NCBI GenBank assembly: GCA_963422265.1
Contig: OY729416.1
Coordinates: forward strand, 1,472,001-1,536,000
DNA from: Thermodesulfobacteriota bacterium
Lineage (GTDB): Bacteria; Desulfobacterota_D; UBA1144; Nemesobacterales; UBA2774
Direction: 5' to 3'
Length of the DNA: 64,000 nt
Under the pieces are notes generated by a model. The model saw only the letters and a program-made list of their open reading frames with translations. It ran no database searches and had not been told where the DNA came from. Of the stretch, positions 1 to 64,000 are shown in pieces. The first letter of the stretch is position 1; every line of letters starts with the position of its first letter. The position numbers and the translations under genes were made by a program.

Positions 1-1
1 A

Positions 2-392
2 ATGGGTAAAGGCGAAATAGAAGAGATAAAGAAGGTATTCAGAGAAGTTTTTGAGGAGTCGAGAAAGGAAACGAAAGCAGACCTGCAAAGAATAGAGGAT
101 AGAATAGATGACAGGTTTAATAGAATAGAGGGCAAGTTTGGTGAAGTAGAATATAAGTTTGAAAAAAGATTTAGTGAAATAGAAGATAAATTCGAGCATA
201 GGTTTAATAAAGTAGATGATAAGTTTGCGAAGGCATGAAGATAAATTTGATAATGTTAATAAAGAGGTTGCGGGAATAAATGCAACCATTAGTGAGAAAT
301 TCGCGGAATTGTATAAGTAGCAGGTTGGAATTTTACTTGCGTTTCTCACTAGTATGGTTCTTCTAATTTTTGGGGACGTAATCCTGAAATAA
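2..392 (+). pseudogene. Coiled-coil repeat protein with C-terminal TM helix (DUF1640/Bdr-like), disrupted
   Basis: ORF 2-238 has 11-aa repeats (IEDKFEHRFNK-type). After a +1 shift near 235 it continues EDKFDNVNKEVAGINATISEKFAELYK*QVGILLAFLTSMVLLIFGDVILK* with an in-frame TAG. The 5' end may lie outside the window. Confidence 0.6.
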
Positions 393-460
393 GCTGTGCT
401 CTTCTAAACAATCAGCTCTACTACTGAGCGAACAATACTAAAAACTACACGTCAAAAACT

Positions 461-488
461 TGGATTCTCGCTCGGGGGTGGGAATGAC
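461..488 (+). repeat. Degenerate REP/RPE-like half element (GGATTC...GGAATGAC)
   Basis: tggattctcgctcgggggtgggaatgac; the same GATTC...GAATGAC frame recurs at 3244-3266. Confidence 0.5.
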
Positions 489-659
489 GGGTAGGGTATT
501 ACTGGTATGGCGGTAGTACCATACTGTCCTTCCTATTTGGATGTTTCCCCATACGTATCAAGCAGGAAGTGGGAATGAATTAAAGACTAGAGTTCTGGGG
601 CACAGGCTCGGACTTGGAATCTGCCTGCTAGCCCTCATCGCTGTTAATACTCGGTCTCT

Positions 660-1463
660 TTAAGATAACGGGTTGGCAGACTTATTTCGTATATTGTTTA
701 ACAGTTTTGACGCTTTATTAGAATACTTAGCGCTCGGGTATTCCTGAATGAGTTGGCTCAGAGCCTTTCTCGCAAGATCAAACTCATTCTGCTTAACGTA
801 AGCCTCTCCCAAAAGATATAATGCCTCTTCAAGCCGCTTGGTGTCTTTGTAATTCGTAACTACTACGCTGTATCTACTTGCGGCAGCTCTGTAATTTTTA
901 CGCTTAGAGTAAAAATTGCCTATATAAATCTCGCGCTTTGCGAGCCTATCTCTGCACTTAGCTATCTTCTTTTGAGCCTCAGCAATCAATGAAGAATCTG
1001 GATGTTTAGAAATGAATTCGTTAAACCATTTAATAGCGGTTCTGGCGCTTGTAGGGTCTTTTTCAGCATTTGATAGCCTCTCAAAATAAGAAAGGGCTAA
1101 GCGGTAAGTAGCGTACCCTACCTCTTTATGTCTAGGGTGACGCTCTATAAACTCCTCGTATCCAACGGAGGCTTCCTCATACTCACCCTTTTCAAAGTAG
1201 GCATCAGCCGTCCTAAGCTCCGCAAGGACCGCATAAGGACTATAGGTGTATCTAAGTTGCACCTCCTTAAGAAGTTCAAATATCCTATCGTAATCCCGCG
1301 CAGAAAAAATCCACAGAAAACCCCTGTCGGCGGACTCCATCTCTTCAATAGCAACCTCATATAACTGCTTGTCCGTCAATCCCCTAGGGAGTTTTTTGGA
1401 ACCACAGCTAATAATGAAAAAGGGTGAAATAGTAATAAGCAACATCGCAATTATTTTTGTCAT
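660..1463 (-). CDS. bamD: Outer membrane protein assembly factor BamD (TPR lipoprotein)
   Basis: Lipobox IISC, TPR repeats, BamD-like motifs YPYSPYA, 'DPTSARTA', 'LAKREIYIGNFY'. Confidence 0.9.
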   Translation of the reverse strand: MTKIIAMLLITISPFFIISCGSKKLPRGLTDKQLYEVAIEEMESADRGFLWIFSARDYDRIFELLKEVQLRYTYSPYAVLAELRTADAYFEKGEYEEASVGYEEFIERHPRHKEVGYATYRLALSYFERLSNAEKDPTSARTAIKWFNEFISKHPDSSLIAEAQKKIAKCRDRLAKREIYIGNFYSKRKNYRAAASRYSVVVTNYKDTKRLEEALYLLGEAYVKQNEFDLARKALSQLIQEYPSAKYSNKASKLLNNIRNKSANPLS

Positions 1464-1562
1464 AGGCTTTATAGTATGGACAAAAGCCTAAGTGTCAAGT
1501 GCAGTTGACGCGTTAGGGGGGGGGGTAGAAGTAGGCAAGCTGGGAAGGTAGGGATTCTCATT

Positions 1563-1599
1563 CCCTGTATCCCTCTGGGAGAGGGATACAGGGTGAGGG
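1563..1599. repeat. 14-bp perfect inverted repeat, GGGAGAGGG..GGGTGAGGG-type element
   Basis: ccctgtatccctct-ggg-agagggatacaggg followed by tgaggg; related CCCTCACCCC motifs at 37587, ~55785 and 61728. Confidence 0.65.
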
Positions 1600-1713
1600 A
1601 CATGGATTTTTGGGATGGAATGAAATGATAGGCTATGATTAAAAGAATAAAGAACAAATCCTCCCAATGTGTCCCCCTTTAGATAAAGGAGAGTGCTAGG
1701 GGAGAATAATAAA

Positions 1714-1755
1714 GAGACCCAGCGGTTGAGGTTATCGTCTCAACCGCTGGGTCTC
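1714..1755 (-). terminator. Rho-independent terminator of the porin gene
   Basis: 17-bp inverted repeat gagacccagcggttgag/ctcaaccgctgggtctc followed on the minus strand by a T-rich run, about 75 nt after the porin stop. Confidence 0.75.
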
Positions 1756-1831
1756 AGAGGTTCTAAAACCAGAATAAAAAAGGAGATGACTTAGTTTTTA
1801 ACAACCTTTATTCAAGCTCGCTCAGACGATC

Positions 1832-3085
1832 TTAAAAATACGCCTGAAGCTGAAGAGCGAATGTGTTTTCTTCTTTATCTTTTTTAGCACCCGTATATTC
1901 ATTCGTCGTGCGCAGGTACTCAGCCTGAATCTTCCATCTGTGGTCGCCCGAGAGATAGTAGTTAACCGCTGAGCTAATCGTCCATTTCTTATCGTCCCCG
2001 CCTTCAGCTAATTCTAAATCTTTGACCTTCGTATCATAATCTATCAATGAATACCTTCCAGTAACTTCAAGCTTTTTAGGAACTATGAAAGCGCCCGCCT
2101 GAACGTTGTAGCCAGAATCATAAGCCTCACCCACGTCCTTTTTTGGTCCAGATTGGGGATCTATCCATCTGCCGTAGTAGGAACCCTGAACGTTGAAAAT
2201 CGGCATCTTAAAGCTCGCGTCAGCAGTGATTAACCTCAGATCAACTTTATCACCTTCGGCTCCTGTTTTGTCTGAAAAATCAAGAGCTGTAAGCCTTTTA
2301 CAGTGTCCCTTACCGTCCGGAGTTCTTACTCCACAATTAAAGTCAGACATCATTGCTCCACCTATGCCAACCACGAACGTATGAGCCTTAGCGAAGTTGG
2401 GCTTAATGCTATAAGCGCTTCCAGTAGCGTAAGAGGAACCAGCCTTAAACTTATCGCCCTTTCCCCCATAACCGAACTGAATCCTACCAGCGTAAAGCAT
2501 TTCTGATATGTCTCCTTGACCAGCCGAGTCATTTTTCCCAGCGCCGTTAAACGCGCCAAATGAATATGAGAAGTTATTCATAGGACCAAACCCACCCATA
2601 ATCGCTGCGCCAAGGTCTCTGCCCAATCCAAATTCCGAGTTGACAATAGACCTGTTAATGAACTGAAGTGCTGAAGACGAGGTAAGTTCCTGTCTGTTAA
2701 AAGGAACCTTCCACTGCCCAATCCTAGGGATAAAACTATTATTACGCGCTACAGTGAAATACATATCCCTCATGTCCAGTGTCTTGGGTGTGTTAATCTG
2801 GACGGTGTAGAGGAACCAGGGTTGATAAGCATATCCGTTCCATTTGAACCTGAGCCTCGGAACGCTGAAGTTTGTCGTATTATTATCATCTGAGTCCTCC
2901 ATCTCCAAACGAAATTGACCCCTTGCCCTGAACTTCATCTTGAACTCATCGCCAGCTTGAAGAGTCAGACCCTTCTTATACTTAATCTTAAACTTGTCAT
3001 ACCAAGCGTCTTGCGCCTGAGCGTCAGCGCCGAGAAAAGACAAGCCTAACATTGCCATTAAAAGCAGCCTTAATAATGATTTCAT
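1832..3085 (-). CDS. Phosphate-selective porin OprO/OprP family
   Basis: Signal peptide, 'GQWKVPFNRQELTSSSALQFINRS' porin O/P motif, C-terminal Phe, RBS ggagg, adjacent to phoBR with a Pho box upstream. Confidence 0.85.
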   Translation of the reverse strand: MKSLLRLLLMAMLGLSFLGADAQAQDAWYDKFKIKYKKGLTLQAGDEFKMKFRARGQFRLEMEDSDDNNTTNFSVPRLRFKWNGYAYQPWFLYTVQINTPKTLDMRDMYFTVARNNSFIPRIGQWKVPFNRQELTSSSALQFINRSIVNSEFGLGRDLGAAIMGGFGPMNNFSYSFGAFNGAGKNDSAGQGDISEMLYAGRIQFGYGGKGDKFKAGSSYATGSAYSIKPNFAKAHTFVVGIGGAMMSDFNCGVRTPDGKGHCKRLTALDFSDKTGAEGDKVDLRLITADASFKMPIFNVQGSYYGRWIDPQSGPKKDVGEAYDSGYNVQAGAFIVPKKLEVTGRYSLIDYDTKVKDLELAEGGDDKKWTISSAVNYYLSGDHRWKIQAEYLRTTNEYTGAKKDKEENTFALQLQAYF

Positions 3086-3141
3086 CTCTCAACCTCCTCC
3101 TTACATAAAAATAGATTTTGGATTACAAGATATAGAAGGAA

Positions 3142-3180
3142 AGTAAATTTGATGTGAAAGTAAAGTTAAGGAATTGTTAA
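3142..3180 (-). promoter_or_regulatory. Putative Pho box (four 11-bp-spaced TT(A/C/T)AC(A/T) repeats) upstream of the porin
   Basis: Minus strand ttaaca-N5-ttaact-N5-ttcaca-N5-tttact with exact 11-nt period, typical of PhoB/PhoP tandem sites. Confidence 0.7.
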
Positions 3181-3243
3181 GAGAGGCGTGGCGTTCTTGT
3201 AAGAGGAAGTGGTTGGCTATAGTCTGTTTTTGGTTAAAAATTT

Positions 3244-3487
3244 AGATTCCTCAGACTCAGAATGACAGGGATGAGGGACGAAAGACACGCGGAAATCGTC
3301 TCCTGAGGGGGCTTATCCCTGCAGTTATATTAAGCAGGGACAGGAATCCAGGGGGGGATAGAGAAACCACGCCTGTTCCCAACCCGATTGGGAACAGGTT
3401 ACCCCTACAGCTTAGAATAATGAAAGAGAGTTAAAGAGAGAAGATAAAACCCTGAAACGAGTTCAGGGCAGGCAGGGCTAGAATGAC
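3244..3487. repeat. Cluster of short palindromic elements between porin and phoB
   Basis: agattcc..gaatgac (3244), atccctgc..gcagggac (3315-3341), cctgttcccaa..ttgggaacagg (3372-3398), ccctgaaacgagttcaggg (3450-3468), gaatgac (3481). Confidence 0.7.
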
Positions 3488-3540
3488 GATTCAGGAGTAA
3501 GGGAAAGATAGGGAATAATTACTACTAGGAGAAGCTCATT

Positions 3541-4233
3541 ATGACTGAAAAGCTGATTGCGATAGTTGATGACGAAGAAGATATAGTCAAGCTAGTGAGT
3601 CACCACCTAAAGAGGGAGGGATTCAGGGTTAAGGAATTTCACAACGGTAGGGACTTTCTCTCCTACATAGAATCAGTAGTGCCTGATATGGCGGTGCTTG
3701 ATCTTATGCTGCCCGGCATAGATGGACTTGAAATCTGCAAAATCCTAAAAAGCAAGAGCTCTACCGCCGCCGTTCCCATCATAATGCTAACGGCGAAGGC
3801 GACTGAAGCCGACATAGTCGTCGGGCTTGAGATCGGGGCTGATGACTACGTAGTAAAACCCTTTAGCCCGCGCGAGTTCGTAGCCAGAGTAAAAACCATC
3901 CTAAGGCGAACGGTGAATAGCGAGGTGGAAGACAACGTTATCAAGGTAGGTCCGCTTAGCATTAATACCGGCACTTATGAGGTAACAGTTGAGAAAAACA
4001 AGGTAATCCTAACCACTACGGAATTCAAAATCCTCGAAGCGCTTGCCAACGGTAGGGGCAGGGTATTCACAAGAGACCAACTACTCAAAAAGAAACGCCT
4101 CTGGGGCGACGACAAGCTGGTTTACGACCGAACGATTGACGTTCACATCAAAAACCTCAGGGAAAAGCTTGGAATTGCGGGTAATATGATTAAAACTGTA
4201 AGGAGCATAGGTTATAAATTAGAGGAAGAGTAA
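3541..4233 (+). CDS. phoB: OmpR/PhoB-family response regulator
   Basis: Receiver domain plus winged helix ('DRTIDVHIKNLREKL'), context with PhoR-like kinase and phosphate porin. Confidence 0.8.
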   Translation: MTEKLIAIVDDEEDIVKLVSHHLKREGFRVKEFHNGRDFLSYIESVVPDMAVLDLMLPGIDGLEICKILKSKSSTAAVPIIMLTAKATEADIVVGLEIGADDYVVKPFSPREFVARVKTILRRTVNSEVEDNVIKVGPLSINTGTYEVTVEKNKVILTTTEFKILEALANGRGRVFTRDQLLKKKRLWGDDKLVYDRTIDVHIKNLREKLGIAGNMIKTVRSIGYKLEEE

Positions 4234-4240
4234 GAACCGT

Positions 4241-6034
4241 TTGAGTATATTTTGGAAACAGTTCATTTCCAGCTTTCTAATCATATTCCTCGTCCTATTC
4301 TTATTTACTTTCCTCGTAATAGGCGAATTAAAGAAATACGATGCCTCCCTGACAAAAGAGAGGCTTCTGACGGCGGCTGGGCTAATTAGCGAAGCCTTCA
4401 AACCTTCCCTGCCAGAACTTAAACCGATCCCTGCTCAGAGACGGGGACACGTTGAGATACAAAACCTAGTGTTGAACCTAGGTGAGAAAACAGGCGTAAG
4501 AATCACGGTATTAGACCAAGATGGCAGGGCGCTTGGCGATTCAAAAAAAAGCCCCAGACAATGGGAAAACTATTCCGATAAACCCGAAGTTAAGGAAGCT
4601 ATACAAAATCGCATAGGGGAAAACAAGCGTTACAGCGGGACGATTCAAAAACAGATGCTTTACGTGGCGGTCCCGCTCAGAGACGAAAATGGAAAGGTAA
4701 ACCTAATTATACGTACGGCGCTTCCGCTTAATGCTATTCAGCGAACCCTTGCGCCCATAGAGTCCAAAGTCATATATCTGGGCGTGGTTCTCACGGTAGT
4801 AGCATTACTGATCTCGCTTGCGGTCTCAAAAACAATCACAAAATCCCTTCAGTCAATCATCAACGTTTCAGAAGAACTAGCTAAAGGCAACCTGAACGTA
4901 AACATCCCGATTATGCACAGCAAGGGTGAAATACCTAAAATAACGAAAGCGCTACACCAGATGGCTCAAAAATTAAACGAGCTTTTTAATCAGCTTTCCC
5001 GCGAAAAGAACCAGCTCGAAGCCGTATTAAGCGCTATGGGCGAGGGCGTTATGGTTATATCCAACGAGGGAAAGGTAACTATTGTAAATAATGCGCTAAA
5101 GGAAATGTTCAATTTCAAAGACGACCCTTGCCAAAAGCTATACTGGGAAATACTGAGAAACAAGGAAATCATAAGGCTGGTGGAGTTCTCGCTCGAAAGC
5201 TGGACTCCTGAAATCAGGGAAATATCGTCTCTTTATCCTGACGAAAGATGCTACTTGGCAAACGCAATACCGATCAATTCTCCTACTAGAGAAATCATCC
5301 TTGTAATGTTCAACATAACCGACTTTAAGAGATTAGAAAAGATTAAGGCGGATTTCATAGCTAACGTATCGCACGAACTAAGAACCCCACTAACGGCTAT
5401 AAAGGGCTACACGGAAACCCTTGAAGAAGGCGCTTATGAAAATCAGAACGACCAGATGCACTTCCTAAGAATTATCAGCAGAAACGCCGACAGGCTAATA
5501 AACATCGTATCCGATCTCTTGGTGCTCTCGGAGGTTGAAAGCAGAGACTCATCATCGGGTGAAAATGCTACGTCCGACTTTGAAGACGTTAATATAAGCG
5601 CCTCAATAAAGTCCATCCTGGAAGCCCTCAAATCTAAAATCGGAGAGAAACTCCTGGAGGTAAACCTGAGCAACGCAAACGGCGACCACAAGATCAAAGC
5701 GAACAGGTTTTTAATTGAGCAGATGCTCATAAACCTTATAGACAACGCGGTAAAATACACCCCGGACGGCGGGAAGATACGCATAGGCGTCTCCAGCGAC
5801 GACTCACAGCTAAGGATAGAAGTAGAGGATACGGGCATCGGCATTGGCAAAGAGCACCTGCCAAGAATCTTTGAGCGGTTTTACAGAGTGGATAGAACCC
5901 GCTCCAGAAGCATGGGAGGAACGGGTCTCGGTTTGAGTATAGTTAAGCATATAGTTATCACGCACGGCGGCAAAATAGAGGTTCAAAGCGAAGAAGGGAA
6001 GGGAAGCAAATTTACAATCGCGATGCCTCGCTAG
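4241..6034 (+). CDS. phoR: PhoR-type sensor histidine kinase (TM-HAMP-PAS-HisKA-HATPase)
   Basis: 'DFIANVSHELRTPLT', 'FERFYRVDRTRSRSMGGTGLGLSIVKH', TTG start. Confidence 0.85.
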   Translation: MSIFWKQFISSFLIIFLVLFLFTFLVIGELKKYDASLTKERLLTAAGLISEAFKPSLPELKPIPAQRRGHVEIQNLVLNLGEKTGVRITVLDQDGRALGDSKKSPRQWENYSDKPEVKEAIQNRIGENKRYSGTIQKQMLYVAVPLRDENGKVNLIIRTALPLNAIQRTLAPIESKVIYLGVVLTVVALLISLAVSKTITKSLQSIINVSEELAKGNLNVNIPIMHSKGEIPKITKALHQMAQKLNELFNQLSREKNQLEAVLSAMGEGVMVISNEGKVTIVNNALKEMFNFKDDPCQKLYWEILRNKEIIRLVEFSLESWTPEIREISSLYPDERCYLANAIPINSPTREIILVMFNITDFKRLEKIKADFIANVSHELRTPLTAIKGYTETLEEGAYENQNDQMHFLRIISRNADRLINIVSDLLVLSEVESRDSSSGENATSDFEDVNISASIKSILEALKSKIGEKLLEVNLSNANGDHKIKANRFLIEQMLINLIDNAVKYTPDGGKIRIGVSSDDSQLRIEVEDTGIGIGKEHLPRIFERFYRVDRTRSRSMGGTGLGLSIVKHIVITHGGKIEVQSEEGKGSKFTIAMPR

Positions 6035-6232
6035 TGGAAAACGTCCAAGGATGAATGAACTTAGGCTATTTGAAAATCAAAACTAAATTCTAAATCCACC
6101 GAGGTATCACCACTCCTAATGTAGGCATCCCTTGACATCCCACCCGTTTGACAAACGCCAACACAAGTATTACTCTCACGAGTGCAGCTAACATTGACTG
6201 AGCGCAAGAATTGCAGAGACGGGGGCTGAGAG

Positions 6233-6577
6233 ATGCGTATAACCCGAAAGGGACAGGTAACAATACCGATTGCCATAAGGGAAAAAGCAGGCTTCTTGCC
6301 TAACACGGAAGTAGATTTTGTTATGGAAGATGGTGAGGTCAAAATAGTGAAAGCCCCTAGTCAAAAGGTTACGAAAGTGAGCGACGAATTCGTCAGGCAT
6401 TTCAAGGAAGCTGCAAAAAATTTGAAAGTGAGCGACGAATTCGTCAGGCATTTCAAGGAAGGCGCAAAAAAATGGAAAATGAGCGATTTGAGCACCGATG
6501 AAATCATGGAGATGACAAGAGACCGTAAACTAGGGGAAATACCTGCCCCGCTATCGAAAAAATACACCAGAAAATGA
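6233..6577 (+). CDS. AbrB/MazE/SpoVT-family antitoxin (VapB) with internal tandem duplication
   Basis: 'MRITRKGQVTIPIAIREKAG' AbrB fold; overlaps the vapC start (ATGA). Confidence 0.85.
   Translation: MRITRKGQVTIPIAIREKAGFLPNTEVDFVMEDGEVKIVKAPSQKVTKVSDEFVRHFKEAAKNLKVSDEFVRHFKEGAKKWKMSDLSTDEIMEMTRDRKLGEIPAPLSKKYTRK
6373..6486 (+). repeat. 51-bp in-frame tandem repeat (about 2.2 copies)
   Basis: gaaagtgagcgacgaattcgtcaggcatttcaaggaag at 6373 and 6424, partial at 6475; encodes KVSDEFVRHFKE(A/G)AK twice. Confidence 0.95.
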
Positions 6578-7014
6578 GAAAGCAAGCGGGTTCTGTGGCA
6601 CTCGTCGACAGCAACGTTATCATTGACCTGCTCAATCAAAACTCAGAATGGATGGACTGGGCTCTCGTTACAATTGCAAGGATGCGCAAAACCACAGCTC
6701 TAGTAATCAACCCTCTAATATACGCAGAGATTTCTGTTCATTTTGACACCCCGGAGGAATTGGAGGAAGTGGTTTCCCCTCACTTATTCGGACGAGAGAA
6801 ACTTCCATTCGAGGCAGCCTTTCTTGCCGGAAAATGTTTCCGTAAATACAGAAGGAGAAGGGGAGCAAAAACCTCTCCACTGCCGGACTTTTACATTGGG
6901 GCTCACGCGGCAGTTATGGAGTGGAGCCTACTGACACGCGACGAAACATACCGAACATATTTTCCCGAGCTTAAAATCATATCCCCAGCCTCTTTCCTAA
7001 CACAGTCACAGTAA
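6574..7014 (+). CDS. vapC: VapC PIN-domain toxin
   Basis: 'LVDSNVIID', 'PLPDFYIGAHA', 'LLTRD' PIN motifs. Confidence 0.9.
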   Translation: MRKQAGSVALVDSNVIIDLLNQNSEWMDWALVTIARMRKTTALVINPLIYAEISVHFDTPEELEEVVSPHLFGREKLPFEAAFLAGKCFRKYRRRRGAKTSPLPDFYIGAHAAVMEWSLLTRDETYRTYFPELKIISPASFLTQSQ

Positions 7015-7515
7015 TTATTCCTCCGCAGTTTGACGCTCGCCAAGTTGCGCGTCCAATATAATCAGGGCAGCTCCACTATCGCCAGCAAGTTTTAGCTTCT
7101 CTAGCACGTCGCTTGCACTTTTCTCTTCTTCCACCTGCTCCTGAATAAACCATTGAAGCTCTACCGCCGTCGCATGGTCATCCTCATTCAACGCCAGCTC
7201 ATAGAGCTTATTAATCATCCCAGTAACTTCCATCTCGTTATCCAGAACCTGCTGAAACATATTGGTCAAAGACTTAAACTGCGATTGAGGCTTACCAATA
7301 GCTTGCAAGGTAACTTGCGCTCCACGGTCTATAACGTAATCAAATAGCCTCATAGCGTGCCCAAGCTCTTCCTCGCTTTGCCTCCTCAGCCAGTTTGCGA
7401 ACCCCGCCATATTAATAGACTCACAATGAGCCGCCATAGAGAGATAAGTGTAAGATGCAAAGTACTCATTTTTAATCTGGTCATTCAGCGCGTTTAGCAA
7501 TTGTTTACTCAGCAT
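7015..7515 (-). CDS. ftnA: Non-heme ferritin
   Basis: 'LNDQIKNEYFASYTY', 'EEELGHA', 'WFIQEQVEEE' ferroxidase residues; ATG at 7515 after aaggagg. Confidence 0.9.
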   Translation of the reverse strand: MLSKQLLNALNDQIKNEYFASYTYLSMAAHCESINMAGFANWLRRQSEEELGHAMRLFDYVIDRGAQVTLQAIGKPQSQFKSLTNMFQQVLDNEMEVTGMINKLYELALNEDDHATAVELQWFIQEQVEEEKSASDVLEKLKLAGDSGAALIILDAQLGERQTAEE

Positions 7516-7603
7516 GTCAACCTCCTTCAATTGGATTATGTTATAATGCTAACCAAGTCTAAAATATATCAACCCCAAACATCTTTTGCCTTAATTATCC
7601 CAT

Positions 7604-7651
7604 ATAATGAGACTAAGTTCAAGTAGTTACCATATGCAAATAATTACCATC
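7604..7651. promoter_or_regulatory. Possible Fur-like operator sites upstream of ferritin
   Basis: ataatgagactaagttcaa and atgcaaataattaccat resemble Fur-box half-site arrays; degenerate. Confidence 0.35.
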
Positions 7652-8144
7652 TAATTTTTCAAGGGGCACCGCTTTGAGGCAACTCAGAGGTCGATAGAAA
7701 CTCTCGCTTCCTATACAGTCGTAACCCCTGAACGGCACTTACGCTTACTCCACCTTATCATTGCTCGCTTTCCTAGTTACTATAATAAGTCTCCCAGCTA
7801 GGCAAGTACCTAAATAGTTACGTGAAAGCAAAAAACTTGGACAATACATAACAGAATTCGGGAATAAGATATATTACATAGTGGGTTTCATTGTAGGCAT
7901 ATCTACAATAGTTACCATACTGGTAAACTTTCTTGGTTAATAGAGATTACCCCATAACTAGTTACTGAGTGGTACTTGCTCTAATTTAATGATCCTCATA
8001 AATCCCTAAAGCCTATCATCACCTACAGAGTTGGGACACGATGGCTTGGACGACTACCCAAGCAGGTCGCCTGTTGCGTTTTACCCCAATTTCACTATCA
8101 TTTGTCGTATAAAGCGCGTGCTTCAGCACGTGATAATTAAATAT

Positions 8145-9344
8145 ATGGATATTCTCACTGCCCTTGAAACGTCGTATAGATCAATAGCGGCAAACAAAAT
8201 CCGCTCCATATTGACAACGCTTGGGATTATCATAGGCGTCGCCGCGGTGATTATACTCATTTCCGTTACGCAGGGAGCCAAACGGAAAATTGAAGAACAG
8301 GTAACGGGGCTAGGTGGAAAATCGCTTATCATTAAGAGAGGGAAGAGAGGGGTTGAAGGTAATAAACTCATAAATCTTTCAGATAGAGACGTAGAAGCGA
8401 TAAAAAAATTAGAAACCGTGCAATATGCAGTACCCCTAAATGATACCGGATGGCAAGTTAGCAGAGGCGACAAGAGCTGGTTCACAACTATTCTAGGTAC
8501 CTCGCCAGATTTTGTATTTATAAACGATTGGTTCACTGGAAAGGGGAGTTTCTTTAATAGTCTTGACGTCCAGGGGTCAAAGAAAGTCTGCGCACTTGGA
8601 AGCACGGTGGCTGAGAGGTTATTTGGCAGTCAAAATCCCATACATCAACACGTAAGAATAAAAGATAACTCCTTCCTAGTAATCGGCGTTATGCGCCCGC
8701 TGGGTCCGACCCCGACAGGGAAGGGGCAGGATGATCTGATAATAATTCCTCACACTACGTATAAGAAAACAATAGAAGCATTTTCAACCTTAGAAGCCAT
8801 CTCGGTATCAGTAAAAAACAAGGAAGAGATATACGTTGCGGAGAAGGAGATAGGCAATCTGATAAGAGAGCGCAATAATCTAAGCCCCGACGATAAAGAC
8901 GCCTTCTACATACGAAATCAAACTTCGGTTATAAACAGAATCTTTACCATCACTAAAATAATGAGCGTCCTGCTTGGCGGTATCGCCTCAATTTCGCTTA
9001 TCGTAGGCGGCATCGGAATAATGAACATTATGCTCGTGTCGGTTAAAGAAAGAACCAAAGAAATTGGAATAAGATTAGCCGTGGGGGCAACGGAGAAGGA
9101 TATACTGACCCAGTTTTTAGTAGAGGCGATCCTGCTCTCGTCCGTAGGGGGTGCAATAGGCATTCTGGTTGGTATAGCAGGGTCTCATATAGCAACTAAT
9201 CTTACAAACTGGACAACTGCCGTAACGCCCGGCTCGATTCTCATCTCCTTTGGCTTCTCCGCCGCTATAGGAATATTTTTCGGATTATACCCTGCCGTTC
9301 AAGCCTCAAAGATGAACCCCATACAGGCTCTGAGATATGAGTGA
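8145..9344 (+). CDS. MacB/FtsX-family ABC transporter permease
   Basis: 'NKIRSILTTLGIIIGVAAV', 'GGIGIMNIMLVSVKERTKEIGIR', 'PIQALRYE'; ATG at 8145. Confidence 0.9.
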   Translation: MDILTALETSYRSIAANKIRSILTTLGIIIGVAAVIILISVTQGAKRKIEEQVTGLGGKSLIIKRGKRGVEGNKLINLSDRDVEAIKKLETVQYAVPLNDTGWQVSRGDKSWFTTILGTSPDFVFINDWFTGKGSFFNSLDVQGSKKVCALGSTVAERLFGSQNPIHQHVRIKDNSFLVIGVMRPLGPTPTGKGQDDLIIIPHTTYKKTIEAFSTLEAISVSVKNKEEIYVAEKEIGNLIRERNNLSPDDKDAFYIRNQTSVINRIFTITKIMSVLLGGIASISLIVGGIGIMNIMLVSVKERTKEIGIRLAVGATEKDILTQFLVEAILLSSVGGAIGILVGIAGSHIATNLTNWTTAVTPGSILISFGFSAAIGIFFGLYPAVQASKMNPIQALRYE

Positions 9345-9465
9345 CCCCGTCGCGTCACTCTTGTAAAAGTTATGCGTAAACCTATCTTTGATCGTAAGCG
9401 GAGCTCGTAAACCTAAAAAACAGGTAGCTTTTGCAGTCCCGAGCAACAAGCAAATTGATCGAGAA

Positions 9466-10767
9466 ATGACTACCTCAGTCTCAAATACAAAAAAGCGCGG
9501 CGAAGCGCTTAGCTGGTGCATGTATGATTGGGCAAACTCCGCTTTCGCGACTACCGTCATGGCAGCCTTGCTCCCGGTCTACTACAGCAGGGTTGCAGGA
9601 GCCGGCTTATCGCCTAGCACCGCTACGGTATATTGGGCATATACTACTGTCATAGCCCTGCTTATCACGGCGCTTTTAGCCCCTATAATGGGCGCAATAG
9701 CAGATTACAAGGGTTACAAAAAGAGGTTTCTCGCTGCTTTTGCGGCGCTCGGCGTCTTCGCCACGGCGCTTCTATATTTTGTAACTACCGGTGATTGGAT
9801 CATAGCATCCTTGTTTTACGTGATAGGCAACGTGGGTTTTGCAAGCTCGGAAGTGTTCTATAACTCTCTATTGCCCAACGTGGCAGAGCCGCAACGCATG
9901 GATTATTTATCCACGAAGGGCTACGCCCTGGGCTACCTCGGCGGGGGCGTCTTACTCGGCGTAAACGTTCTGATGATTGAGCTTATGCAAGATAAAGAAC
10001 TGGCTACGCGCCTCTCCTTTGTTGCTGCGTCAATATGGTGGGCGGTCTTTACTATTCCCATACTGCTTAACGTAAGAGAATCTAAAACGCTTAATAAAAA
10101 CGCAAGTAAGGAGAGCCTCCCCGCGCTAGGAGTCGGAGACGCGCTCTCTACTGGCTTTACGAGACTCTTGAAAACCTTTAAGGAGCTTAGGAGACACAGG
10201 GAACCATTCCTCTTTCTCATAGCCTTTTGGGTTTATAACGACGGAATAGGCACAATAATAAAAATGGCGACGATTTACGGAGTTGAGGTTGGTATCGACC
10301 AAATGGCTCTCATAGGAGCGCTCCTAATGACCCAATTCGTAGGTATTCCCTTTTCATTAGCCTTTGGCAGATTGGCGGGTTACATAGGCGCTAAAAACTC
10401 TATCTTTATCGGACTGATCTCTTACACGTTGATCTCTATAGGTGGTTACTTCATGCAAACGGCGCTCCATTTCTGGACGCTGGCATTTTTCGTAGGAGTC
10501 GTGCAGGGGGGCACCCAGGCGCTAAGCAGGTCGTTTTTTGGTTCTATGCTACCTAAAGCTAAGACGGCAGAGTTCTTTGGCTTCTACGGAATGAGTTCAA
10601 AGCTTGCGGGAATCGCAGGACCGCTCTTATTTGCAGTCGTCTCTCAGATAGCTGGCTCAAGTCGCTTGAGCATAGTATCTCTAATAGTATTTTTCATCTT
10701 GGGGGGCGCTTTGCTGAGCCTTGTAAATGAGAGGAAAGGCGTATGCGCGGCTAAACATTATAGATAA
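9466..10767 (+). CDS. MFS transporter, UMF1/Atg22 family
   Basis: 'WCMYDWANSAF', 'YNSLLP', 'GGTQALSRS', 12-TM pattern. Confidence 0.88.
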   Translation: MTTSVSNTKKRGEALSWCMYDWANSAFATTVMAALLPVYYSRVAGAGLSPSTATVYWAYTTVIALLITALLAPIMGAIADYKGYKKRFLAAFAALGVFATALLYFVTTGDWIIASLFYVIGNVGFASSEVFYNSLLPNVAEPQRMDYLSTKGYALGYLGGGVLLGVNVLMIELMQDKELATRLSFVAASIWWAVFTIPILLNVRESKTLNKNASKESLPALGVGDALSTGFTRLLKTFKELRRHREPFLFLIAFWVYNDGIGTIIKMATIYGVEVGIDQMALIGALLMTQFVGIPFSLAFGRLAGYIGAKNSIFIGLISYTLISIGGYFMQTALHFWTLAFFVGVVQGGTQALSRSFFGSMLPKAKTAEFFGFYGMSSKLAGIAGPLLFAVVSQIAGSSRLSIVSLIVFFILGGALLSLVNERKGVCAAKHYR

Positions 10768-10861
10768 AGTTATACAACCCCCTTTTGTAGAGAAAGAAAT
10801 TCTCTGTTTTCAGTAACGAATGAGCTTAACTACCTGTCAACATTGAAAATAAAAAAGATGC

Positions 10862-10891
10862 TTGACAACATACTCAGCCGTCCGTTATTAT
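10862..10891 (+). promoter_or_regulatory. sigma70-type promoter of dnaA
   Basis: TTGACA-N18-TATTAT, followed by DnaA-box-like sites (ttgtccaca 10942, tgttgataa 10966). Confidence 0.5.
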
Positions 10892-11010
10892 GAGTTCGCC
10901 TGTTTTATTGCTGCATATCTTGTCCAAATCCTACTATCAAAGTTGTCCACATGCTGTTGACTGCCTGTTGATAACCTGTATTTATGTTAACGGAGGGTTA
11001 ATAGGAAAAG

Positions 11011-12567
11011 ATGGAAGAAGAAACAAAACTCATCAAATACGATTTGAGGTCGGTTTTTTCAAAACTAAGCGAGGGTGAGAATAAAGGGCTGGAGATATTA
11101 ATAAAGCAGGCTATTCGTCAGGACGAAACAACGGCAAGATGCTTTCCTACGCGCTTTAAACCTGAAACTGAACGGACGGAACACCAAGCTAGAAAAGCAT
11201 CCTGGAAAAAGGTTTTAGAGATTATAGAGAGAAAGTCCAATCCGCAGGTATTCTCTTGGTTTACCCCTCTAAAAGCTTTGGTAGAAAGCGAAAAGAGTCT
11301 TGCTCTTGAAGCGAGCAGCGAGTTTGATAGAGACTGGATAAACAACAATTACATGGGTTTTATTAAAGAGGCTGTGGAAGAATTATACGGCGACGCGGTC
11401 GAGCTGAAAATCGTATCGCCCCTTCAGCAACCCCAGGACCGGGAGGACCAGGACACTACGCTCCAAAACACATTTAGCCATGGAAAAGAATCCGCTCCTA
11501 AAGGAGGACACAAAAAACGTGACGAAGGACACCCAAAATTAAACCCAAACTACTCATTCGACAGATTCATCGTAGGGCCTAGCAACCAGTTTCCCCATGC
11601 TGCTTCAGTAGCAGTCGCAACTAATCCGGGCAAGGCTTATAACCCCCTATTTATTCACGGAGGGGTTGGGCTTGGCAAAACACATTTACTTAACGCAATT
11701 GGGAACTATATAAAAAGCTCACAGCCCAATGCAAGGATATGTTGCATCTCAGCAGAGAGTTTTACAAATCAGATGATAAATAGCATAAAGTCTAACAGAA
11801 TGGAAGAGTTTAGAAGCAGATACAGATTCGGGTGCGATGTTTTATTAATTGACGACGTGCAGTTCATTGCAGGAAAGGAAAGCACGCAGGAAGAATTTTT
11901 TCATACCTTCAACACCCTTTACGAATCAAAAAAACAGATTGCGCTTACAAGCGATAAATCCCCAAAGGATATGTCGTATTTAGAAGAGAGGCTCCGCTCC
12001 AGATTCGAATGGGGACTCATAACCGATATACAACCCCCAGAGACCGAAACCCGGACAGCTATCATAAAGAACAAGACGGATTCAGAAAGAGTCGCGGTTT
12101 CAGATGAAGTAGCACTTTATTTAGCTAAAAACACATCTTCAAATGTTAGAGAGCTTGAGGGGATGCTCACTAACATAATAGCCCGCGCAAGACTGCTGAA
12201 TACCGAAATTTCACTAGAACTTGCTAAAGACGTTCTAAAGACCATTGTAAAAAAACAGGAAAAGAAGCCTCTTACCATAGAATTTATACAAGGAGAGGTA
12301 GCTAAATTCTACGGATTAAAGATAAGCGAGCTAAAATCTGAAAGAAAGCAGAAGAATATAATCCAGCCTAGACAAACTGCAATGTATTTAGCAAGAAAAT
12401 GTATAGGGGCATCATATCCTGAGATAGGTGAAAAATTCGGTGGCAAGGATCACTCCACCGTTATCCACGCCGTCAAGAAAATAGAAAAGAATCTAGCCGA
12501 AGACCACTCCTTAGCAAAGACCTTGGATTTCTTCTCTCAAAAATTTGAAACGTTAACTCAGGAGTAA
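11011..12567 (+). CDS. dnaA: Chromosomal replication initiator DnaA
   Basis: 'YNPLFIHGGVGLGKTHLL', 'LLIDDVQF', 'RLRSRFEWGL', 'GGKDHSTVIHA'. Confidence 0.98.
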   Translation: MEEETKLIKYDLRSVFSKLSEGENKGLEILIKQAIRQDETTARCFPTRFKPETERTEHQARKASWKKVLEIIERKSNPQVFSWFTPLKALVESEKSLALEASSEFDRDWINNNYMGFIKEAVEELYGDAVELKIVSPLQQPQDREDQDTTLQNTFSHGKESAPKGGHKKRDEGHPKLNPNYSFDRFIVGPSNQFPHAASVAVATNPGKAYNPLFIHGGVGLGKTHLLNAIGNYIKSSQPNARICCISAESFTNQMINSIKSNRMEEFRSRYRFGCDVLLIDDVQFIAGKESTQEEFFHTFNTLYESKKQIALTSDKSPKDMSYLEERLRSRFEWGLITDIQPPETETRTAIIKNKTDSERVAVSDEVALYLAKNTSSNVRELEGMLTNIIARARLLNTEISLELAKDVLKTIVKKQEKKPLTIEFIQGEVAKFYGLKISELKSERKQKNIIQPRQTAMYLARKCIGASYPEIGEKFGGKDHSTVIHAVKKIEKNLAEDHSLAKTLDFFSQKFETLTQE

Positions 12568-12804
12568 AAGATGTGTATAAATTGTGGAATAATTTCCAAC
12601 CACTCTGTGTATAAACTTAACTATAAGGCTTCTGTGGATAAAGCTTAAAAGAGACTCCATGCTTTCAACATAATTATCAACATGAAAAGACTAATATATA
12701 TAGTAGGATAGGATACTTTTACACAAGTCAACAGTTCCTACTAGTACTACTATTGAATATTTAGAATAATTTCTTTTATTAATCATAGTGAGGGAGTAAT
12801 AGTT
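12568..12804. other. Replication origin oriC (dnaA-dnaN intergenic)
   Basis: DnaA boxes tgtgtataa (12572, 12606), tgtggataa (12633), ttatcaaca (12674), ttttacaca (12717); trio-like ctactagtactactat (12738-12753) and an AT-rich stretch. The plus strand appears, by eye, to become G/T-richer downstream. Confidence 0.88.
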
Positions 12805-14067
12805 ATGAGATTTAGAACCCAAGTAGAAAATTTCTCGTTAAGACTAGGGTTGGTTCAGGGTATTTCTGAAAGGCGCGCCGCCATGCCAGTATTATCCCAC
12901 GTCCTAGTTACAGCCAAAGAAGACAAGATAGAGATTTGCGCGACAGATTTAGAAACCACAATGGTGACCTGGTGTCCGGCTGACGTCGTGCAGCAAGGTA
13001 GTTTAGCCTTGCCAGCGAGAAAGCTGTTTGAAATAGTGAGGGAGTTGTTAAGCGGAGACTCTGCCCGTGAAGGAGAGATTGAAATAGATGAGATAGGCAA
13101 CCATTGGGTAGAGGTTAAATCTCTCTCCACGAATTTTAAGATAGCCGGGTTGCCTAGCGAAGATTTTCCTATAATTCCTGAGTTTAAATCGGATTCCCTT
13201 CTCTCTCTAAAGAGCTCCGTTGTTGAAGCAATGATATCAAAGACTATATTTGCGGTGTCCTCCGATGAGCTAAGAAGAAACTTAGCCGGGATATTTTTTG
13301 ACGGGAGCAATGCCCCAAACCAGTCTTTAGAATCCACCCGTGAGGGATCCCAAGGCAGCTCCCTAAGGTTGGTAGCGACTGATGGGCATCGCTTGTCTAT
13401 CGTAGAAAATAGTATGGACGTCGTCACTAATCTTGACAAACAAAGTGCCGTTGAGGGTGAACAGGTGGTTCAAGATAGTGAAGACGCCAGTCCAGAACTT
13501 ATTTTAGGTTTTGGCGAAGGTTTTGTCGTTCCTAAAAAAGGGGTTGCTGAGCTTAGAAAGATTTTGAGGCTATCAGAAACCGTTAGGATAGGACTGGGGG
13601 AGAATTTCTTCACGGCTGAAGGCGAAGAGATAATACTTATTTCAAGGCTAATAGACGCTGAATTTCCCAATTATGAGCAAGTTATTCCTAAATCTTCTAA
13701 GACAACTATTATAATTACTCGTAGTGAGTTTTTAGGTGCTCTAAAGAGGGTATCTATACTTTCATCTGAAAAAACCAGGGGTGTAAAGTTTAAATTAGGT
13801 CAGGATGGCATAACCCTAGTTACCATATCTCCAGAAGTAGGGGAGGCTAAGGAACTTGTGCCGGCAGAGTATTCCGGAGAGCCTATGGAGCTTGGATTTA
13901 ACTCAAGGTATTTATTGGACGTTTTAGAGGTAATAACTCATGATAAGGTGCAGTTAGGTCTGACGGACGAGCTCAGCCCTGTCGTAATCAAGCCTGATCC
14001 TGAAACAAGTTCTGGACTGGTTGAAGGGGAGTCTTACCTGTCCGTTATAATGCCTATGAGGATTTAA
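12805..14067 (+). CDS. dnaN: DNA polymerase III beta clamp, enlarged by loop insertions
   Basis: 'ATDLE', 'LVATDGHRL', 'SRLIDAEFPNY', 'VIMPMRI'; 420 aa. Confidence 0.97.
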   Translation: MRFRTQVENFSLRLGLVQGISERRAAMPVLSHVLVTAKEDKIEICATDLETTMVTWCPADVVQQGSLALPARKLFEIVRELLSGDSAREGEIEIDEIGNHWVEVKSLSTNFKIAGLPSEDFPIIPEFKSDSLLSLKSSVVEAMISKTIFAVSSDELRRNLAGIFFDGSNAPNQSLESTREGSQGSSLRLVATDGHRLSIVENSMDVVTNLDKQSAVEGEQVVQDSEDASPELILGFGEGFVVPKKGVAELRKILRLSETVRIGLGENFFTAEGEEIILISRLIDAEFPNYEQVIPKSSKTTIIITRSEFLGALKRVSILSSEKTRGVKFKLGQDGITLVTISPEVGEAKELVPAEYSGEPMELGFNSRYLLDVLEVITHDKVQLGLTDELSPVVIKPDPETSSGLVEGESYLSVIMPMRI

Positions 14068-14080
14068 TCCCCCCCATTAT

Positions 14081-14863
14081 ATGTTGGACCTGCTATTCCC
14101 TAATACGTGTGCTTACTGCGAAAGGATGACCACCGAATGCTATAGCCGAAATCACCAATTGTTAGGAAGCAAGGCTATATGTGATGAGTGCAGTGGCAGC
14201 ATAAGATTTATAGATAGGTTTTCCAGTTGCTCTAAGTGTGGGGTTCCATTCGGCTTTTTCGTATCTTCCGCCGAGCATTCTCCGATTACCCATGAATCAG
14301 AAAATAACTCGGCTACGAATAATCATTTATGCTCCGACTGCTTAAAAGGGAAATTCCATTTTAATAAGTCTAGGTCCGTTGCTTTATACGAAGGCAAAAT
14401 AAGAGATATGATTCATAAGTTTAAGTATGATGGGTATTTGGTTTTTGGAGATTCCCTGTCCGACGTATTGGTAATGAACTTGCCTCAAGACTTGGATGAG
14501 TTTGAGTTGATAGTTCCCGTTCCACTCTACATAGGTAAACTTAGAGCAAGGGAATTTAATCACTCAGCCATCTTCGCCAATGCGTTATCCCGTTCTACCG
14601 GGGTGAAGTGCGATGTTATGGGGCTAAAGAAAATTAGAGAAACAAGACCACAATTTCAAATTAAGGGTGAGATTGAAAGGCAAAAGAATGTAAAAGGGGC
14701 ATTCTCTGCTCCTGTTCCACACAGTTTCAGACGTAAGTCGGTACTGATTGTGGATGATGTGTTTACAACCGGATCAACTAGCGACGAGTGTGCTAAAATC
14801 CTGTTTAGATCGGGGGCGTCTCTGGTTCAAGTACTCACGATTGCAAGGGCGAAAGCTATGTAG
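14081..14863 (+). CDS. comF: ComF family protein (zinc ribbon + PRTase)
   Basis: 'LFPNTCAYC', multiple CxxC, 'LIVDDVFTTGST'. Confidence 0.9.
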   Translation: MLDLLFPNTCAYCERMTTECYSRNHQLLGSKAICDECSGSIRFIDRFSSCSKCGVPFGFFVSSAEHSPITHESENNSATNNHLCSDCLKGKFHFNKSRSVALYEGKIRDMIHKFKYDGYLVFGDSLSDVLVMNLPQDLDEFELIVPVPLYIGKLRAREFNHSAIFANALSRSTGVKCDVMGLKKIRETRPQFQIKGEIERQKNVKGAFSAPVPHSFRRKSVLIVDDVFTTGSTSDECAKILFRSGASLVQVLTIARAKAM

Positions 14864-14999
14864 GATAAGTTTGACTTTGAAATACTTTTGTTTTAGAATT
14901 GGTATCTTACTTAAAAGCGTAGTTTTTAAGAGCGTGTAGAACTAAGATGCGTAATTTTAGACTATTAGGAGTGTAGAATATGGAGTGTGGTGCACAGTA

Positions 15000-16463
15000 A
15001 TGTACGGAAGGTTTGCAGGACTGGACGTAGGTAGAAAAGGGACAAGAATCTCCTTAATCAAAAGAGGGTTGAGGGAAACCCGGTTGCTCCGAACAATCCA
15101 CTCGAGCTCTTTGGACGAGGTTTTTAATGATAAATCTTTACCTAGAGGCGACTTAGCCGTTTCTTTGGCGTCTTCCCCGGTTTCTATTAGGTCAATCGGG
15201 TTTCCCTTCGCGGACCATAAGAAGATTGATCAAACTTACGAGTATGAGCTAGAGAGCGTGTCCACATTTGATCCGCGTGAAAAAATACATGCTTACCATC
15301 TCGTCAAGAGAGAAAAGGGAGCGGAAGCCCTGACTTGCGTTTTTGAAAAGTCCCAATTGGCAAAGCTGCTTGATTCTTACAATAAGGCTAAAATTGACCC
15401 TAAGGTTGTTACTTACGGTGCTATTGCCTTAGGGGCTTTGGATGGAGTGGTTGAAGGTGCTAGACCGCTTATCTTAATTGATATAGGGGATGTGGAAGTG
15501 TGCTTTACGCTGTTTGATAATAGGGGGGTCAGGCTAGTCAGGTCGTCAGAAGAGCCAATATCCTCGCTTTATGAAGGTATAGGTCAGAAGCTGGGCTTGT
15601 CTGATAACGAGGTCGATTTTTCGAAGCTGAACGTTAATCAGGAATCTCTTAAGGAATGTTTGGCGCATTTAATTAGAGAAATAAAAAGGACTATCAAATT
15701 CTTTGAGATTGAGTTGGAAGACGAGGTTAAGACCGTCCTGATTTCAGGCTTGGCGTCTAAAATCCCTGGTTTGAGGGATTTATTAAAGCGGGAGCTTAAT
15801 AGGGACGTTGGGTATGTACTTATACCTGATCTGGGGGTTGACCAATCTCCCGCGTTTGCCAAATCGTATGCGCTCGCCCTATACGGTGGCGTTTTTAAGA
15901 AAGGATATTTGAATTTTAGAAAGGGCGAATTTAGTTACGTAGGGGCGGGCTGGGAGCTTAGAAAGGCGTTTGCGACTCCTGCCATATTGCTCGCAACGCT
16001 TATTTTTCTTCTCCTGTTCAGTTCCGCTCTGCGCTACTTTGATCTGAGTAGTCGTGTGAGAACAGTGGACGCTCAGATTGCCCAGATTGTTAAGGATACT
16101 TTTCCAAAAGTCGAGGTGATTCCCAAACCGGATGAATTTATGGAAAACGAAGTCGCTAAGGTTAGGAGTAGGTTCAATCTCATGCAAGGGGCGGGGAGTG
16201 AGCCTAGCCCGCTAGACGTTTTGCGAGCCATATCTGAGAGTCTCCCGGAAAGTCTTAGTTTGACCGTGAATGAGATTAGGTTCGAGGGCACTAACAGGGT
16301 TAAGATAAGAGGAATATGCAACTCATATCAAGAGGTGACCGAGATAGAGGAAGCCCTTTCTAAATCAGGCGTATTTGAGACAGTTAAAAGAGATCAGACG
16401 GGTAACGCCGTTGACGGCAAGACTAAGTTTGAAATATCCACGATGTTAAAGTCGAAGGTGTAA
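15000..16463 (+). CDS. gspL: Type II secretion GspL / PilM-PilN-like assembly protein
   Basis: Actin-like N-terminus ('AGLDVG', 'LIDIG'), 'LNFRKGEF', one TM helix, PilN-like periplasmic domain; followed by GspM- and GspN-like genes. Confidence 0.7.
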   Translation: MYGRFAGLDVGRKGTRISLIKRGLRETRLLRTIHSSSLDEVFNDKSLPRGDLAVSLASSPVSIRSIGFPFADHKKIDQTYEYELESVSTFDPREKIHAYHLVKREKGAEALTCVFEKSQLAKLLDSYNKAKIDPKVVTYGAIALGALDGVVEGARPLILIDIGDVEVCFTLFDNRGVRLVRSSEEPISSLYEGIGQKLGLSDNEVDFSKLNVNQESLKECLAHLIREIKRTIKFFEIELEDEVKTVLISGLASKIPGLRDLLKRELNRDVGYVLIPDLGVDQSPAFAKSYALALYGGVFKKGYLNFRKGEFSYVGAGWELRKAFATPAILLATLIFLLLFSSALRYFDLSSRVRTVDAQIAQIVKDTFPKVEVIPKPDEFMENEVAKVRSRFNLMQGAGSEPSPLDVLRAISESLPESLSLTVNEIRFEGTNRVKIRGICNSYQEVTEIEEALSKSGVFETVKRDQTGNAVDGKTKFEISTMLKSKV

Positions 16464-16470
16464 TGGAAGT

Positions 16471-17070
16471 ATGGACGTAAGCGCTCTGGTCTATAGGATA
16501 AAAGAGTTTGTTGCTCAGGTTCGTGAGAGAGCACAGGTTTTTTCAATAGCTGAAAGGGATAGAAAAATCCTATTGATGGGTTTGTGCATGCTTTTCATTA
16601 TTCTCCTTTCCCTTGTTTTTCACTCGTTTTCATCAGGAGCTGAACAGCTTGAGAGGCAGGCGCGGCAGCTTGAGGCGCGGCTCGGCAACGTAGAGGCACT
16701 TAGCGTTGCATACAGGGGTTTTCAGGAGAGGTTCAAAGAGCTTTCTAGTAAAGTAGAGAAGGATGAGGGTCCTCTCATATCGGTGGTCGAAAAGATACTT
16801 TTATCCGGGCAAATTGACAGAAGAAGGTTTTCTATAAGGGACGTAAATTCACCGGCTTTAGAATCGGACGATTTCTTCGAAGAACAGAGCGTGGACGTTG
16901 AGCTCAAAAAGATACCGCTAAACGACTTGGTTGGGGTATTGTATAAGATTCAGACGAAGTCGTCTTTTTTGAAGGTGTCGAACTTAAGCATTAGCACTAG
17001 ATTCGATAAATCGGACGCGATGAACGTTAGACTCAGGGTGTCGACCTATAGGATCAAGCAGGTGAGTTGA
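16471..17070 (+). CDS. gspM: Type II secretion GspM-like protein
   Basis: 'AERDRKIL' + TM + coiled coil + 'VDVELKKIPLNDLVGVLYKI'. Confidence 0.7.
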   Translation: MDVSALVYRIKEFVAQVRERAQVFSIAERDRKILLMGLCMLFIILLSLVFHSFSSGAEQLERQARQLEARLGNVEALSVAYRGFQERFKELSSKVEKDEGPLISVVEKILLSGQIDRRRFSIRDVNSPALESDDFFEEQSVDVELKKIPLNDLVGVLYKIQTKSSFLKVSNLSISTRFDKSDAMNVRLRVSTYRIKQVS

Positions 17071-17071
17071 A

Positions 17072-17968
17072 ATGAGAGGGAAAATCGCGGAAAAAATTAC
17101 ACGATTTAGGTATCTTAAACCGCTCTCTTACGCCCTATTGTTCATATTTGCATTTATTGCCTTTCTGTTCGGTACATTTCCTACTGATATCCTTAAAGGG
17201 AGGATTATAAAAGAGATAGTTGTTAATACCCCGTTTGAGGCTGAAATTAAGAGCATAAAGATTTCGCCGCTTCTCAGCGTCCGCTTAGATGGGATCAAAA
17301 TATACAAATCAAAGGATAGCTTCCTAGAAATAAACAGCTTGAGGATAAATCCTTCGCTATTTGAGGCTGTATCGAAGAATCCTAAAATTCCGTTTGAAGT
17401 CGAGTTTCTGGATGGACAAGCTAAAGGCTCAATTAGATTAAATAAGCAAAATGGAAGCCTGCAAGAGGTGGGAGGAGACATAAAGGGGGTAAGCCTTGAC
17501 CCACTACCCGCGCTCTTGTTTCAGAAGGCTGAGGAAGCCTTGTTGCTGCGCGGCTCTCTAGATGGACAGTTCTACGTTAACTTTGATCCTGTGCCGAGCG
17601 GAGATTTTCAGTTTGATGTAAATGGGCTTGAATTGAGCAACGTTGTGGTTAAGCAAATCACTCTTCCGAGTTTTGGAGGTCTTAGCTCATCGCTAGAGGG
17701 TAGCATTGAAGGGCAAACCACCAAGATAAAGGAATTCAGCATTCGTGGAAATGGTTTGGATCTTCAAGTTACCGGTAGCACCCCGCTAGTTTGGGAATTT
17801 TCCAAAGGGGGTATCGTAGATTTAGCGTATCGGGTTAAAATTACAGGTGGCGAATTTGCCCAATACAAGACGCTTCTGTCAGCCTATCTACCTAAGCAGG
17901 GAGATGGAGGCTTGGGCGGGAAAATTCAAGGCACCGTTAACAGTCCAAGGTTTGAAGCGGGTCTGTGA
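17072..17968 (+). CDS. gspN: Type II secretion GspN-like protein
   Basis: N-terminal TM ending 'TFP', beta-rich body, C-terminal 'IQGTVNSPR'; operon context. Confidence 0.65.
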   Translation: MRGKIAEKITRFRYLKPLSYALLFIFAFIAFLFGTFPTDILKGRIIKEIVVNTPFEAEIKSIKISPLLSVRLDGIKIYKSKDSFLEINSLRINPSLFEAVSKNPKIPFEVEFLDGQAKGSIRLNKQNGSLQEVGGDIKGVSLDPLPALLFQKAEEALLLRGSLDGQFYVNFDPVPSGDFQFDVNGLELSNVVVKQITLPSFGGLSSSLEGSIEGQTTKIKEFSIRGNGLDLQVTGSTPLVWEFSKGGIVDLAYRVKITGGEFAQYKTLLSAYLPKQGDGGLGGKIQGTVNSPRFEAGL

Positions 17969-18416
17969 AGAGAGTCGAGTGTAATTAAAGAGGATCAAAA
18001 GCCCCAGGTAGGTAAGCCGTCACGGCAAGATCCGGGTGCGCCGGTTAAACCAGAGCCGCCGGAGCCAGTAGTAGTTACTGAGTCTTTTCTGCCACTTAAT
18101 ATCATAAAGCCCAACCCCCCTAAAGTGGGTATATTTAGCTATTTTCGCCGCCCTACAAGTGCGGTTCAAGAAATCATTACAAAATTTGAGAACCCGGAGA
18201 GTGATATTGAGAAATAGCTGGGTATCTTTAATAGATTTGCCTACACACAACTTTTTATTACTTGCGTATCTTGTTAAATGACGGCTAAATACGACTAGCG
18301 AAGTATGCGGAGGCGTGAGGTTGGCGTAAAAACTGGTAGTAGAATCGACACCTTTTGTGAATTACCTATCCCCTTTGCGTTTCTTCCCTCCCGTCGTTTC
18401 AGGTTCCCCTCCGAAT

Positions 18417-18445
18417 TTGACACGCTTTTAGGCTGTCGCTATCAT
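18417..18445 (+). promoter_or_regulatory. sigma70-type promoter of pheA
   Basis: TTGACA-N17-TATCAT, 13 nt before the ATG. Confidence 0.65.
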
Positions 18446-18458
18446 CATTGAGGTACTG

Positions 18459-19547
18459 ATGGTTTCCTCCGATAACCTCCGAGAGCTTAGGGAAAGGATA
18501 GATGAGTTAGATCGCGAGATACTGCGGCTATTGAACGAGCGTGCGAGCGTTGCCCTTGGCATCAGAGAGCATAAGCGGGAAAGCCGAGTCTCGGTTTATG
18601 ACCCAGCTAGGGAGAAAGAGGTTGAGAGGGTGTTGGTGGAATTAAATTCGGGACCCTTGCCCGACGATTCTGTTTTGAGCGTTTACAGAGAAATAATTTC
18701 GGCGTGCAGGGCGCTTCAGAGTCCTCTCAGGGTGGCTTATCTTGGTCCTGAGGGGAGCTTTTCTCATCAGGCGGCGTTCAGTGAGTTTGGAAGCTCCTCT
18801 GCGCTTATTCCGTTTCGGGGTTTCGAAGAGGTGTTTGAAGAGGTTGAAAATGCAAGAGCCTCGTTCGGAGTAGTTCCCGTGGAGAACTCGATTGAGGGAT
18901 CCGTGGCGGTCGTGCTTGATTTATTATCGCGTTCCAGTCTTAAGGTGTCCGCCGAGATATTTCTTAAGATAAATCATTTCTTTTTGTGCAAGACTGGAGC
19001 GCTAAGTGACGTTAAGGTGGTCGCCTCTCATCCGCAGGCGATTGCTCAGTGCAGGAGATGGCTGGATAGGAATCTTGGCAGTTCTCGGATTCGTGAGACT
19101 GCCAGCACCGCTGAGGCTGCTAAGCTAGCGTCCAAAGAGAAGGAGATAGCCGCTGTCGCAGGCAGGCATACGGCTTCAATTTATGAGTTAAAGATTGTGG
19201 GAAGTAATATAGAAGACAACAATTGGAACACGACCAGGTTTTTCGTGATTGGCAATGAAGCCGTCCGTCCTACGGGAGAGGACAGGACGTCGATCGTATT
19301 TTCGTTAAAAGACAAGCCAGGGGCGCTCCAGAAGGCGTTTTTCCAGCCCTTTGCGGAGGCAAGGGTGGATCTTACCAAAATAGAGTCGAGACCGTCTAAG
19401 GAAAGACCTTGGGAGTATCTATTTTTTGCCGACTTTAGAGGACACAAAGAGGACGCAACAATTAAACCTCTGCTGTCAAAGCTGAGCAAGAACTGTATTT
19501 ACTTAAAAGTGTTAGGCTCTTATCCAGTGGGGGAGTCTAGGCGTTAA
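18459..19547 (+). CDS. pheA: Chorismate mutase/prephenate dehydratase
   Basis: 'LRERIDELDREIL', 'VAYLGPEGSFS', 'NTTRF', 'LTKIESRP'. Confidence 0.97.
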   Translation: MVSSDNLRELRERIDELDREILRLLNERASVALGIREHKRESRVSVYDPAREKEVERVLVELNSGPLPDDSVLSVYREIISACRALQSPLRVAYLGPEGSFSHQAAFSEFGSSSALIPFRGFEEVFEEVENARASFGVVPVENSIEGSVAVVLDLLSRSSLKVSAEIFLKINHFFLCKTGALSDVKVVASHPQAIAQCRRWLDRNLGSSRIRETASTAEAAKLASKEKEIAAVAGRHTASIYELKIVGSNIEDNNWNTTRFFVIGNEAVRPTGEDRTSIVFSLKDKPGALQKAFFQPFAEARVDLTKIESRPSKERPWEYLFFADFRGHKEDATIKPLLSKLSKNCIYLKVLGSYPVGESRR

Positions 19548-19581
19548 GTTGTTCGCGTAGGGAATGGGTGGAGGTCAATTC

Positions 19582-20775
19582 ATGGCTGATAAACTAACAA
19601 TTAACCCTCAACGCATTAAATGTATGATGGAAATCTTCGGGCTTTCTGAAGGGGATTTGTTAGAACTAGTGAGCACCGGATTAAAGAATAAAATTAGAAA
19701 AGAAGCAGTTTTCACGCCGCATATTAAAAAGAGTCATCTTAAAAAAATTGATGAGGTATTTTCCAAGGGCCTTTCTTTTTATACGGATCCCGAAGAACTA
19801 AGAAAGGAAAGATTATCCAGCGTATTCTTTAGAAAAGATAATTTCAACTCAGATATTGCGTTAGGTGATAGGCAAATTGTCCATAAAATGGAAACAAGGA
19901 TTCATTCCTTATCTGCTCTGTCGAAACTCTCGGGTTATGAAATTGGAAGGAAGCTAAACATATTCTCAGTTACTGATAGTCCGGAAGAAGTTGCTAGTCA
20001 AGTTAGAGAAAACTTACATCCGGATAAACAAATAAATAGAGATAGGGATTTTTTAAGAGCATTAATAGATAAGCTTGCTGAGTATAATATCTTAGTTTTA
20101 GAGTTTGTCGAAAGCTGGAATAGAAAAAACAAATCCAATATAAACGGTTTTTTTATTACTCCTAACAATATTGTTATCAAAAGACAGCAAAACTCTCTCA
20201 AGAGAGAGATATTTACACTAGCGCATGAACTGGGGCATTATCTCTTAAACGATGAGCAGTTAGATAATATACAATTTAACCAACCCCAAGAGAGTAAAAA
20301 CATAGAAAACTGGTGTGATAGCTTCGCCTTTGCCTTTCTAGTTGGATATAGGGAGATAAAAGGCTTAAAATCAATATCTTCTGATGTTAAATATAATGAT
20401 GCGCAAATAGAAGCTATCTCCAAGCAACACCATATCAGTCGTTTGGCCTTGTTTGTCCACTTAGCAATAAATAAACGAATAGCTTGGGAGGGATATAATA
20501 AGCTCAAATCTGATCTTGAAAAGGAATACGACGCCAAGAAGCAAAGGGAAAAAGAAGCGGAGAAACAATTGAATAAAGAACATGGGAAAACAGTAGGATA
20601 CGGTAGTTCTAAACCTATTCCGTCTCCATTGGAAAAGGATATTTATACAACGGCTTATTGTGAAGGGGTTATTGATGAATATGAAGCCTTATCTTACTTC
20701 AACAAAAATATCCCTTCGACAGGCTCAGGACATCCCTCAAAGCAGAAAAGCTTAGACGATTTCCTCTATGAATAA
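19582..20775 (+). CDS. ImmA/IrrE (DUF955) metallopeptidase with degenerate N-terminal HTH
   Basis: 'IFTLAHELGHYLL' HExxH, 'IENWCDSFAFAFL'; AT-rich. Confidence 0.85.
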   Translation: MADKLTINPQRIKCMMEIFGLSEGDLLELVSTGLKNKIRKEAVFTPHIKKSHLKKIDEVFSKGLSFYTDPEELRKERLSSVFFRKDNFNSDIALGDRQIVHKMETRIHSLSALSKLSGYEIGRKLNIFSVTDSPEEVASQVRENLHPDKQINRDRDFLRALIDKLAEYNILVLEFVESWNRKNKSNINGFFITPNNIVIKRQQNSLKREIFTLAHELGHYLLNDEQLDNIQFNQPQESKNIENWCDSFAFAFLVGYREIKGLKSISSDVKYNDAQIEAISKQHHISRLALFVHLAINKRIAWEGYNKLKSDLEKEYDAKKQREKEAEKQLNKEHGKTVGYGSSKPIPSPLEKDIYTTAYCEGVIDEYEALSYFNKNIPSTGSGHPSKQKSLDDFLYE

Positions 20776-20803
20776 ATATAAGGCAGTAGAAAAAAGGACT
20801 TGA
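20768..20803 (+). pseudogene. Truncated start of a coupled downstream gene (possibly DUF4411/PIN)
   Basis: MNKYKAVEKRT* overlapping the ImmA stop; family inferred from the usual ImmA-DUF4411 pairing only. Confidence 0.3.
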
Positions 20804-20854
20804 AATTTTATGGTTTCTCGCCACCGGCTTTAGTGGGTAAGGGTGATGGATAAA

Positions 20855-22270
20855 CTATCGTTTTCTTATATAGATTAATTTGTGCTCAGAAGACTGTTCG
20901 TAATTTTGGGCTATTTCTGGATGATTTGTATCAAAAACTGTCCACCTTTTATGTTTGATAATAACTTTAGGCTGGAGTTCCTTAATTATCAGAATTGGAT
21001 CATAATCGTAGTTGCGAAAGCTTTGGTAGGCTTCTAAACATCTCTTCGGTCTTGTGCAAAACCAGAAGAAGTCTGCATCTTTTCTAAAAAGACTGTTTCG
21101 GCTGTCTTCATAAATAGTGTCTTGAGTATCAGAGACGGAGAGGACGTATTGTATCCTCGATATGTTGTCCCTTCTTTTATCTACCTGCTTTGCTAAACCT
21201 TTTCCGTAATAACAAGCGGAGAGCAGAACGAAAATAGTAAGGCAGATCGTTATTCTTGAATTTTTGAAAAGGCTGCGCAGAGCAGCGGAGGCAACCATAA
21301 CAACAAAAGGAGCACTTGGCAGAAACCATTGGGTATAGGGCAATTTGGCAAAGAAAATTGAGACAATAAGCCCAGCTCCCATGAACGCTGCCAGTTTATG
21401 GAGTTTTCCATGTTTGAGAAAGCAGCCCCGGATGAATAGAGCAATGAGCCCAACCGCAATTATTGTCATGAAAACCTTCCTGGACCACCGGGTGAGGGGA
21501 AAATGATTCAGCGGAGAGAAACTTTCCATTATTTTCATATTAACCAGCCAGTTAAAGTCAAAATAGTTGCCCAGTCCACCTGTAATATATAGGAAACTCA
21601 GGTAAGCAGTGGGTAAAATCAGAAAGACTGCCCAGTAGAGAACAAAATCTCCCTTTTTAATTTCCTTGGTAAGCAACAAATACAGTTGGATAATCCCTAG
21701 TAGAAAAACAAAAAAGATCGCTTTTTGAAGGGAAAGAAAAGCAAGAGAAAGCATCAACGCGCTCAAAATAAGACACTTTTTTGTTCTATTTTTCAGATAA
21801 ACTGTTAGTAGATAAAACGAAGTGAGACCAAATAAGGACTGAAGAATATCAGGTCTAATTTCCATTCCTTTTCGAATGTAATAAGGGAACGTGAGAAGTA
21901 GGACTATTGATATTAAAGAGGTCTTTCTATCGTAAACCTTCTTGGTGAGCAAAAATGCTACGACTATAGTTATAGTAAAGATTACAAAGGCAAAGGCTTC
22001 GGCTAAGTAGAGCGAGGAAAGCGTCTCTCCACCAATTTTTACAATAGGAACGAGCAGATAGTAAAACAGCGGGTGGTGATGCTGAAAGAAATCTTTATAT
22101 ATAGCACCCCCATCAAGTATTTTCCAAGCCGTTTGAACACCCTCAATCTCATCTGCATCATGTTTCCAAAAAAAACCACAACAAGCTGCGATAAAACATG
22201 AAAACCCAATTAAAAAGTGATAATATGATAATGATCTAAACGCTTTTTGGCACCATTCTTCCACCTTCAT
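20855..22270 (-). CDS. ArnT/PMT-like (GT-C) membrane glycosyltransferase
   Basis: 'HDADEIE', 'YKDFFQHHHPLFY', 'EIRPD', many TM helices. Confidence 0.75.
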   Translation of the reverse strand: MKVEEWCQKAFRSLSYYHFLIGFSCFIAACCGFFWKHDADEIEGVQTAWKILDGGAIYKDFFQHHHPLFYYLLVPIVKIGGETLSSLYLAEAFAFVIFTITIVVAFLLTKKVYDRKTSLISIVLLLTFPYYIRKGMEIRPDILQSLFGLTSFYLLTVYLKNRTKKCLILSALMLSLAFLSLQKAIFFVFLLGIIQLYLLLTKEIKKGDFVLYWAVFLILPTAYLSFLYITGGLGNYFDFNWLVNMKIMESFSPLNHFPLTRWSRKVFMTIIAVGLIALFIRGCFLKHGKLHKLAAFMGAGLIVSIFFAKLPYTQWFLPSAPFVVMVASAALRSLFKNSRITICLTIFVLLSACYYGKGLAKQVDKRRDNISRIQYVLSVSDTQDTIYEDSRNSLFRKDADFFWFCTRPKRCLEAYQSFRNYDYDPILIIKELQPKVIIKHKRWTVFDTNHPEIAQNYEQSSEHKLIYIRKR

Positions 22271-23714
22271 CTGGACTAGCTTGCTCTTCGATATACTCAG
22301 CATCTTGATTTACCTTCCAAGTGTCATATATTTCTTTCCCAGTGATAATATTCTCAACTGTGAGCATCGCCGTCATCATCGCGTGATCTTGATTGTTGTA
22401 TTTGTGCATTCCGTTCCTCCCAACTAGATAGAGACCGGGATAGTTCTCTGAAATCGAGCGGCGGACAATATCAACGTTTTGGGCGTATTTGTCATCATAT
22501 ACCGGGTAAGCCTTTTTTTGTCTGACTACAAACCCATCCATTAAATCCCCCGGCCGGGCAAGTCCGAGTCTAATCAGTTCGTCCATTGCAAGTTTTGTTA
22601 AATCCTCATCCTTGCTTGTCCAGATGCCATCTCCTTCAAAGCAGAAATACTCCATGCCATAACAGTTTACGCTGGTTTCGGGTACCATTTCAGGGGACCA
22701 AGACTTAAAATTCTGTATCCTGCCAACTTTCACCGTCGGATCGTGAATATATATCCAATTATCATCAAAAATCTTCCTGTCCTTAGTTATGAGACCAACT
22801 ATTAGAAAATCCCTGTAACTCAATGAAGTCGCTGCTTCAACAACGTCCTTAGATGGTTTGGGTTTAATAGAGTTGATAAGCTCTCTAATTGGGGCGGATG
22901 ATATTATAAAATCGGCTTCGTGGTGAGTCTCAGCACCGTCGGCGGCGGAGCGAGAAATAATGCTCCACCTACCCTCAGGTTTGTAGTGCAGACGAACAAC
23001 TCTTTGTCCCATCTTTATTTCTCCGCCCTGTTCTCTAATTTTGCGTCCCGCTGTTTCCCACATCATTCCAGGACCCTTGCGCGGATAGTGAAAAAAATCA
23101 ATCAACGTTTTCACCACTTCTTTGTCAGAAGTGCTACTACGGAAAAGAGCATTCTTCAGCGCAGACCACAACGACAGTCCTTTTATGCGTTGAGCCGCCC
23201 AATCAGCCGAGATTTCCGTGCATTTCATGCCCCAAACCTTCTCCGTGTATGACTTGAAGAAGATTGAAAACAGCCTGTGTCCAAACCTATTTCTCACCCA
23301 CTCCTCAAAGTTTTTGGGATTCTTCACGGGACACGCCGATGCTTTTAGGTATGAAAGGATGCAAAGGCTGGATTCAACAATACCAAGATTTCGAATAGCA
23401 TTCCCAGCTTTCAGTGGATAATCAAAGAATTTCTTCTTGTAGTAGATACGTGATTTTCTTGGTCTTTTAATAAAACCCTCTTCAAGGATTTCATTCCACA
23501 GATTTACGACCTCCTCGGATTTTGAGAAGAAGCGGTGTCCCCCTATGTCGCAAAGAAATCCCTTGTGCGAGACGGTTTTCGATATACCCCCCAAATACTG
23601 TGGATCAGCCTCGAGAACAGTTACGGCAATCCCTTTCTTCGAGAGTAAGTAGGCACCGGTGAGTCCAGCGGGACCCCCACCTATACATAAAACTCGCTTA
23701 TTCGGTAGTGGCAT
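22236..23714 (-). CDS. FAD-dependent oxidoreductase (HemY/UDP-galactopyranose mutase-like superfamily)
   Basis: 'IGGGPAGL', 'DIGGHRFFSK', 'AYPVYD', 'GRNGMHKYNNQDH'. Confidence 0.85.
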   Translation of the reverse strand: MPLPNKRVLCIGGGPAGLTGAYLLSKKGIAVTVLEADPQYLGGISKTVSHKGFLCDIGGHRFFSKSEEVVNLWNEILEEGFIKRPRKSRIYYKKKFFDYPLKAGNAIRNLGIVESSLCILSYLKASACPVKNPKNFEEWVRNRFGHRLFSIFFKSYTEKVWGMKCTEISADWAAQRIKGLSLWSALKNALFRSSTSDKEVVKTLIDFFHYPRKGPGMMWETAGRKIREQGGEIKMGQRVVRLHYKPEGRWSIISRSAADGAETHHEADFIISSAPIRELINSIKPKPSKDVVEAATSLSYRDFLIVGLITKDRKIFDDNWIYIHDPTVKVGRIQNFKSWSPEMVPETSVNCYGMEYFCFEGDGIWTSKDEDLTKLAMDELIRLGLARPGDLMDGFVVRQKKAYPVYDDKYAQNVDIVRRSISENYPGLYLVGRNGMHKYNNQDHAMMTAMLTVENIITGKEIYDTWKVNQDAEYIEEQASPDEGGRMVPKSV

Positions 23715-23721
23715 GTTATTC

Positions 23722-24762
23722 TTACGAAAACATTTTCAGCAACCAGATAATACCCATCTTAGCGCTTCTCCTGTGGGCTGACACGTCTTCCCGGTTTATA
23801 GATTCAGCATTGTCAGTATAAAATTCATAAGCTCTGTAAAGCATCTTTTGATTAGTCATTGTTGGCGACCACCCCAGAGCCTTTTTTATTTTTGACGTAT
23901 CGAAAATGAAATCTTCGCTAATCATTTTATACTGATAGGGTCCAAGTGGAGAAAGTCCTAAAAGATAAAGTAGCTTCATCATAAAAATTGTCGGAGTTTT
24001 CGGAAGGCTGGCAATGCGCGACTTTGTTCCGGCTTGGAGAATTAAATGCCCATAAACCTCACGAAGTGAAGGGACGTTATCTGAACCCACGTTGAACACA
24101 TCGGATTTTTTATAATTAATACCTTTCATGCATGCGTCAACTAGGTCACCCGCAAACACGAATTGATAGCGGTTGCCGCCGTCACCGACAACCCATACCT
24201 TGCGCCCTTCTCGCACGAATTCAAACAGTATTCCAAGCAGTCCTATCCTTCCTGCGTCAATTATAGTTGGACACCTCAAAATAACGGAGGCAAAACTTTC
24301 CGAGAAGGACTGGAGAATTTTCTCTCCTTCCCACTTTGATTTTCCATATATCTCAACCGGTTCAGGGAAGTCATCTTCAGTAACCGGTCTGCCAAAGTTC
24401 TTTGCCCACAGACAATTTGAAGACGTATAGACGACGTTTGTAACACCATGTTTATGACACATTCTAGCAACATTCGCCGTTCCATGCACGTTTGATTGCC
24501 AAAGGGCAGTTTTATCCTTGATTTCGTGAGCAAGCATTGCTGCGCAATGAAAAACCCCATCTATCTTCCTTGAACTGAAAATATTATTCAGAGTATCTAT
24601 CTCTCTTATATCACCCTGAACTGACGTGAGGAATTTGTGTGAATCTTCATCCCGCTCAAGGTCAATAGATATGCAAGAAAAACCCTTGTCTAGGAGAGAT
24701 CGTTTTAGAATTCCCCCAAAGAATCCTGCTCCTCCAGTGATTAAAAATGTCCTATTAGTCAA
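23722..24762 (-). CDS. NAD-dependent epimerase/dehydratase (extended SDR)
   Basis: 'ITGGAGFFG', 'YGKSK' catalytic YxxxK. Confidence 0.9.
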   Translation of the reverse strand: MTNRTFLITGGAGFFGGILKRSLLDKGFSCISIDLERDEDSHKFLTSVQGDIREIDTLNNIFSSRKIDGVFHCAAMLAHEIKDKTALWQSNVHGTANVARMCHKHGVTNVVYTSSNCLWAKNFGRPVTEDDFPEPVEIYGKSKWEGEKILQSFSESFASVILRCPTIIDAGRIGLLGILFEFVREGRKVWVVGDGGNRYQFVFAGDLVDACMKGINYKKSDVFNVGSDNVPSLREVYGHLILQAGTKSRIASLPKTPTIFMMKLLYLLGLSPLGPYQYKMISEDFIFDTSKIKKALGWSPTMTNQKMLYRAYEFYTDNAESINREDVSAHRRSAKMGIIWLLKMFS

Positions 24763-24763
24763 A

Positions 24764-25231
24764 CTAATAATCCTTGAACGCGTAGTATTTTGTCAGAATA
24801 AAATTTAGCAGGAAACCTGTGCATATGGCAACACATCTTGCGAGGAAAAGTCCTTCAAACGGAGGGAAATTTGAGAAATGTATCTGACTGAATTTAAGAA
24901 CGTCAACCAGCAGAAACATCACGAGCAAATTTACACCAAGAGCAATAACGCTGGACAGGTATTTTCGCCTTAATGCCACAGTCCACGAGTGCTCATGCAG
25001 ACGAAATATAAATTGAAGGCATATAAAGAAGTTTATAGCAGTTCCTACAAGGAACGATACCGACGCTGAAATCATGTGGTGAAGTTTCAGATGTTCCGCT
25101 AGAAAACTGAAGACTGCTAGATCGAAGGCGGCTGCTATTACGCCAACTATCGCATATTGGAAGAGTTGTCGGAACCATACCCTTTCGGGTACTGTTCTAG
25201 TTGAATCGGTGAAACCTTTTATATTGTGCAA
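24764..25231 (-). CDS. GtrA-family flippase
   Basis: 'LFQYAIVGVIAAAFD', 4 TM helices, 'NFILTKYYAF'. Confidence 0.85.
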   Translation of the reverse strand: MHNIKGFTDSTRTVPERVWFRQLFQYAIVGVIAAAFDLAVFSFLAEHLKLHHMISASVSFLVGTAINFFICLQFIFRLHEHSWTVALRRKYLSSVIALGVNLLVMFLLVDVLKFSQIHFSNFPPFEGLFLARCVAICTGFLLNFILTKYYAFKDY

Positions 25232-25289
25232 GACGAAGATTTTAGCTGACTATATCAATCATACAAGGATTGTTCAAGAACTTAAATTT

Positions 25290-26432
25290 CTAAGGGAGAC
25301 CTAGCAGTTTCTTAGCTCTTTCTTCCCAAGTGTAACCTCTAACGTCGGATTGGGCTCTTTCAGATATTGCGCAAGCTAGGGCAGGGTTGTCAAGCACTTC
25401 CCGCAAACCTTCGCATAATGACTCTGCGCTGTCAGGATTGACGAGGACTGCATTCTCCTTATGCCTTAGTATTTCGTGCACAGTAGGGAGCGAGGTAGCC
25501 ACTATAGGGCGTCCCGCCGCCATGTATTCAAACAGCTTTATCGGAGATGTAAATTCAGCGGCTTTTGTCCCACCCTTTATAGTCATACTGGATGTATAAG
25601 GCATTACAAGAATGTCAGAGGCTAGCAGGTAAGTTGGCACAGATTCGTGGGGCACGAAACCTACAAGCTGGATGTTGTCAGCTCGCTTTTTCTGGGCAAT
25701 ATCCCTATATACTTTTACGTCCTCTTCAAGACCGCCAACAATGAGGAAAGTAACTTCCTCTAGCCTTAAGGATGCATCAATAAGGAGTTCAATCCCCCTG
25801 CCTTCGTATATATTCCCAGAGTAACAAACGATTTTCCCATTCAAAGGGAGTCCTAGCTTCTTTCTAGCCTGTTCTTTTGAAGGGGCTTTCTCAAATCCCT
25901 TTAGGTCAACACCATTATGAGCAACTGTTAGCTTGCTAGTGGGAAGCCCATGTCTAAGATAAATATCGGCGAGACCCGCTGAATTGGTGGAAAATCTTAC
26001 TAGGTGCGGGGAGTTCTTGAATGAGTTGAAGAGACGAGAAGCACCTTTGACAAGGGGATGATGAGCGTCATAGACGGTCGGAATCTTAAAGAGCTTAGTA
26101 GCGCAATAGGCGAATACTATATTTCTAGTAACTACAATGTCATACTCTCTCCTCTTAGTTTTTATGAACAGAGACGCGGCAGTTCCATGCGTTACGTTTC
26201 TTAGGAGCGTGTTCGTAAAGTAGGGGAATGAGGTGATTTTGAAGTTAGGCTCAACCCCATAGTATCTGCAAATTTCACCGATTGGTTTATTTGCAGGTAT
26301 AAGGAGCTCCGTATCAACGCCCAACCTTGCCATCGCCTGACACATCTTCATTACGTGTATAGAGCTAGCCCCTCTGGAAAAAAGCTCCGGGCTTGCAACG
26401 TAGATAACTCTTGGCAGTTTGTTACTCGTCAT
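25290..26432 (-). CDS. GT4 glycosyltransferase
   Basis: 'SPIKLFEYMAAGRPIV', 'HNGVD'. Confidence 0.92.
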   Translation of the reverse strand: MTSNKLPRVIYVASPELFSRGASSIHVMKMCQAMARLGVDTELLIPANKPIGEICRYYGVEPNFKITSFPYFTNTLLRNVTHGTAASLFIKTKRREYDIVVTRNIVFAYCATKLFKIPTVYDAHHPLVKGASRLFNSFKNSPHLVRFSTNSAGLADIYLRHGLPTSKLTVAHNGVDLKGFEKAPSKEQARKKLGLPLNGKIVCYSGNIYEGRGIELLIDASLRLEEVTFLIVGGLEEDVKVYRDIAQKKRADNIQLVGFVPHESVPTYLLASDILVMPYTSSMTIKGGTKAAEFTSPIKLFEYMAAGRPIVATSLPTVHEILRHKENAVLVNPDSAESLCEGLREVLDNPALACAISERAQSDVRGYTWEERAKKLLGLP

Positions 26433-26560
26433 CTTGGGGAGCGTTACTCCTTAGAATAATTAGTGGAATATCCCGCAACTAGCGTAGCATGTAAGTAAGT
26501 AAGGGGCTAATAGTGAATAATGATGCAAAGTTATCGGGCGATCCTTGCTAACGGAAGTTA

Positions 26561-26576
26561 CCCTTCGGCAGGCTCA
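26561..26576 (+). repeat. CCCTTCGACAGGCTCAGG-type mini element (intergenic copy)
   Basis: cccttcggcaggctca, 15/16 identical to the copy inside the ImmA gene at 20712. Confidence 0.65.
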
Positions 26577-26805
26577 AAGTAGTATTACTCTGGTGTAAAG
26601 AATAAAGCTTGATAAGTGTCTCACTTATGATACACATAGAGTACTTAAATTCATGTCCTCTACAAATCCGAGAATAAATGAGATTTTGATTCTCTCAATT
26701 CTCCATTGGAAAACTATCTATTGAGATATCTATAGCTTTCTATTTCTCTCTTTATAGCTCTGACGTCTTCAACTGATAAGTCTTCTTTGAATAGGTTGTG
26801 CGAAT

Positions 26806-27346
26806 TTAAGCGTCTTCACATAACTTATCTATATCAAGGGTGGGAGCTTTCCTTGCGTACTTACCTGCGGCTTCCTCTAACTTTTTTAACTCTTCGTGCG
26901 CGGTGAAACCCAGGTCTATAGATGCAAGCGTATCCTCTAGTTCTTCAACAACGTCCTTCATCTTTGTAATTAAGCGGGGGGGGACATTTATCATAAGCGG
27001 TTCTAATTTCTTCATTCCTATCTAACAAATTTAACATTTCCATAGTAGCGTCATGTATATTTCTCAGTGTTTCAGTGTTCTGCTGGACAAGAGACTCAAG
27101 ATCATTCTTCTCGTAATCATCCGGCGTAAAAGTATTGAGCATAGCCCTGAACCACAGGATGTTGGACTCTAAACCTAAAATTGCTCCCTCTATCACCTTG
27201 ATTTTTAAGGTTATGGAATGTTTGTTTCTTCTTTGTATAATAAGTTCCCTAAATCTTTGGATAGCCTCCTGCAGTCCATACGCGAAGTCTGATTGGAAGC
27301 CAATAAGACACTCGAGATTTCCCTCTACCTTTGCTAATGAATTCAT
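26806..27346 (-). pseudogene. Hypothetical helical protein, probably one gene split by a frameshift
   Basis: ORFs 26945-27346 and 26806-27015 overlap by 71 nt in different frames; no recognised family. Confidence 0.35.
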
Positions 27347-27530
27347 AAAATATCTCTCTAACTACAGAATCTACCTGAAGTTTGACATTAATTGGATCTG
27401 GCGGTCAAGAGACAGGAAGTACCTCTCCAAACAGATTTGGAAACGGGGGGTGGTTTGTCTTCGTATTTTAGGCTTTTAAGTGGCAAATGAGATGTTGTTA
27501 AAGTTGGTTTAATCTGGGTTTAAGCAGCGC

Positions 27531-27752
27531 TTAGCGTGTCCTTAATTGGAATAATCGTTTCCCTTTATGATTGCTTGTTTCAACGTCAATGCTCGTAATA
27601 TCAAACCCCTTACTTTCCATGTGAGCTGCCTGATACCCTGCCCCCCCACCGATTTCCAGTATTGCGTTGCTCTGCATCAGGGATATATAATCACATATTC
27701 TTTCTGCTTCCTCTTCTCTGACGTATTTCGTGAATTCGGGCTTGGCTCTCAT
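27531..27752 (-). pseudogene. Truncated class I SAM methyltransferase
   Basis: 'ILEIGGGAGYQA...ITSID' motif I/II then ends at 73 aa. Confidence 0.65.
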
Positions 27753-27915
27753 TATTTTTCAGTCGGCAGTTTCAGCAGATCCCCTAGCTTTCTGTCCCAG
27801 TAATCTGGTGAAAACCGTTCCATTCCACTCCCCGGATAGAAGGTTACTTCACCAAAGACTGTTTTTCCATCAACACCATACATATCAACGCGTGCGAATG
27901 TAGTATCGCTGTCGG
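27752..27915 (-). pseudogene. C-terminal remnant of a TupA-like ATP-grasp protein
   Basis: Manual translation FARVDMYGVDGKTVFGEVTFYPGSGMERFSPDYWDRKLGDLLKLP*; no start codon; TAATG overlap with the next gene. Confidence 0.7.
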
Positions 27916-27925
27916 GTAATTTTTC

Positions 27926-28735
27926 TCATGTAGCATCAAAATGGCTCGTTAAACGACCATACATTCTCCGAAGGGATCTCTTCAGTGCTCTGCCGAATAC
28001 TTTTCTTAATACGCCCCTCCACAAAAGAGTTTTCATTGTAGGCTGTGCATATTGTCTGTAGTAAGATGGGTGCACAACTGAAAGCGTCAATCTTTCTCTC
28101 GGAATGTATTGAGCATTGACCTTAGGGATTTTGCCTTTATGAGTATAAAGAACTATGTTTTGTCTATAATGATCAATGATTTTATCATCATTCCATATCT
28201 TATCCCTTATAAAAGAAAATGGAACATAGTCTCTTTTTTCAAACAGGTCAGCCCAGTAATCCTGCCACTGCTCATTTAAATGATTTGTTCCCCCCTGAAA
28301 AGGTATCGCCGCTGAAAAAAGGACAAAATCCCCAGCCCGTTCAGTGGGGAGATGTTCTGCAACTTCAAGACTGATAGCAAGATCAAACTTTTCATGCAAC
28401 ATAGGAAATGTTTTTGAGAGATCAGCTTCAACAAACTCTTCTTTGGAAATTTTGAGAAGGTCACTGTAAACCCACTCTCCATCAATCCCTTTAACCCTTT
28501 CCAATTCTACCTGCTCCTTCAAAACAGCAAGCCAAAGCCCTGTTCCACACCCGACATCAACGGCAGATTTAATTGGCGACAAAGATTCCGTCACAATTTC
28601 AAGTATCCTCTCTGCCGAATACGAAAAACGCTCTCCGTCACGTTTCTTGTAGAAATAACTGTCGTATTTGTCTGTATTTAGGATTCTGCTCAATTTCTTA
28701 TTAACTGCTCCACTTTTTCCGCGGCAAGAGACCAT
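27926..28735 (-). CDS. Class I SAM-dependent methyltransferase (glycan-associated), start uncertain
   Basis: 'VDVGCGTG', 'FDLAISLEVAEHL', 'FSAAIPFQGGTNHLNEQW'. Confidence 0.85.
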   Translation of the reverse strand: MVSCRGKSGAVNKKLSRILNTDKYDSYFYKKRDGERFSYSAERILEIVTESLSPIKSAVDVGCGTGLWLAVLKEQVELERVKGIDGEWVYSDLLKISKEEFVEADLSKTFPMLHEKFDLAISLEVAEHLPTERAGDFVLFSAAIPFQGGTNHLNEQWQDYWADLFEKRDYVPFSFIRDKIWNDDKIIDHYRQNIVLYTHKGKIPKVNAQYIPRERLTLSVVHPSYYRQYAQPTMKTLLWRGVLRKVFGRALKRSLRRMYGRLTSHFDAT

Positions 28736-29802
28736 TTGAAGTTTCGCTCCACTCTTTCTCTGGCTTTGGTTCCCATAGCTTGAATGTCCGGACTTTCAAT
28801 CATTTTCTTTAGTGCATAGCCCCAAACTTTGGGGTCACGGGAATCCAGCAGTATGCCGGTTTTGTTATTGACAACGATTTCTTTCATACCGTCGTTTGCT
28901 GTTGCCAACACCGGAACTCCACAAGCCATCGCCTCCACAAGGGTAATGCCGAAAGCCTCTTTTCCTACGGACGGCTGCACAAGAATGTCAGCGAGGCGGT
29001 AAAATTTTGCCAGTTCTTTATTGTCCACAACTCCTGTGAATACAACGCGTTCCGCAACACCGACCTCTCTTGCAAGAATTTCCAATTTATTACGGGCAGC
29101 TCCGTCACCCACGACAACATAGCATATGTCTGGAACCTCAGACAGAGCGCGAATCACTATATCAAGACCCTTCCATCTAACCAGTCTTCCGACGCTTATT
29201 ATTAACTTGCAGCTGTCTGACAAACCCAGTTTGTTGCGCAATATAGACGGTGGTTCCCCCGGAGAGAAAATCTCAGTATCCACCCCATTGTAGATTGTTT
29301 TTACATCCTGACTGTAGCGCTCCCTTATATCATGCGCATTGGCGTTACTGCATGAAACATATGTGTCAACAGACCCGGCAAAAATCCTGTCTCCTAGATA
29401 GAAGTCGCTGCCGCCTGAAGCGAAGACGACATGTGCCTTCAGCCCCTTGCGTTTTGCCAGCCACATTGTGGGGAAATCGGTGGGTTTATGGATTATCACG
29501 ATGTCATATCTGCCTGTTAATAGAGCAGGAAGGGCGGATTTTGCAAAAGAGATTCTTTCCAGAAGTTTGCGAAAAACCGGTCGTCCAAGATCGGGGAAAC
29601 ATTCGCGGGAGCGGAAGGGGAAACCTTCATAATTAACAAATTCATTGCGCTTATAAACCGGTTCGCCTGTGAGAATAGTTACTTGGTGTCCCCTTAGCAC
29701 TAACGTCCTGCCAAGTTCCCAGCAGTAGGTTTCAATTCCACCGCCTTCGCGTTTCCCGGCGGCAACTTCAAAAAAGGCAATTTTCATATCTCTGCTGCTC
29801 AT
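28690..29802 (-). CDS. GT4 glycosyltransferase
   Basis: 'VGRLVRWKG', 'EAFGITLVEAMACG'. Confidence 0.92.
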   Translation of the reverse strand: MSSRDMKIAFFEVAAGKREGGGIETYCWELGRTLVLRGHQVTILTGEPVYKRNEFVNYEGFPFRSRECFPDLGRPVFRKLLERISFAKSALPALLTGRYDIVIIHKPTDFPTMWLAKRKGLKAHVVFASGGSDFYLGDRIFAGSVDTYVSCSNANAHDIRERYSQDVKTIYNGVDTEIFSPGEPPSILRNKLGLSDSCKLIISVGRLVRWKGLDIVIRALSEVPDICYVVVGDGAARNKLEILAREVGVAERVVFTGVVDNKELAKFYRLADILVQPSVGKEAFGITLVEAMACGVPVLATANDGMKEIVVNNKTGILLDSRDPKVWGYALKKMIESPDIQAMGTKARERVERNFKWSLAAEKVEQLIRN

Positions 29803-29910
29803 ATGAAGGGCAATTTTAGATTATACTGGGAAGCCATTATAATAAGAAACCCTTTTTATAGTATATTATAATTACAAACTACAAAACTTTCTTGTTGAGT
29901 CCGTTTAGCA

Positions 29911-31080
29911 ATGTCCAAATCTTCAACAGCTCGTATAAAAAAGTTGGTCTATGTTCACCGCTCTCCTTTTCCGGGAGAAAAGGCTCATCACGGAGCAATA
30001 GCAAAAATGATTGATGCCTTTTCAAGAAAATTGGACGTTACCCTTGTGTTACGCAAATATCGCAGAGACTTTACGCATAACATTCAAGACTATTTCGGGC
30101 TGGAGAGGGATTTGAATATAAAAGATTTACTCTCGCTGGGGGTTCTTCCTTTTAGTATGGATTTTGTTTATCACCGCTCGCTTGACGGAGAATTTCTCCG
30201 ACTCTCTAAAGACTTTCCCTACGGAGAAGTTGCAGTCTATTACAGATATTCGAAATCCACCGGGGAAAGAATGGCAGCTCACGCATACAGGCACAAAGTT
30301 CCTTTTTTCTGCGAGGTACACACTCCTCTCAAATCCCGCAGTGAAGTTGATTCTCTGAGAGAAATGAAAGGGATTGTTGTTATTACCGAATGGCTGTTCC
30401 AACACTTAACTGATATGGGTGTCAGCCCCGGAAAAATTTTAAAGGCTCCTAGCGGTGTTGACATAGATTTTTACGACAGAAAGCGCGACTGCTCCAAAGA
30501 AGAAATTAGAAGAAAACTGTCCATTCCGGCGGATAAGTATCTGGTTGTTTACACTGGCAAGCCATATGAGGGAAGAGGCACAGAAACCCTAATTGAGAGC
30601 GCAAAGTTCCTTGACTGTCCTACACAGGTTTTAATCATTGGATGCAGACCGGAAGATTTGAAACGGCTCGGGGTGACAGTTAAAAAATACGGGTTGTGGG
30701 ACAAAGTGAAACTTGAGGGACACAAGCCGCCAAATCAGATTCCTCTTTACCAATTAAGTGCTGATGTTCTTGTAATGCCGTATTCGCAAGAGTGGGATCT
30801 CCAGCAATCCGCTTCTCCGGTTAAGATGTTTGAGTACATGGCTTCCGGCAATCCGATTGTTTCAAGTGATTTCCCAATTATAAGGGAAATCTTATCGAGA
30901 AAGAACAGCGTCCTACTCGCACCTGACAATCCGCATCTTCTCGCCGAGGGGATAACAAAGTGTCTTAAAGATTCATCTCTTGTGAATTCAATAACGAGAA
31001 AAGCCCTGAAACAAGTCAGACAGTATAGTTGGGATAACAGGTCTGTGAGGGTTACAGATTTTATGAACTCTGTTTTGTAA
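29911..31080 (+). CDS. GT4 glycosyltransferase
   Basis: 'SPVKMFEYMASGNPIV'; paralog-like to 25290-26432. Confidence 0.92.
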   Translation: MSKSSTARIKKLVYVHRSPFPGEKAHHGAIAKMIDAFSRKLDVTLVLRKYRRDFTHNIQDYFGLERDLNIKDLLSLGVLPFSMDFVYHRSLDGEFLRLSKDFPYGEVAVYYRYSKSTGERMAAHAYRHKVPFFCEVHTPLKSRSEVDSLREMKGIVVITEWLFQHLTDMGVSPGKILKAPSGVDIDFYDRKRDCSKEEIRRKLSIPADKYLVVYTGKPYEGRGTETLIESAKFLDCPTQVLIIGCRPEDLKRLGVTVKKYGLWDKVKLEGHKPPNQIPLYQLSADVLVMPYSQEWDLQQSASPVKMFEYMASGNPIVSSDFPIIREILSRKNSVLLAPDNPHLLAEGITKCLKDSSLVNSITRKALKQVRQYSWDNRSVRVTDFMNSVL

Positions 31081-31199
31081 CACCATTCAAATTACCATTA
31101 TTGCTTGACAGGTTTGCTGAATAGATTAAATGGTAACGTGGGTAGTGATATAATTATTCCTCTCTGTTTTCCGATTGAGCAAATAATTTTCACGAATCA

Positions 31200-31838
31200 A
31201 TGAAAATGTCTTCCTCAAATTCTTGCAATATTTTTCTGATAGGTTATCCGGGCGCTGGGAAAACCACGCTGGGAAAACTTGTGGCGGAGAAAACCGGTTT
31301 GAATTTCTTTGACGGCTCCGTGGAACTAATGCACCGTCAGAAAATGAACAGTTCCGATATAAAATATGTCTATGGTCAATCCGGTTACGGAGATTTGATC
31401 AGGAAGATTATACTAGACACGGTTAATTCAACCCGAGGCAATGTAATAACCGTTCCACTTACTGCCATCCTCGACCCAGCATTTTGCGGTTTGATTAGGG
31501 AAACAGGCACGGTTTTCTATTTGTTTGTTCCGCAGTCGGTTATTGAACAAAGAAAGACTGATCGGAAACAGGTGCCTCTAATGAAAAAATGTTATTTTGT
31601 GCTGAGGAGGTTGCGCAGCCATCTGTATTCGCTTTGGTTAAAACAGACGGTCAAGGGAAAAGGGAAGAGTGAGTATGAGGAACGAAAGACTGTCAGGAAG
31701 TTGAGAAATTTGGTAGAGCATGAGTCGGAACTTCTTTTCCGTCAAGTTGCCTCCCATACTATTGATAATGCAGAACTGAATTTGGAGCAAGCAGCTGACA
31801 GAATTATAAAAATGGCAAATGCGGGAAGAAAATGCTGA
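31200..31838 (+). CDS. Divergent shikimate-kinase-like P-loop kinase
   Basis: 'NIFLIGYPGAGKTTLGK' AroK-type N-terminus, but no GGG substrate motif and a basic insertion in the lid. Confidence 0.65.
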   Translation: MKMSSSNSCNIFLIGYPGAGKTTLGKLVAEKTGLNFFDGSVELMHRQKMNSSDIKYVYGQSGYGDLIRKIILDTVNSTRGNVITVPLTAILDPAFCGLIRETGTVFYLFVPQSVIEQRKTDRKQVPLMKKCYFVLRRLRSHLYSLWLKQTVKGKGKSEYEERKTVRKLRNLVEHESELLFRQVASHTIDNAELNLEQAADRIIKMANAGRKC

Positions 31839-33154
31839 CGAGTTCATCCGCTGAAAAAAAGAGTTTTCTCAAAAATGTTTCATGGCTTTTTGGCGGCGAA
31901 ATAGTCAGCTCGCTTTTTGCCATGCTTGAGACGGTGGCCCTTGCCCGTTTTCTCGGACTGGAGCAGTTTGGTCTTTTCAGCCTGGTTGTCGCATATGTGA
32001 ATATTGTAAAAGGGGTTCTGGACTTCAAAGTCAAAGGAGCAGTTATCAAATATGTGGGACGGTGTAGGGAGAATAATGAGAAAGGGAAAACTATTTCGTT
32101 CATCAAGCTGTTTTATCTTATAGATTTTCTTACAGGCGCGCTTGCTTTTCTCGCGGCGGTCTTGCTAGCGGGCATTGCGGACAGGTTTTTTATCAAGTCG
32201 GAAAGCGCCTTTGAATTGGTCTTTATTTACTCTTTTGCTCTTTTTGTTTCAACAGTCAATACAAGTTCCCGTGCGATTCTGGAAGTTTTCGAGAAGTTTG
32301 GCAATGTGGCTGTTGCGGACACCTTTGGGATTGGGGTGAGGGTTGGCTTTGTTCTTGTGTTTCTTGCCGCGGGGTTCGGAATAAAAGGCGCTTTTACGGG
32401 TTATGTTGCAGCGACTTTTTTGCATTTTTCCGTTTTGCAGTTTCTTGTGAATCGCGCTTTGGTCAGTGAGGAATTGAGCGGGTGGCTTAGCGCAAGCATT
32501 GGAACGGTGGCGAATGAATTCAGGAATGTTCTTTCATTTGTTATGAGCTTAACTGTTTCAGCATTTTTAAACAGAGTTCTGAACAGAAATTTCCCCATAC
32601 TTGTTCTGGGACATTTTTTCACAAGTGAAATCTCTGGGCTCTACAAGGCATCAACCGCTTTTTCAAAAGTGGTGAAAAACTTGAAATCTCCGGTAAAGAG
32701 ATCGATTTATCCCGCTCTTGTTAGACTTGAGCAACACGGTGCTTACGGTGATTTCAAAAAACTTGTTTTCTACTCAATAGGATTTGTGGCGAAATTTTTT
32801 GTTCCTGTCGGAGCCATATGTTTTATATTTGCGGACGACATTATAAGTATTTTCTTTGGGACGGAATTTGCTCCCGCGGCAAATGCGATGAGGATTTTTG
32901 TGGTTGTGGAGGTTTTGTCCGGGCTTTCTTTCTGGACGTCTCCCGTCTATCTCTCATTGGGAAGGACATGGTTCGTAACAATGCTGTCTCTTCTAGGTGC
33001 TTTGTTTTATACGGTTTCGCTATTTTATCTTTCCGCTGCCTATTCGTTTGAGGGCGCGGCTTTGGCAAGACTTGCCCCTTATCTTGTTACACTGCCTGCG
33101 GCTATTTTTCTTTTCAGAGAGATAAGGAGGAGGAGCAAAAAACAGAGTTTTTAG
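31832..33154 (+). CDS. Wzx/RfbX oligosaccharide flippase
   Basis: 'KNVSWLFGG', 'LARFLGLEQFGLF', about 12 TM helices. Confidence 0.88.
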   Translation: MLTSSSAEKKSFLKNVSWLFGGEIVSSLFAMLETVALARFLGLEQFGLFSLVVAYVNIVKGVLDFKVKGAVIKYVGRCRENNEKGKTISFIKLFYLIDFLTGALAFLAAVLLAGIADRFFIKSESAFELVFIYSFALFVSTVNTSSRAILEVFEKFGNVAVADTFGIGVRVGFVLVFLAAGFGIKGAFTGYVAATFLHFSVLQFLVNRALVSEELSGWLSASIGTVANEFRNVLSFVMSLTVSAFLNRVLNRNFPILVLGHFFTSEISGLYKASTAFSKVVKNLKSPVKRSIYPALVRLEQHGAYGDFKKLVFYSIGFVAKFFVPVGAICFIFADDIISIFFGTEFAPAANAMRIFVVVEVLSGLSFWTSPVYLSLGRTWFVTMLSLLGALFYTVSLFYLSAAYSFEGAALARLAPYLVTLPAAIFLFREIRRRSKKQSF

Positions 33155-33159
33155 ACTGA

Positions 33160-34314
33160 CTACTTACTGGCAGATTCAACAACCTCCCGAAACAGTTTTT
33201 CATGTTCTGAGACTGTTTTTTCAATGGTGAAGTTCTGCGCTCTTTTACGCGCGTTTTGAGACAGCTTTTCTCTCAGTTTACCGTCTTTCAATATTCTGAC
33301 AATCGCCCCTGCCATTGCCTTAGGATTTGCGACCGGGACGAGAAGTCCATTTTTGCCGTCTTCTATCATCTCATTAGCACCAAATTTGTGGTCGGTGCTG
33401 GCAATTGGAAGTCCAAGGGCTAAAGCTTCAAGCAATGAGTTTGAAAATCCCTCGTAAAGCGATGAAGAAATGTAAAGGTCCGCCGCTTTCATAAACGGAT
33501 ACGGATTCGGTTTTTCACCAACCAGTGATACACGGTTACCGAGATTCAATCTATCAATTTGAGTTAGCATCCTGCGCTTTACCCCTTCTTGTTCCCGACC
33601 GCCGACTATCATAAGTCTTGCTTTTACAGTTTGGTTCACAATTTCGAGGGCTTCAATAAGGTGAGGAAATCCCTTTGCTGGAACGAGCCTTCCAACTGAA
33701 ATAATAAGTGGAGCATCTTTGTCGTCTAGCCAGGGGTGTTTCACAATTTCACGGCTTTTTTTCTCTATTAATTCAATATCCAAACCGTTGTAAATTACAT
33801 GCGGTCTTGATTTAAGCTTCCAGAATCTCTGCGCCTCGTCTGCCAATCCGTATGAGTTTGCCACTATTTTTGTGGAAAGTTTCCTGCTTGATTTTCGCAC
33901 AAGAAAGGTCTGCAATCCGTGCGGAGTCCATAAGCTTGTTCTCATTTTTCGTGAAGGATTGTTAATCTCCGCCATTACCACAGGTATTCCCAGAATTTTC
34001 CCAACAATAGTTGATGGTAAGGGCATAACCCGTGAGTAGATGATATCAGGCTTAAAATCTCTTGCGGCATGCCAGACCGCAACTGCCTTCAGGATAGATT
34101 TGAGTGGCCATCTTTCAGTCAGGTTAAGTTTGGAGTATATGATGTTTCTTTCTATTTCTGGGGGATAAACTCCTGAAAATCCACCTTCCTTTTTCATAAT
34201 AAAGAGGGATGTTCCTTCTATATTCCTCAATCTAGCAAAGCCTTTCGCCAAATTTAAAATTTGTCTTTCTGCTCCTCCGATTTCAAGGTGTTGATTTACA
34301 AACATCACTCTCAA
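33160..34314 (-). CDS. GT4 glycosyltransferase (WabH/PglJ-like)
   Basis: 'GGAERQ', 'NPYPFMKAADL', 'EGFSNSLLEALALG'. Confidence 0.92.
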   Translation of the reverse strand: MRVMFVNQHLEIGGAERQILNLAKGFARLRNIEGTSLFIMKKEGGFSGVYPPEIERNIIYSKLNLTERWPLKSILKAVAVWHAARDFKPDIIYSRVMPLPSTIVGKILGIPVVMAEINNPSRKMRTSLWTPHGLQTFLVRKSSRKLSTKIVANSYGLADEAQRFWKLKSRPHVIYNGLDIELIEKKSREIVKHPWLDDKDAPLIISVGRLVPAKGFPHLIEALEIVNQTVKARLMIVGGREQEGVKRRMLTQIDRLNLGNRVSLVGEKPNPYPFMKAADLYISSSLYEGFSNSLLEALALGLPIASTDHKFGANEMIEDGKNGLLVPVANPKAMAGAIVRILKDGKLREKLSQNARKRAQNFTIEKTVSEHEKLFREVVESASK

Positions 34315-35432
34315 TGTCTTTGGTCCCTTAATATACTGTCAAATAGATTCATATACTTTGCGGTCATTGTTGCAACGCTGAAATGCCTCGCTCGCTTTTT
34401 TGCCTCTTTGCCCATTTCCGCGGTGAGGGCTTTGTTCTCAATCAGTCTCAAGATAGCGTCTGCCATTTTCGCTGGTTGTCCAACTGGGACGAGAATCCCG
34501 CTTTTTCCATCCTCTATTATTTCATCTGCTCCATATTTGTAATCGGTTGAGATGATGGGCATCCCAAGTGCAAGGGCTTCAGCAATGACAAGTCCAAATC
34601 CTTCAAAGATTGAAGAGCAGACACAAAGATCACATTTCACTGTGTATTTGTGGGGATTTCGCATTGGTCCAACCAGGTCGATTTTATCTTTTACTCCGAG
34701 ACTTTCGGCTTGTTCCATGAGTTGATTTTTCAGTTGCCCGCCGCCGATTATCAAAAGCCTCATAGATCTCGTTTCATTGACAATGCTTACTGTCTCGACG
34801 AGGTATTTGTATCCTTTCTGGGGTTTGAGTCTTCCAACGGCAACGGCAATAGGAATGTTATCGTCAAACCAGTGGTGCACAACTTTTTCTTTAGATTTTT
34901 CAACTATTCGGTCTATATCTAACCCATTGTGAATTGTAGAAGCATCAACGCCGAGCATTGCGGCGATTCCATGTCTGCCTTCATCGGATATGGAGACAAC
35001 ACAATCTGCCATTTTATAGCAAAGGATTTTGGCAAACCTGACAGCACCTCTAAAAATGAGTGGATGGAGCCTTAATTTTTCTCTCAAATTGTTGACTTCG
35101 GCAAGAACGGTTTTGATTCCCAACAGTTTTCCTACAACCACTGTTACGCCTTTGGTTGTCCAAAGTCTGCTGTATAAGATGTCCGGTCTTTTTGCTTTCG
35201 CAGCTTTGTATATTGCCAGCGTTCTTGAAAGAAAGTTAAGGTGACCTGGGATGCTAAAAACAATGTCAACCTCATTGGGCAGCTCTGAGATCAGGTCCCC
35301 TTTTTTGTCAGTAAGTAGCAGGACGACTTCGCAATTTCTTTGAATAAGTCCTTTAGCCAAATTGATTATTTGTCTTTCCGAACCACCTCCGTTTCCAAGA
35401 TTGAGATGGGGGGTTACAATCATCACTCTCAT
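34311..35432 (-). CDS. GT4 glycosyltransferase (WabH/PglJ-like)
   Basis: 'GGSERQ', 'GRLKPQKG', 'EGFGLVIAEALALG'; tandem paralog of the neighbour. Confidence 0.92.
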   Translation of the reverse strand: MRVMIVTPHLNLGNGGGSERQIINLAKGLIQRNCEVVLLLTDKKGDLISELPNEVDIVFSIPGHLNFLSRTLAIYKAAKAKRPDILYSRLWTTKGVTVVVGKLLGIKTVLAEVNNLREKLRLHPLIFRGAVRFAKILCYKMADCVVSISDEGRHGIAAMLGVDASTIHNGLDIDRIVEKSKEKVVHHWFDDNIPIAVAVGRLKPQKGYKYLVETVSIVNETRSMRLLIIGGGQLKNQLMEQAESLGVKDKIDLVGPMRNPHKYTVKCDLCVCSSIFEGFGLVIAEALALGMPIISTDYKYGADEIIEDGKSGILVPVGQPAKMADAILRLIENKALTAEMGKEAKKRARHFSVATMTAKYMNLFDSILRDQRH

Positions 35433-35778
35433 TCTTACGCGTGCCTCAGAGCTTAAATCAGGTCTATAATACCTAATGTCATGTTACTTTTGGGGAAAGA
35501 AAATCAAACCATTGGGTTTTTATAAAGATGTTTGACCCTTTCTAGCTGTATAATATACACGGCGTTAGCGGGGATATGCTTGAACCTATGAGTATTATTG
35601 TAGGAAACAAATAAGTAACGTCAACAGAAGATTGTTGTTAATTCAGTATTGAGGAATGATTGGGGAATGTGTATAATGAAGATAATGATGATCCTATAGG
35701 GATGGCTTAGGGATGTTTACTAAGTCCAAGTTTTTGTTGGGATAAACCAATCTGTATTTGAGGAGGAGTGTGCTTGTT

Positions 35779-36280
35779 ATGAAGAGCATAAAAAGATGGG
35801 GAGGGGGGGATACCTCACATGTATTTAGTCTTGCCAGCGTTTTAACACTGGTTTTGATTAGTTTTATGGTGGTAGGGGGGATGTGGGGGGAGCAATAGTA
35901 ATTCTGCGGCAAAGCCAAAGGAGATAAGAACCGATTGTTTTTCCCGTTCCGATTTTCTCAATGGAGCAAATATCAATTCAGACCAAACTTATTGGGAATG
36001 TATCTTTGTTGATAGATCATACATTGATTGGGAGTTTTACTCTGATAATACTATGTATTTTGAAACCATAACTGATGGTTATCGTGGTCGTTATTCATAT
36101 GATGGGTGCAATACGATAGGTTTAATATCACAGACAGGAGATGCCTCAGGCCATCTTACTATCAAAGGACTATCAAGAGACAATGGAACAATGTCTTTGG
36201 CTGTATACATGCAAGGATATGGTCTAACTATATCAGCAGATAGTAACTGCACTTTAGAGTCCTATATAGAAGAAGATTAA
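35779..36280 (+). pseudogene. Lipoprotein frameshifted in a G6 tract at the lipobox
   Basis: RBS gaggagg, ATG 35779, hydrophobic signal. Removing one G at 35875-35880 gives ..VVGG-CGGSNSNS.. open to 36280. Confidence 0.7.
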
Positions 36281-36322
36281 ACAGTAGCTGAGAGAGGTAG
36301 TGGGTATGCTCGCTAGTGTTAT

Positions 36323-36750
36323 CTACAACTCAGACAAAGACCTCAGCAGAATCTCATCGCTTTTGTCTAGGACAAGGTAAGGGCGAGGAGGGATTGTAAC
36401 TTTTCGGTTTCTGCCTGCTTTTCCACCGAGTTGCTGGATGCGGGCGTAGGATTTATTAGTGCCGACGGTGGCAGAGAGGTTGTCGGAGTCGGCAGATATG
36501 GAGCGGGATAGTTCGCCAGTGTCGCGTAGTATAGGATGATGTCCTCTTTTCTTGCTCTTTTTTTCTGTTTGGCAGTGGAGTTGGAGAGAGGAGTCTATTT
36601 GGGGCGACCTTCTTATTCGAAGTTTTCAGCGACGGCGTCGAGTATAACGTCTGCTATGTCCCTCATTTCTGCGGATAGGTCTTTGGACTTTTTGAGTAGC
36701 ACTCGTGCGAGGTCGTCAATTTGTTTTGTGTTGGCGGAGATAGTAATCAT
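36323..36750 (-). pseudogene. Phage virion morphogenesis protein (Mu gpG/Phage_tail_S-like) remnant
   Basis: Manual translation ENFE*EGRPK*TPLS..LRDTGELSRSI..VGTNKSYARIQQLGG..IPPRPYL; two stops and a frameshift. Confidence 0.8.
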
Positions 36751-36875
36751 TAGAGTGTAATGTATAGGGGGAGAGGGAAAGGCAAGAATGTCTGAACTGT
36801 GATTTGAATGATTGAATGATGGGCTATGATTTGGGCATTGTTTTTAAGAAACATATTAAGAAGGAGGGGATAGAA

Positions 36876-37574
36876 ATGCAGGATGCTTATAGAAGGTTCA
36901 TAATTCGGGTAGGTAGGGTATCAGTGATTGGAGGAATGTTTTGTTTATTATTGGCAGGCTGTCTTGCCATGTTGGGATGTTCTTACAAAGTAGCCGCTCC
37001 AACAGCGACCACCGTAGAAATACACTCTTCTTATGAGAATCGAATAAAAGGCAATTGGGGAATTGTAGTTGACAAGCGTTCTACTACCTTTGAGAGAGAA
37101 ATATCACCTTCTAGCGATGTATGTTCTATGAGTAACTTCATTTTTACCCCAGGGGACTCTATTAGAATTTCTTCTGTTAATACTTTAAAGAAAGTATTTG
37201 AAAATGCTACCTTACTGGACAGGTCTCCGACTAAAGAAGACATGGAGAAGAGCAATCTAGATGGCTACGCTTTAGTAGAACTTGAAGGCTTTGTTCCTCG
37301 TATAGCATGTCGTAGCGGATTTTGGAGCGATAAATGCACAGTAGATGTAGATATAGAGTTTGGAATAAACGTTAGAAGCACTGGAGGAAAGTTGCTAGGA
37401 ATATCCGTTGGTTCGAGGAAGGCCGTTGATGGGGACAGTGGGGTTTTTTCTTGTGGGGCTATATCAGAGTTGTTTAGTGAGGCTTATAGGCAAGCCTTGA
37501 GTGACAGCATGGAAGAGATGGCGGAAGAAGTGTCTAACTCGAGCAGAATAAGAGAATACGTTTCGCAAAGTTAA
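36876..37574 (+). CDS. Hypothetical lipoprotein
   Basis: RBS aggagg, lipobox 'LAMLGC', Cys-containing mature region. Confidence 0.7.
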   Translation: MQDAYRRFIIRVGRVSVIGGMFCLLLAGCLAMLGCSYKVAAPTATTVEIHSSYENRIKGNWGIVVDKRSTTFEREISPSSDVCSMSNFIFTPGDSIRISSVNTLKKVFENATLLDRSPTKEDMEKSNLDGYALVELEGFVPRIACRSGFWSDKCTVDVDIEFGINVRSTGGKLLGISVGSRKAVDGDSGVFSCGAISELFSEAYRQALSDSMEEMAEEVSNSSRIREYVSQS

Positions 37575-37586
37575 AGAGTAAAAGCT

Positions 37587-37640
37587 CCCTCACCCCGACC
37601 CTCTCTCTGGTTCGATAGTTCACCAACCGAGGGCGAGGGA
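37587..37640. repeat. CCCTCACCCC-type palindrome with nested TGGTTCGA..CACCA mini hairpin
   Basis: ccctcaccccgaccctctctc[tggttcgatagttcacca]accgagggcgaggga. Confidence 0.65.
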
Positions 37641-37818
37641 GAAAAGAAGAGATCTCTCCGTTTTGGTGGTAATGATAGGATAGGGGGGAAACACCATGCT
37701 GCGGATCATCTTGCTGGATTGGGCGGGATATAAATCTCCCTTCAACAAAAGAGAAACTAAGATTGCAGGGCGACAGATTGAGAATGTTTTACTGAAAGTT
37801 AGCGATTTCGTCAATACT

Positions 37819-37894
37819 TGGAGCGGGCGACGGGATTCGAACCCGCGACCCTAAGCTTGGGAAGCTTATGCTCTACCAACTGAGCTACACCCGC
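37819..37894 (-). tRNA. tRNA-Gly (CCC)
   Basis: GCGGGTGTAGCTCAGTTGGTAGAGCATAAGCTTCCCAAGCTTAGGGTCGCGGGTTCGAATCCCGTCGCCCGCTCCA, 76 nt cloverleaf. Confidence 0.97.
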
Positions 37895-38027
37895 ACCCAA
37901 CATAACTCTGGAATTTATTATAAACTCAAATGAATGTCAATAACTAAAGGGATGACTGTCCGCGGATTATACCGATTTATCCCAGTCTTCAGAACCGTGC
38001 AAACTTCGTAAGCTATCACCCCTGGTT

Positions 38028-38762
38028 TCAATACCTGACTTCCTTTAAGTAAAGTCCACAAGCGGGAGCTGCTAGGGCGAATTTGGGTTTTTCTCCCGCA
38101 TCCAAGATAGTGTGAAACTCCTCAGGAGTAATTCTTCTCCTACCCACTTGGACGAGCGCTCCGGTCAATAATCTAACCATACGTTTTAAGAACCCGTCCG
38201 CTTCAATTGTAAGTTCAACCATATCGCCTTTTTGCTCGATCGTCGCGTCTAAGACGGTTCTTGTAGTGGTTTTTAGGTTGTTTCCCGTTTGAGCGAAAGC
38301 CCTAAAATCATGCTTGCCAAGAAGTATCTTGCAGGTTTCTCTCATGCTCATCAAGTCTAGCTCGTAGGGGACGTGCCACGTCCTTTGGCGAAGTAACGCC
38401 GAGGGGAAGGGACGATTTAATATCCTGTATAAGTAAACCTTGCTTTTGGCGGAGTATTGGGCGTGAAACCCAGAGTCCACGTCTTCGGCGCTTAATATAA
38501 CCACGTCCTTAGGAAGCGCCGAGTTAAGCCCCTTTTGAAATTCTATAGGTTTCACAGAGCTATTTGTCTTAAAATTAGCTACTTGCGCAAACGCGTGCAC
38601 GCCAGAGTCGGTTCTGCCCGATCCCGTAAGAATAACGTTTTCATTCGTAATGCTTTTCAGAGCGTTCTCAATCGTGTCCTGTATCGTAGGTCCTTGGCGT
38701 TGCCTTTGCCATCCCAGATAGTTTGTTCCATCGTATTCTATAGTAAGCCTTACGTTCTTCAT
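38028..38762 (-). CDS. truA: tRNA pseudouridine(38-40) synthase
   Basis: 'YDGTNYLGWQRQ', 'SGRTDSGVHA'. Confidence 0.97.
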   Translation of the reverse strand: MKNVRLTIEYDGTNYLGWQRQRQGPTIQDTIENALKSITNENVILTGSGRTDSGVHAFAQVANFKTNSSVKPIEFQKGLNSALPKDVVILSAEDVDSGFHAQYSAKSKVYLYRILNRPFPSALLRQRTWHVPYELDLMSMRETCKILLGKHDFRAFAQTGNNLKTTTRTVLDATIEQKGDMVELTIEADGFLKRMVRLLTGALVQVGRRRITPEEFHTILDAGEKPKFALAAPACGLYLKEVRY

Positions 38763-38771
38763 GGACGCTGC

Positions 38772-39698
38772 TCAGTTTTTGGTGTACTTAATCCGTGGGT
38801 CAAGATATACGTATAGTATATCTACTATTAAGTTAGCTAAGACCAGTATCACCGTGTATATAAGAGTTATACCCATAACTAAAGGGTAATCTCTATTGGA
38901 TACGGCAAGTATGAAAAACTTTCCCATTCCGGGTATTGCGAAAATGTGCTCGACGACGAATGATCCGGTAACTAGGTAGGCGGCAATGGGTCCCAGTACC
39001 GTAACAACCGGTATTAGGGCGTTTCTCAAAATATGTCTTATCGTGACTGTGAAATTGCTAAGCCCTTTTGCGCGAGCGGTTCTTATGAAAACGGCTCGCG
39101 ACGTCTCTAACATGCTCGCCCTTGTGAGACGCGCCAGATAAGCACCCGGTCCCGCAGCCAGGGTAATGGCGGGAAGGATTACGTGACTCGGTTCTCCCCA
39201 AAGCGCCGCCGGTAGCCACCTGAGCTTCACGGAAAACAGATAGATCAATGCCGCCCCAATGACGAAACTCGGGATGGATACCAAAGCAGTTGCCATAGAC
39301 ACGGATATAAAATCGAATAATCCACCTGGCTTCGTTGCTGATGCTACCCCAATTGAGCTTCCAATCACTATTGAAAGCAATAGTGCTATGATTCCTAACT
39401 CAAGCGATATTGGCAGGGTTCCCTTAATTATCTCATTTACCGATCTGTCCACGTATTTATACGAGGGCCCGAAATCTCCTTTGGCTAATCTCCCAACGTA
39501 TATCAAATACTGCTTCAATAGGGGTGCGTTTAAGTTGTATTTATCTTCAATGTTTTTCTGGATTTGAGGTGGAAGTTTCTTTTCTTCGTCGAATGGACCG
39601 CCGGGCAAAGTTCTTAGTAGAAAGAACGTGATAGTTGCAACTGCGAAAACTACGAAAATCCCGGTTACGGCGCGGCTGAGTATGAACTTAAAAACCAA
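38772..39698 (-). CDS. oppB: Oligopeptide ABC transporter permease OppB
   Basis: 'LPGGPF', 'TARAKGL', 'NRDYPLVMG'. Confidence 0.9.
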   Translation of the reverse strand: MVFKFILSRAVTGIFVVFAVATITFFLLRTLPGGPFDEEKKLPPQIQKNIEDKYNLNAPLLKQYLIYVGRLAKGDFGPSYKYVDRSVNEIIKGTLPISLELGIIALLLSIVIGSSIGVASATKPGGLFDFISVSMATALVSIPSFVIGAALIYLFSVKLRWLPAALWGEPSHVILPAITLAAGPGAYLARLTRASMLETSRAVFIRTARAKGLSNFTVTIRHILRNALIPVVTVLGPIAAYLVTGSFVVEHIFAIPGMGKFFILAVSNRDYPLVMGITLIYTVILVLANLIVDILYVYLDPRIKYTKN

Positions 39699-39821
39699 GC
39701 TGTTTACCCTTGATAAACCAAGTAGCGTTCAGACAAAACAATCTGGACTAGCTTTGTTTCAGTATGCCCTGTTTTGTGACGTCCTATAGACGCCATCCGC
39801 TCGCTTACCTGCAAGACGTTG

Positions 39822-42731
39822 TCAACCCTCTTTTCTAACGATAAAGCTCCGTCTTGACCGAAGGCTCTTTGAGTCTTTGGCTAAAACTGTTATCAGGTTT
39901 ACCCTGTCCTCAAGCTCCAATTCCACAGATAACGGAACTTCCATATCCGACGTGGGAAGCATCGCCACTTTATCATCTCCCACAAACACCCAGATCAGCT
40001 CTACTCCATCAGTGTCTCTAACCACCCCGTTTAGTTGTAATGTTGGAGATTGCGTTGACGTCGGAAGATTTTGAATGCTGATAACAGGGGGAGCTTCAAA
40101 TTGTTCTTTATAGAGAGGTGTTCCGCCGACAAGTTCTGAGTTTATGGTCTTGCGCTCTTCTATCCAACCTGCTGAATTTTCGCCTATCCTTACCTTTACC
40201 CAGTTCTCGCTTCTGCCTAGAGTATTGAATACGGAGCCTTTTTTGGCAATTCCTACTAAGGGAGCTTCAGCATAGCCACCACCCCTGATAGACGCGTTAT
40301 AGCTCGCGACTGCGACGTATGAATCCTCTTTTTCGTATCCAGGGTTGATTTTGTTAGAGGGAATTCGAAGTTTGCTAACAATCCCCTCTCTCAACGCTTC
40401 ATCGGTAATTTGGAGCTTCATATCGATTGAGGTTGCGGACTTTCTAACCTTAAAGGCCAGCTGGGCTTCCCTTATTGCCTGGGAATTGAGACTCTCAACC
40501 TCATCCCTCCCCTTTTCAAGGAAGATAGCATCCCCTGAATCGTTTTTCAGGGTTAAAGTCGCCTTTTCAGACGACCCCTCGCCGATATTTTTTACCTTGA
40601 CCAAAAGGACTATTGTCTCGTCAGGATCAGCAACGCCGTTGCCATTCCCAATTGATCCATGCCTGCCATCGTCAACTATTTCATAATTAAAGGCGTATAG
40701 TGGTCTTGGTAGGCTGAGAATTTGGGCGTTGAATTGAAAATCTTTTATCTTGGAGTCGTTTCCATCTTGAAATTCAAGCGTTATTTCATCCCTTCTTGTA
40801 AGAACCCACTTGGGTATATCAAACTTTACGTTCCATGATCTCTTCTGTCCTGGATCTAACTTGCCAAAAACGAGCTCTTTCCCTGTAAATATAGCGTTTT
40901 CAGAACTGGTTGTAGCAAGCAATCTGTAAATAGGCTCAGAACCTGAATTTTCTACTTCAACCTTAAGCTCAGTTACCTCTCCCGCCGTGCCTTCGGGCGC
41001 TTTGGGTATGACCTTTACGGAGAGAGGGGGAATTTTCGTGGACGTTTGCTCCAATGACCAATCCACTCCCAAGTCTCTCCATTTATCAATTGCTTTCCTT
41101 TCTTCGTCCTTTGATACTTTGCTAATCTCGCTTTGAATTTGACCGAGAGCATCCTTTCTAGAGGTTCCCGATGAGGAAAGGAGTATCCTTTTCGCTAGTA
41201 AGACGTAAAAATCCGTTTCAAGCCCCCCTTTCCTCTTTTCACGGCTTAGAGCTTCCTCGGGTACTGACTCCTTTTCATCATCTGTTTTCTCTTCCTCAAG
41301 GTATCTAATGGAATAGGCGGGTTTCTCAGTCTCGGGTCTTCTCTCGCCCGCTTTGTCCTTTTGCTCGTAAAAATAATCGCCGGAGCTGGAGTTAAATAAT
41401 ATTAATTCTTCCGAAATTATTGAGGGATTCAATACCACATCGGGCGTGACTCCCACGTCTTGTATCGAACCGTCACCAGGGGTTAGATATTGTGCCACTG
41501 TGAGCTTCAGAGCAGAGCCATCGTCTAAGAGGAATATTTGCTGCACTGAGCCCTTGCCAAAGGTTCTTTCTCCGACAATGATTGCCCTTTCGTTGTTCTT
41601 CAACGCGCCGGCGACTATTTCAGAGGCACTTGCACTGCCGGAATCTACAAGAACGACAACGCTGCCCTTGTATTCCGGATTCTTGTTCTTTGCCTTGTAA
41701 TCCGTGGAGGAGTCGCCGCTCTTCGTAGTTACTATTAATCCACTGGACAAGAAAAAATCTGACACCTTCTCTGCCTGATTGAGCAAACCTCCAGGATTGC
41801 CTCTTAAATCGAGTATCATCCCTTTAGAGGCTCTTGAGTCGTCGTTTAGATCCTCGATAACGGTCTTGAGCGTGTTTTTCTGAAAATCCCTGATTCTTAC
41901 GTAGTGGATACCATTATCAAGCTTAAAAACCTCTACGCCCTCAATTCTAATAGTATCTCTCACGATCTTAAATTCTTTCGGCTTACTAAAGCCCTTTCTA
42001 TTCACGCTGATCGTAACTGGCGTCCCTTTACTCCCCCTTAGCTTGCTTACGGCTTCGAGAAAAGGCATATTAACCGTTGACTCGTTTTCGATCTGCACAA
42101 TTTTATCATTAGGCTTTATACCGGCAAGGTCAGCGGGCGTGCCCTCAATGGGCGATATCACTGTTAGTTCCCCGTCCCTGATTGCTATAACGATTCCTAA
42201 GCCCCCGAAGCTGCCCTCCGTTTCGATCATAAACTCCTTATAGACTCGTGGGGTTATAATTCCTGAGTGGTCATCAAGCATTTTAAGCATTCTGTTGAGC
42301 ACTTCGTATTCTACGTCTATTATCTTGGGATCATCCGTAGATAAGTGAGGCGCTACGGAATTGAATGATTTCTGAAGAACCTTCAGGACGTCGCTTAGGC
42401 TTTCTATTCTATTCATATCAAAGCTTAATTTTTCATCGGCTATCTGAACGTAAAATTTGGAGCTGTCTTCTCCCTTGGGGAAATCTACTAGAACCCGATC
42501 AACAACCTGTTCCATCCTGCTCAACCCACTAATCAGCATCTTTTTAGGCTCGATGGACTGTTGATCGACGTAATGTTCCTTCACTTTCTTCATAACGGCG
42601 TCGGTAACGCTTAGCGAATGAGCCTTTAGCTCGCTATTGGTTTTGAAGCTAGAAGAAAATAAGATACAGGCTAAAGATAGGGCGATCGTCGGTAATACGA
42701 GTTTGTTCGTTAAAAGTGAAGAACGAGCCAA
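39822..42731 (-). CDS. Long S41 C-terminal processing peptidase (PDZ, Ig-like and SH3-like extensions; MXAN_5808-like)
   Basis: 'GSFGGLGI' PDZ, 'DLRGNPGG', 'SASASEIVAGAL', 'TFGKGSVQ'; about 500-aa C-terminal extension. Confidence 0.85.
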   Translation of the reverse strand: MARSSLLTNKLVLPTIALSLACILFSSSFKTNSELKAHSLSVTDAVMKKVKEHYVDQQSIEPKKMLISGLSRMEQVVDRVLVDFPKGEDSSKFYVQIADEKLSFDMNRIESLSDVLKVLQKSFNSVAPHLSTDDPKIIDVEYEVLNRMLKMLDDHSGIITPRVYKEFMIETEGSFGGLGIVIAIRDGELTVISPIEGTPADLAGIKPNDKIVQIENESTVNMPFLEAVSKLRGSKGTPVTISVNRKGFSKPKEFKIVRDTIRIEGVEVFKLDNGIHYVRIRDFQKNTLKTVIEDLNDDSRASKGMILDLRGNPGGLLNQAEKVSDFFLSSGLIVTTKSGDSSTDYKAKNKNPEYKGSVVVLVDSGSASASEIVAGALKNNERAIIVGERTFGKGSVQQIFLLDDGSALKLTVAQYLTPGDGSIQDVGVTPDVVLNPSIISEELILFNSSSGDYFYEQKDKAGERRPETEKPAYSIRYLEEEKTDDEKESVPEEALSREKRKGGLETDFYVLLAKRILLSSSGTSRKDALGQIQSEISKVSKDEERKAIDKWRDLGVDWSLEQTSTKIPPLSVKVIPKAPEGTAGEVTELKVEVENSGSEPIYRLLATTSSENAIFTGKELVFGKLDPGQKRSWNVKFDIPKWVLTRRDEITLEFQDGNDSKIKDFQFNAQILSLPRPLYAFNYEIVDDGRHGSIGNGNGVADPDETIVLLVKVKNIGEGSSEKATLTLKNDSGDAIFLEKGRDEVESLNSQAIREAQLAFKVRKSATSIDMKLQITDEALREGIVSKLRIPSNKINPGYEKEDSYVAVASYNASIRGGGYAEAPLVGIAKKGSVFNTLGRSENWVKVRIGENSAGWIEERKTINSELVGGTPLYKEQFEAPPVISIQNLPTSTQSPTLQLNGVVRDTDGVELIWVFVGDDKVAMLPTSDMEVPLSVELELEDRVNLITVLAKDSKSLRSRRSFIVRKEG

Positions 42732-43087
42732 AATACTTTCTCCCTACTTAAATAAGATAACTGTCAAACTATAACGACTCATCTCTTAACCTATACGCGT
42801 GTGTATATTATGAGCCTCTGTAGTTAATGAGCTAGTTGTCCGACGATTTATAAATATCGGGTTAGTATTCTAACAGATAATTTCTTGTTTAAGTGTCTAA
42901 TGCTTAACTCTTAGTGAGAAACTATATTAGCTATGACGCCATAATTGGGCTTGAGTATAAACAATTAAGTCTTCACACTTAGTTAAGCTCTTGAATTATT
43001 TGCAATATATTTTACAATACCCTGTTTTGCTTTGTCGTCCGAATATATTGGACTATAAACGCTTAGAAATGTCAATCATAAGCACCT

Positions 43088-44029
43088 ATGGATAATACAA
43101 AGATATTCTCCGGAACTTCAAATATACCTTTGGCTAATGCCATCTGTAGGTATCTCGACGTTCCCCTTGGAAAAGCAGAAATCCGACGATTCAGTGATGG
43201 AGAGGTCTCTACTGAAATTGCAGAGAGCGTTAGGGGTTCGCATATATTTGTAATACAATCCACGTGTCCTCCGACGAATGAACACATAATGGAGCTTCTT
43301 ATTCTTACTGACGCTCTAAAAAGGGCATCAGCTAGGGCAGTCACGGCAGTCATTCCATATTACGGCTATGCAAGGCAAGATAGAAAGGTTCAACCTAGAG
43401 CGCCTATATCCGCAAAATTGATAGCCGATCTTATAACCACCGTCGGCATAAGCCGCGTTGTTACCGTGGATCTCCACGCGGGACAGATTCAGGGATTTTT
43501 CAATATTCCCGTAGATCACGTATATGCCACACCTATTTTTATCAACTACATTAAGGAAAAACCAAGCAGAGACGGAATCATCATCGTATCCCCTGACGCA
43601 GGCGGAATGGAAAGAGCAAGGTCTTACGCAAAAACCCTCGACTCAGGGCTTGCTATGACTGACAAAAGGCGTCCAAACCCTAATCAATCTGAAATCATGA
43701 ACGTTATAGGAGAAGTGGAGGGTAAGGACGTTATCATAGTTGACGATTTGGTCGATACGGCAGGAACGGCGATACAAGCGGGGAGCGCTCTTATGAGAGA
43801 GGGGGCGAAAAGCGTTAGCCTTTGCTGCACGCACGGCGTCCTCTCAGGAAACGCTATTGACAGAATAAAGGACTCATTACTTGAAGAAGTCATAATAACC
43901 GATACAATTCCACCCTCAGAACAATACGCAGATTTTCCCCAAATCAAAGTCCTCAGCATCGCCGACCTCCTAGGTGAGGCAATAAAGAGAATAACAACGG
44001 GAGAATCTATAAGCAGTCTGTTTAGCTGA
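43088..44029 (+). CDS. prs: Ribose-phosphate pyrophosphokinase
   Basis: 'FSDGE', 'PYYGYARQDRK', 'VSPDAGG', 'VDDLVDTAGT'. Confidence 0.98.
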   Translation: MDNTKIFSGTSNIPLANAICRYLDVPLGKAEIRRFSDGEVSTEIAESVRGSHIFVIQSTCPPTNEHIMELLILTDALKRASARAVTAVIPYYGYARQDRKVQPRAPISAKLIADLITTVGISRVVTVDLHAGQIQGFFNIPVDHVYATPIFINYIKEKPSRDGIIIVSPDAGGMERARSYAKTLDSGLAMTDKRRPNPNQSEIMNVIGEVEGKDVIIVDDLVDTAGTAIQAGSALMREGAKSVSLCCTHGVLSGNAIDRIKDSLLEEVIITDTIPPSEQYADFPQIKVLSIADLLGEAIKRITTGESISSLFS

Positions 44030-44091
44030 GTATATTAATTGCTTGAAAGGAGTTAGAGATTAGGGAATTAGAGATTGGAAGGAGTTAGAGA

Positions 44092-44736
44092 ATGGCACAG
44101 AATACGTTAAAGGCATTAAAAAGGAGGAGAATGGGAAAAGGTGGCGCTAGAGAGATAAGAAGGGAGGGCAATGTGCCCGCAATTCTTTATGGAAAAGATA
44201 CCGATCCCATATCCTTGGTAATTAACCCTTCGGAATTGAAGCAGGCGCTTTCAACGGAAGCAGGTGAAAATACGTTACTAGAAATGAACGTCGAGGGAGA
44301 TGGAGAAAATATTAAGAAGTTGTCGCTCCTACGTGAGATTCAATACGATTTTCTTACGAGTAAGCCCATTCATTTTGATTTTCTAGCCCTTGACGTAAAC
44401 AAGAAGATTACGGTTAGTGTCCCGGTTGATATAAAGGGAAGAGCCAAAGGGGTGAGGGAAGGTGGTATTCTTGAGGAAATTCATCGGGAAATAGCGGTTC
44501 AATGCTTGCCTGCGGACATACCTAACTCGTTTGCAATAGATATAACCAACTTAGATGTGGGTCAATCAATACACGTAGGAACGCTCGAAGTTCCAGAGGG
44601 CGTGAGTGTCCTAAGTAACGAGCAGGATACCATTGTAGTAATACATTCACCTAAGGTAGAGGAAGCAGAGGAAGGCGAAGAAGCAGCGGAGCCTACGGAA
44701 TCCACGGAGCAACAAAGCAGTGACGAGAGTAGTTAA
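44092..44736 (+). CDS. rplY: 50S ribosomal protein L25/Ctc
   Basis: 'GKGGAREIRREGNVPAILYG', 'HFDF', acidic tail. Confidence 0.96.
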   Translation: MAQNTLKALKRRRMGKGGAREIRREGNVPAILYGKDTDPISLVINPSELKQALSTEAGENTLLEMNVEGDGENIKKLSLLREIQYDFLTSKPIHFDFLALDVNKKITVSVPVDIKGRAKGVREGGILEEIHREIAVQCLPADIPNSFAIDITNLDVGQSIHVGTLEVPEGVSVLSNEQDTIVVIHSPKVEEAEEGEEAAEPTESTEQQSSDESS

Positions 44737-44751
44737 GAAGAATTATTTGAA

Positions 44752-45339
44752 ATGACATTAGTAGTGGGTCTGGGAAATCCTGGGAGAGAATACGCTCAAA
44801 CAAAGCATAATGTCGGTTTTCTTACAGTGGATGAGTTGGGTAAAAGGGTTGAAATAGAGCTAAGCAAGAAAAAGTTTAGGGGTAGTTACGGAGAAGGTTT
44901 TTGGACAAATGAGAGGTTGTTGCTTCTTAAGCCCGATACTTACATGAACAGGAGCGGCGAGGCTGTTTTAGGCGTTCAGCGATTCTACAACATTCCAGAT
45001 GAAAATATAATAGTGGCACATGATGAAATGGACTTGCAAGTAGGCGCGATTAAGATAAGGCGTGGTGGTGGAAGTGCTGGTCATAACGGCGTCAAGTCTA
45101 TAATCTCGGGACTGGGAACCCAGAATTTCGTAAGGGTTAGGTTGGGCATAGGCAAGCCCGCGTCAAGGTCAGAAGGACCCAACCACGTTTTATCAAAATT
45201 CGGCAAGCGCGAATGGGAAATCATGGAGGGGACTATCAAAATCGCAGCGGACGCAGTTTTAGAAATTATAAAAGAGGGCTTGGAAAATGCTATGAATAAG
45301 TTCAATACCAAGTCTAGAAATCAAGAATTAACTATATAA
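44752..45339 (+). CDS. pth: Peptidyl-tRNA hydrolase
   Basis: 'VGLGNPG', 'HNVGF', 'GHNGVKS'. Confidence 0.97.
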   Translation: MTLVVGLGNPGREYAQTKHNVGFLTVDELGKRVEIELSKKKFRGSYGEGFWTNERLLLLKPDTYMNRSGEAVLGVQRFYNIPDENIIVAHDEMDLQVGAIKIRRGGGSAGHNGVKSIISGLGTQNFVRVRLGIGKPASRSEGPNHVLSKFGKREWEIMEGTIKIAADAVLEIIKEGLENAMNKFNTKSRNQELTI

Positions 45340-45368
45340 TTTCTCATTAGCTTAAAGGAGGCAAGGAA

Positions 45369-47411
45369 ATGGGAGAAGTAATGGCCGCATTATGCGGAAT
45401 TGTCTTAAGCGTAATCGTTTTAGGTTACGCCTACACTGTATATAACAAGATAAAATCACTACCAGTAGGTGACGAGAAGATGAGAGAAATCTCCTCGTCG
45501 ATAGAAGAAGGGGCAATGGTATTCCTGAATAGAGAATACAGAATAATCGGTATTTTCGTCGCGGCTGTCTTTCTTCTCTTGGGACTGTTCATAGGGTGGC
45601 TGACCGCAATAGCTTACATAGGAGGTGCCGTTTGCTCAGTGCTGGCAGGGTTCTTTGGAATGAAAGCAGCGACGAAAGCGAACGTGAGAACCGCTCAGGC
45701 TGCGGCGACTGGGGGGCAGGGTGAGGCTCTGGTGGTAGCGTTCCGGGGTGGAAACGTAATGGGTCTTTCAGTTGCGGGGCTGGGGCTGCTCGGGTTATCA
45801 ATAGCGTTTGCATTTGGCATATGGCTCCCAGAAAACCCTGGAGATGCAAGCGGTTTAGCAGCCTTCGCACAAAGATTCTGCGAGTCGATAGGCGGATTCG
45901 CCATGGGCGCGAGCTCGGTTGCTCTTTTTGCCAGGATAGGTGGAGGGATATATACCAAAGGGGCTGACGTAGGGGCTGATTTGGTTGGAAAGGTTGAAGC
46001 TGGCATCCCAGAAGACGACCCTCGGAACCCCGCGACTATTGCTGATAACGTCGGGGATAACGTCGGAGACGTCGCTGGAATGGGAGCTGATCTTTTTGAA
46101 TCTTACGTCGGTGCCGTAATAGCGACTATGGTAATAGCGGCTGGTCAAGGCTCTAATGAAATTGCATTAATGTCTATACCTATAATCTTGATAGCGATAG
46201 GGAGTTTCTCATCAATTATAGGAGCTAAAAGCGTTGATTGGATGAAAAATCTTGATCCTCAGCTCGTATTAAGACGCTCCACTTTCTACGCAGGGGGGAT
46301 ATACTTAGCATTATCCCTAATCGTTCTTCTTATCGTGGGTCTTGCAGATGGAATAGGTGGCCAGACAATATGGATATGGCTATCTGCTGTTCTCGGCTTG
46401 CTTGCTGGAATAGCGATTGGGCTTTTAACCGAGTATTATACTTCTAGTTCACCCGTTAGAAAAATTGCAGAAGCTTCTCAGACCGGTGTTGCGACTAACA
46501 TCATTGAAGGGCTATCAGTCGGTATGATAAGTACCGTCGCACCCGTTGTTACAATTGTTATAGCTATCGGTCTTGCCTACAACTTTGCGGGCTTATATGG
46601 AATAGGAATCGCAGCGGTAAGCATGCTCGCTACAATAGGAATAACGATGTCAGTGGATGCTTACGGACCCGTTGCTGATAACGCCGGTGGTATTACGGAG
46701 ATGTCCGAGCTTGGCGACGACGTAAGGAAAATCACGGATAGACTCGATTCTCTTGGTAACACGACCGCTGCGATAGGAAAAGGATTTGCAATTGGTTCCG
46801 CGGCGCTTGCGGCGCTTGCGCTGTTTGCCGCATACACTAAGGCAGTCGGGCTCGAATCTATTGATATTACGCAAAGTAACGTTGTGACCGGAATGCTCTT
46901 GGGAGGAACGTTGCCATTCTTGCTCGGCGCACTGACCATGGGGGCTGTAGGAAGAACTGCCCAAAAAATGGTAGAAGAGGTGAGGAGACAGTTCCGAGAT
47001 ATAGCCGGTCTTCTCGACGGAGACGCTAAGCCTGATTATGCTAGGTGCGTTGGGATAAGCACTGACGCTGCGCTAAGAGAAATGGTTATTCCTGGAATCA
47101 TAGCAGTAGTTGCGCCTCTAGTAATAGGTTTAATTCTCGGGGCTGAAGGTCTTGGAGGCTTTCTCGCCGGTGCTATAGTCTCTGGCGTCATGCTAGCGCT
47201 TATGATGGCGAACTCTGGTGGAGCATGGGATAATGCCAAGAAATATATTGAGGAGGGAAACCTCGGTGGCAAGGGCTCTGAGGCTCATAAAGCCGCAGTT
47301 GTAGGAGACACGATTGGTGATCCTTTTAAGGATACTTCAGGTCCTTCAATGAATATTCTTATCAAGCTAATGTCAATTGTTTCTCTGGTGGTTGCACCGC
47401 TATTGATATGA
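45369..47411 (+). CDS. hppA: Membrane pyrophosphatase, K+-dependent type (probably Na+-translocating)
   Basis: '[11 protein letters not shown]', 'DNVGDNVGD', 'GNTTAA' (Ala = K+-dependent), '[10 protein letters not shown]'. Confidence 0.93.
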
Positions 47412-47595
47412 TATAAGAGCGCTGTGTGCACGCAATGTTGCTTAACTCAACGTGCTCATCGCGCACCTAATTAACAACTTGTAGGGAGATATCTCGGGTA
47501 GAATTGTAGGCGTTATAAAAAGTTTCTGTTACTCTGATTGAGCTTATAGTAAAATCTGCTGAAATCAGGGTCAAGACCAAAACGGGGGTACTACG

Positions 47596-48024
47596 ATGGC
47601 AGTGAAATCAAATTATTACGAAACTCTTTACTTGGTAAGGCCTGATCTTGGGGAGGAGGATATAAGTAAAATCCAACAAAAGCTCGACGACTCGCTCGCT
47701 GCCCATGAAGCGGAGATTATTAGATCCGATAAATGGTCTGAAAGGAGTCTCGCGTATGAAGTACAAGATCATGCAAAGGGTGTTTACTATATAATAATCT
47801 ATAAGGCGCTTCCGGGGGTTGTAGCCGCATTGGAGAGGCACCTGAAGTTCTATAACACGGACGTTCTTAGATTTATGACGGTTAAGATAAAAGAAGAAGT
47901 TGCAAATAGGGAGAAATTGTTGGAAGAGAACAAAAATCAGGAGCAGGCTTCTGAGTCAAAAGCCCAGGAAGCTAACCAGCAAAATAGCTTCCAAGCTCCG
48001 ATAGAAAAAGGAGAAGAGCAATAG
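47596..48024 (+). CDS. rpsF: 30S ribosomal protein S6
   Basis: '[11 protein letters not shown]', 'RSLAYEV', 'VLRF'. Confidence 0.93.
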
Positions 48025-48266
48025 TGGAACTGTACAGAAATAGAAAAAGGAGATACTTCACAAAAAGGAAAGTTTGCAGATTTTGCACAGAATCACTTGA
48101 GATCGACTATAAAAACGTGGATTTAATGTCCAAATTTATAACTGACAGAAAAAAGATTGTCCCAAGAAGAAATTCTGGGGTTTGCGCTTCATGTCAGAGG
48201 AAATTAGCAAGGGCTATAAAAAGAGCGCGATTCATGGCTCTTTTACCTTACACGGTATTGCATTAA
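48024..48266 (+). CDS. rpsR: 30S ribosomal protein S18 (Zn-ribbon form)
   Basis: 'KVCRFC', 'IDYKN', '[23 protein letters not shown]'. Confidence 0.97.
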
Positions 48267-48328
48267 GCATTAAGTTGCCAAAAAGGGATAGAAAAACGTA
48301 GTCTGACATTAGGGAGGCACTCAAAGTA

Positions 48329-48790
48329 ATGAAAGTAATATTTACTTCTGACTTAGGTTCAATAGGCAGGCAGGGAGAGGTTAAAGACGTGAAAAATGGG
48401 CTTGCGAGAAACCACCTGCTGCCTAAAAAGCTCGCTGTAAAGGCTACGCCTGGAAACCTAAAGATGTGGGAGCAAAAGAGCAAGTCTCTACAGAAGATAG
48501 AAGATAAAATTCATGCTGAGGCAGAAGCCCTCGCTTCAAAACTCGATGGCATATCAGTTCGCATACCCGTTAAGGTTGGAGGAGGAGGGAGGCTATTTGG
48601 ATCCGTAACGTCTCAAAGCATATCCGATTCACTAAAGATGCGTGGATTTGAAATATCAAGAAAAGATATAGACCTTAAAGACCCTATTAAAAACTTGGGG
48701 GACTACGACATAGTCATAAAGCTGCACCCTAAAGTCAGTCCCTTGATTAAAGTAGAAGTCGTGTCGGAAGAAGAGGAGCCTAAAGACTGA
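48329..48790 (+). CDS. rplI: 50S ribosomal protein L9
   Basis: 'VKNGLARNHLLP', 'LFGSVT', 'KLHP'. Confidence 0.96.
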   Translation: MKVIFTSDLGSIGRQGEVKDVKNGLARNHLLPKKLAVKATPGNLKMWEQKSKSLQKIEDKIHAEAEALASKLDGISVRIPVKVGGGGRLFGSVTSQSISDSLKMRGFEISRKDIDLKDPIKNLGDYDIVIKLHPKVSPLIKVEVVSEEEEPKD

Positions 48791-48882
48791 TAGCCTAGCT
48801 CTATTAGATCTATTTAATATAAGTTATAGAACATAGAAAAGTAAACAGATGTACGCGACTCATTTATGGAGGTAAGCGTTTA

Positions 48883-49686
48883 ATGGTTGAAATAAAAAGT
48901 AAGTTTGCGCCTATAGGGGAAAAAGAAGTCACAAAGGCAATTGTTCAGGGGTTTGCAAATGAGTTTGAAGAATACATATCAAGCGACGTGATAGTGGTAG
49001 GTGCTGGTCCGAGTGGTCTTGTGGCGGCGAAAGACATAGCAAAAAAGAAATACAAGGTGCTCTTGGTAGAAAGGATGAACTACCTCGGCGGCGGCTTCTG
49101 GATAGGCGGCTACCTTATGAATAAGGTTACAGTAAGGGATCCTGGGAATGAGGTGCTTGATGAAATAGAGGTTCCATACGAAGAAGTTGAAGAGGGACTC
49201 TACGTAGCGGATGGTCCTTTCGCGTGCTCAAAACTAATAGCTATGACATGTGAGGCAGGTGCTAAAATACGAAACATGACCATGTTTGATGACCTAGTTT
49301 ACAGGGAAAACGGCAGGGTAGCTGGGATCGTTATGAATTGGACGCCGGTTGCTAATATGCCAAAAGAAATTACGTGCCTCGACCCTATAGCGATTGAATC
49401 AAAGCTGGTAATAGACGCAACGGGTCATGACGCCTACTGCGTATCAAGGTTGTCGCAGCAGGGGCTGTACAAAAAGCTTCCCGGGCATGGGTCAATGTGG
49501 GTTGAAAAATCAGAGGAAGCACTCGTTGAATACACGGGGCTTGTTCACCCGGGCTTGATAGCCTGCGGAATGTCCGTTAATACCACTTATGGGCTTCCTA
49601 GGATGGGACCAACCTTTGGAGGAATGCTCCTTTCTGGGAAGAAAGCGGCTCAGGTAGCCGTTGATATTTTGGAAGAGACAAAATAA
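48883..49686 (+). CDS. thi4: Thi4 thiamine thiazole synthase (Cys-type)
   Basis: 'VGAGPSGL', 'TCLDP', 'DATGHD', '[14 protein letters not shown]'. Confidence 0.93.
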
Positions 49687-49745
49687 GATAGAATGTAAAG
49701 ATCCTTTTAGGAAAGATTGATTCTATGGGTTCTGTCCTCCGCTAA

Positions 49746-50540
49746 CTAAAAGGAGTTACAATTCCTTATAGAGTCGAAACACTTATCGCAAGGGCGAGCT
49801 CTGTATTGAACCCTTAGGACTTCTTCCTGCCAATGCGAGTTAAACAGACAGCAAGATGGGTCATCACAAAACGCCTTGCCTGTAATTTTGTGCATTATAG
49901 CCTGAAGCGCGTATGAGCGTGTTATCTGAGAGATTTTAGGATCATCATACTCTAAAAAACTGCCCCTATACAACTCGTCTAGTTCTCTTGTGTCCACACC
50001 GCTATGAATCAACCCCCCTTTAATATAGTAGTATTCCCTTGGTTTCGCCGGTGCCTCAACTAATCCCGAGGTTGAAATCAGACATGGTAAGCCCATAAGC
50101 AGAACCCTTGCATGGTACCTTTTGGTCTCGAACGTTCCGAATAGGCGGCTTGTGAATATTATATGTATGAACTCGTCGCCGAGTTGTTCAGGTGCTCTTG
50201 TAGCTAATAATTCGTATAATATCCGTTGAATCCACAAACCCTCATATAGTAAGCCCGAGGCACCTTTATGATCTTTGATCCTATTCAATTCAGAATCTAT
50301 CTGAGCGTCACACGCCTGATTAAGCTTATCCAATGGTTGGGTGATTTTGCGGACAGTTGTCCCAGCTAGTCTCTCTGCCAGTCCATACAACTGCCCGCCT
50401 TTTAGCGCTAGAAAATCAAAGATGTTACCTCTGATTGCAATACTGAACCCTAACTGACTAAGGAAATCGCCTATTAGATCAATTGAAAGGGTCTTTGAAG
50501 GGTAATCGGTATAGATAAGGACTTTGAAATTCAGGCTCAT
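49746..50540 (-). CDS. DUF6775-like putative metallopeptidase
   Basis: 'RYHAR', 'ISTSGLVEAPAKPREYY', 'FCDDPSCCLFNSHWQEE', CxxC. Confidence 0.7.
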   Translation of the reverse strand: MSLNFKVLIYTDYPSKTLSIDLIGDFLSQLGFSIAIRGNIFDFLALKGGQLYGLAERLAGTTVRKITQPLDKLNQACDAQIDSELNRIKDHKGASGLLYEGLWIQRILYELLATRAPEQLGDEFIHIIFTSRLFGTFETKRYHARVLLMGLPCLISTSGLVEAPAKPREYYYIKGGLIHSGVDTRELDELYRGSFLEYDDPKISQITRSYALQAIMHKITGKAFCDDPSCCLFNSHWQEEVLRVQYRARPCDKCFDSIRNCNSF

Positions 50541-50570
50541 GTATAAGGGAGCTTAAATAATTTGAATACG

Positions 50571-51761
50571 TTAAATAGGTCCCTTTAGCAGACTATCCCA
50601 ATACCTAATGTGAATTTTGCTCGAATATGAACGCAGCACGAAGTTGCGCAGCGAGGAAATAATTCGACTGTTTGCATAAGCGACCTTACCCATCATGCGC
50701 GACTGATCCTGTATCTTATCTACACGTAGGCGCCTTCTTGACATAAAATTGTCAAAGGCGTAAGTAACGTGCTTAGAGTCAGCCCTACAGAGTTCATCAG
50801 CCAAAACAGACGCAGATTCCATAGACATTGAAACCCCACCACCTGCAGTAGGCAGTATAGCATGAGCGGAGTCTCCGCAAAGAACGACCCTGCCCTTATG
50901 CCATCTATCCATTCTTAAGTCGTAATAATCATCGTGATACACTTCTTTGGGATCATCCAAAGCCCCTAGTATGTCAGGAACTATTCCCTGGAAGTCCTCA
51001 AAATGTTTTCTTAATCTCTCTATCCTGCTTTCAATAGGATCAGATATTCCCTCGGGGGATCTCACGCTTGTAAAAACAGAGAGACGTCCTCTTGTGGGCC
51101 AAATACCCAAAAACTTGCCGGTTCCCCAATACTCGGCTATCTGTGTGGACGAAACAACTTCAGACTTAACCCAAAAACTCCATCCAGTCATACCACTATA
51201 AGTTAGTGGAACGTCTCCAAAAACCATCTGGCGCGTTTTAGAACAAACACCATCACAACCTACTACCAGGTCAAAAGTCCCTTCCCTTCCATCCTTGAAC
51301 TTAACGAAAACCTCGTCGTTATCCTGATTTATCTCCTCTACTGTAGTGTTCATACGCACGTTATCGGGATCAACGGCCTCCCTGAGTACTTTGATCAATT
51401 CCGGTCTGTAAACGCTGATCATCGGGCCATATTTGTCTGTAACTGGAAGAACAGAATATGAGTGAAGCTTTTTACCCTTTTCATTCCATACATTGTAAGT
51501 AGAGAAAGTAAGTCCGACCTCAAGGAGCCTTTTATAAAGACCAAGACCCTTTAGAACACGGCTTCCGGATGGCCAAAGGACAATTATGTATCCAACGTCG
51601 CCATATTCTGGTATTCGTTCGATTAAAGTGGGCTTAAAACCTCTTTGCTGAAGCAAGCCCGCAAGCGTGAGACCGGAAATACCACCCCCGACTATAAGGA
51701 CACGCATTTCTGGACCGTATCTTACGGGTAGCCTGTATTTGTTAGGATTTACAGAACTCAT
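50571..51761 (-). CDS. FAD-dependent monooxygenase (UbiH/salicylate hydroxylase-like)
   Basis: 'VGGGISGL', 'LVVGCDG', 'VLCGDSAHAILP'. Confidence 0.9.
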   Translation of the reverse strand: MSSVNPNKYRLPVRYGPEMRVLIVGGGISGLTLAGLLQQRGFKPTLIERIPEYGDVGYIIVLWPSGSRVLKGLGLYKRLLEVGLTFSTYNVWNEKGKKLHSYSVLPVTDKYGPMISVYRPELIKVLREAVDPDNVRMNTTVEEINQDNDEVFVKFKDGREGTFDLVVGCDGVCSKTRQMVFGDVPLTYSGMTGWSFWVKSEVVSSTQIAEYWGTGKFLGIWPTRGRLSVFTSVRSPEGISDPIESRIERLRKHFEDFQGIVPDILGALDDPKEVYHDDYYDLRMDRWHKGRVVLCGDSAHAILPTAGGGVSMSMESASVLADELCRADSKHVTYAFDNFMSRRRLRVDKIQDQSRMMGKVAYANSRIISSLRNFVLRSYSSKIHIRYWDSLLKGPI

Positions 51762-51992
51762 CTTTTAACCAAAAAACACTCGGGACGGCTTATTATACCA
51801 GACGGCGAAGATAAGTGACAATAGGCATATTAAGACTCTCAGCAAGATCAGTCCATATGCACCATTGTTAAAACGTAATAGAAAAGGGTAAGTAATTACA
51901 GCATTATACGTTTTACGCAAATCGTAGCCACCATGTCCAGTTTGATGCTATACTGAAACTTACAAAGAATCATAAACACTGTTTATTAAAGA

Positions 51993-53147
51993 ATGGCGCA
52001 AGAGCTTAATTTATCAATCCACTACTCCATATCGGAGATAGACAAAGAACTCTATAACGAGATAATAGATTCAGAGAACCCTTTTCTTGAGTATGAATTT
52101 CTTGAGGCATTAGAGAAATCAGGCTCAGTAGGTCCCCTTACAAAGTGGAGCCCAAGGTATATAATACTTAGGGAAGGCAAGAAAATTGTAGGAGCCATTA
52201 CCTGTTACAACAAACTTGATTCCTACGGCGAGTATATATTCGACTGGGACTGGGCAAGGGCGTATGAGAGTGCGTCTATGTCATACTATCCCAAGCTCGT
52301 GGTAGCAATACCTTTCACCCCCGCTACCGGAACGCGAATTTCGGTACATCCGGACTATCCATTCAACAAATGTGCTGAGGCTCTGGTGAAACAACTCATT
52401 TCCCTATCGATTCAAGAGCGGTGCTCATCCGTGCATTTTCTTTTCCCGACAGAAAAAGAGTGCGCGTTTCTTAGTCAATTTGGCTTTCTCTCCAGAAAAA
52501 CGCACCAATATCACTGGAAAAACCGCGACTACAAGACCTTTAATGATTTCCTAGATGACGTTCGTTCAAACAGGAAGAAACAAATCCGTAGAGAAAGAAA
52601 ATCCATTCGGGAGTTAGGGCTCGACATACAAATTATGGAGAAGGATGAAATAAAAACAGAACATATTGATGCCATTTGGACGTTCTATATGGATACGCAC
52701 TTGAGAAAATGGGGAAGCGCTTATTTAAGTAGAAACTTTTTTGATCTTATGCACTCAAACTTCAGGCGAAGGATAGTGCTAGTGATGGCGAAAAATAAAA
52801 ACGGGTGGGTAGGGGGCACTTTCAATATAGTAAAGAACAATAGGTTATTTGGACGTTATTGGGGAACACTATTTAACTACAAGAATCTCCACTTTGAGTG
52901 TTGTTTCTATGGATTAATAGATTACTCTATAAAAAAGGGTATTGATGTTTTTGAGGCTGGTGCGCAGGGAGAACATAAGTTTTTAAGGGGTTTTGCTGCC
53001 GTGCCTACGTATAGTTCCCACTTGATTTTTCACGAGGGGGCAAAAGAGGCCATTAAAAACTACCTAGCACGGGAAACCACTTATACGGAGAATCTGATAG
53101 ATCAATATAACAAGCAGTCCACGCTAAAATATTTATATGGAAAGTAG
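51993..53147 (+). CDS. FemAB-like GNAT-fold protein (DUF482)
   Basis: 'SYGEYIFDWDWA', 'YYPKLVVAIPFTP', 'GRYWG', 'LHFECCFY', 'EAGAQGEHK'. Confidence 0.9.
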   Translation: MAQELNLSIHYSISEIDKELYNEIIDSENPFLEYEFLEALEKSGSVGPLTKWSPRYIILREGKKIVGAITCYNKLDSYGEYIFDWDWARAYESASMSYYPKLVVAIPFTPATGTRISVHPDYPFNKCAEALVKQLISLSIQERCSSVHFLFPTEKECAFLSQFGFLSRKTHQYHWKNRDYKTFNDFLDDVRSNRKKQIRRERKSIRELGLDIQIMEKDEIKTEHIDAIWTFYMDTHLRKWGSAYLSRNFFDLMHSNFRRRIVLVMAKNKNGWVGGTFNIVKNNRLFGRYWGTLFNYKNLHFECCFYGLIDYSIKKGIDVFEAGAQGEHKFLRGFAAVPTYSSHLIFHEGAKEAIKNYLARETTYTENLIDQYNKQSTLKYLYGK

Positions 53148-53153
53148 AACACT

Positions 53154-53495
53154 ATGGAAGACAAGATAATTATTCCCGGTGACCTTGAGGGTAATCTTCT
53201 TACAGAGGAGAGTTCCAAGCTAAAGAAGCCTGATATGTATAAGGTTGTCCTTCTTAATGATGATTATACCCCTAGGGATTTCGTCGTATGGGTTTTAGCT
53301 AGGGTGTTTTATAAAGGTCAGGAAGAATCTACAAGAATAATGCTGGAAGCCCACACGACTGGTAGAAGTGCCGTAGGAGTCTATACCCACGATGTTGCAA
53401 CGACTAAGATCGCCCAAGTGCATAAACTTGCTAGGCAATTCGAGCACCCTCTTAGATGCGTACTTGAAGTGGAAAGTGGTGGTGAAGACAAGTGA
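53154..53495 (+). CDS. clpS: ATP-dependent Clp protease adaptor ClpS
   Basis: 'YKVVLLNDDYTP', 'MLEAH', 'HPL'. Confidence 0.96.
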   Translation: MEDKIIIPGDLEGNLLTEESSKLKKPDMYKVVLLNDDYTPRDFVVWVLARVFYKGQEESTRIMLEAHTTGRSAVGVYTHDVATTKIAQVHKLARQFEHPLRCVLEVESGGEDK

Positions 53496-55738
53496 AATTA
53501 TCCAAAAAGCTCGAGGAAACGCTAAAAAGAGCATACAGCCAAGCCACAGCAAGGAAACATGAATTCATTACCTTAGAGCACATACTGCTTGAGCTTACCT
53601 TTGATCCCGACGCGTCTGAGATTTTAGCCGGATGCGGCGTGGATATTAGGGCGCTCCAAGATAAGCTTGATGAGTTTATGAATGAAAACATGCCACCTAT
53701 TGAGTCAGAATACTTACCCGATCCACAATACTCGGCAGGCAGTCAGCTTGTCCTGCGTCTAGCAGCTATGCAGGCAGAATCGGCTGATAAGTCTCAACTC
53801 AATGGCGGCAACATATTGGCTTCAATGTTTAGAGTAGATGAATCTCACGCAGTATATTTACTGCGCCAGCAGGGCATTAACCGATATGACGTAGTGCGTT
53901 ATATTTCACACGGGGCAACGCAACTCTCAAAACAGGATAAATCAGCGAGCGATACTAGAACGGATTTGGATACAGGGCAGAAGCTCAAAGATCCACTAAC
54001 TGAGCACTGCAGTAACCTAGTCCGAAAAGCAAGAGACGGAAAACTTGACCCACTGATTGGGAGAGAGGCGGAGGTTGATCGCACTGTGCATATATTAGCG
54101 AGGAGAAGAAAAAACAATCCGATATTCGTGGGCGACGCAGGCGTGGGTAAAACTGCGATAGTCGAAGGGCTCGCTCTTAGGATTGCGGAGAATAAAGTGC
54201 CACAAGCGTTGTCTAACGCCAACGTTTACGCGCTTGATATAGGTTCGCTTACCGCGGGTACGCGATACAGAGGAGATTTTGAAGAAAGACTAAAAGCAAT
54301 TATAGATAGCGCGAAAAGCAATGGAGAAAACATACTATTTATAGATGAGATTCACACCGTTATAGGTGCGGGTGCCGTATCGGGCGGAAGTTTGGACGCG
54401 TCAAATATGCTGAAACCCGCCTTGGCAAACGGTGAGATCAGATGTATTGGCACCACCACTCTAAAAGAATATAGAAGCGTATTTGAAAAAGACCATGCGC
54501 TTGCTAGAAGGTTTCAAAGGGTCGACGTGCACGAACCAAGCCAAGACGAATCCCTCAAAATCCTTCAGGGACTAAAAAAGCATTATGAAAACTTTCATAA
54601 GGTTAGATACTCAACCCCTGCACTAAGAACCGCCGTGGAACTATCATCAAAGTATATTAATGACCGAAGGCTTCCGGATAAAGCAATTGACCTTATAGAC
54701 GAGGCAGGCGCGGACGTAAAGTTAAGAACCTATAGTACACAGGTTAAGCAAGTAACCGTCAAGGATATAGAAGCCCTTGTCTCCCAGATAGCAAAGATAC
54801 CAACCCGAACCGTTAAAGTTGATGACAAAAACAGGCTTGTGAACCTGTCAGTTGATTTGAAGAAAGTAATTTTTGGACAGGACGGGGCTGTTGAGAAGCT
54901 TGTTACCACAATACAAATGTCACGATCTGGGCTCAGCGATCCTAACAAGCCGGTCGGTAGCTTCATGTTTGCAGGACCAACGGGAGTAGGAAAAACGGAA
55001 CTTGCTAAGCAACTGGCTGAGACGCTCGGAATTGAATTTATCCGTTTTGACATGAGTGAATATATGGAAAAGCACACGGTCTCGCGTCTCATCGGTTCAC
55101 CCCCCGGATACGTGGGATACGAGGAGGGCGGCCAGCTTACCGAAGCCGTCCATCAAAACCCCCATGCCATACTGCTCCTTGACGAGATTGAGAAAGCGCA
55201 CGAGGACGTATATAATGTGCTGCTGCAAGTCATGGATCATGCGTCCTTAACCGACTCAAACGGTAGAAAGGTTGACTTCAGACAGATGGTTTTAATTCTG
55301 ACCACAAACACCGGCTCGCGCGAGAGTAATCAGAGAGCAATGGGATTTGGAAAAGAGGAATATGAGGATAAAAGTGCTCAAGCAATAGAACGATATTTTA
55401 GCCCCGAGTTTAGAAATCGCTTGAACGCAACCCTTCATTTTAACTCCCTAAGTAAAGATGTTGTGGAAAGAATTGTGGATAAGATGATAAGTCAACTTGC
55501 CGAAAGACTCAGAGCTAAAAAGGTAACCATTGAGATAACCCCCAAAGCCAGAACCCACATTGCGGAGAGAGGATACGACAAGCAACTCGGGGCGAGACCG
55601 GTTCAGAGACTCATTGATAGTGAGATTACGCAGAGATTATCACAGGACATTTTATTTGGAGACTTGTCCACCGGCGGTGGAGACGTAAAGATAACCGTTA
55701 AAAACGGCAGGCTTAGATTTGTCTATAATGCAAATTAG
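53492..55738 (+). CDS. clpA: ATP-dependent Clp protease ATPase ClpA
   Basis: Two AAA+ modules ('GDAGVGKT', 'GPTGVGKT'), no ClpB middle domain, 'MGF' loop, coupled to clpS. Confidence 0.96.
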   Translation: MKLSKKLEETLKRAYSQATARKHEFITLEHILLELTFDPDASEILAGCGVDIRALQDKLDEFMNENMPPIESEYLPDPQYSAGSQLVLRLAAMQAESADKSQLNGGNILASMFRVDESHAVYLLRQQGINRYDVVRYISHGATQLSKQDKSASDTRTDLDTGQKLKDPLTEHCSNLVRKARDGKLDPLIGREAEVDRTVHILARRRKNNPIFVGDAGVGKTAIVEGLALRIAENKVPQALSNANVYALDIGSLTAGTRYRGDFEERLKAIIDSAKSNGENILFIDEIHTVIGAGAVSGGSLDASNMLKPALANGEIRCIGTTTLKEYRSVFEKDHALARRFQRVDVHEPSQDESLKILQGLKKHYENFHKVRYSTPALRTAVELSSKYINDRRLPDKAIDLIDEAGADVKLRTYSTQVKQVTVKDIEALVSQIAKIPTRTVKVDDKNRLVNLSVDLKKVIFGQDGAVEKLVTTIQMSRSGLSDPNKPVGSFMFAGPTGVGKTELAKQLAETLGIEFIRFDMSEYMEKHTVSRLIGSPPGYVGYEEGGQLTEAVHQNPHAILLLDEIEKAHEDVYNVLLQVMDHASLTDSNGRKVDFRQMVLILTTNTGSRESNQRAMGFGKEEYEDKSAQAIERYFSPEFRNRLNATLHFNSLSKDVVERIVDKMISQLAERLRAKKVTIEITPKARTHIAERGYDKQLGARPVQRLIDSEITQRLSQDILFGDLSTGGGDVKITVKNGRLRFVYNAN

Positions 55739-55891
55739 TTGACAGGTAATATGTTATAGAGCCTACCCACTACCCTCAAATATACCCTCACCCCAAAAAA
55801 TGGAGAAAGGAGGGGATATTAAATATGCTCCCCCAACCCTTAAGTGAGACCATGAAATGATTCAAAAAACTGCGAGAGATTTCTCTCTTGT

Positions 55892-56010
55892 GTGGCGAAA
55901 CTTTACGCTTCGGAAACTACTATCTGGGTAACGACAAGAGCAATTCAGATTCACGGAGGTTACGGTTATACTACTGACTTATCCCATCAAAAGATATTTC
56001 AGAGATACAG
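55892..56010 (+). pseudogene. Acyl-CoA dehydrogenase C-terminal fragment
   Basis: Manual translation VAKLYASET..AIQIHGGYGYTTD/YPIKRYFRD with a frameshift. Confidence 0.75.
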
Positions 56011-56136
56011 AGAAACGTAATAGTGCAAGAGACCCTGAGGGGGATGTAGCGCGAGGGACATTGAATAGTTTTTTGTTAATCTAGCTTCAATTTATTATGT
56101 TAAAAGCATAACATAGTTTGTATAAACGAGTTTCTG

Positions 56137-57273
56137 ATGCTAGAACGGATGAGAATAACACCATCAGTACTAAGATGGGCTAGAGAATACTCTGGTTATT
56201 CAATTGATGAGCTTACAAATATCGTCAGCAATTCTATGCAGATTGGGAAGCTGGTAAATCCTTCCCAACATATAAACAGCTAATAACTTTATCAGAAAAG
56301 TTTAAATGCCCTGTGGCAATCTTTTTCTTTCCTGGACCACCTGAAATTGCATCAATAAAGCATTCGTTTCGAACACTACCTGACGTTGAATTTCAAGCTA
56401 TGCCACGATCGGTTCGTATGCTATTGAGACGTGCCAAAGTGATGCAAATGAATTTGATTGAATTAAATGAGGGAGTTAATCCATCTCAAAACTTCATTAT
56501 CAAAGATATAAGCTTTGACCCAAACCACCCGGTAACTGACGTAGCTAAAGAAATTAGATCGTATTTATCCGTGCCCCTAAGAGAGCAGGTATCTTGGAAC
56601 GACAGGAGTGAGGAATTTAAGAAGTGGCGTAACGTGCGGTATATACGTGCTTAAAGATTCCTTCAAATCTGAAACGTTCTCAGGCTTCTGTCTTTACGAT
56701 GAACAATTTTCTATAATCTATGTGAATAATAGCAATGCGGAAAGCAGGCAAATCTTCACCCTTTTTCATGAGCTAATGTACCTATTATTCCGAACTAGTG
56801 GAGTTGATAAAGTCAGCGATGATTACATAAGCACTCTAACAAGCGAAGAAAGAAGAATTGAAGTTTACTGTAATGAATTTGCCGGAACATTTCTTGTCCC
56901 CGACGAGGATTTTCTGGCGTCAGTCAAAAATAAGGAAATTGATGATGGAACCATAGGTAGTCTGGCTAAGACGTACAGTGTTAGTCGAGAAGTTATTCTT
57001 CGCAAGCACCTCGACCAAAAAAGAATTACCAAGGGATTTTACGAGAAGAAGGTAGAGGAGTGGTCAAGACAAGCGAGAGCTAGTAGTAGTGGTGGTGGCG
57101 ACTACTATCAAACGCAAATAGCATACTTAGGGCGAGCCTACATTGATCTGGCACTAAAAAACTATTATCAGAACAAGATTGATATTGTTCAATTAGGAGA
57201 ATACTTAAATGTGAAAACAAAAAACATCAGCAAATTTGAGGACAAGTTTTTTTCATTAGGAAATGATTATTAA
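56137..57273 (+). pseudogene. XRE-HTH + ImmA/IrrE protein, two frameshifts
   Basis: 'ITPSVLRWARE' / 'WEAGKSFPTYKQL..PVAIFF' / 'RQIFTLFHELMY..EVYCNEFAGTFL' in three frames; HExxH changed to HELMY. Confidence 0.85.
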
Positions 57274-57356
57274 TGTATGTGTTTGATACTTCAGTCTTTA
57301 TCATTCTCTTTACTTATTACTATCCTGATCGGTTCCTAATTTTACAACTAGATTAG
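57273..57356 (+). pseudogene. Truncated DUF4411 (PIN-like) gene
   Basis: MYVFDTSVFIILFTYYYPDRF.. start, TAATG-coupled to ImmA, stops after 27 aa. Confidence 0.65.
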
Positions 57357-57419
57357 CTCATACACTCGGCTTGCTTTTTCATTTTTAGTTTGTCGCTCTT
57401 TATCTTTACCAAATAGCCC

Positions 57420-57713
57420 CTACCCATTAACAATATCTAAGAAGCGTCTGTTAATGGGTCCGTCCAGTAGTTCACGGATTTGTTGTAAAACCCCCGTTTC
57501 TAAACGCCAGTGATGATATTTCTCATAGTGCTCTTTGGAAGCCCACTTTTCAATTAGTACCAAATTAGCCGAATCCTCTGAATTGATGCACAGGGTTACG
57601 CCTTCGCAACCTTCAAAACTACGAGTATCAGGGAGCAATTCCGCAAAAAACTCCTCAAACGTGGGCACATTTTCCGCTTTTAATTTAGCATCTACAATAA
57701 TCATTATGCTCAT
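57420..57713 (-). CDS. ABM-family (antibiotic biosynthesis monooxygenase) protein
   Basis: 'LPDTRSFEGC', 'LIEKWASKEH'; RBS aaggagg. Confidence 0.85.
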   Translation of the reverse strand: MSIMIIVDAKLKAENVPTFEEFFAELLPDTRSFEGCEGVTLCINSEDSANLVLIEKWASKEHYEKYHHWRLETGVLQQIRELLDGPINRRFLDIVNG

Positions 57714-57749
57714 TTTAATTCCTCCTTAGTCTTAAACAACAATTTTATC

Positions 57750-57823
57750 TGGCTGGGGCACAAGGATTTGAACCTTGACTTTCGGATCCAGAGTCCGACG
57801 TACTGCCGTTATACTATGCCCCA
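57750..57823 (-). tRNA. tRNA-Gln (CTG)
   Basis: TGGGGCATAGTATAACGGCAGTACGTCGGACTCTGGATCCGAAAGTCAAGGTTCAAATCCTTGTGCCCCAGCCA. Confidence 0.95.
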
Positions 57824-57940
57824 TTGAGAGATTTTAGTATTGATAATAATCAGTGTTCAGTCAAGCCCTTTGCCTAACCTAAAGTATTGGATAACTATTT
57901 AGTAATAATGTATATTTTTATATTAGACACGGAAAATACC

Positions 57941-58318
57941 ATGCCGGATAAACGCTCGCGAATACTTGAGACTTTTCAAAGTCAGTACCGGGAAAGAGAA
58001 TATGAGATAAACATATTATGTCCTGAATTTACATGCGTATGTCCAAAAACGGGACAGCCTGATTTTGCCACCATTAATGTAAAATACGTCCCGGACGCGC
58101 TTTGTATAGAACTTAAATCGTTCAAGCTCTATATCTTCTCATACCGTAACGAAGGGGCGTTCCATGAACATGTTACCAATATGATACTTGATGACGTTGT
58201 GGAAGCTTGTAAGCCTATAAGGGCTGAAGTAGTAGGGGATTTTAACGTCCGGGGCGGCATAAAAACGGTAGTCAGAGCAAACTACCACCGAGACGAAGAG
58301 GGAAAAGCAGGCTTCTGA
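57941..58318 (+). CDS. queF: NADPH-dependent preQ0 reductase (type I)
   Basis: '[16 protein letters not shown]', 'ELKSFKLY', 'FHE', 'RGGI'. Confidence 0.95.
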
Positions 58319-58375
58319 CCAATGTTTTCCAATGTCTTATTCAGGCTTTCCAACTAGAAATCATAGGGTAAAAAC

Positions 58376-59185
58376 TTGCTCCCAAAAACTCAAGTTATAA
58401 TAACTGCTTCAATTATAATAGGGATCATCGGAATGGCCGTCGGTGCCCCGCATATATCGCCCCATGAATATGATCAGACTAATTTTCAAAATGCCCTTAG
58501 CAAACCTGATAAGAACCATTTAATGGGAACGGATCAAGAAGGTAGGGATCTGCTGAGCAGAGTTATATATGGATCCAGGGTCTCTATTTCTGTAGCTCTA
58601 GGAACTGCATTCATAGCATTGATAATTGGAACGACATACGGGGCGGTTTCAGGATACATCGGCGGTAAGATTGATGAAGCAATGATGCGCATAGTGGATA
58701 TTTTCTATTCGCTTCCCGACCTGCTTCTAATCGTCCTAATAACGTTGATCATAGGTAGAGGGACGCTGGGCATAGTGCTCGCTTTGGGCCTTACGGCTTG
58801 GATGAGGGTAGCAAGGGTAGTAAGGGGAAGCGTGCTACAGCTTAAAGGGGTAGAATTCATTCAATCCGCAAGAGGTTTAGGAGCCTCTCCTTCGAGGATA
58901 CTAGGCGTTCATATAATTCCTAATATACTAAGTCCCCTTATCATTACGCTAACGTTTTCTGTCCCTTATGCGATACTAGCCGAATCCACTTTGAGTTTCT
59001 TGGGGCTTGGCATCGCCCCACCTGGATCTAGCTGGGGGACGCTCGCAAGCACAGGATGGCAAGGTATGAGGACGTTTCCACACCTGATAGTTTTTCCAAG
59101 CTTGGCTATATTCATTACCGCGTTTTCGTTCAATTTATTAGGAGAGGGTCTTAGAGATATGATTGATCCACAAAGAACCGTATGA
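58376..59185 (+). CDS. oppC: Peptide ABC transporter permease OppC/DppC
   Basis: 'MGTDQEGRDLLSRVIYGSRVS', 'ESTLSFLGLG', 'GLRDMIDP'. Confidence 0.88.
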   Translation: MLPKTQVIITASIIIGIIGMAVGAPHISPHEYDQTNFQNALSKPDKNHLMGTDQEGRDLLSRVIYGSRVSISVALGTAFIALIIGTTYGAVSGYIGGKIDEAMMRIVDIFYSLPDLLLIVLITLIIGRGTLGIVLALGLTAWMRVARVVRGSVLQLKGVEFIQSARGLGASPSRILGVHIIPNILSPLIITLTFSVPYAILAESTLSFLGLGIAPPGSSWGTLASTGWQGMRTFPHLIVFPSLAIFITAFSFNLLGEGLRDMIDPQRTV

Positions 59186-59260
59186 TAAATGATCGTCGGA
59201 CTTGTCTCTACGTGCTCACTTATATACACGCCAAACTCGCTGTTGACTTAGCCATTTGTT

Positions 59261-61396
59261 ATGCGACGCATCAACACTAAGCTTTCTTTAGCTTTGCTCT
59301 CCATTTTTATAATAGCGTCTGAGACAGGCGTGGCGCGAGTGATCACTCCTCAAACTGAATCTCAAACTTGCTCTGGATTTGTTTCAGAACTAAATCATAA
59401 ATTCAAGCCGCGGACGCACAGCGAACAAGATGGCGAGGATAAACTTAAGAGGGGTTACTGCCTTATTAAATTGGGACAATTCCAGGAGGGTATATCAAGT
59501 TTGTCCGGCGTTGAAAAAGAACTTCCTTCGGTTGGAGAATACGTAATTTACTATCAAGCCGTGGGTTACGAGAAACTGGGTAACCACTCAAAATCCGAGG
59601 CATTACTTAACAAGATTCTAACTCGGTATCCAAGAAGCGCTCTTAGGAAGAAAGTCCTAGATAGTCTTGCAAGTATTTACATTCAGTTGGGTAATTACGC
59701 CGAAGCGGAAAAGCTACTCAGAGCACTTTACTATGAAATAGGCTCGGCGCGGATCGCAGGGCAATATGGGCTAGGATCAAAGGCGTCCTATCTATACAAG
59801 CTTGGCGAGGTAATGGAAAAACAGCAAAGATACGGCGACGCCCTTGATTTTTATAAAAAAACGTGGATAGAGCATCCAGAAACCAGATTTTCAAATCAAG
59901 CCTATCAATCCGCACAAAACGTAAGCAATCTGCACAGAATCCACTTTCAGCCTACGCAGGCCGATTATCTGAAAAGGGCAAATACCCTTTTTGAGCGCTC
60001 AAGGTGGGGTTTAGCAATTAAGGACTATCAAAAACTCTCGTTACGCCCTAATACCCTAAGTGAGTCTGAGAGAAGCAATGTCCAAACCAAATGGGGAATC
60101 TCAATGGTGCAGATTAAAAGATTAAACGATGCAGATAGGCTTCTAGCGGGTGTAAAATCGCCCGAGGCGCTATTTTGGAGAGGTAAGATAAAAGCTAAAC
60201 AGGGTTTTAACAATAGGGCATCGGAGATTTACTCGCATATACAACTTCTTTACCCTTCAAGCCCACTTGCTGCTGAAGGTCTTTATAAAGCGGCGCGGTT
60301 ATACCAGATAAACGGCAATAGACAGAAAGCCGTAGTGGCCTATAATAGACTTGTTAAAACATATCCTAGAAGCAAATATGCCAAATATGGGACGTGGAAT
60401 CTTGGCTGGATATACTACAGACAGGGCATGTATGGTAGGGCGGACGCTCAGTTTTCAGCGATCTTGGACTCAAGCCTCACGTTTAATTCATCCAGAGCCA
60501 AGTATTGGAAAGCTAGAACCTTAGAAAAACAAGGTAGAAAGGACGAGGCGGGCGTCATATACAGAGAACTAACGGCTTCAGCTAAGCCGAGTTACTATAG
60601 CTTTCTATCTCAAAGAAAAACTGGAAGCTTACCTAGATATGCGGAGGTGGCGACTAGGCTGACCACGATTAGCCCCTCAACAAAACTGCGAAAAGAAAAA
60701 GTGAAGACCTTGATGCGACTTGGAATGCGCGACGACGCTAGGCTTGAGATTAAACAAATGGAGTATGAGGCAAATTTGAAAGAGGAATTTATGGTGGTAA
60801 GTTTGCTCTATTCAGAAGTAGGGGATTATTACAATTCTATAAAAATTGCCCAGAGAGCAGGATTACCTCAAGCCAATGTTCTATCTTTTCCCCTTGCCTA
60901 CAGAGACATAGTCAGCACTTACACTAAAAAATACGGCGTGGACGAGTTGCTTATTTATTCGATCATTCGCGAAGAGAGCAGATTTCAGGAAGATGCAGTC
61001 TCTAGCGCTAAGGCTGTTGGGCTTATGCAGTTGATACCACCTACCGCAAGAATCGTTGCAAAGGATATTGGGATCAAAGGATTTATCCCTAAAATGCTTA
61101 CAATACCAAGGGTCAATATAGAAATGGGCACCTGGTATTTCAGAAAGCTATTGGACGAATTACAAGGGGATGTAGAGCTTGCGCTTGCCGGCTATAATGC
61201 GGGCCCGCGCAAGACTGCTGAGTGGAAAGCAAGATTACACGGTTTGGAGAAGGACGAGTTTATTGAGGAGATCACATTTAGTGAAACAAGAAACTATATC
61301 AAAAGAATTTTGAGAAGTTACGGTGTTTATAAAGCAATATACCGTGACGTCGTCTCCCCAGCGGCAACCGTTGAAACTACGAAAGCTGGAAAGTAG
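59261..61396 (+). CDS. TPR-containing soluble lytic transglycosylase (Slt family)
   Basis: TPR repeats; 'IIREESRF', 'GLMQL', 'YNAG', 'ETRNY'. Confidence 0.9.
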   Translation: MRRINTKLSLALLSIFIIASETGVARVITPQTESQTCSGFVSELNHKFKPRTHSEQDGEDKLKRGYCLIKLGQFQEGISSLSGVEKELPSVGEYVIYYQAVGYEKLGNHSKSEALLNKILTRYPRSALRKKVLDSLASIYIQLGNYAEAEKLLRALYYEIGSARIAGQYGLGSKASYLYKLGEVMEKQQRYGDALDFYKKTWIEHPETRFSNQAYQSAQNVSNLHRIHFQPTQADYLKRANTLFERSRWGLAIKDYQKLSLRPNTLSESERSNVQTKWGISMVQIKRLNDADRLLAGVKSPEALFWRGKIKAKQGFNNRASEIYSHIQLLYPSSPLAAEGLYKAARLYQINGNRQKAVVAYNRLVKTYPRSKYAKYGTWNLGWIYYRQGMYGRADAQFSAILDSSLTFNSSRAKYWKARTLEKQGRKDEAGVIYRELTASAKPSYYSFLSQRKTGSLPRYAEVATRLTTISPSTKLRKEKVKTLMRLGMRDDARLEIKQMEYEANLKEEFMVVSLLYSEVGDYYNSIKIAQRAGLPQANVLSFPLAYRDIVSTYTKKYGVDELLIYSIIREESRFQEDAVSSAKAVGLMQLIPPTARIVAKDIGIKGFIPKMLTIPRVNIEMGTWYFRKLLDELQGDVELALAGYNAGPRKTAEWKARLHGLEKDEFIEEITFSETRNYIKRILRSYGVYKAIYRDVVSPAATVETTKAGK

Positions 61397-61405
61397 TATC
61401 AGGTG

Positions 61406-62074
61406 TTAGGCTAAAGCCACTTTCCTTTGCTCCCCGCAAAGAAAGGCGAAATTGCTCAATATCTTCAGACCAAGTTCACCACTTTTTTCAGGGTGGAACT
61501 GGCAGGCGAATATATTACCCTTCTGAACCGCTGCAGTGAACTCCACACCATAGCTTACCTTTATTGCACTTAGGCTTTTATCTTCGGGTTCAGGATAGTA
61601 AGAATGAACAAAGTAAAACCAGCTCCTATTAGGGATTCCCTTGAGAACAGGTGTATTCTTTTGAATTTCAATTTCATTCCACCCCATGTGTGGGACTTTT
61701 AATCTTTTCTCTCCACTAAAATCCCTGCCCTCACCCCTAATTGGGACGGGAAACCTAACTACTCTGCCTCTGAGGAGTCCAAAACCTGGCACTCCAGAAT
61801 GCTCTTCACTTTCTTCAAAAAGAACTTGCAGCCCCATACAGATTCCTAGAAAAGGCTTGCCCGAGCTAATAAATTCCTTAACGGGTTTTATTAGCTCATA
61901 CTCCCCTAAATTTTTCATACAATCCCTAAAAGCACCTTGACCGGGCAATACTATGCCGTTGGCGTTTCTAATATCCCTTGCCTCTCTAGTTACTATCGTA
62001 TGGAAGCCCTGGCTTTGAAAGGCTTTGCTTACACTTCGGAGATTCCCCATTCCATAATCTATTACTGCAATCAT
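61406..62074 (-). CDS. hisH: Imidazole glycerol phosphate synthase glutaminase subunit
   Basis: 'IDYGMGNL', 'GICMG', 'PHMGWN', 'QFHPEKS'. Confidence 0.97.
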   Translation of the reverse strand: MIAVIDYGMGNLRSVSKAFQSQGFHTIVTREARDIRNANGIVLPGQGAFRDCMKNLGEYELIKPVKEFISSGKPFLGICMGLQVLFEESEEHSGVPGFGLLRGRVVRFPVPIRGEGRDFSGEKRLKVPHMGWNEIEIQKNTPVLKGIPNRSWFYFVHSYYPEPEDKSLSAIKVSYGVEFTAAVQKGNIFACQFHPEKSGELGLKILSNFAFLCGEQRKVALA

Positions 62075-62076
62075 GG

Positions 62077-62667
62077 CTAGAGTTTTCCCTTGGTAGAAGG
62101 CACTTCATTTGACCTTGGATCAATTCTTGAAGCTACATCGAGGGCGCGGCCAACGGATTTGAAGATCGCCTCAATTACGTGGTGGAGATTATCTCCATAC
62201 CTGAGCTCTATGTGCAGATTACAAGTAAGTGCATTAGCAAGTGATTTGAAAAATTCCTCCCCAAGCTCAAGATCAAACTCTCCAACCTTGCTCTTTGGGA
62301 TTTCCACTCGATAAACCATAAAGGGCCTTCCGCTCAAATCTACCGATGCGAACGCCAGCGTGTCATCAAACGGGACAAACGCCTCTCCAAACCTTGTTAT
62401 TCCTTTCTTTTCACCAAGGGCTTTTAAGAATGCCTTCCCTATGGCAAGTCCAACGTCTTCCACCGTGTGATGAAAATCAACGTCAGTATCGCCGATGGCG
62501 TTTACCTTGAGGTCAAAGTACCCATGCTTTGCAAACTGAGACAGCATGTGGTTAAAGAAGGGAATCCCAGTGTTGACGTCAAACTTTCCCTTGCCATCAA
62601 GATTGATATCAACCTGAACCTTTACTTCCGACGTCTTTCGTTCTACCTTAGCTCTTCTCATTTTCAT
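62077..62667 (-). CDS. hisB: Imidazoleglycerol-phosphate dehydratase
   Basis: 'FFNHML', 'HHTVED', 'NLHHVIEAIFK', 'PSTKG'. Confidence 0.97.
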   Translation of the reverse strand: MKMRRAKVERKTSEVKVQVDINLDGKGKFDVNTGIPFFNHMLSQFAKHGYFDLKVNAIGDTDVDFHHTVEDVGLAIGKAFLKALGEKKGITRFGEAFVPFDDTLAFASVDLSGRPFMVYRVEIPKSKVGEFDLELGEEFFKSLANALTCNLHIELRYGDNLHHVIEAIFKSVGRALDVASRIDPRSNEVPSTKGKL

Positions 62668-62829
62668 AATCGCCAAGAATCATAGCAGAAATTGGGTTGC
62701 TGTTCAATAAGGTTGCCTTTTAGGGGGTTGCGAAGTATGTTTTAATCATTGTCTGGTAAATGTATGTCTAGAGTCACTATTTATCATACAAAGTCTAAGA
62801 TTGAACTAGGAAATCAGCTTTCATAAAGT

Positions 62830-63846
62830 ATGAACAATAATGGGACAAAGCAACGAGCTACTCATAATCGCACTGTTAACTTGAGTGATAGCGAGAGAGA
62901 AACATACAATAAGCTGCTTGTCAAAATTGACAGGGCGGTCTCCGTTGATAGTGTTTTGAACAAAACAATCAATCAAGATATTTTCAAAGTAATGGATTAT
63001 CTACCAGAGGAATTTGTAGATTTGGCTTTTGTTGATCCTCCCTATAATCTCACCAAAACGTTTAATCTTATCACTTTCAAAGAGATGGGAACTGTAAGAT
63101 ATGAAAAGTGGTTAGATTCGTGGATAAGCAAGCTGATTCGTTTGTTGAAACCAACAGCATCTATCTATATCTGCGGAGATTGGAGATCATCAGGCGCAAT
63201 TTTTAATATCGCAGAGAAGTATTTTCAGGTGCGTAATCGCATAACATTTGAAAGGGAAAAGGGACGAGGTGCAAAGACGAATTGGAAGAATAGCTCAGAG
63301 GATATTTGGTTCTGCACAATGTCAAACAAATACTATTTTGATGTTGAAGCAGTGAAAATGAAGAGAAGGGTTATGGCTCCTTATCGTGATGGTAAGAGAG
63401 CAGCTAAAGATTGGAGTGAAGCAAAAGGCGGGAAATATCGTCTAACCCACCCCTCTAACGTCTGGACGGATATAACTATTCCCTTCTGGTCTATGAGTGA
63501 GAATACCGACCACCCAACGCAGAAGCCGGAAAAGTTGGTTGCCAAGATTCTTCTTGCAAGCTCTAAGCCTGGGAGCCTCATCTTTGACCCTTTTCTTGGA
63601 TCAGGAACTACGTCCGTGGTCGCTAAAAAGCTAGGAAGGAATTATGTAGGGGTTGAGTTAGACAAATTATATTGTTGCCTTACCGAAAAACGGTTAGAAC
63701 GGGCGGAGATTGATAAAACAATTCAGGGTTATTCTCATGGTATATTTTGGGAGCGCAATACTCTTACTGACCAGTTGAATAGCAGTATGGAAAGCAGAAG
63801 CAATTCAGAAAGTCAAACCCATTTATTTGATGATAAATTAGCATAA
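62830..63846 (+). CDS. Beta-class N4/N6 DNA methyltransferase
   Basis: 'DPPY' precedes 'HPTQKP' and 'DPFLGSGT'. Confidence 0.93.
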   Translation: MNNNGTKQRATHNRTVNLSDSERETYNKLLVKIDRAVSVDSVLNKTINQDIFKVMDYLPEEFVDLAFVDPPYNLTKTFNLITFKEMGTVRYEKWLDSWISKLIRLLKPTASIYICGDWRSSGAIFNIAEKYFQVRNRITFEREKGRGAKTNWKNSSEDIWFCTMSNKYYFDVEAVKMKRRVMAPYRDGKRAAKDWSEAKGGKYRLTHPSNVWTDITIPFWSMSENTDHPTQKPEKLVAKILLASSKPGSLIFDPFLGSGTTSVVAKKLGRNYVGVELDKLYCCLTEKRLERAEIDKTIQGYSHGIFWERNTLTDQLNSSMESRSNSESQTHLFDDKLA

Positions 63847-63980
63847 TGCAAAAGAGCAAATTATTTTATACAGATGCCTAAAGGGAGGTAGAAAAAGAAA
63901 TCAATGATTTGCTCAACAACCAAACTGATTTTCTTTCACCTCTAAGACTTAACTTGGCAATTACTCTGCCTAAAAAGTAG
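63846..63980 (+). pseudogene. Disrupted coupled downstream gene (probable cognate restriction endonuclease)
   Basis: TAATG coupling; MQKSKLFYTDA*REVEKEINDLLNNQTDFLS..*; function inferred from position. Confidence 0.45.
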
Positions 63981-64000
63981 ACTAACTCCCATGAATGTCG

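Follow-up and report, generated by a model that had tools for sequence, protein, structure and literature searches.

Units of 24 nucleotides in the genome of a Thermodesulfobacteriota bacterium act like mobile DNA among the smallest known

The window analysed here, a stretch of 64,000 nucleotides from the genome of an uncultured Thermodesulfobacteriota bacterium, carries very short hairpins both between genes and within the reading frames of housekeeping proteins, raising the question of whether DNA of this size can be mobile. A preliminary description proposed that micro-hairpins with shared ATCC...GGAC ends and different cores are deposited throughout the genome, surviving in genes only as in-frame loop insertions. 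All the strings that it quoted lie where it had placed them, and its gene names agree with Pfam (response regulator and HisKA/HATPase kinase, DnaA, DnaN, Peptidase_M78/IrrE-like and GATase/HisH). The 24-base units (Table 1) act like mobile DNAs that would be among the smallest known, because they have entered genes in frame and one copy is cleanly absent in a close relative. They are probably (at about 0.6) copies of a very small non-autonomous mobile DNA of 23-24 nt, composed of one TCC..GGA hairpin and a tail of 3-6 nt (CAYG/CATCGC), and are best read as SDR- or REP-like micro-elements.

Table 1. Units, insertions and related hairpins (window positions, except in the last line)
Position	Strand	Feature	Details
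3315..3341	+	Hairpin ATCCCTGCAGTTATATTAAGCAGGGAC	Intergenic; 7-bp stem TCCCTGC/GCAGGGA
3450..3469	+	Module B copy CCCTGAAACGAGTTCAGGGC	Intergenic; perfect 7-bp hairpin
4427..4451	+	PhoR-like histidine kinase insert IPAQRRGH	24 nt in frame (4427-4450); module C member
11490..11511	+	DnaA domain-II linker stretch ATCCGCTCCTAAAGGAGGACAC	4-bp stem, GGACAC tail; possible candidate unit
13048..13065	+	DnaN insertion i, SGDSAR region	6 aa; absent from 18/18 orthologues
13303..13344	+	DnaN insertion ii, DGSNAPNQSLESTR	14 aa; absent from 18/18 orthologues
13432..13521	+	DnaN insertion iii	26 aa; absent from 18/18 orthologues
14004..14027	-	DnaN insertion iv	8 aa, 24 nt; absent from 18/18 orthologues; overlaps the 13997-14017 string of the preliminary description
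20712..20736	+	Module A unit CCTTCGACAGGCTCAGGACATCCC	24 nt, in frame near the C-terminus of the ImmA/IrrE-like gene
26559..26576	+	Module A-like truncated weak copy	Intergenic; nhmmer E 0.08, model positions 5-22
59753..59776	+	8-aa insert IAGQYGLG	711-aa ORF 59261-61396; extra relative to G006
60041..60064	+	8-aa insert LRPNTLSE	711-aa ORF 59261-61396
61724..61747	-	HisH insert VPIRGEGR	24 nt in frame; + strand CCTGCCCTCACCCCTAATTGGGAC; degenerate, GGGAC end
26453, 564054, 808233, 1672571		Some module B family members	Genome positions

The cores, which had been described as different, do not vary freely. A few sequence families account for the units, and one family is identical letter for letter across phyla: the core of the hairpin at 20710 is a fixed 24-nt unit (module A) found in many of them. 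Module A is represented in this genome by 55 copies (E <= 0.01) outside orthologous ORFs, from which a PWM was built; it folds weakly (stem of ~5-6 bp, loop of 11 nt) and, by our own reading, is open in five of its six reading frames. Its distribution among relatives is patchy (37 copies in the genome studied here, G000, 79 in G002, 30 in G016 and 19 in G012, with zero in 19 of 31 genomes), and its 19-nt core recurs letter for letter at no fewer than 124 loci (at least) in many phyla, when ~9 would be expected by our own arithmetic. The hairpin at 3451 (module B) recurs in intergenic DNA as had been claimed, within a family of 18 matches at <= 4 mismatches (~1.4 expected, also by our own arithmetic), 6 of which overlap module A. 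The recurrence noted at 26561 is also real, though this copy of the 20710 core is weak and truncated. A third, tag-plus-hairpin family (module C) has the strict form TCCC-N-GGGA-CAYG, present in 16 copies against 0.44 expected; in the TCCC family, loops measure 5-6 nt and stems 6-8 bp when G-T pairs are counted. Stem positions 5-7 of the 16 copies, which are few and related, alternate between C-G and T-A, between A-T and G-C, and among A-T, T-A and C-G, respectively. The general architecture, a TCC..GGA hairpin with a CAY tail in 23-24 nt, occurs 51 times genome-wide, compared with 20-32 times in 10 shuffles. These sequences support a conserved stem base and short tail (TCC..GGA-CAY), with inner stem positions that may vary through compensatory pairs. 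Hairpin strength is uneven among the strings first described, with 7-bp stems at 3315 and 3451 but only 3-4 bp at 20710 and 11490. The 3315 hairpin, located between the divergent ORFs 1832-3085(-) and 3541-4233(+), has the TCC..GGA ends, lacks the CAY tail and has no second copy in the genome at <= 3 mismatches.

Comparison with orthologues upheld in-frame insertion at four of the five gene sites first described. The PhoR-like insert is absent from 12/12 relatives, one of which has 2 aa at that place, and is present in the sequencing runs X4, X5 and X6; the HisH insert (8-9 aa) is absent from 19/19 orthologues, and the ImmA-like protein carries 13 extra aa that are missing from the only 2 homologues found among 20 relatives. 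Its module A unit matches the family with an nhmmer E of 3.7e-6, its placement being ambiguous by 1 nt. The exception is DnaA, where ~6 extra aa lie in a hypervariable linker whose length varies in all 19 relatives, so that this stretch is only a possible unit; no second copy of it was found in the genome. Further along the window, the LRPNTLSE insert is absent in all 14 relatives whose locus covers the site and has a module A PWM score of 0.2, just over the control 99th percentile, while no recognisable module was found in IAGQYGLG. The five insertions tested against relatives (the 8-aa inserts in PhoR, DnaN, HisH and at window 60041, and the 13-aa insert of the ImmA-like protein) are all lineage-specific.

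The replication clamp, DnaN, contains four insertions, of which the first three (6, 14 and 26 aa) had not been listed before. The fourth was first described as a sense hairpin at 13997; an antisense module A copy fits better, given that 17 of 24 letters agree with the module A unit in antisense (our own count) and that the PWM score is 11.7, against a control 99th percentile of -1.1, and it is best read from its sequence as a diverged copy. Insertion iii contains a word 3 mismatches away from the 13997 string and is 12 nt shorter in strain X6, at 13506. In a structural model of the protein (pLDDT 80.8) all four lie between secondary-structure elements, consistent with the loop placement proposed earlier: helix 71-82 and strand 91-98 flank the loop that holds insertion i (residues 81-90 have a mean pLDDT of 66), and pLDDT drops below 50 at residues 169-183 (ii) and 206-234 (iii). 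Gene copies are in frame and, where modelled, in predicted surface loops. The DnaN inserts are also found in a 96% identical protein, P0001, so most gene copies are old.

In-frame entry of short, discrete units into conserved genes, as claimed, is borne out genome-wide by a sharp length peak at 24 nt. Across 969 reciprocal-best ORF pairs shared with the relative G006 (303,165 aligned columns), extra segments of 7, 8 and 9 aa number 10, 30 and 8 in this genome, with 4 and 2 of 16 and 24 aa, compared with 5, 7 and 4, and 0 and 0, in G006; the Poisson probability of at least 30 events with a mean of 9 is 2.8e-8. An alternative explanation would be that these are ordinary lineage-specific indels of a fast-evolving, reduced genome, whose likeness to each other results from chance and GC-rich composition. 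Several observations are in line with this: the test proposed in the preliminary description, a genome-wide count of ATCC-N(8-25)-GGAC, gave 753 occurrences against 754-827 in 5 dinucleotide shuffles, and 15 against 10-14 when stems of >= 6 bp were required; GC content is 51% in inserts vs 44.5% in controls, which inflates counts of GC-rich k-mers; the best non-self blastn-short score of inserts is no higher than that of controls (99 vs 990, p 0.63); perfect hairpins are not enriched in them (14 vs 11.8 expected); and the DnaA linker varies in every taxon. Folding energy is only slightly lower than in controls (z -0.54 vs -0.20, p 0.03), and most inserts are no close copy of anything. Against an origin as ordinary indels stands the peak exactly at 8 aa, with lesser ones at 16 and 24. 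The shared ends, unenriched genome-wide, do hold within inserts, ATCC-N(8-25)-GGAC being found in 5/30 of the 8-aa inserts and in 2/300 control coding segments, and TCCC-N-GGGA in 4/30 and 0/300, whereas reversed-order motifs of the same composition are not enriched. In addition, 9/99 inserts exceed the control 99th percentile of the module A PWM (~1 expected), CGGGGA occurs in 10/99 inserts vs 11/990 controls and CAGGGA in 8/48 vs 9/480, and 15 insert-insert pairs reach >= 14/18 identities, whereas 20 control sets average 3.9 such pairs and never exceed 8. The inserts do not duplicate their own flanks in tandem. The end motif or a module A score is seen in only about one in three of the 8-aa inserts.

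That the unit is discrete is shown by empty and filled sites. The hairpin loop of a GTAG-type REP is 5 nt long in 34 matches (empty) and 29 nt long in 4 matches at 3 loci (filled), where the module A unit makes up the additional 24 nt; since entire REPs may have been amplified with the unit already inside, filled REPs are not independent insertions. Between strains, a contig from run X6 (depth 50.6) lacks exactly 24 nt at window 20712, while X4 and X5 have the unit. The unit adds 24 nt to REP loops and 24 nt (8 aa) to genes, and two strains differ by exactly 24 nt; it occurs in both orientations, and it leaves a target duplication of <= 1 nt. Both the REP loops and the coincidence of the strain polymorphism with a repeat copy speak against ordinary indels, a reading that is already contradicted for the clear copies and is very unlikely as a general account, although such indels may explain roughly 9 of the 30 8-aa events (the background level) and the DnaA site.

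The single strain difference could also be a precise loss, as would be the case if the units were fossils of a past REP/RAYT-type burst whose tyrosine transposase has since been lost, with no movement at present. GTAG-headed REPs are present without a Y1_Tnp gene, Di Nocera et al. 2013 (PMC3733652) report that deletion can remove REPtrons, the four DnaN inserts are older than the split from P0001, many inserts are degenerate and the genome is small (1.78 Mb vs 2.0-3.4 Mb in family-level relatives). However, no flanking direct repeat longer than 1 nt is present at the X6 gap to drive slippage, and gain is the simpler reading at 20712 because two outgroup homologues also lack the unit. The event is also recent, since X6 differs from the window by only ~1.3% over 11.7 kb. 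Together with the lack of any link between Y1_Tnp and copy number among relatives, this makes a purely fossil origin improbable.

No mobilising enzyme had been seen in the window, and none was found there; Y1_Tnp (RAYT/IS200), TnpB zinc ribbon, DDE_Tnp_1, rve and IS110 also gave 0 matches in the whole closed, single-contig genome (99.4% complete), where PF01797 had no match while a control search was positive in 6/14 reference genomes. Y1_Tnp and the number of module A copies do not go together: copies without a Y1_Tnp match are seen in G016, G012, G005 and G008, and G003, G019, G023, G026, G028 and G029 have matches without copies. The mover is outside the five transposase families searched in this genome. 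If the units are mobile micro-elements, an enzyme acting in trans would insert them, recognising the tail and stem base of a folded single strand and ignoring the inner stem and loop, through a hairpin-guided single-strand cut-and-paste analogous to that of the IS200/IS605 and RAYT/REP systems; selection would purge gene copies that cause a frameshift, introduce a stop or hit a structured part.

The same absence of the five families could be explained without a dedicated enzyme by copy-choice, in which the nascent strand switches to another unit copy or folded hairpin, copies ~24 nt and returns, so that units would multiply by templated insertion, preferentially at hairpin tips and within single-stranded regions. 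Units are indeed inserted at REP hairpin tips, no target duplication exceeds 1 nt, and 69 of the 99 inserts of >= 6 aa are concentrated in the origin-proximal third, where the repeat mosaic is also located, which holds 41% of aligned bases and was picked after data inspection (indels of <= 3 aa show no clustering there). Nevertheless, free template switching is disfavoured because REP loops, the gene copy and the strain difference all have identical unit boundaries; no shared microhomology is evident between the flanks at the known sites (REP loop AC^AAG, gene AT^CTC), and the cross-phylum identical cores argue for a conserved recognition requirement. Copy-choice is unlikely. A broader form of the mobile-element reading, tentative and rather doubtful, is that this class of 23-24-nt tail-plus-hairpin units is the smallest mobile DNA of bacteria, present in many phyla with unchanged cores because a conserved host enzyme moves it. 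Such an enzyme would act on folded single-stranded DNA in replication or repair and would not be a transposase belonging to the element's own family; units would enter hairpin tips and exposed single strands without target duplication, and 8-residue loops would be steadily added to proteins, including essential ones.

Among known systems, Rickettsia palindromic elements are reportedly selfish palindromes found in frame within functional, often essential genes, where they add surface peptides; they are said to be ~100-150 nt long, to form families RPE-1 to RPE-8, to add tens of residues and to be confined to Rickettsia. In-frame entry into functional genes is common to the units described here (PhoR-like, DnaN, HisH, ImmA-like and ORF 59261-61396), which are far shorter (24 nt, 8 residues added) and are set apart by their length. 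MITEs have terminal inverted repeats, a target-site duplication and a length of 70-300 bp, in contrast to a unit of 24 nt with a duplication of <= 1 nt at the strain-polymorphic site. REPIN/RAYT and IS200/IS605 systems use hairpin substrates with a short guide or tag beside the hairpin, produce no target-site duplication and have affinity for single-stranded DNA. The hairpin form, adjacent tag, missing target-site duplication and probable affinity for single-stranded DNA of our units resemble these systems (Bertels and Rainey 2011, PMC3116915). However, the RAYT (Y1 HUH transposase) of such systems has no counterpart here by PF01797, and each unit consists of one 24-nt hairpin in place of a REP doublet or a left/right end pair.

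A close parallel is with the SDRs of Nostocaceae, reportedly dispersed repeats of 21-27 nt whose families have little sequence likeness and a common hairpin kept by compensatory changes, and which are said to be nested inside other repeats and to be treated as mobile, with a mover that is not known. The units studied here, likened to them by description, are of the same size class (23-24 nt) and share the existence of several hairpin families and nesting in other repeats, although in another phylum. Homologues are labelled Dadabacteria or Thermodesulfobacteriota, and the organism is not a cyanobacterium. Among HIP1-rich cyanobacteria, PMC5861425 reports no SDR-like repeat outside Nostocaceae. 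Unlike SDRs, one family here is identical across many phyla, the units are linked to an 8-aa peak across the conserved proteins of the genome, and one site is empty in a related strain. GTAG- and CGTC-tagged REPs, according to PMC3733652, are small palindromes with a fixed short tag at one end, also intragenic, notably in replication and repair genes, and the CGTC type has no associated transposase. Intragenic units and the lack of a transposase, here among the five families searched, are common to both. The tag differs, given that copies here end in ..GGACAY (reverse strand RTGTCC), though the cross-phylum module A consensus begins CGTCC on the reverse strand; the stem of 8-9 bp and loop of 4-5 nt of CGTC REPs (Di Nocera, De Gregorio, Rocco 2013, Table 1) also differ from module A (~5-6 bp, 11 nt) and the TCCC family (6-8 bp, 5-6 nt). 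With respect to GTAG REPs, the units are guests inside their loops. The supplements of PMC3733652 contained no match to any of six peptide words translated from module A.

If 24-nt units really move, they would mark how small mobile DNA can be, and the question would become how a tail and a stem base are recognised and 24 nt inserted, with no target duplication, in a genome that gave no match to the five transposase families searched. The pair of strains that differ by the unit in the ImmA-like gene makes this question testable, and the presence of the same core in many phyla points to a general phenomenon, not a local oddity. For annotation, the units account for short additional loops and for numerous spurious small ORFs within repeat regions. 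Proteins are changed by them as well, with ~20 8-residue loop insertions above background in conserved proteins and four extra loops in the replication clamp alone, one of them an 8-residue module A copy; if a host enzyme does move the units, some of the small protein insertions now attributed to slippage would be, in part, footprints of their movement.

The preliminary description had reported ATCC...GGAC micro-hairpins in several housekeeping genes and between genes, and had read them as elements inserted in frame. All of its strings were recovered where it had placed them when the sequence was read back, and Pfam upheld its gene names (a PhoB/PhoR-like pair, DnaA, DnaN, an IrrE/ImmA-like Peptidase_M78 protein and HisH). 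Each protein was aligned with its orthologues in relatives belonging to the same family or order, up to 30 of them, and at the PhoR-like, DnaN, HisH and ImmA-like sites the proposed insertion stood, the extra residues being absent from all aligned orthologues. The DnaA string did not share this outcome: it lies inside the domain-II linker, whose length varies among all the taxa aligned, and an ordinary indel perhaps accounts for it.

Extra segments in proteins encoded in the window (window coordinates; for DnaN, those of the gene)
Protein	Position	Extra segment	Absent from
PhoR-like kinase	4427-4450	8 aa	12 of 12 orthologues
DnaN	12805-14067	6, 14 and 26 aa, plus 8 aa at the site singled out in the preliminary description	18 of 18 orthologues
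ImmA-like protein	around 20712	13 aa	2 of 2 homologues, the sole ones in 20 relatives
Further insert	~60041	8 aa	14 relatives covering the site
HisH	61724-61747	8-9 aa	19 of 19 orthologues

DnaN has 420 aa, against 366-384 aa in its 18 orthologues. In a search of 5.8 billion proteins, nearly all of its homologues were 366 aa long, and its inserts were common to one relative only (P0001, 96% identity, 420 aa), the next-best match being a protein of 366 aa with 62% identity. An AlphaFold2 model built from a 31-sequence alignment (mean pLDDT 80.8, pTM 0.79) places all four inserts between secondary-structure elements; residues 169-183 and 206-234 have pLDDT values below 50, and for the 10-residue blocks that contain the two short inserts the averages are 66 and 60. 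The neighbouring DnaA (11011-12567) has conserved AAA+ and DNA-binding domains without inserts, versus the four lineage-specific loop insertions in DnaN.

The host genome (G000) is a single contig of 1,783,595 bp with 44% G+C and 99.4% completeness, and the labels of its homologues point to a Dadabacteria-like placement. The unit in its ImmA-like gene, here called module A (consensus CCCTTCRRCARGYTCAGGACATCGC), is matched 48 times in this genome with no more than 4 mismatches over 20 nt, compared with about 1.4 expected by chance by our own calculation, and these matches fall mostly in a repeat-rich zone that reaches from 1.62 Mb, past the numbering start, to 0.1 Mb. Its size can be read from a GTAG-headed short palindromic repeat (REP), whose hairpin has a loop of 5 nt (ACAAG/CTTGT) in 34 matches and of 29 nt in 4 matches at 3 loci, the added 24 nt being CCTTCAACAGGCTCAGGACATCGC; the two loop lengths thus give the exact size of module A, 24 nt (loops of 32 and 46 nt occur as variants). 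By our own reading, the unit is stop-free in five of its six frames, and copies in genes are found in both orientations. The PhoR insert belongs to another family, TCCC-N(11-12)-GGGA-CAYG, of 23-24 nt, which has 16 copies versus 0.44 expected from composition and contains alternative Watson-Crick pairs at stem positions 5-7. A general architecture, in which CAY follows a TCC..GGA hairpin that spans 16-24 nt and has a stem of 5 bp or more, is found 51 times, against 20-32 times in ten shuffles, and it shows the ATCC...GGAC ends to be the base of the stem together with the opening letter of a conserved tail. To judge from the sequences, the unit families keep the stem base and the tail, and the inner stem covaries. 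The loose motif itself, ATCC-N(8-25)-GGAC, is not enriched (753 in the genome versus 754-827 in five dinucleotide shuffles). The original observation is largely sustained and its interpretation holds in outline, with two amendments: the end motif was drawn too loosely, and the cores do not vary freely. An Rfam search with five module A loci (15,005 bases, E up to 0.1) returned no family. Other high-copy short repeats of this genome are a 21-nt palindrome, TCCCCCTTTTCTAAAGGGGGA (about 100 copies), CTATCAAATCCCCCTGTATCC (about 60 copies) and a CRISPR-like repeat, GTTTCAATCCCTTATAGGTAGTCAAA (58 copies), and long poly-C runs are also present.

Indels were catalogued genome-wide in stop-to-stop ORFs of G000 and a relative, G006 (969 reciprocal-best pairs, 303,165 aligned columns), using 2.4 of the 3.12 Mb of G006 (77%), all but its last 0.72 Mb. 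Extra segments of 7, 8 and 9 aa number 10, 30 and 8 in G000 and 5, 7 and 4 in G006, and those of 16 and 24 aa number 4 and 2 in the former and 0 and 0 in the latter. The peak at 8 aa in G000 (30 versus a local mean of 9) has a Poisson tail of 2.8e-8, and the bump at the same length in G006 falls short of significance (p 0.17). Pairs sharing at least 14 of 18 identities number 15 among the 48 inserts of 7-9 aa; 20 control sets average 3.9 such pairs and reach 8 at most. The ATCC-N(8-25)-GGAC motif occurs in 5 of the 30 eight-aa inserts and 2 of 300 controls, and TCCC-N-GGGA in 4 of 30 and 0 of 300; reversed-order versions of these end motifs show no enrichment in the same inserts. Three unbiased tests (length peak, related sequences and end motif) thus come out positive. 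In the second of these, which ties the inserts to one another and to intergenic repeats, a weight matrix derived solely from module A copies that lie outside orthologous ORFs (55 copies) also scores 9 of the 99 inserts of at least 6 aa above the control 99th percentile, and the hexamers CGGGGA and CAGGGA are about ten times as frequent in inserts as in controls.

Of the 8-aa inserts, roughly one in three is a recognisable unit; some 9 of the 30 are the expected ordinary background, and the remainder is unexplained or too diverged. Inserts do not differ from controls in their best non-self blastn-short match, so most of them are not near-exact repeat copies. Inserts show no enrichment of perfect hairpins with stems of at least 6 bp (14 versus 11.8 expected), and their folding energy is only slightly below that of controls. 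Tandem duplication of the flanks was ruled out as their origin. Some of the 8-aa events are probably ordinary indels, a reading with which these unremarkable hairpin and repeat scores are compatible; as an account of the whole, set beside the three positive tests, it is very improbable. Inserts of at least 6 aa lie more often in the origin-proximal third of the genome, a region picked post hoc (1.45 Mb via the numbering start to 0.30 Mb, including the window), with 69 of 99 versus 41% of aligned bases; this third surrounds dnaA and the GC-skew minimum (about 1.60 Mb), and indels of up to 3 aa show no clustering there.

Strains of the same organism were compared through Logan contigs of four sequencing runs aligned to positions 3000-21000 of the window. 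A contig from one of them, X6 (22,020 bp, depth 50.6), differs in 158 letters over 11.7 kb and lacks 24 nt at 20712, exactly the module A unit of the ImmA-like gene, which is retained in two other runs, X4 and X5. The empty allele is in frame, and the missing block is either 20712-20735 or 20713-20736, two placements that limit any target duplication to 1 nt at most. Since two outgroup homologues also lack the unit, its gain in the window's lineage is the simpler reading, with precise loss as the alternative. All three DNA-like runs (X4, X5 and X6) contain the PhoR and DnaN units, and X6 lacks 12 nt at 13506, within the third DnaN insertion, indicating that inserted loops still change length in frame. 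A look-up of RNA data for this stretch listed none; one further run, X8, which may be RNA, covers parts of the region. The unit is discrete, 23-24 nt long and essentially without target duplication; it differs in presence between strains and resides in hairpin tips and protein loops. X6 also has a 17-nt tandem duplication behind 6100, lacks two intergenic stretches of about 45 nt each (18149-18195 and 18247-18294), and has 548 other letters in place of 81 nt at 20778-20860, directly past the ImmA-like gene.

With one mismatch allowed, matches to the module A pattern are spread patchily over 31 relatives: G002 has 79 matches, G000 37, G016 30, G012 19 and G005 8, and 19 genomes, including G006, have none, while a reversed control pattern gives 0 or 1 match. 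The exact 19-nt core CCTTCGACARGCTCAGGAC occurs at at least 124 loci in a collection of species-representative genomes, versus about 9 by chance by our own calculation. Its carriers among the matches listed include Sphingomonadales, Chloroflexota, Bacteroidota, Acidobacteriota, Actinomycetota, Planctomycetota, Myxococcota, Burkholderiales, a Dadabacteria MAG and others, and the flanks of these listed loci are unrelated; isolates of Sphingomonas, Altererythrobacter and Sphingobium are among the carriers. In other phyla (loci L217-L339) the core is usually flanked by CCGT..GAACGG-type arms and often has a second unit, of type GTGAGCTTGTCGAACCA, close by; at times it is found in short tandem arrays made of its 3' half. 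The tail of the cross-phylum unit may resemble, in some phyla, the 16S rRNA stretch just past the 27F primer site; the 16S of G000 itself (5' end at genome 73064) differs there.

As possible movers, RAYT/HUH transposases (RAYT being the Y1 transposase of REPs) and GIY-YIG or DUF559 nucleases had been suggested, and the search did not bear this out. G000 has zero matches to Y1_Tnp (RAYT/IS200), the TnpB zinc ribbon, DDE_Tnp_1, rve and IS110, in searches in which control genomes gave matches, and Y1_Tnp genes do not track module A copy number among relatives. DUF559 is confined to the C-terminal part of a 792-aa ORF and GIY-YIG to the inside of a 609-aa ORF; neither is a small stand-alone gene, and both were set aside. 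The sole reverse transcriptase (genome 1038358-1038822, minus strand, L204) is an AbiP2-type defence enzyme (PADLOC E 8.5e-200) and was rejected, as no link to the units was seen; a weak PIN-like ORF lies downstream of it. The units could be fossils of a lost RAYT-type system, in keeping with a genome free of Y1_Tnp, and the X6 difference would then be a deletion; with gain as the simpler reading at 20712, this is distinctly improbable. Templated copy-choice with no dedicated enzyme would sit easily with the empty searches for five transposase families and less easily with the identical cores across phyla, and we regard it as unlikely.

Rickettsia palindromic elements are much longer than these units. 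The small dispersed repeats (SDR) of Nostocaceae, described by Elhai in 2008, reportedly measure 21-27 nt, and the units match that description as far as the comparison went. According to PMC5861425, no SDR was found outside Nostocaceae among HIP1-rich cyanobacteria. Di Nocera 2013 (PMC3733652) describes GTAG/CGTC-tagged REPs inside replication and repair genes, and CGTC REPs without a transposase; the present units fall outside the CGTC-REP definition on tag and on stem/loop size, and none of six module A peptide words occurs in the supplements of that paper. They also fall outside the definitions of REPIN and MITE on transposase, size and duplication. Literature searches on module A peptide and DNA words and on in-frame palindromic repeats across phyla gave nothing relevant, and no papers were found on 24-nt in-frame units across phyla or on Dadabacteria repeats, in a search that left subscription journals largely uncovered.

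The reading that we favour, with a probability of roughly 0.6 for the statement as a whole, is that a trans-acting enzyme moves the units and that selection acts on the copies in genes. Such an enzyme would recognise the tail and the stem base on folded single-stranded DNA and would paste the unit as in IS200/IS605 and RAYT/REP systems, and selection would retain only those gene copies that are in frame, free of stops and placed in tolerant loops.
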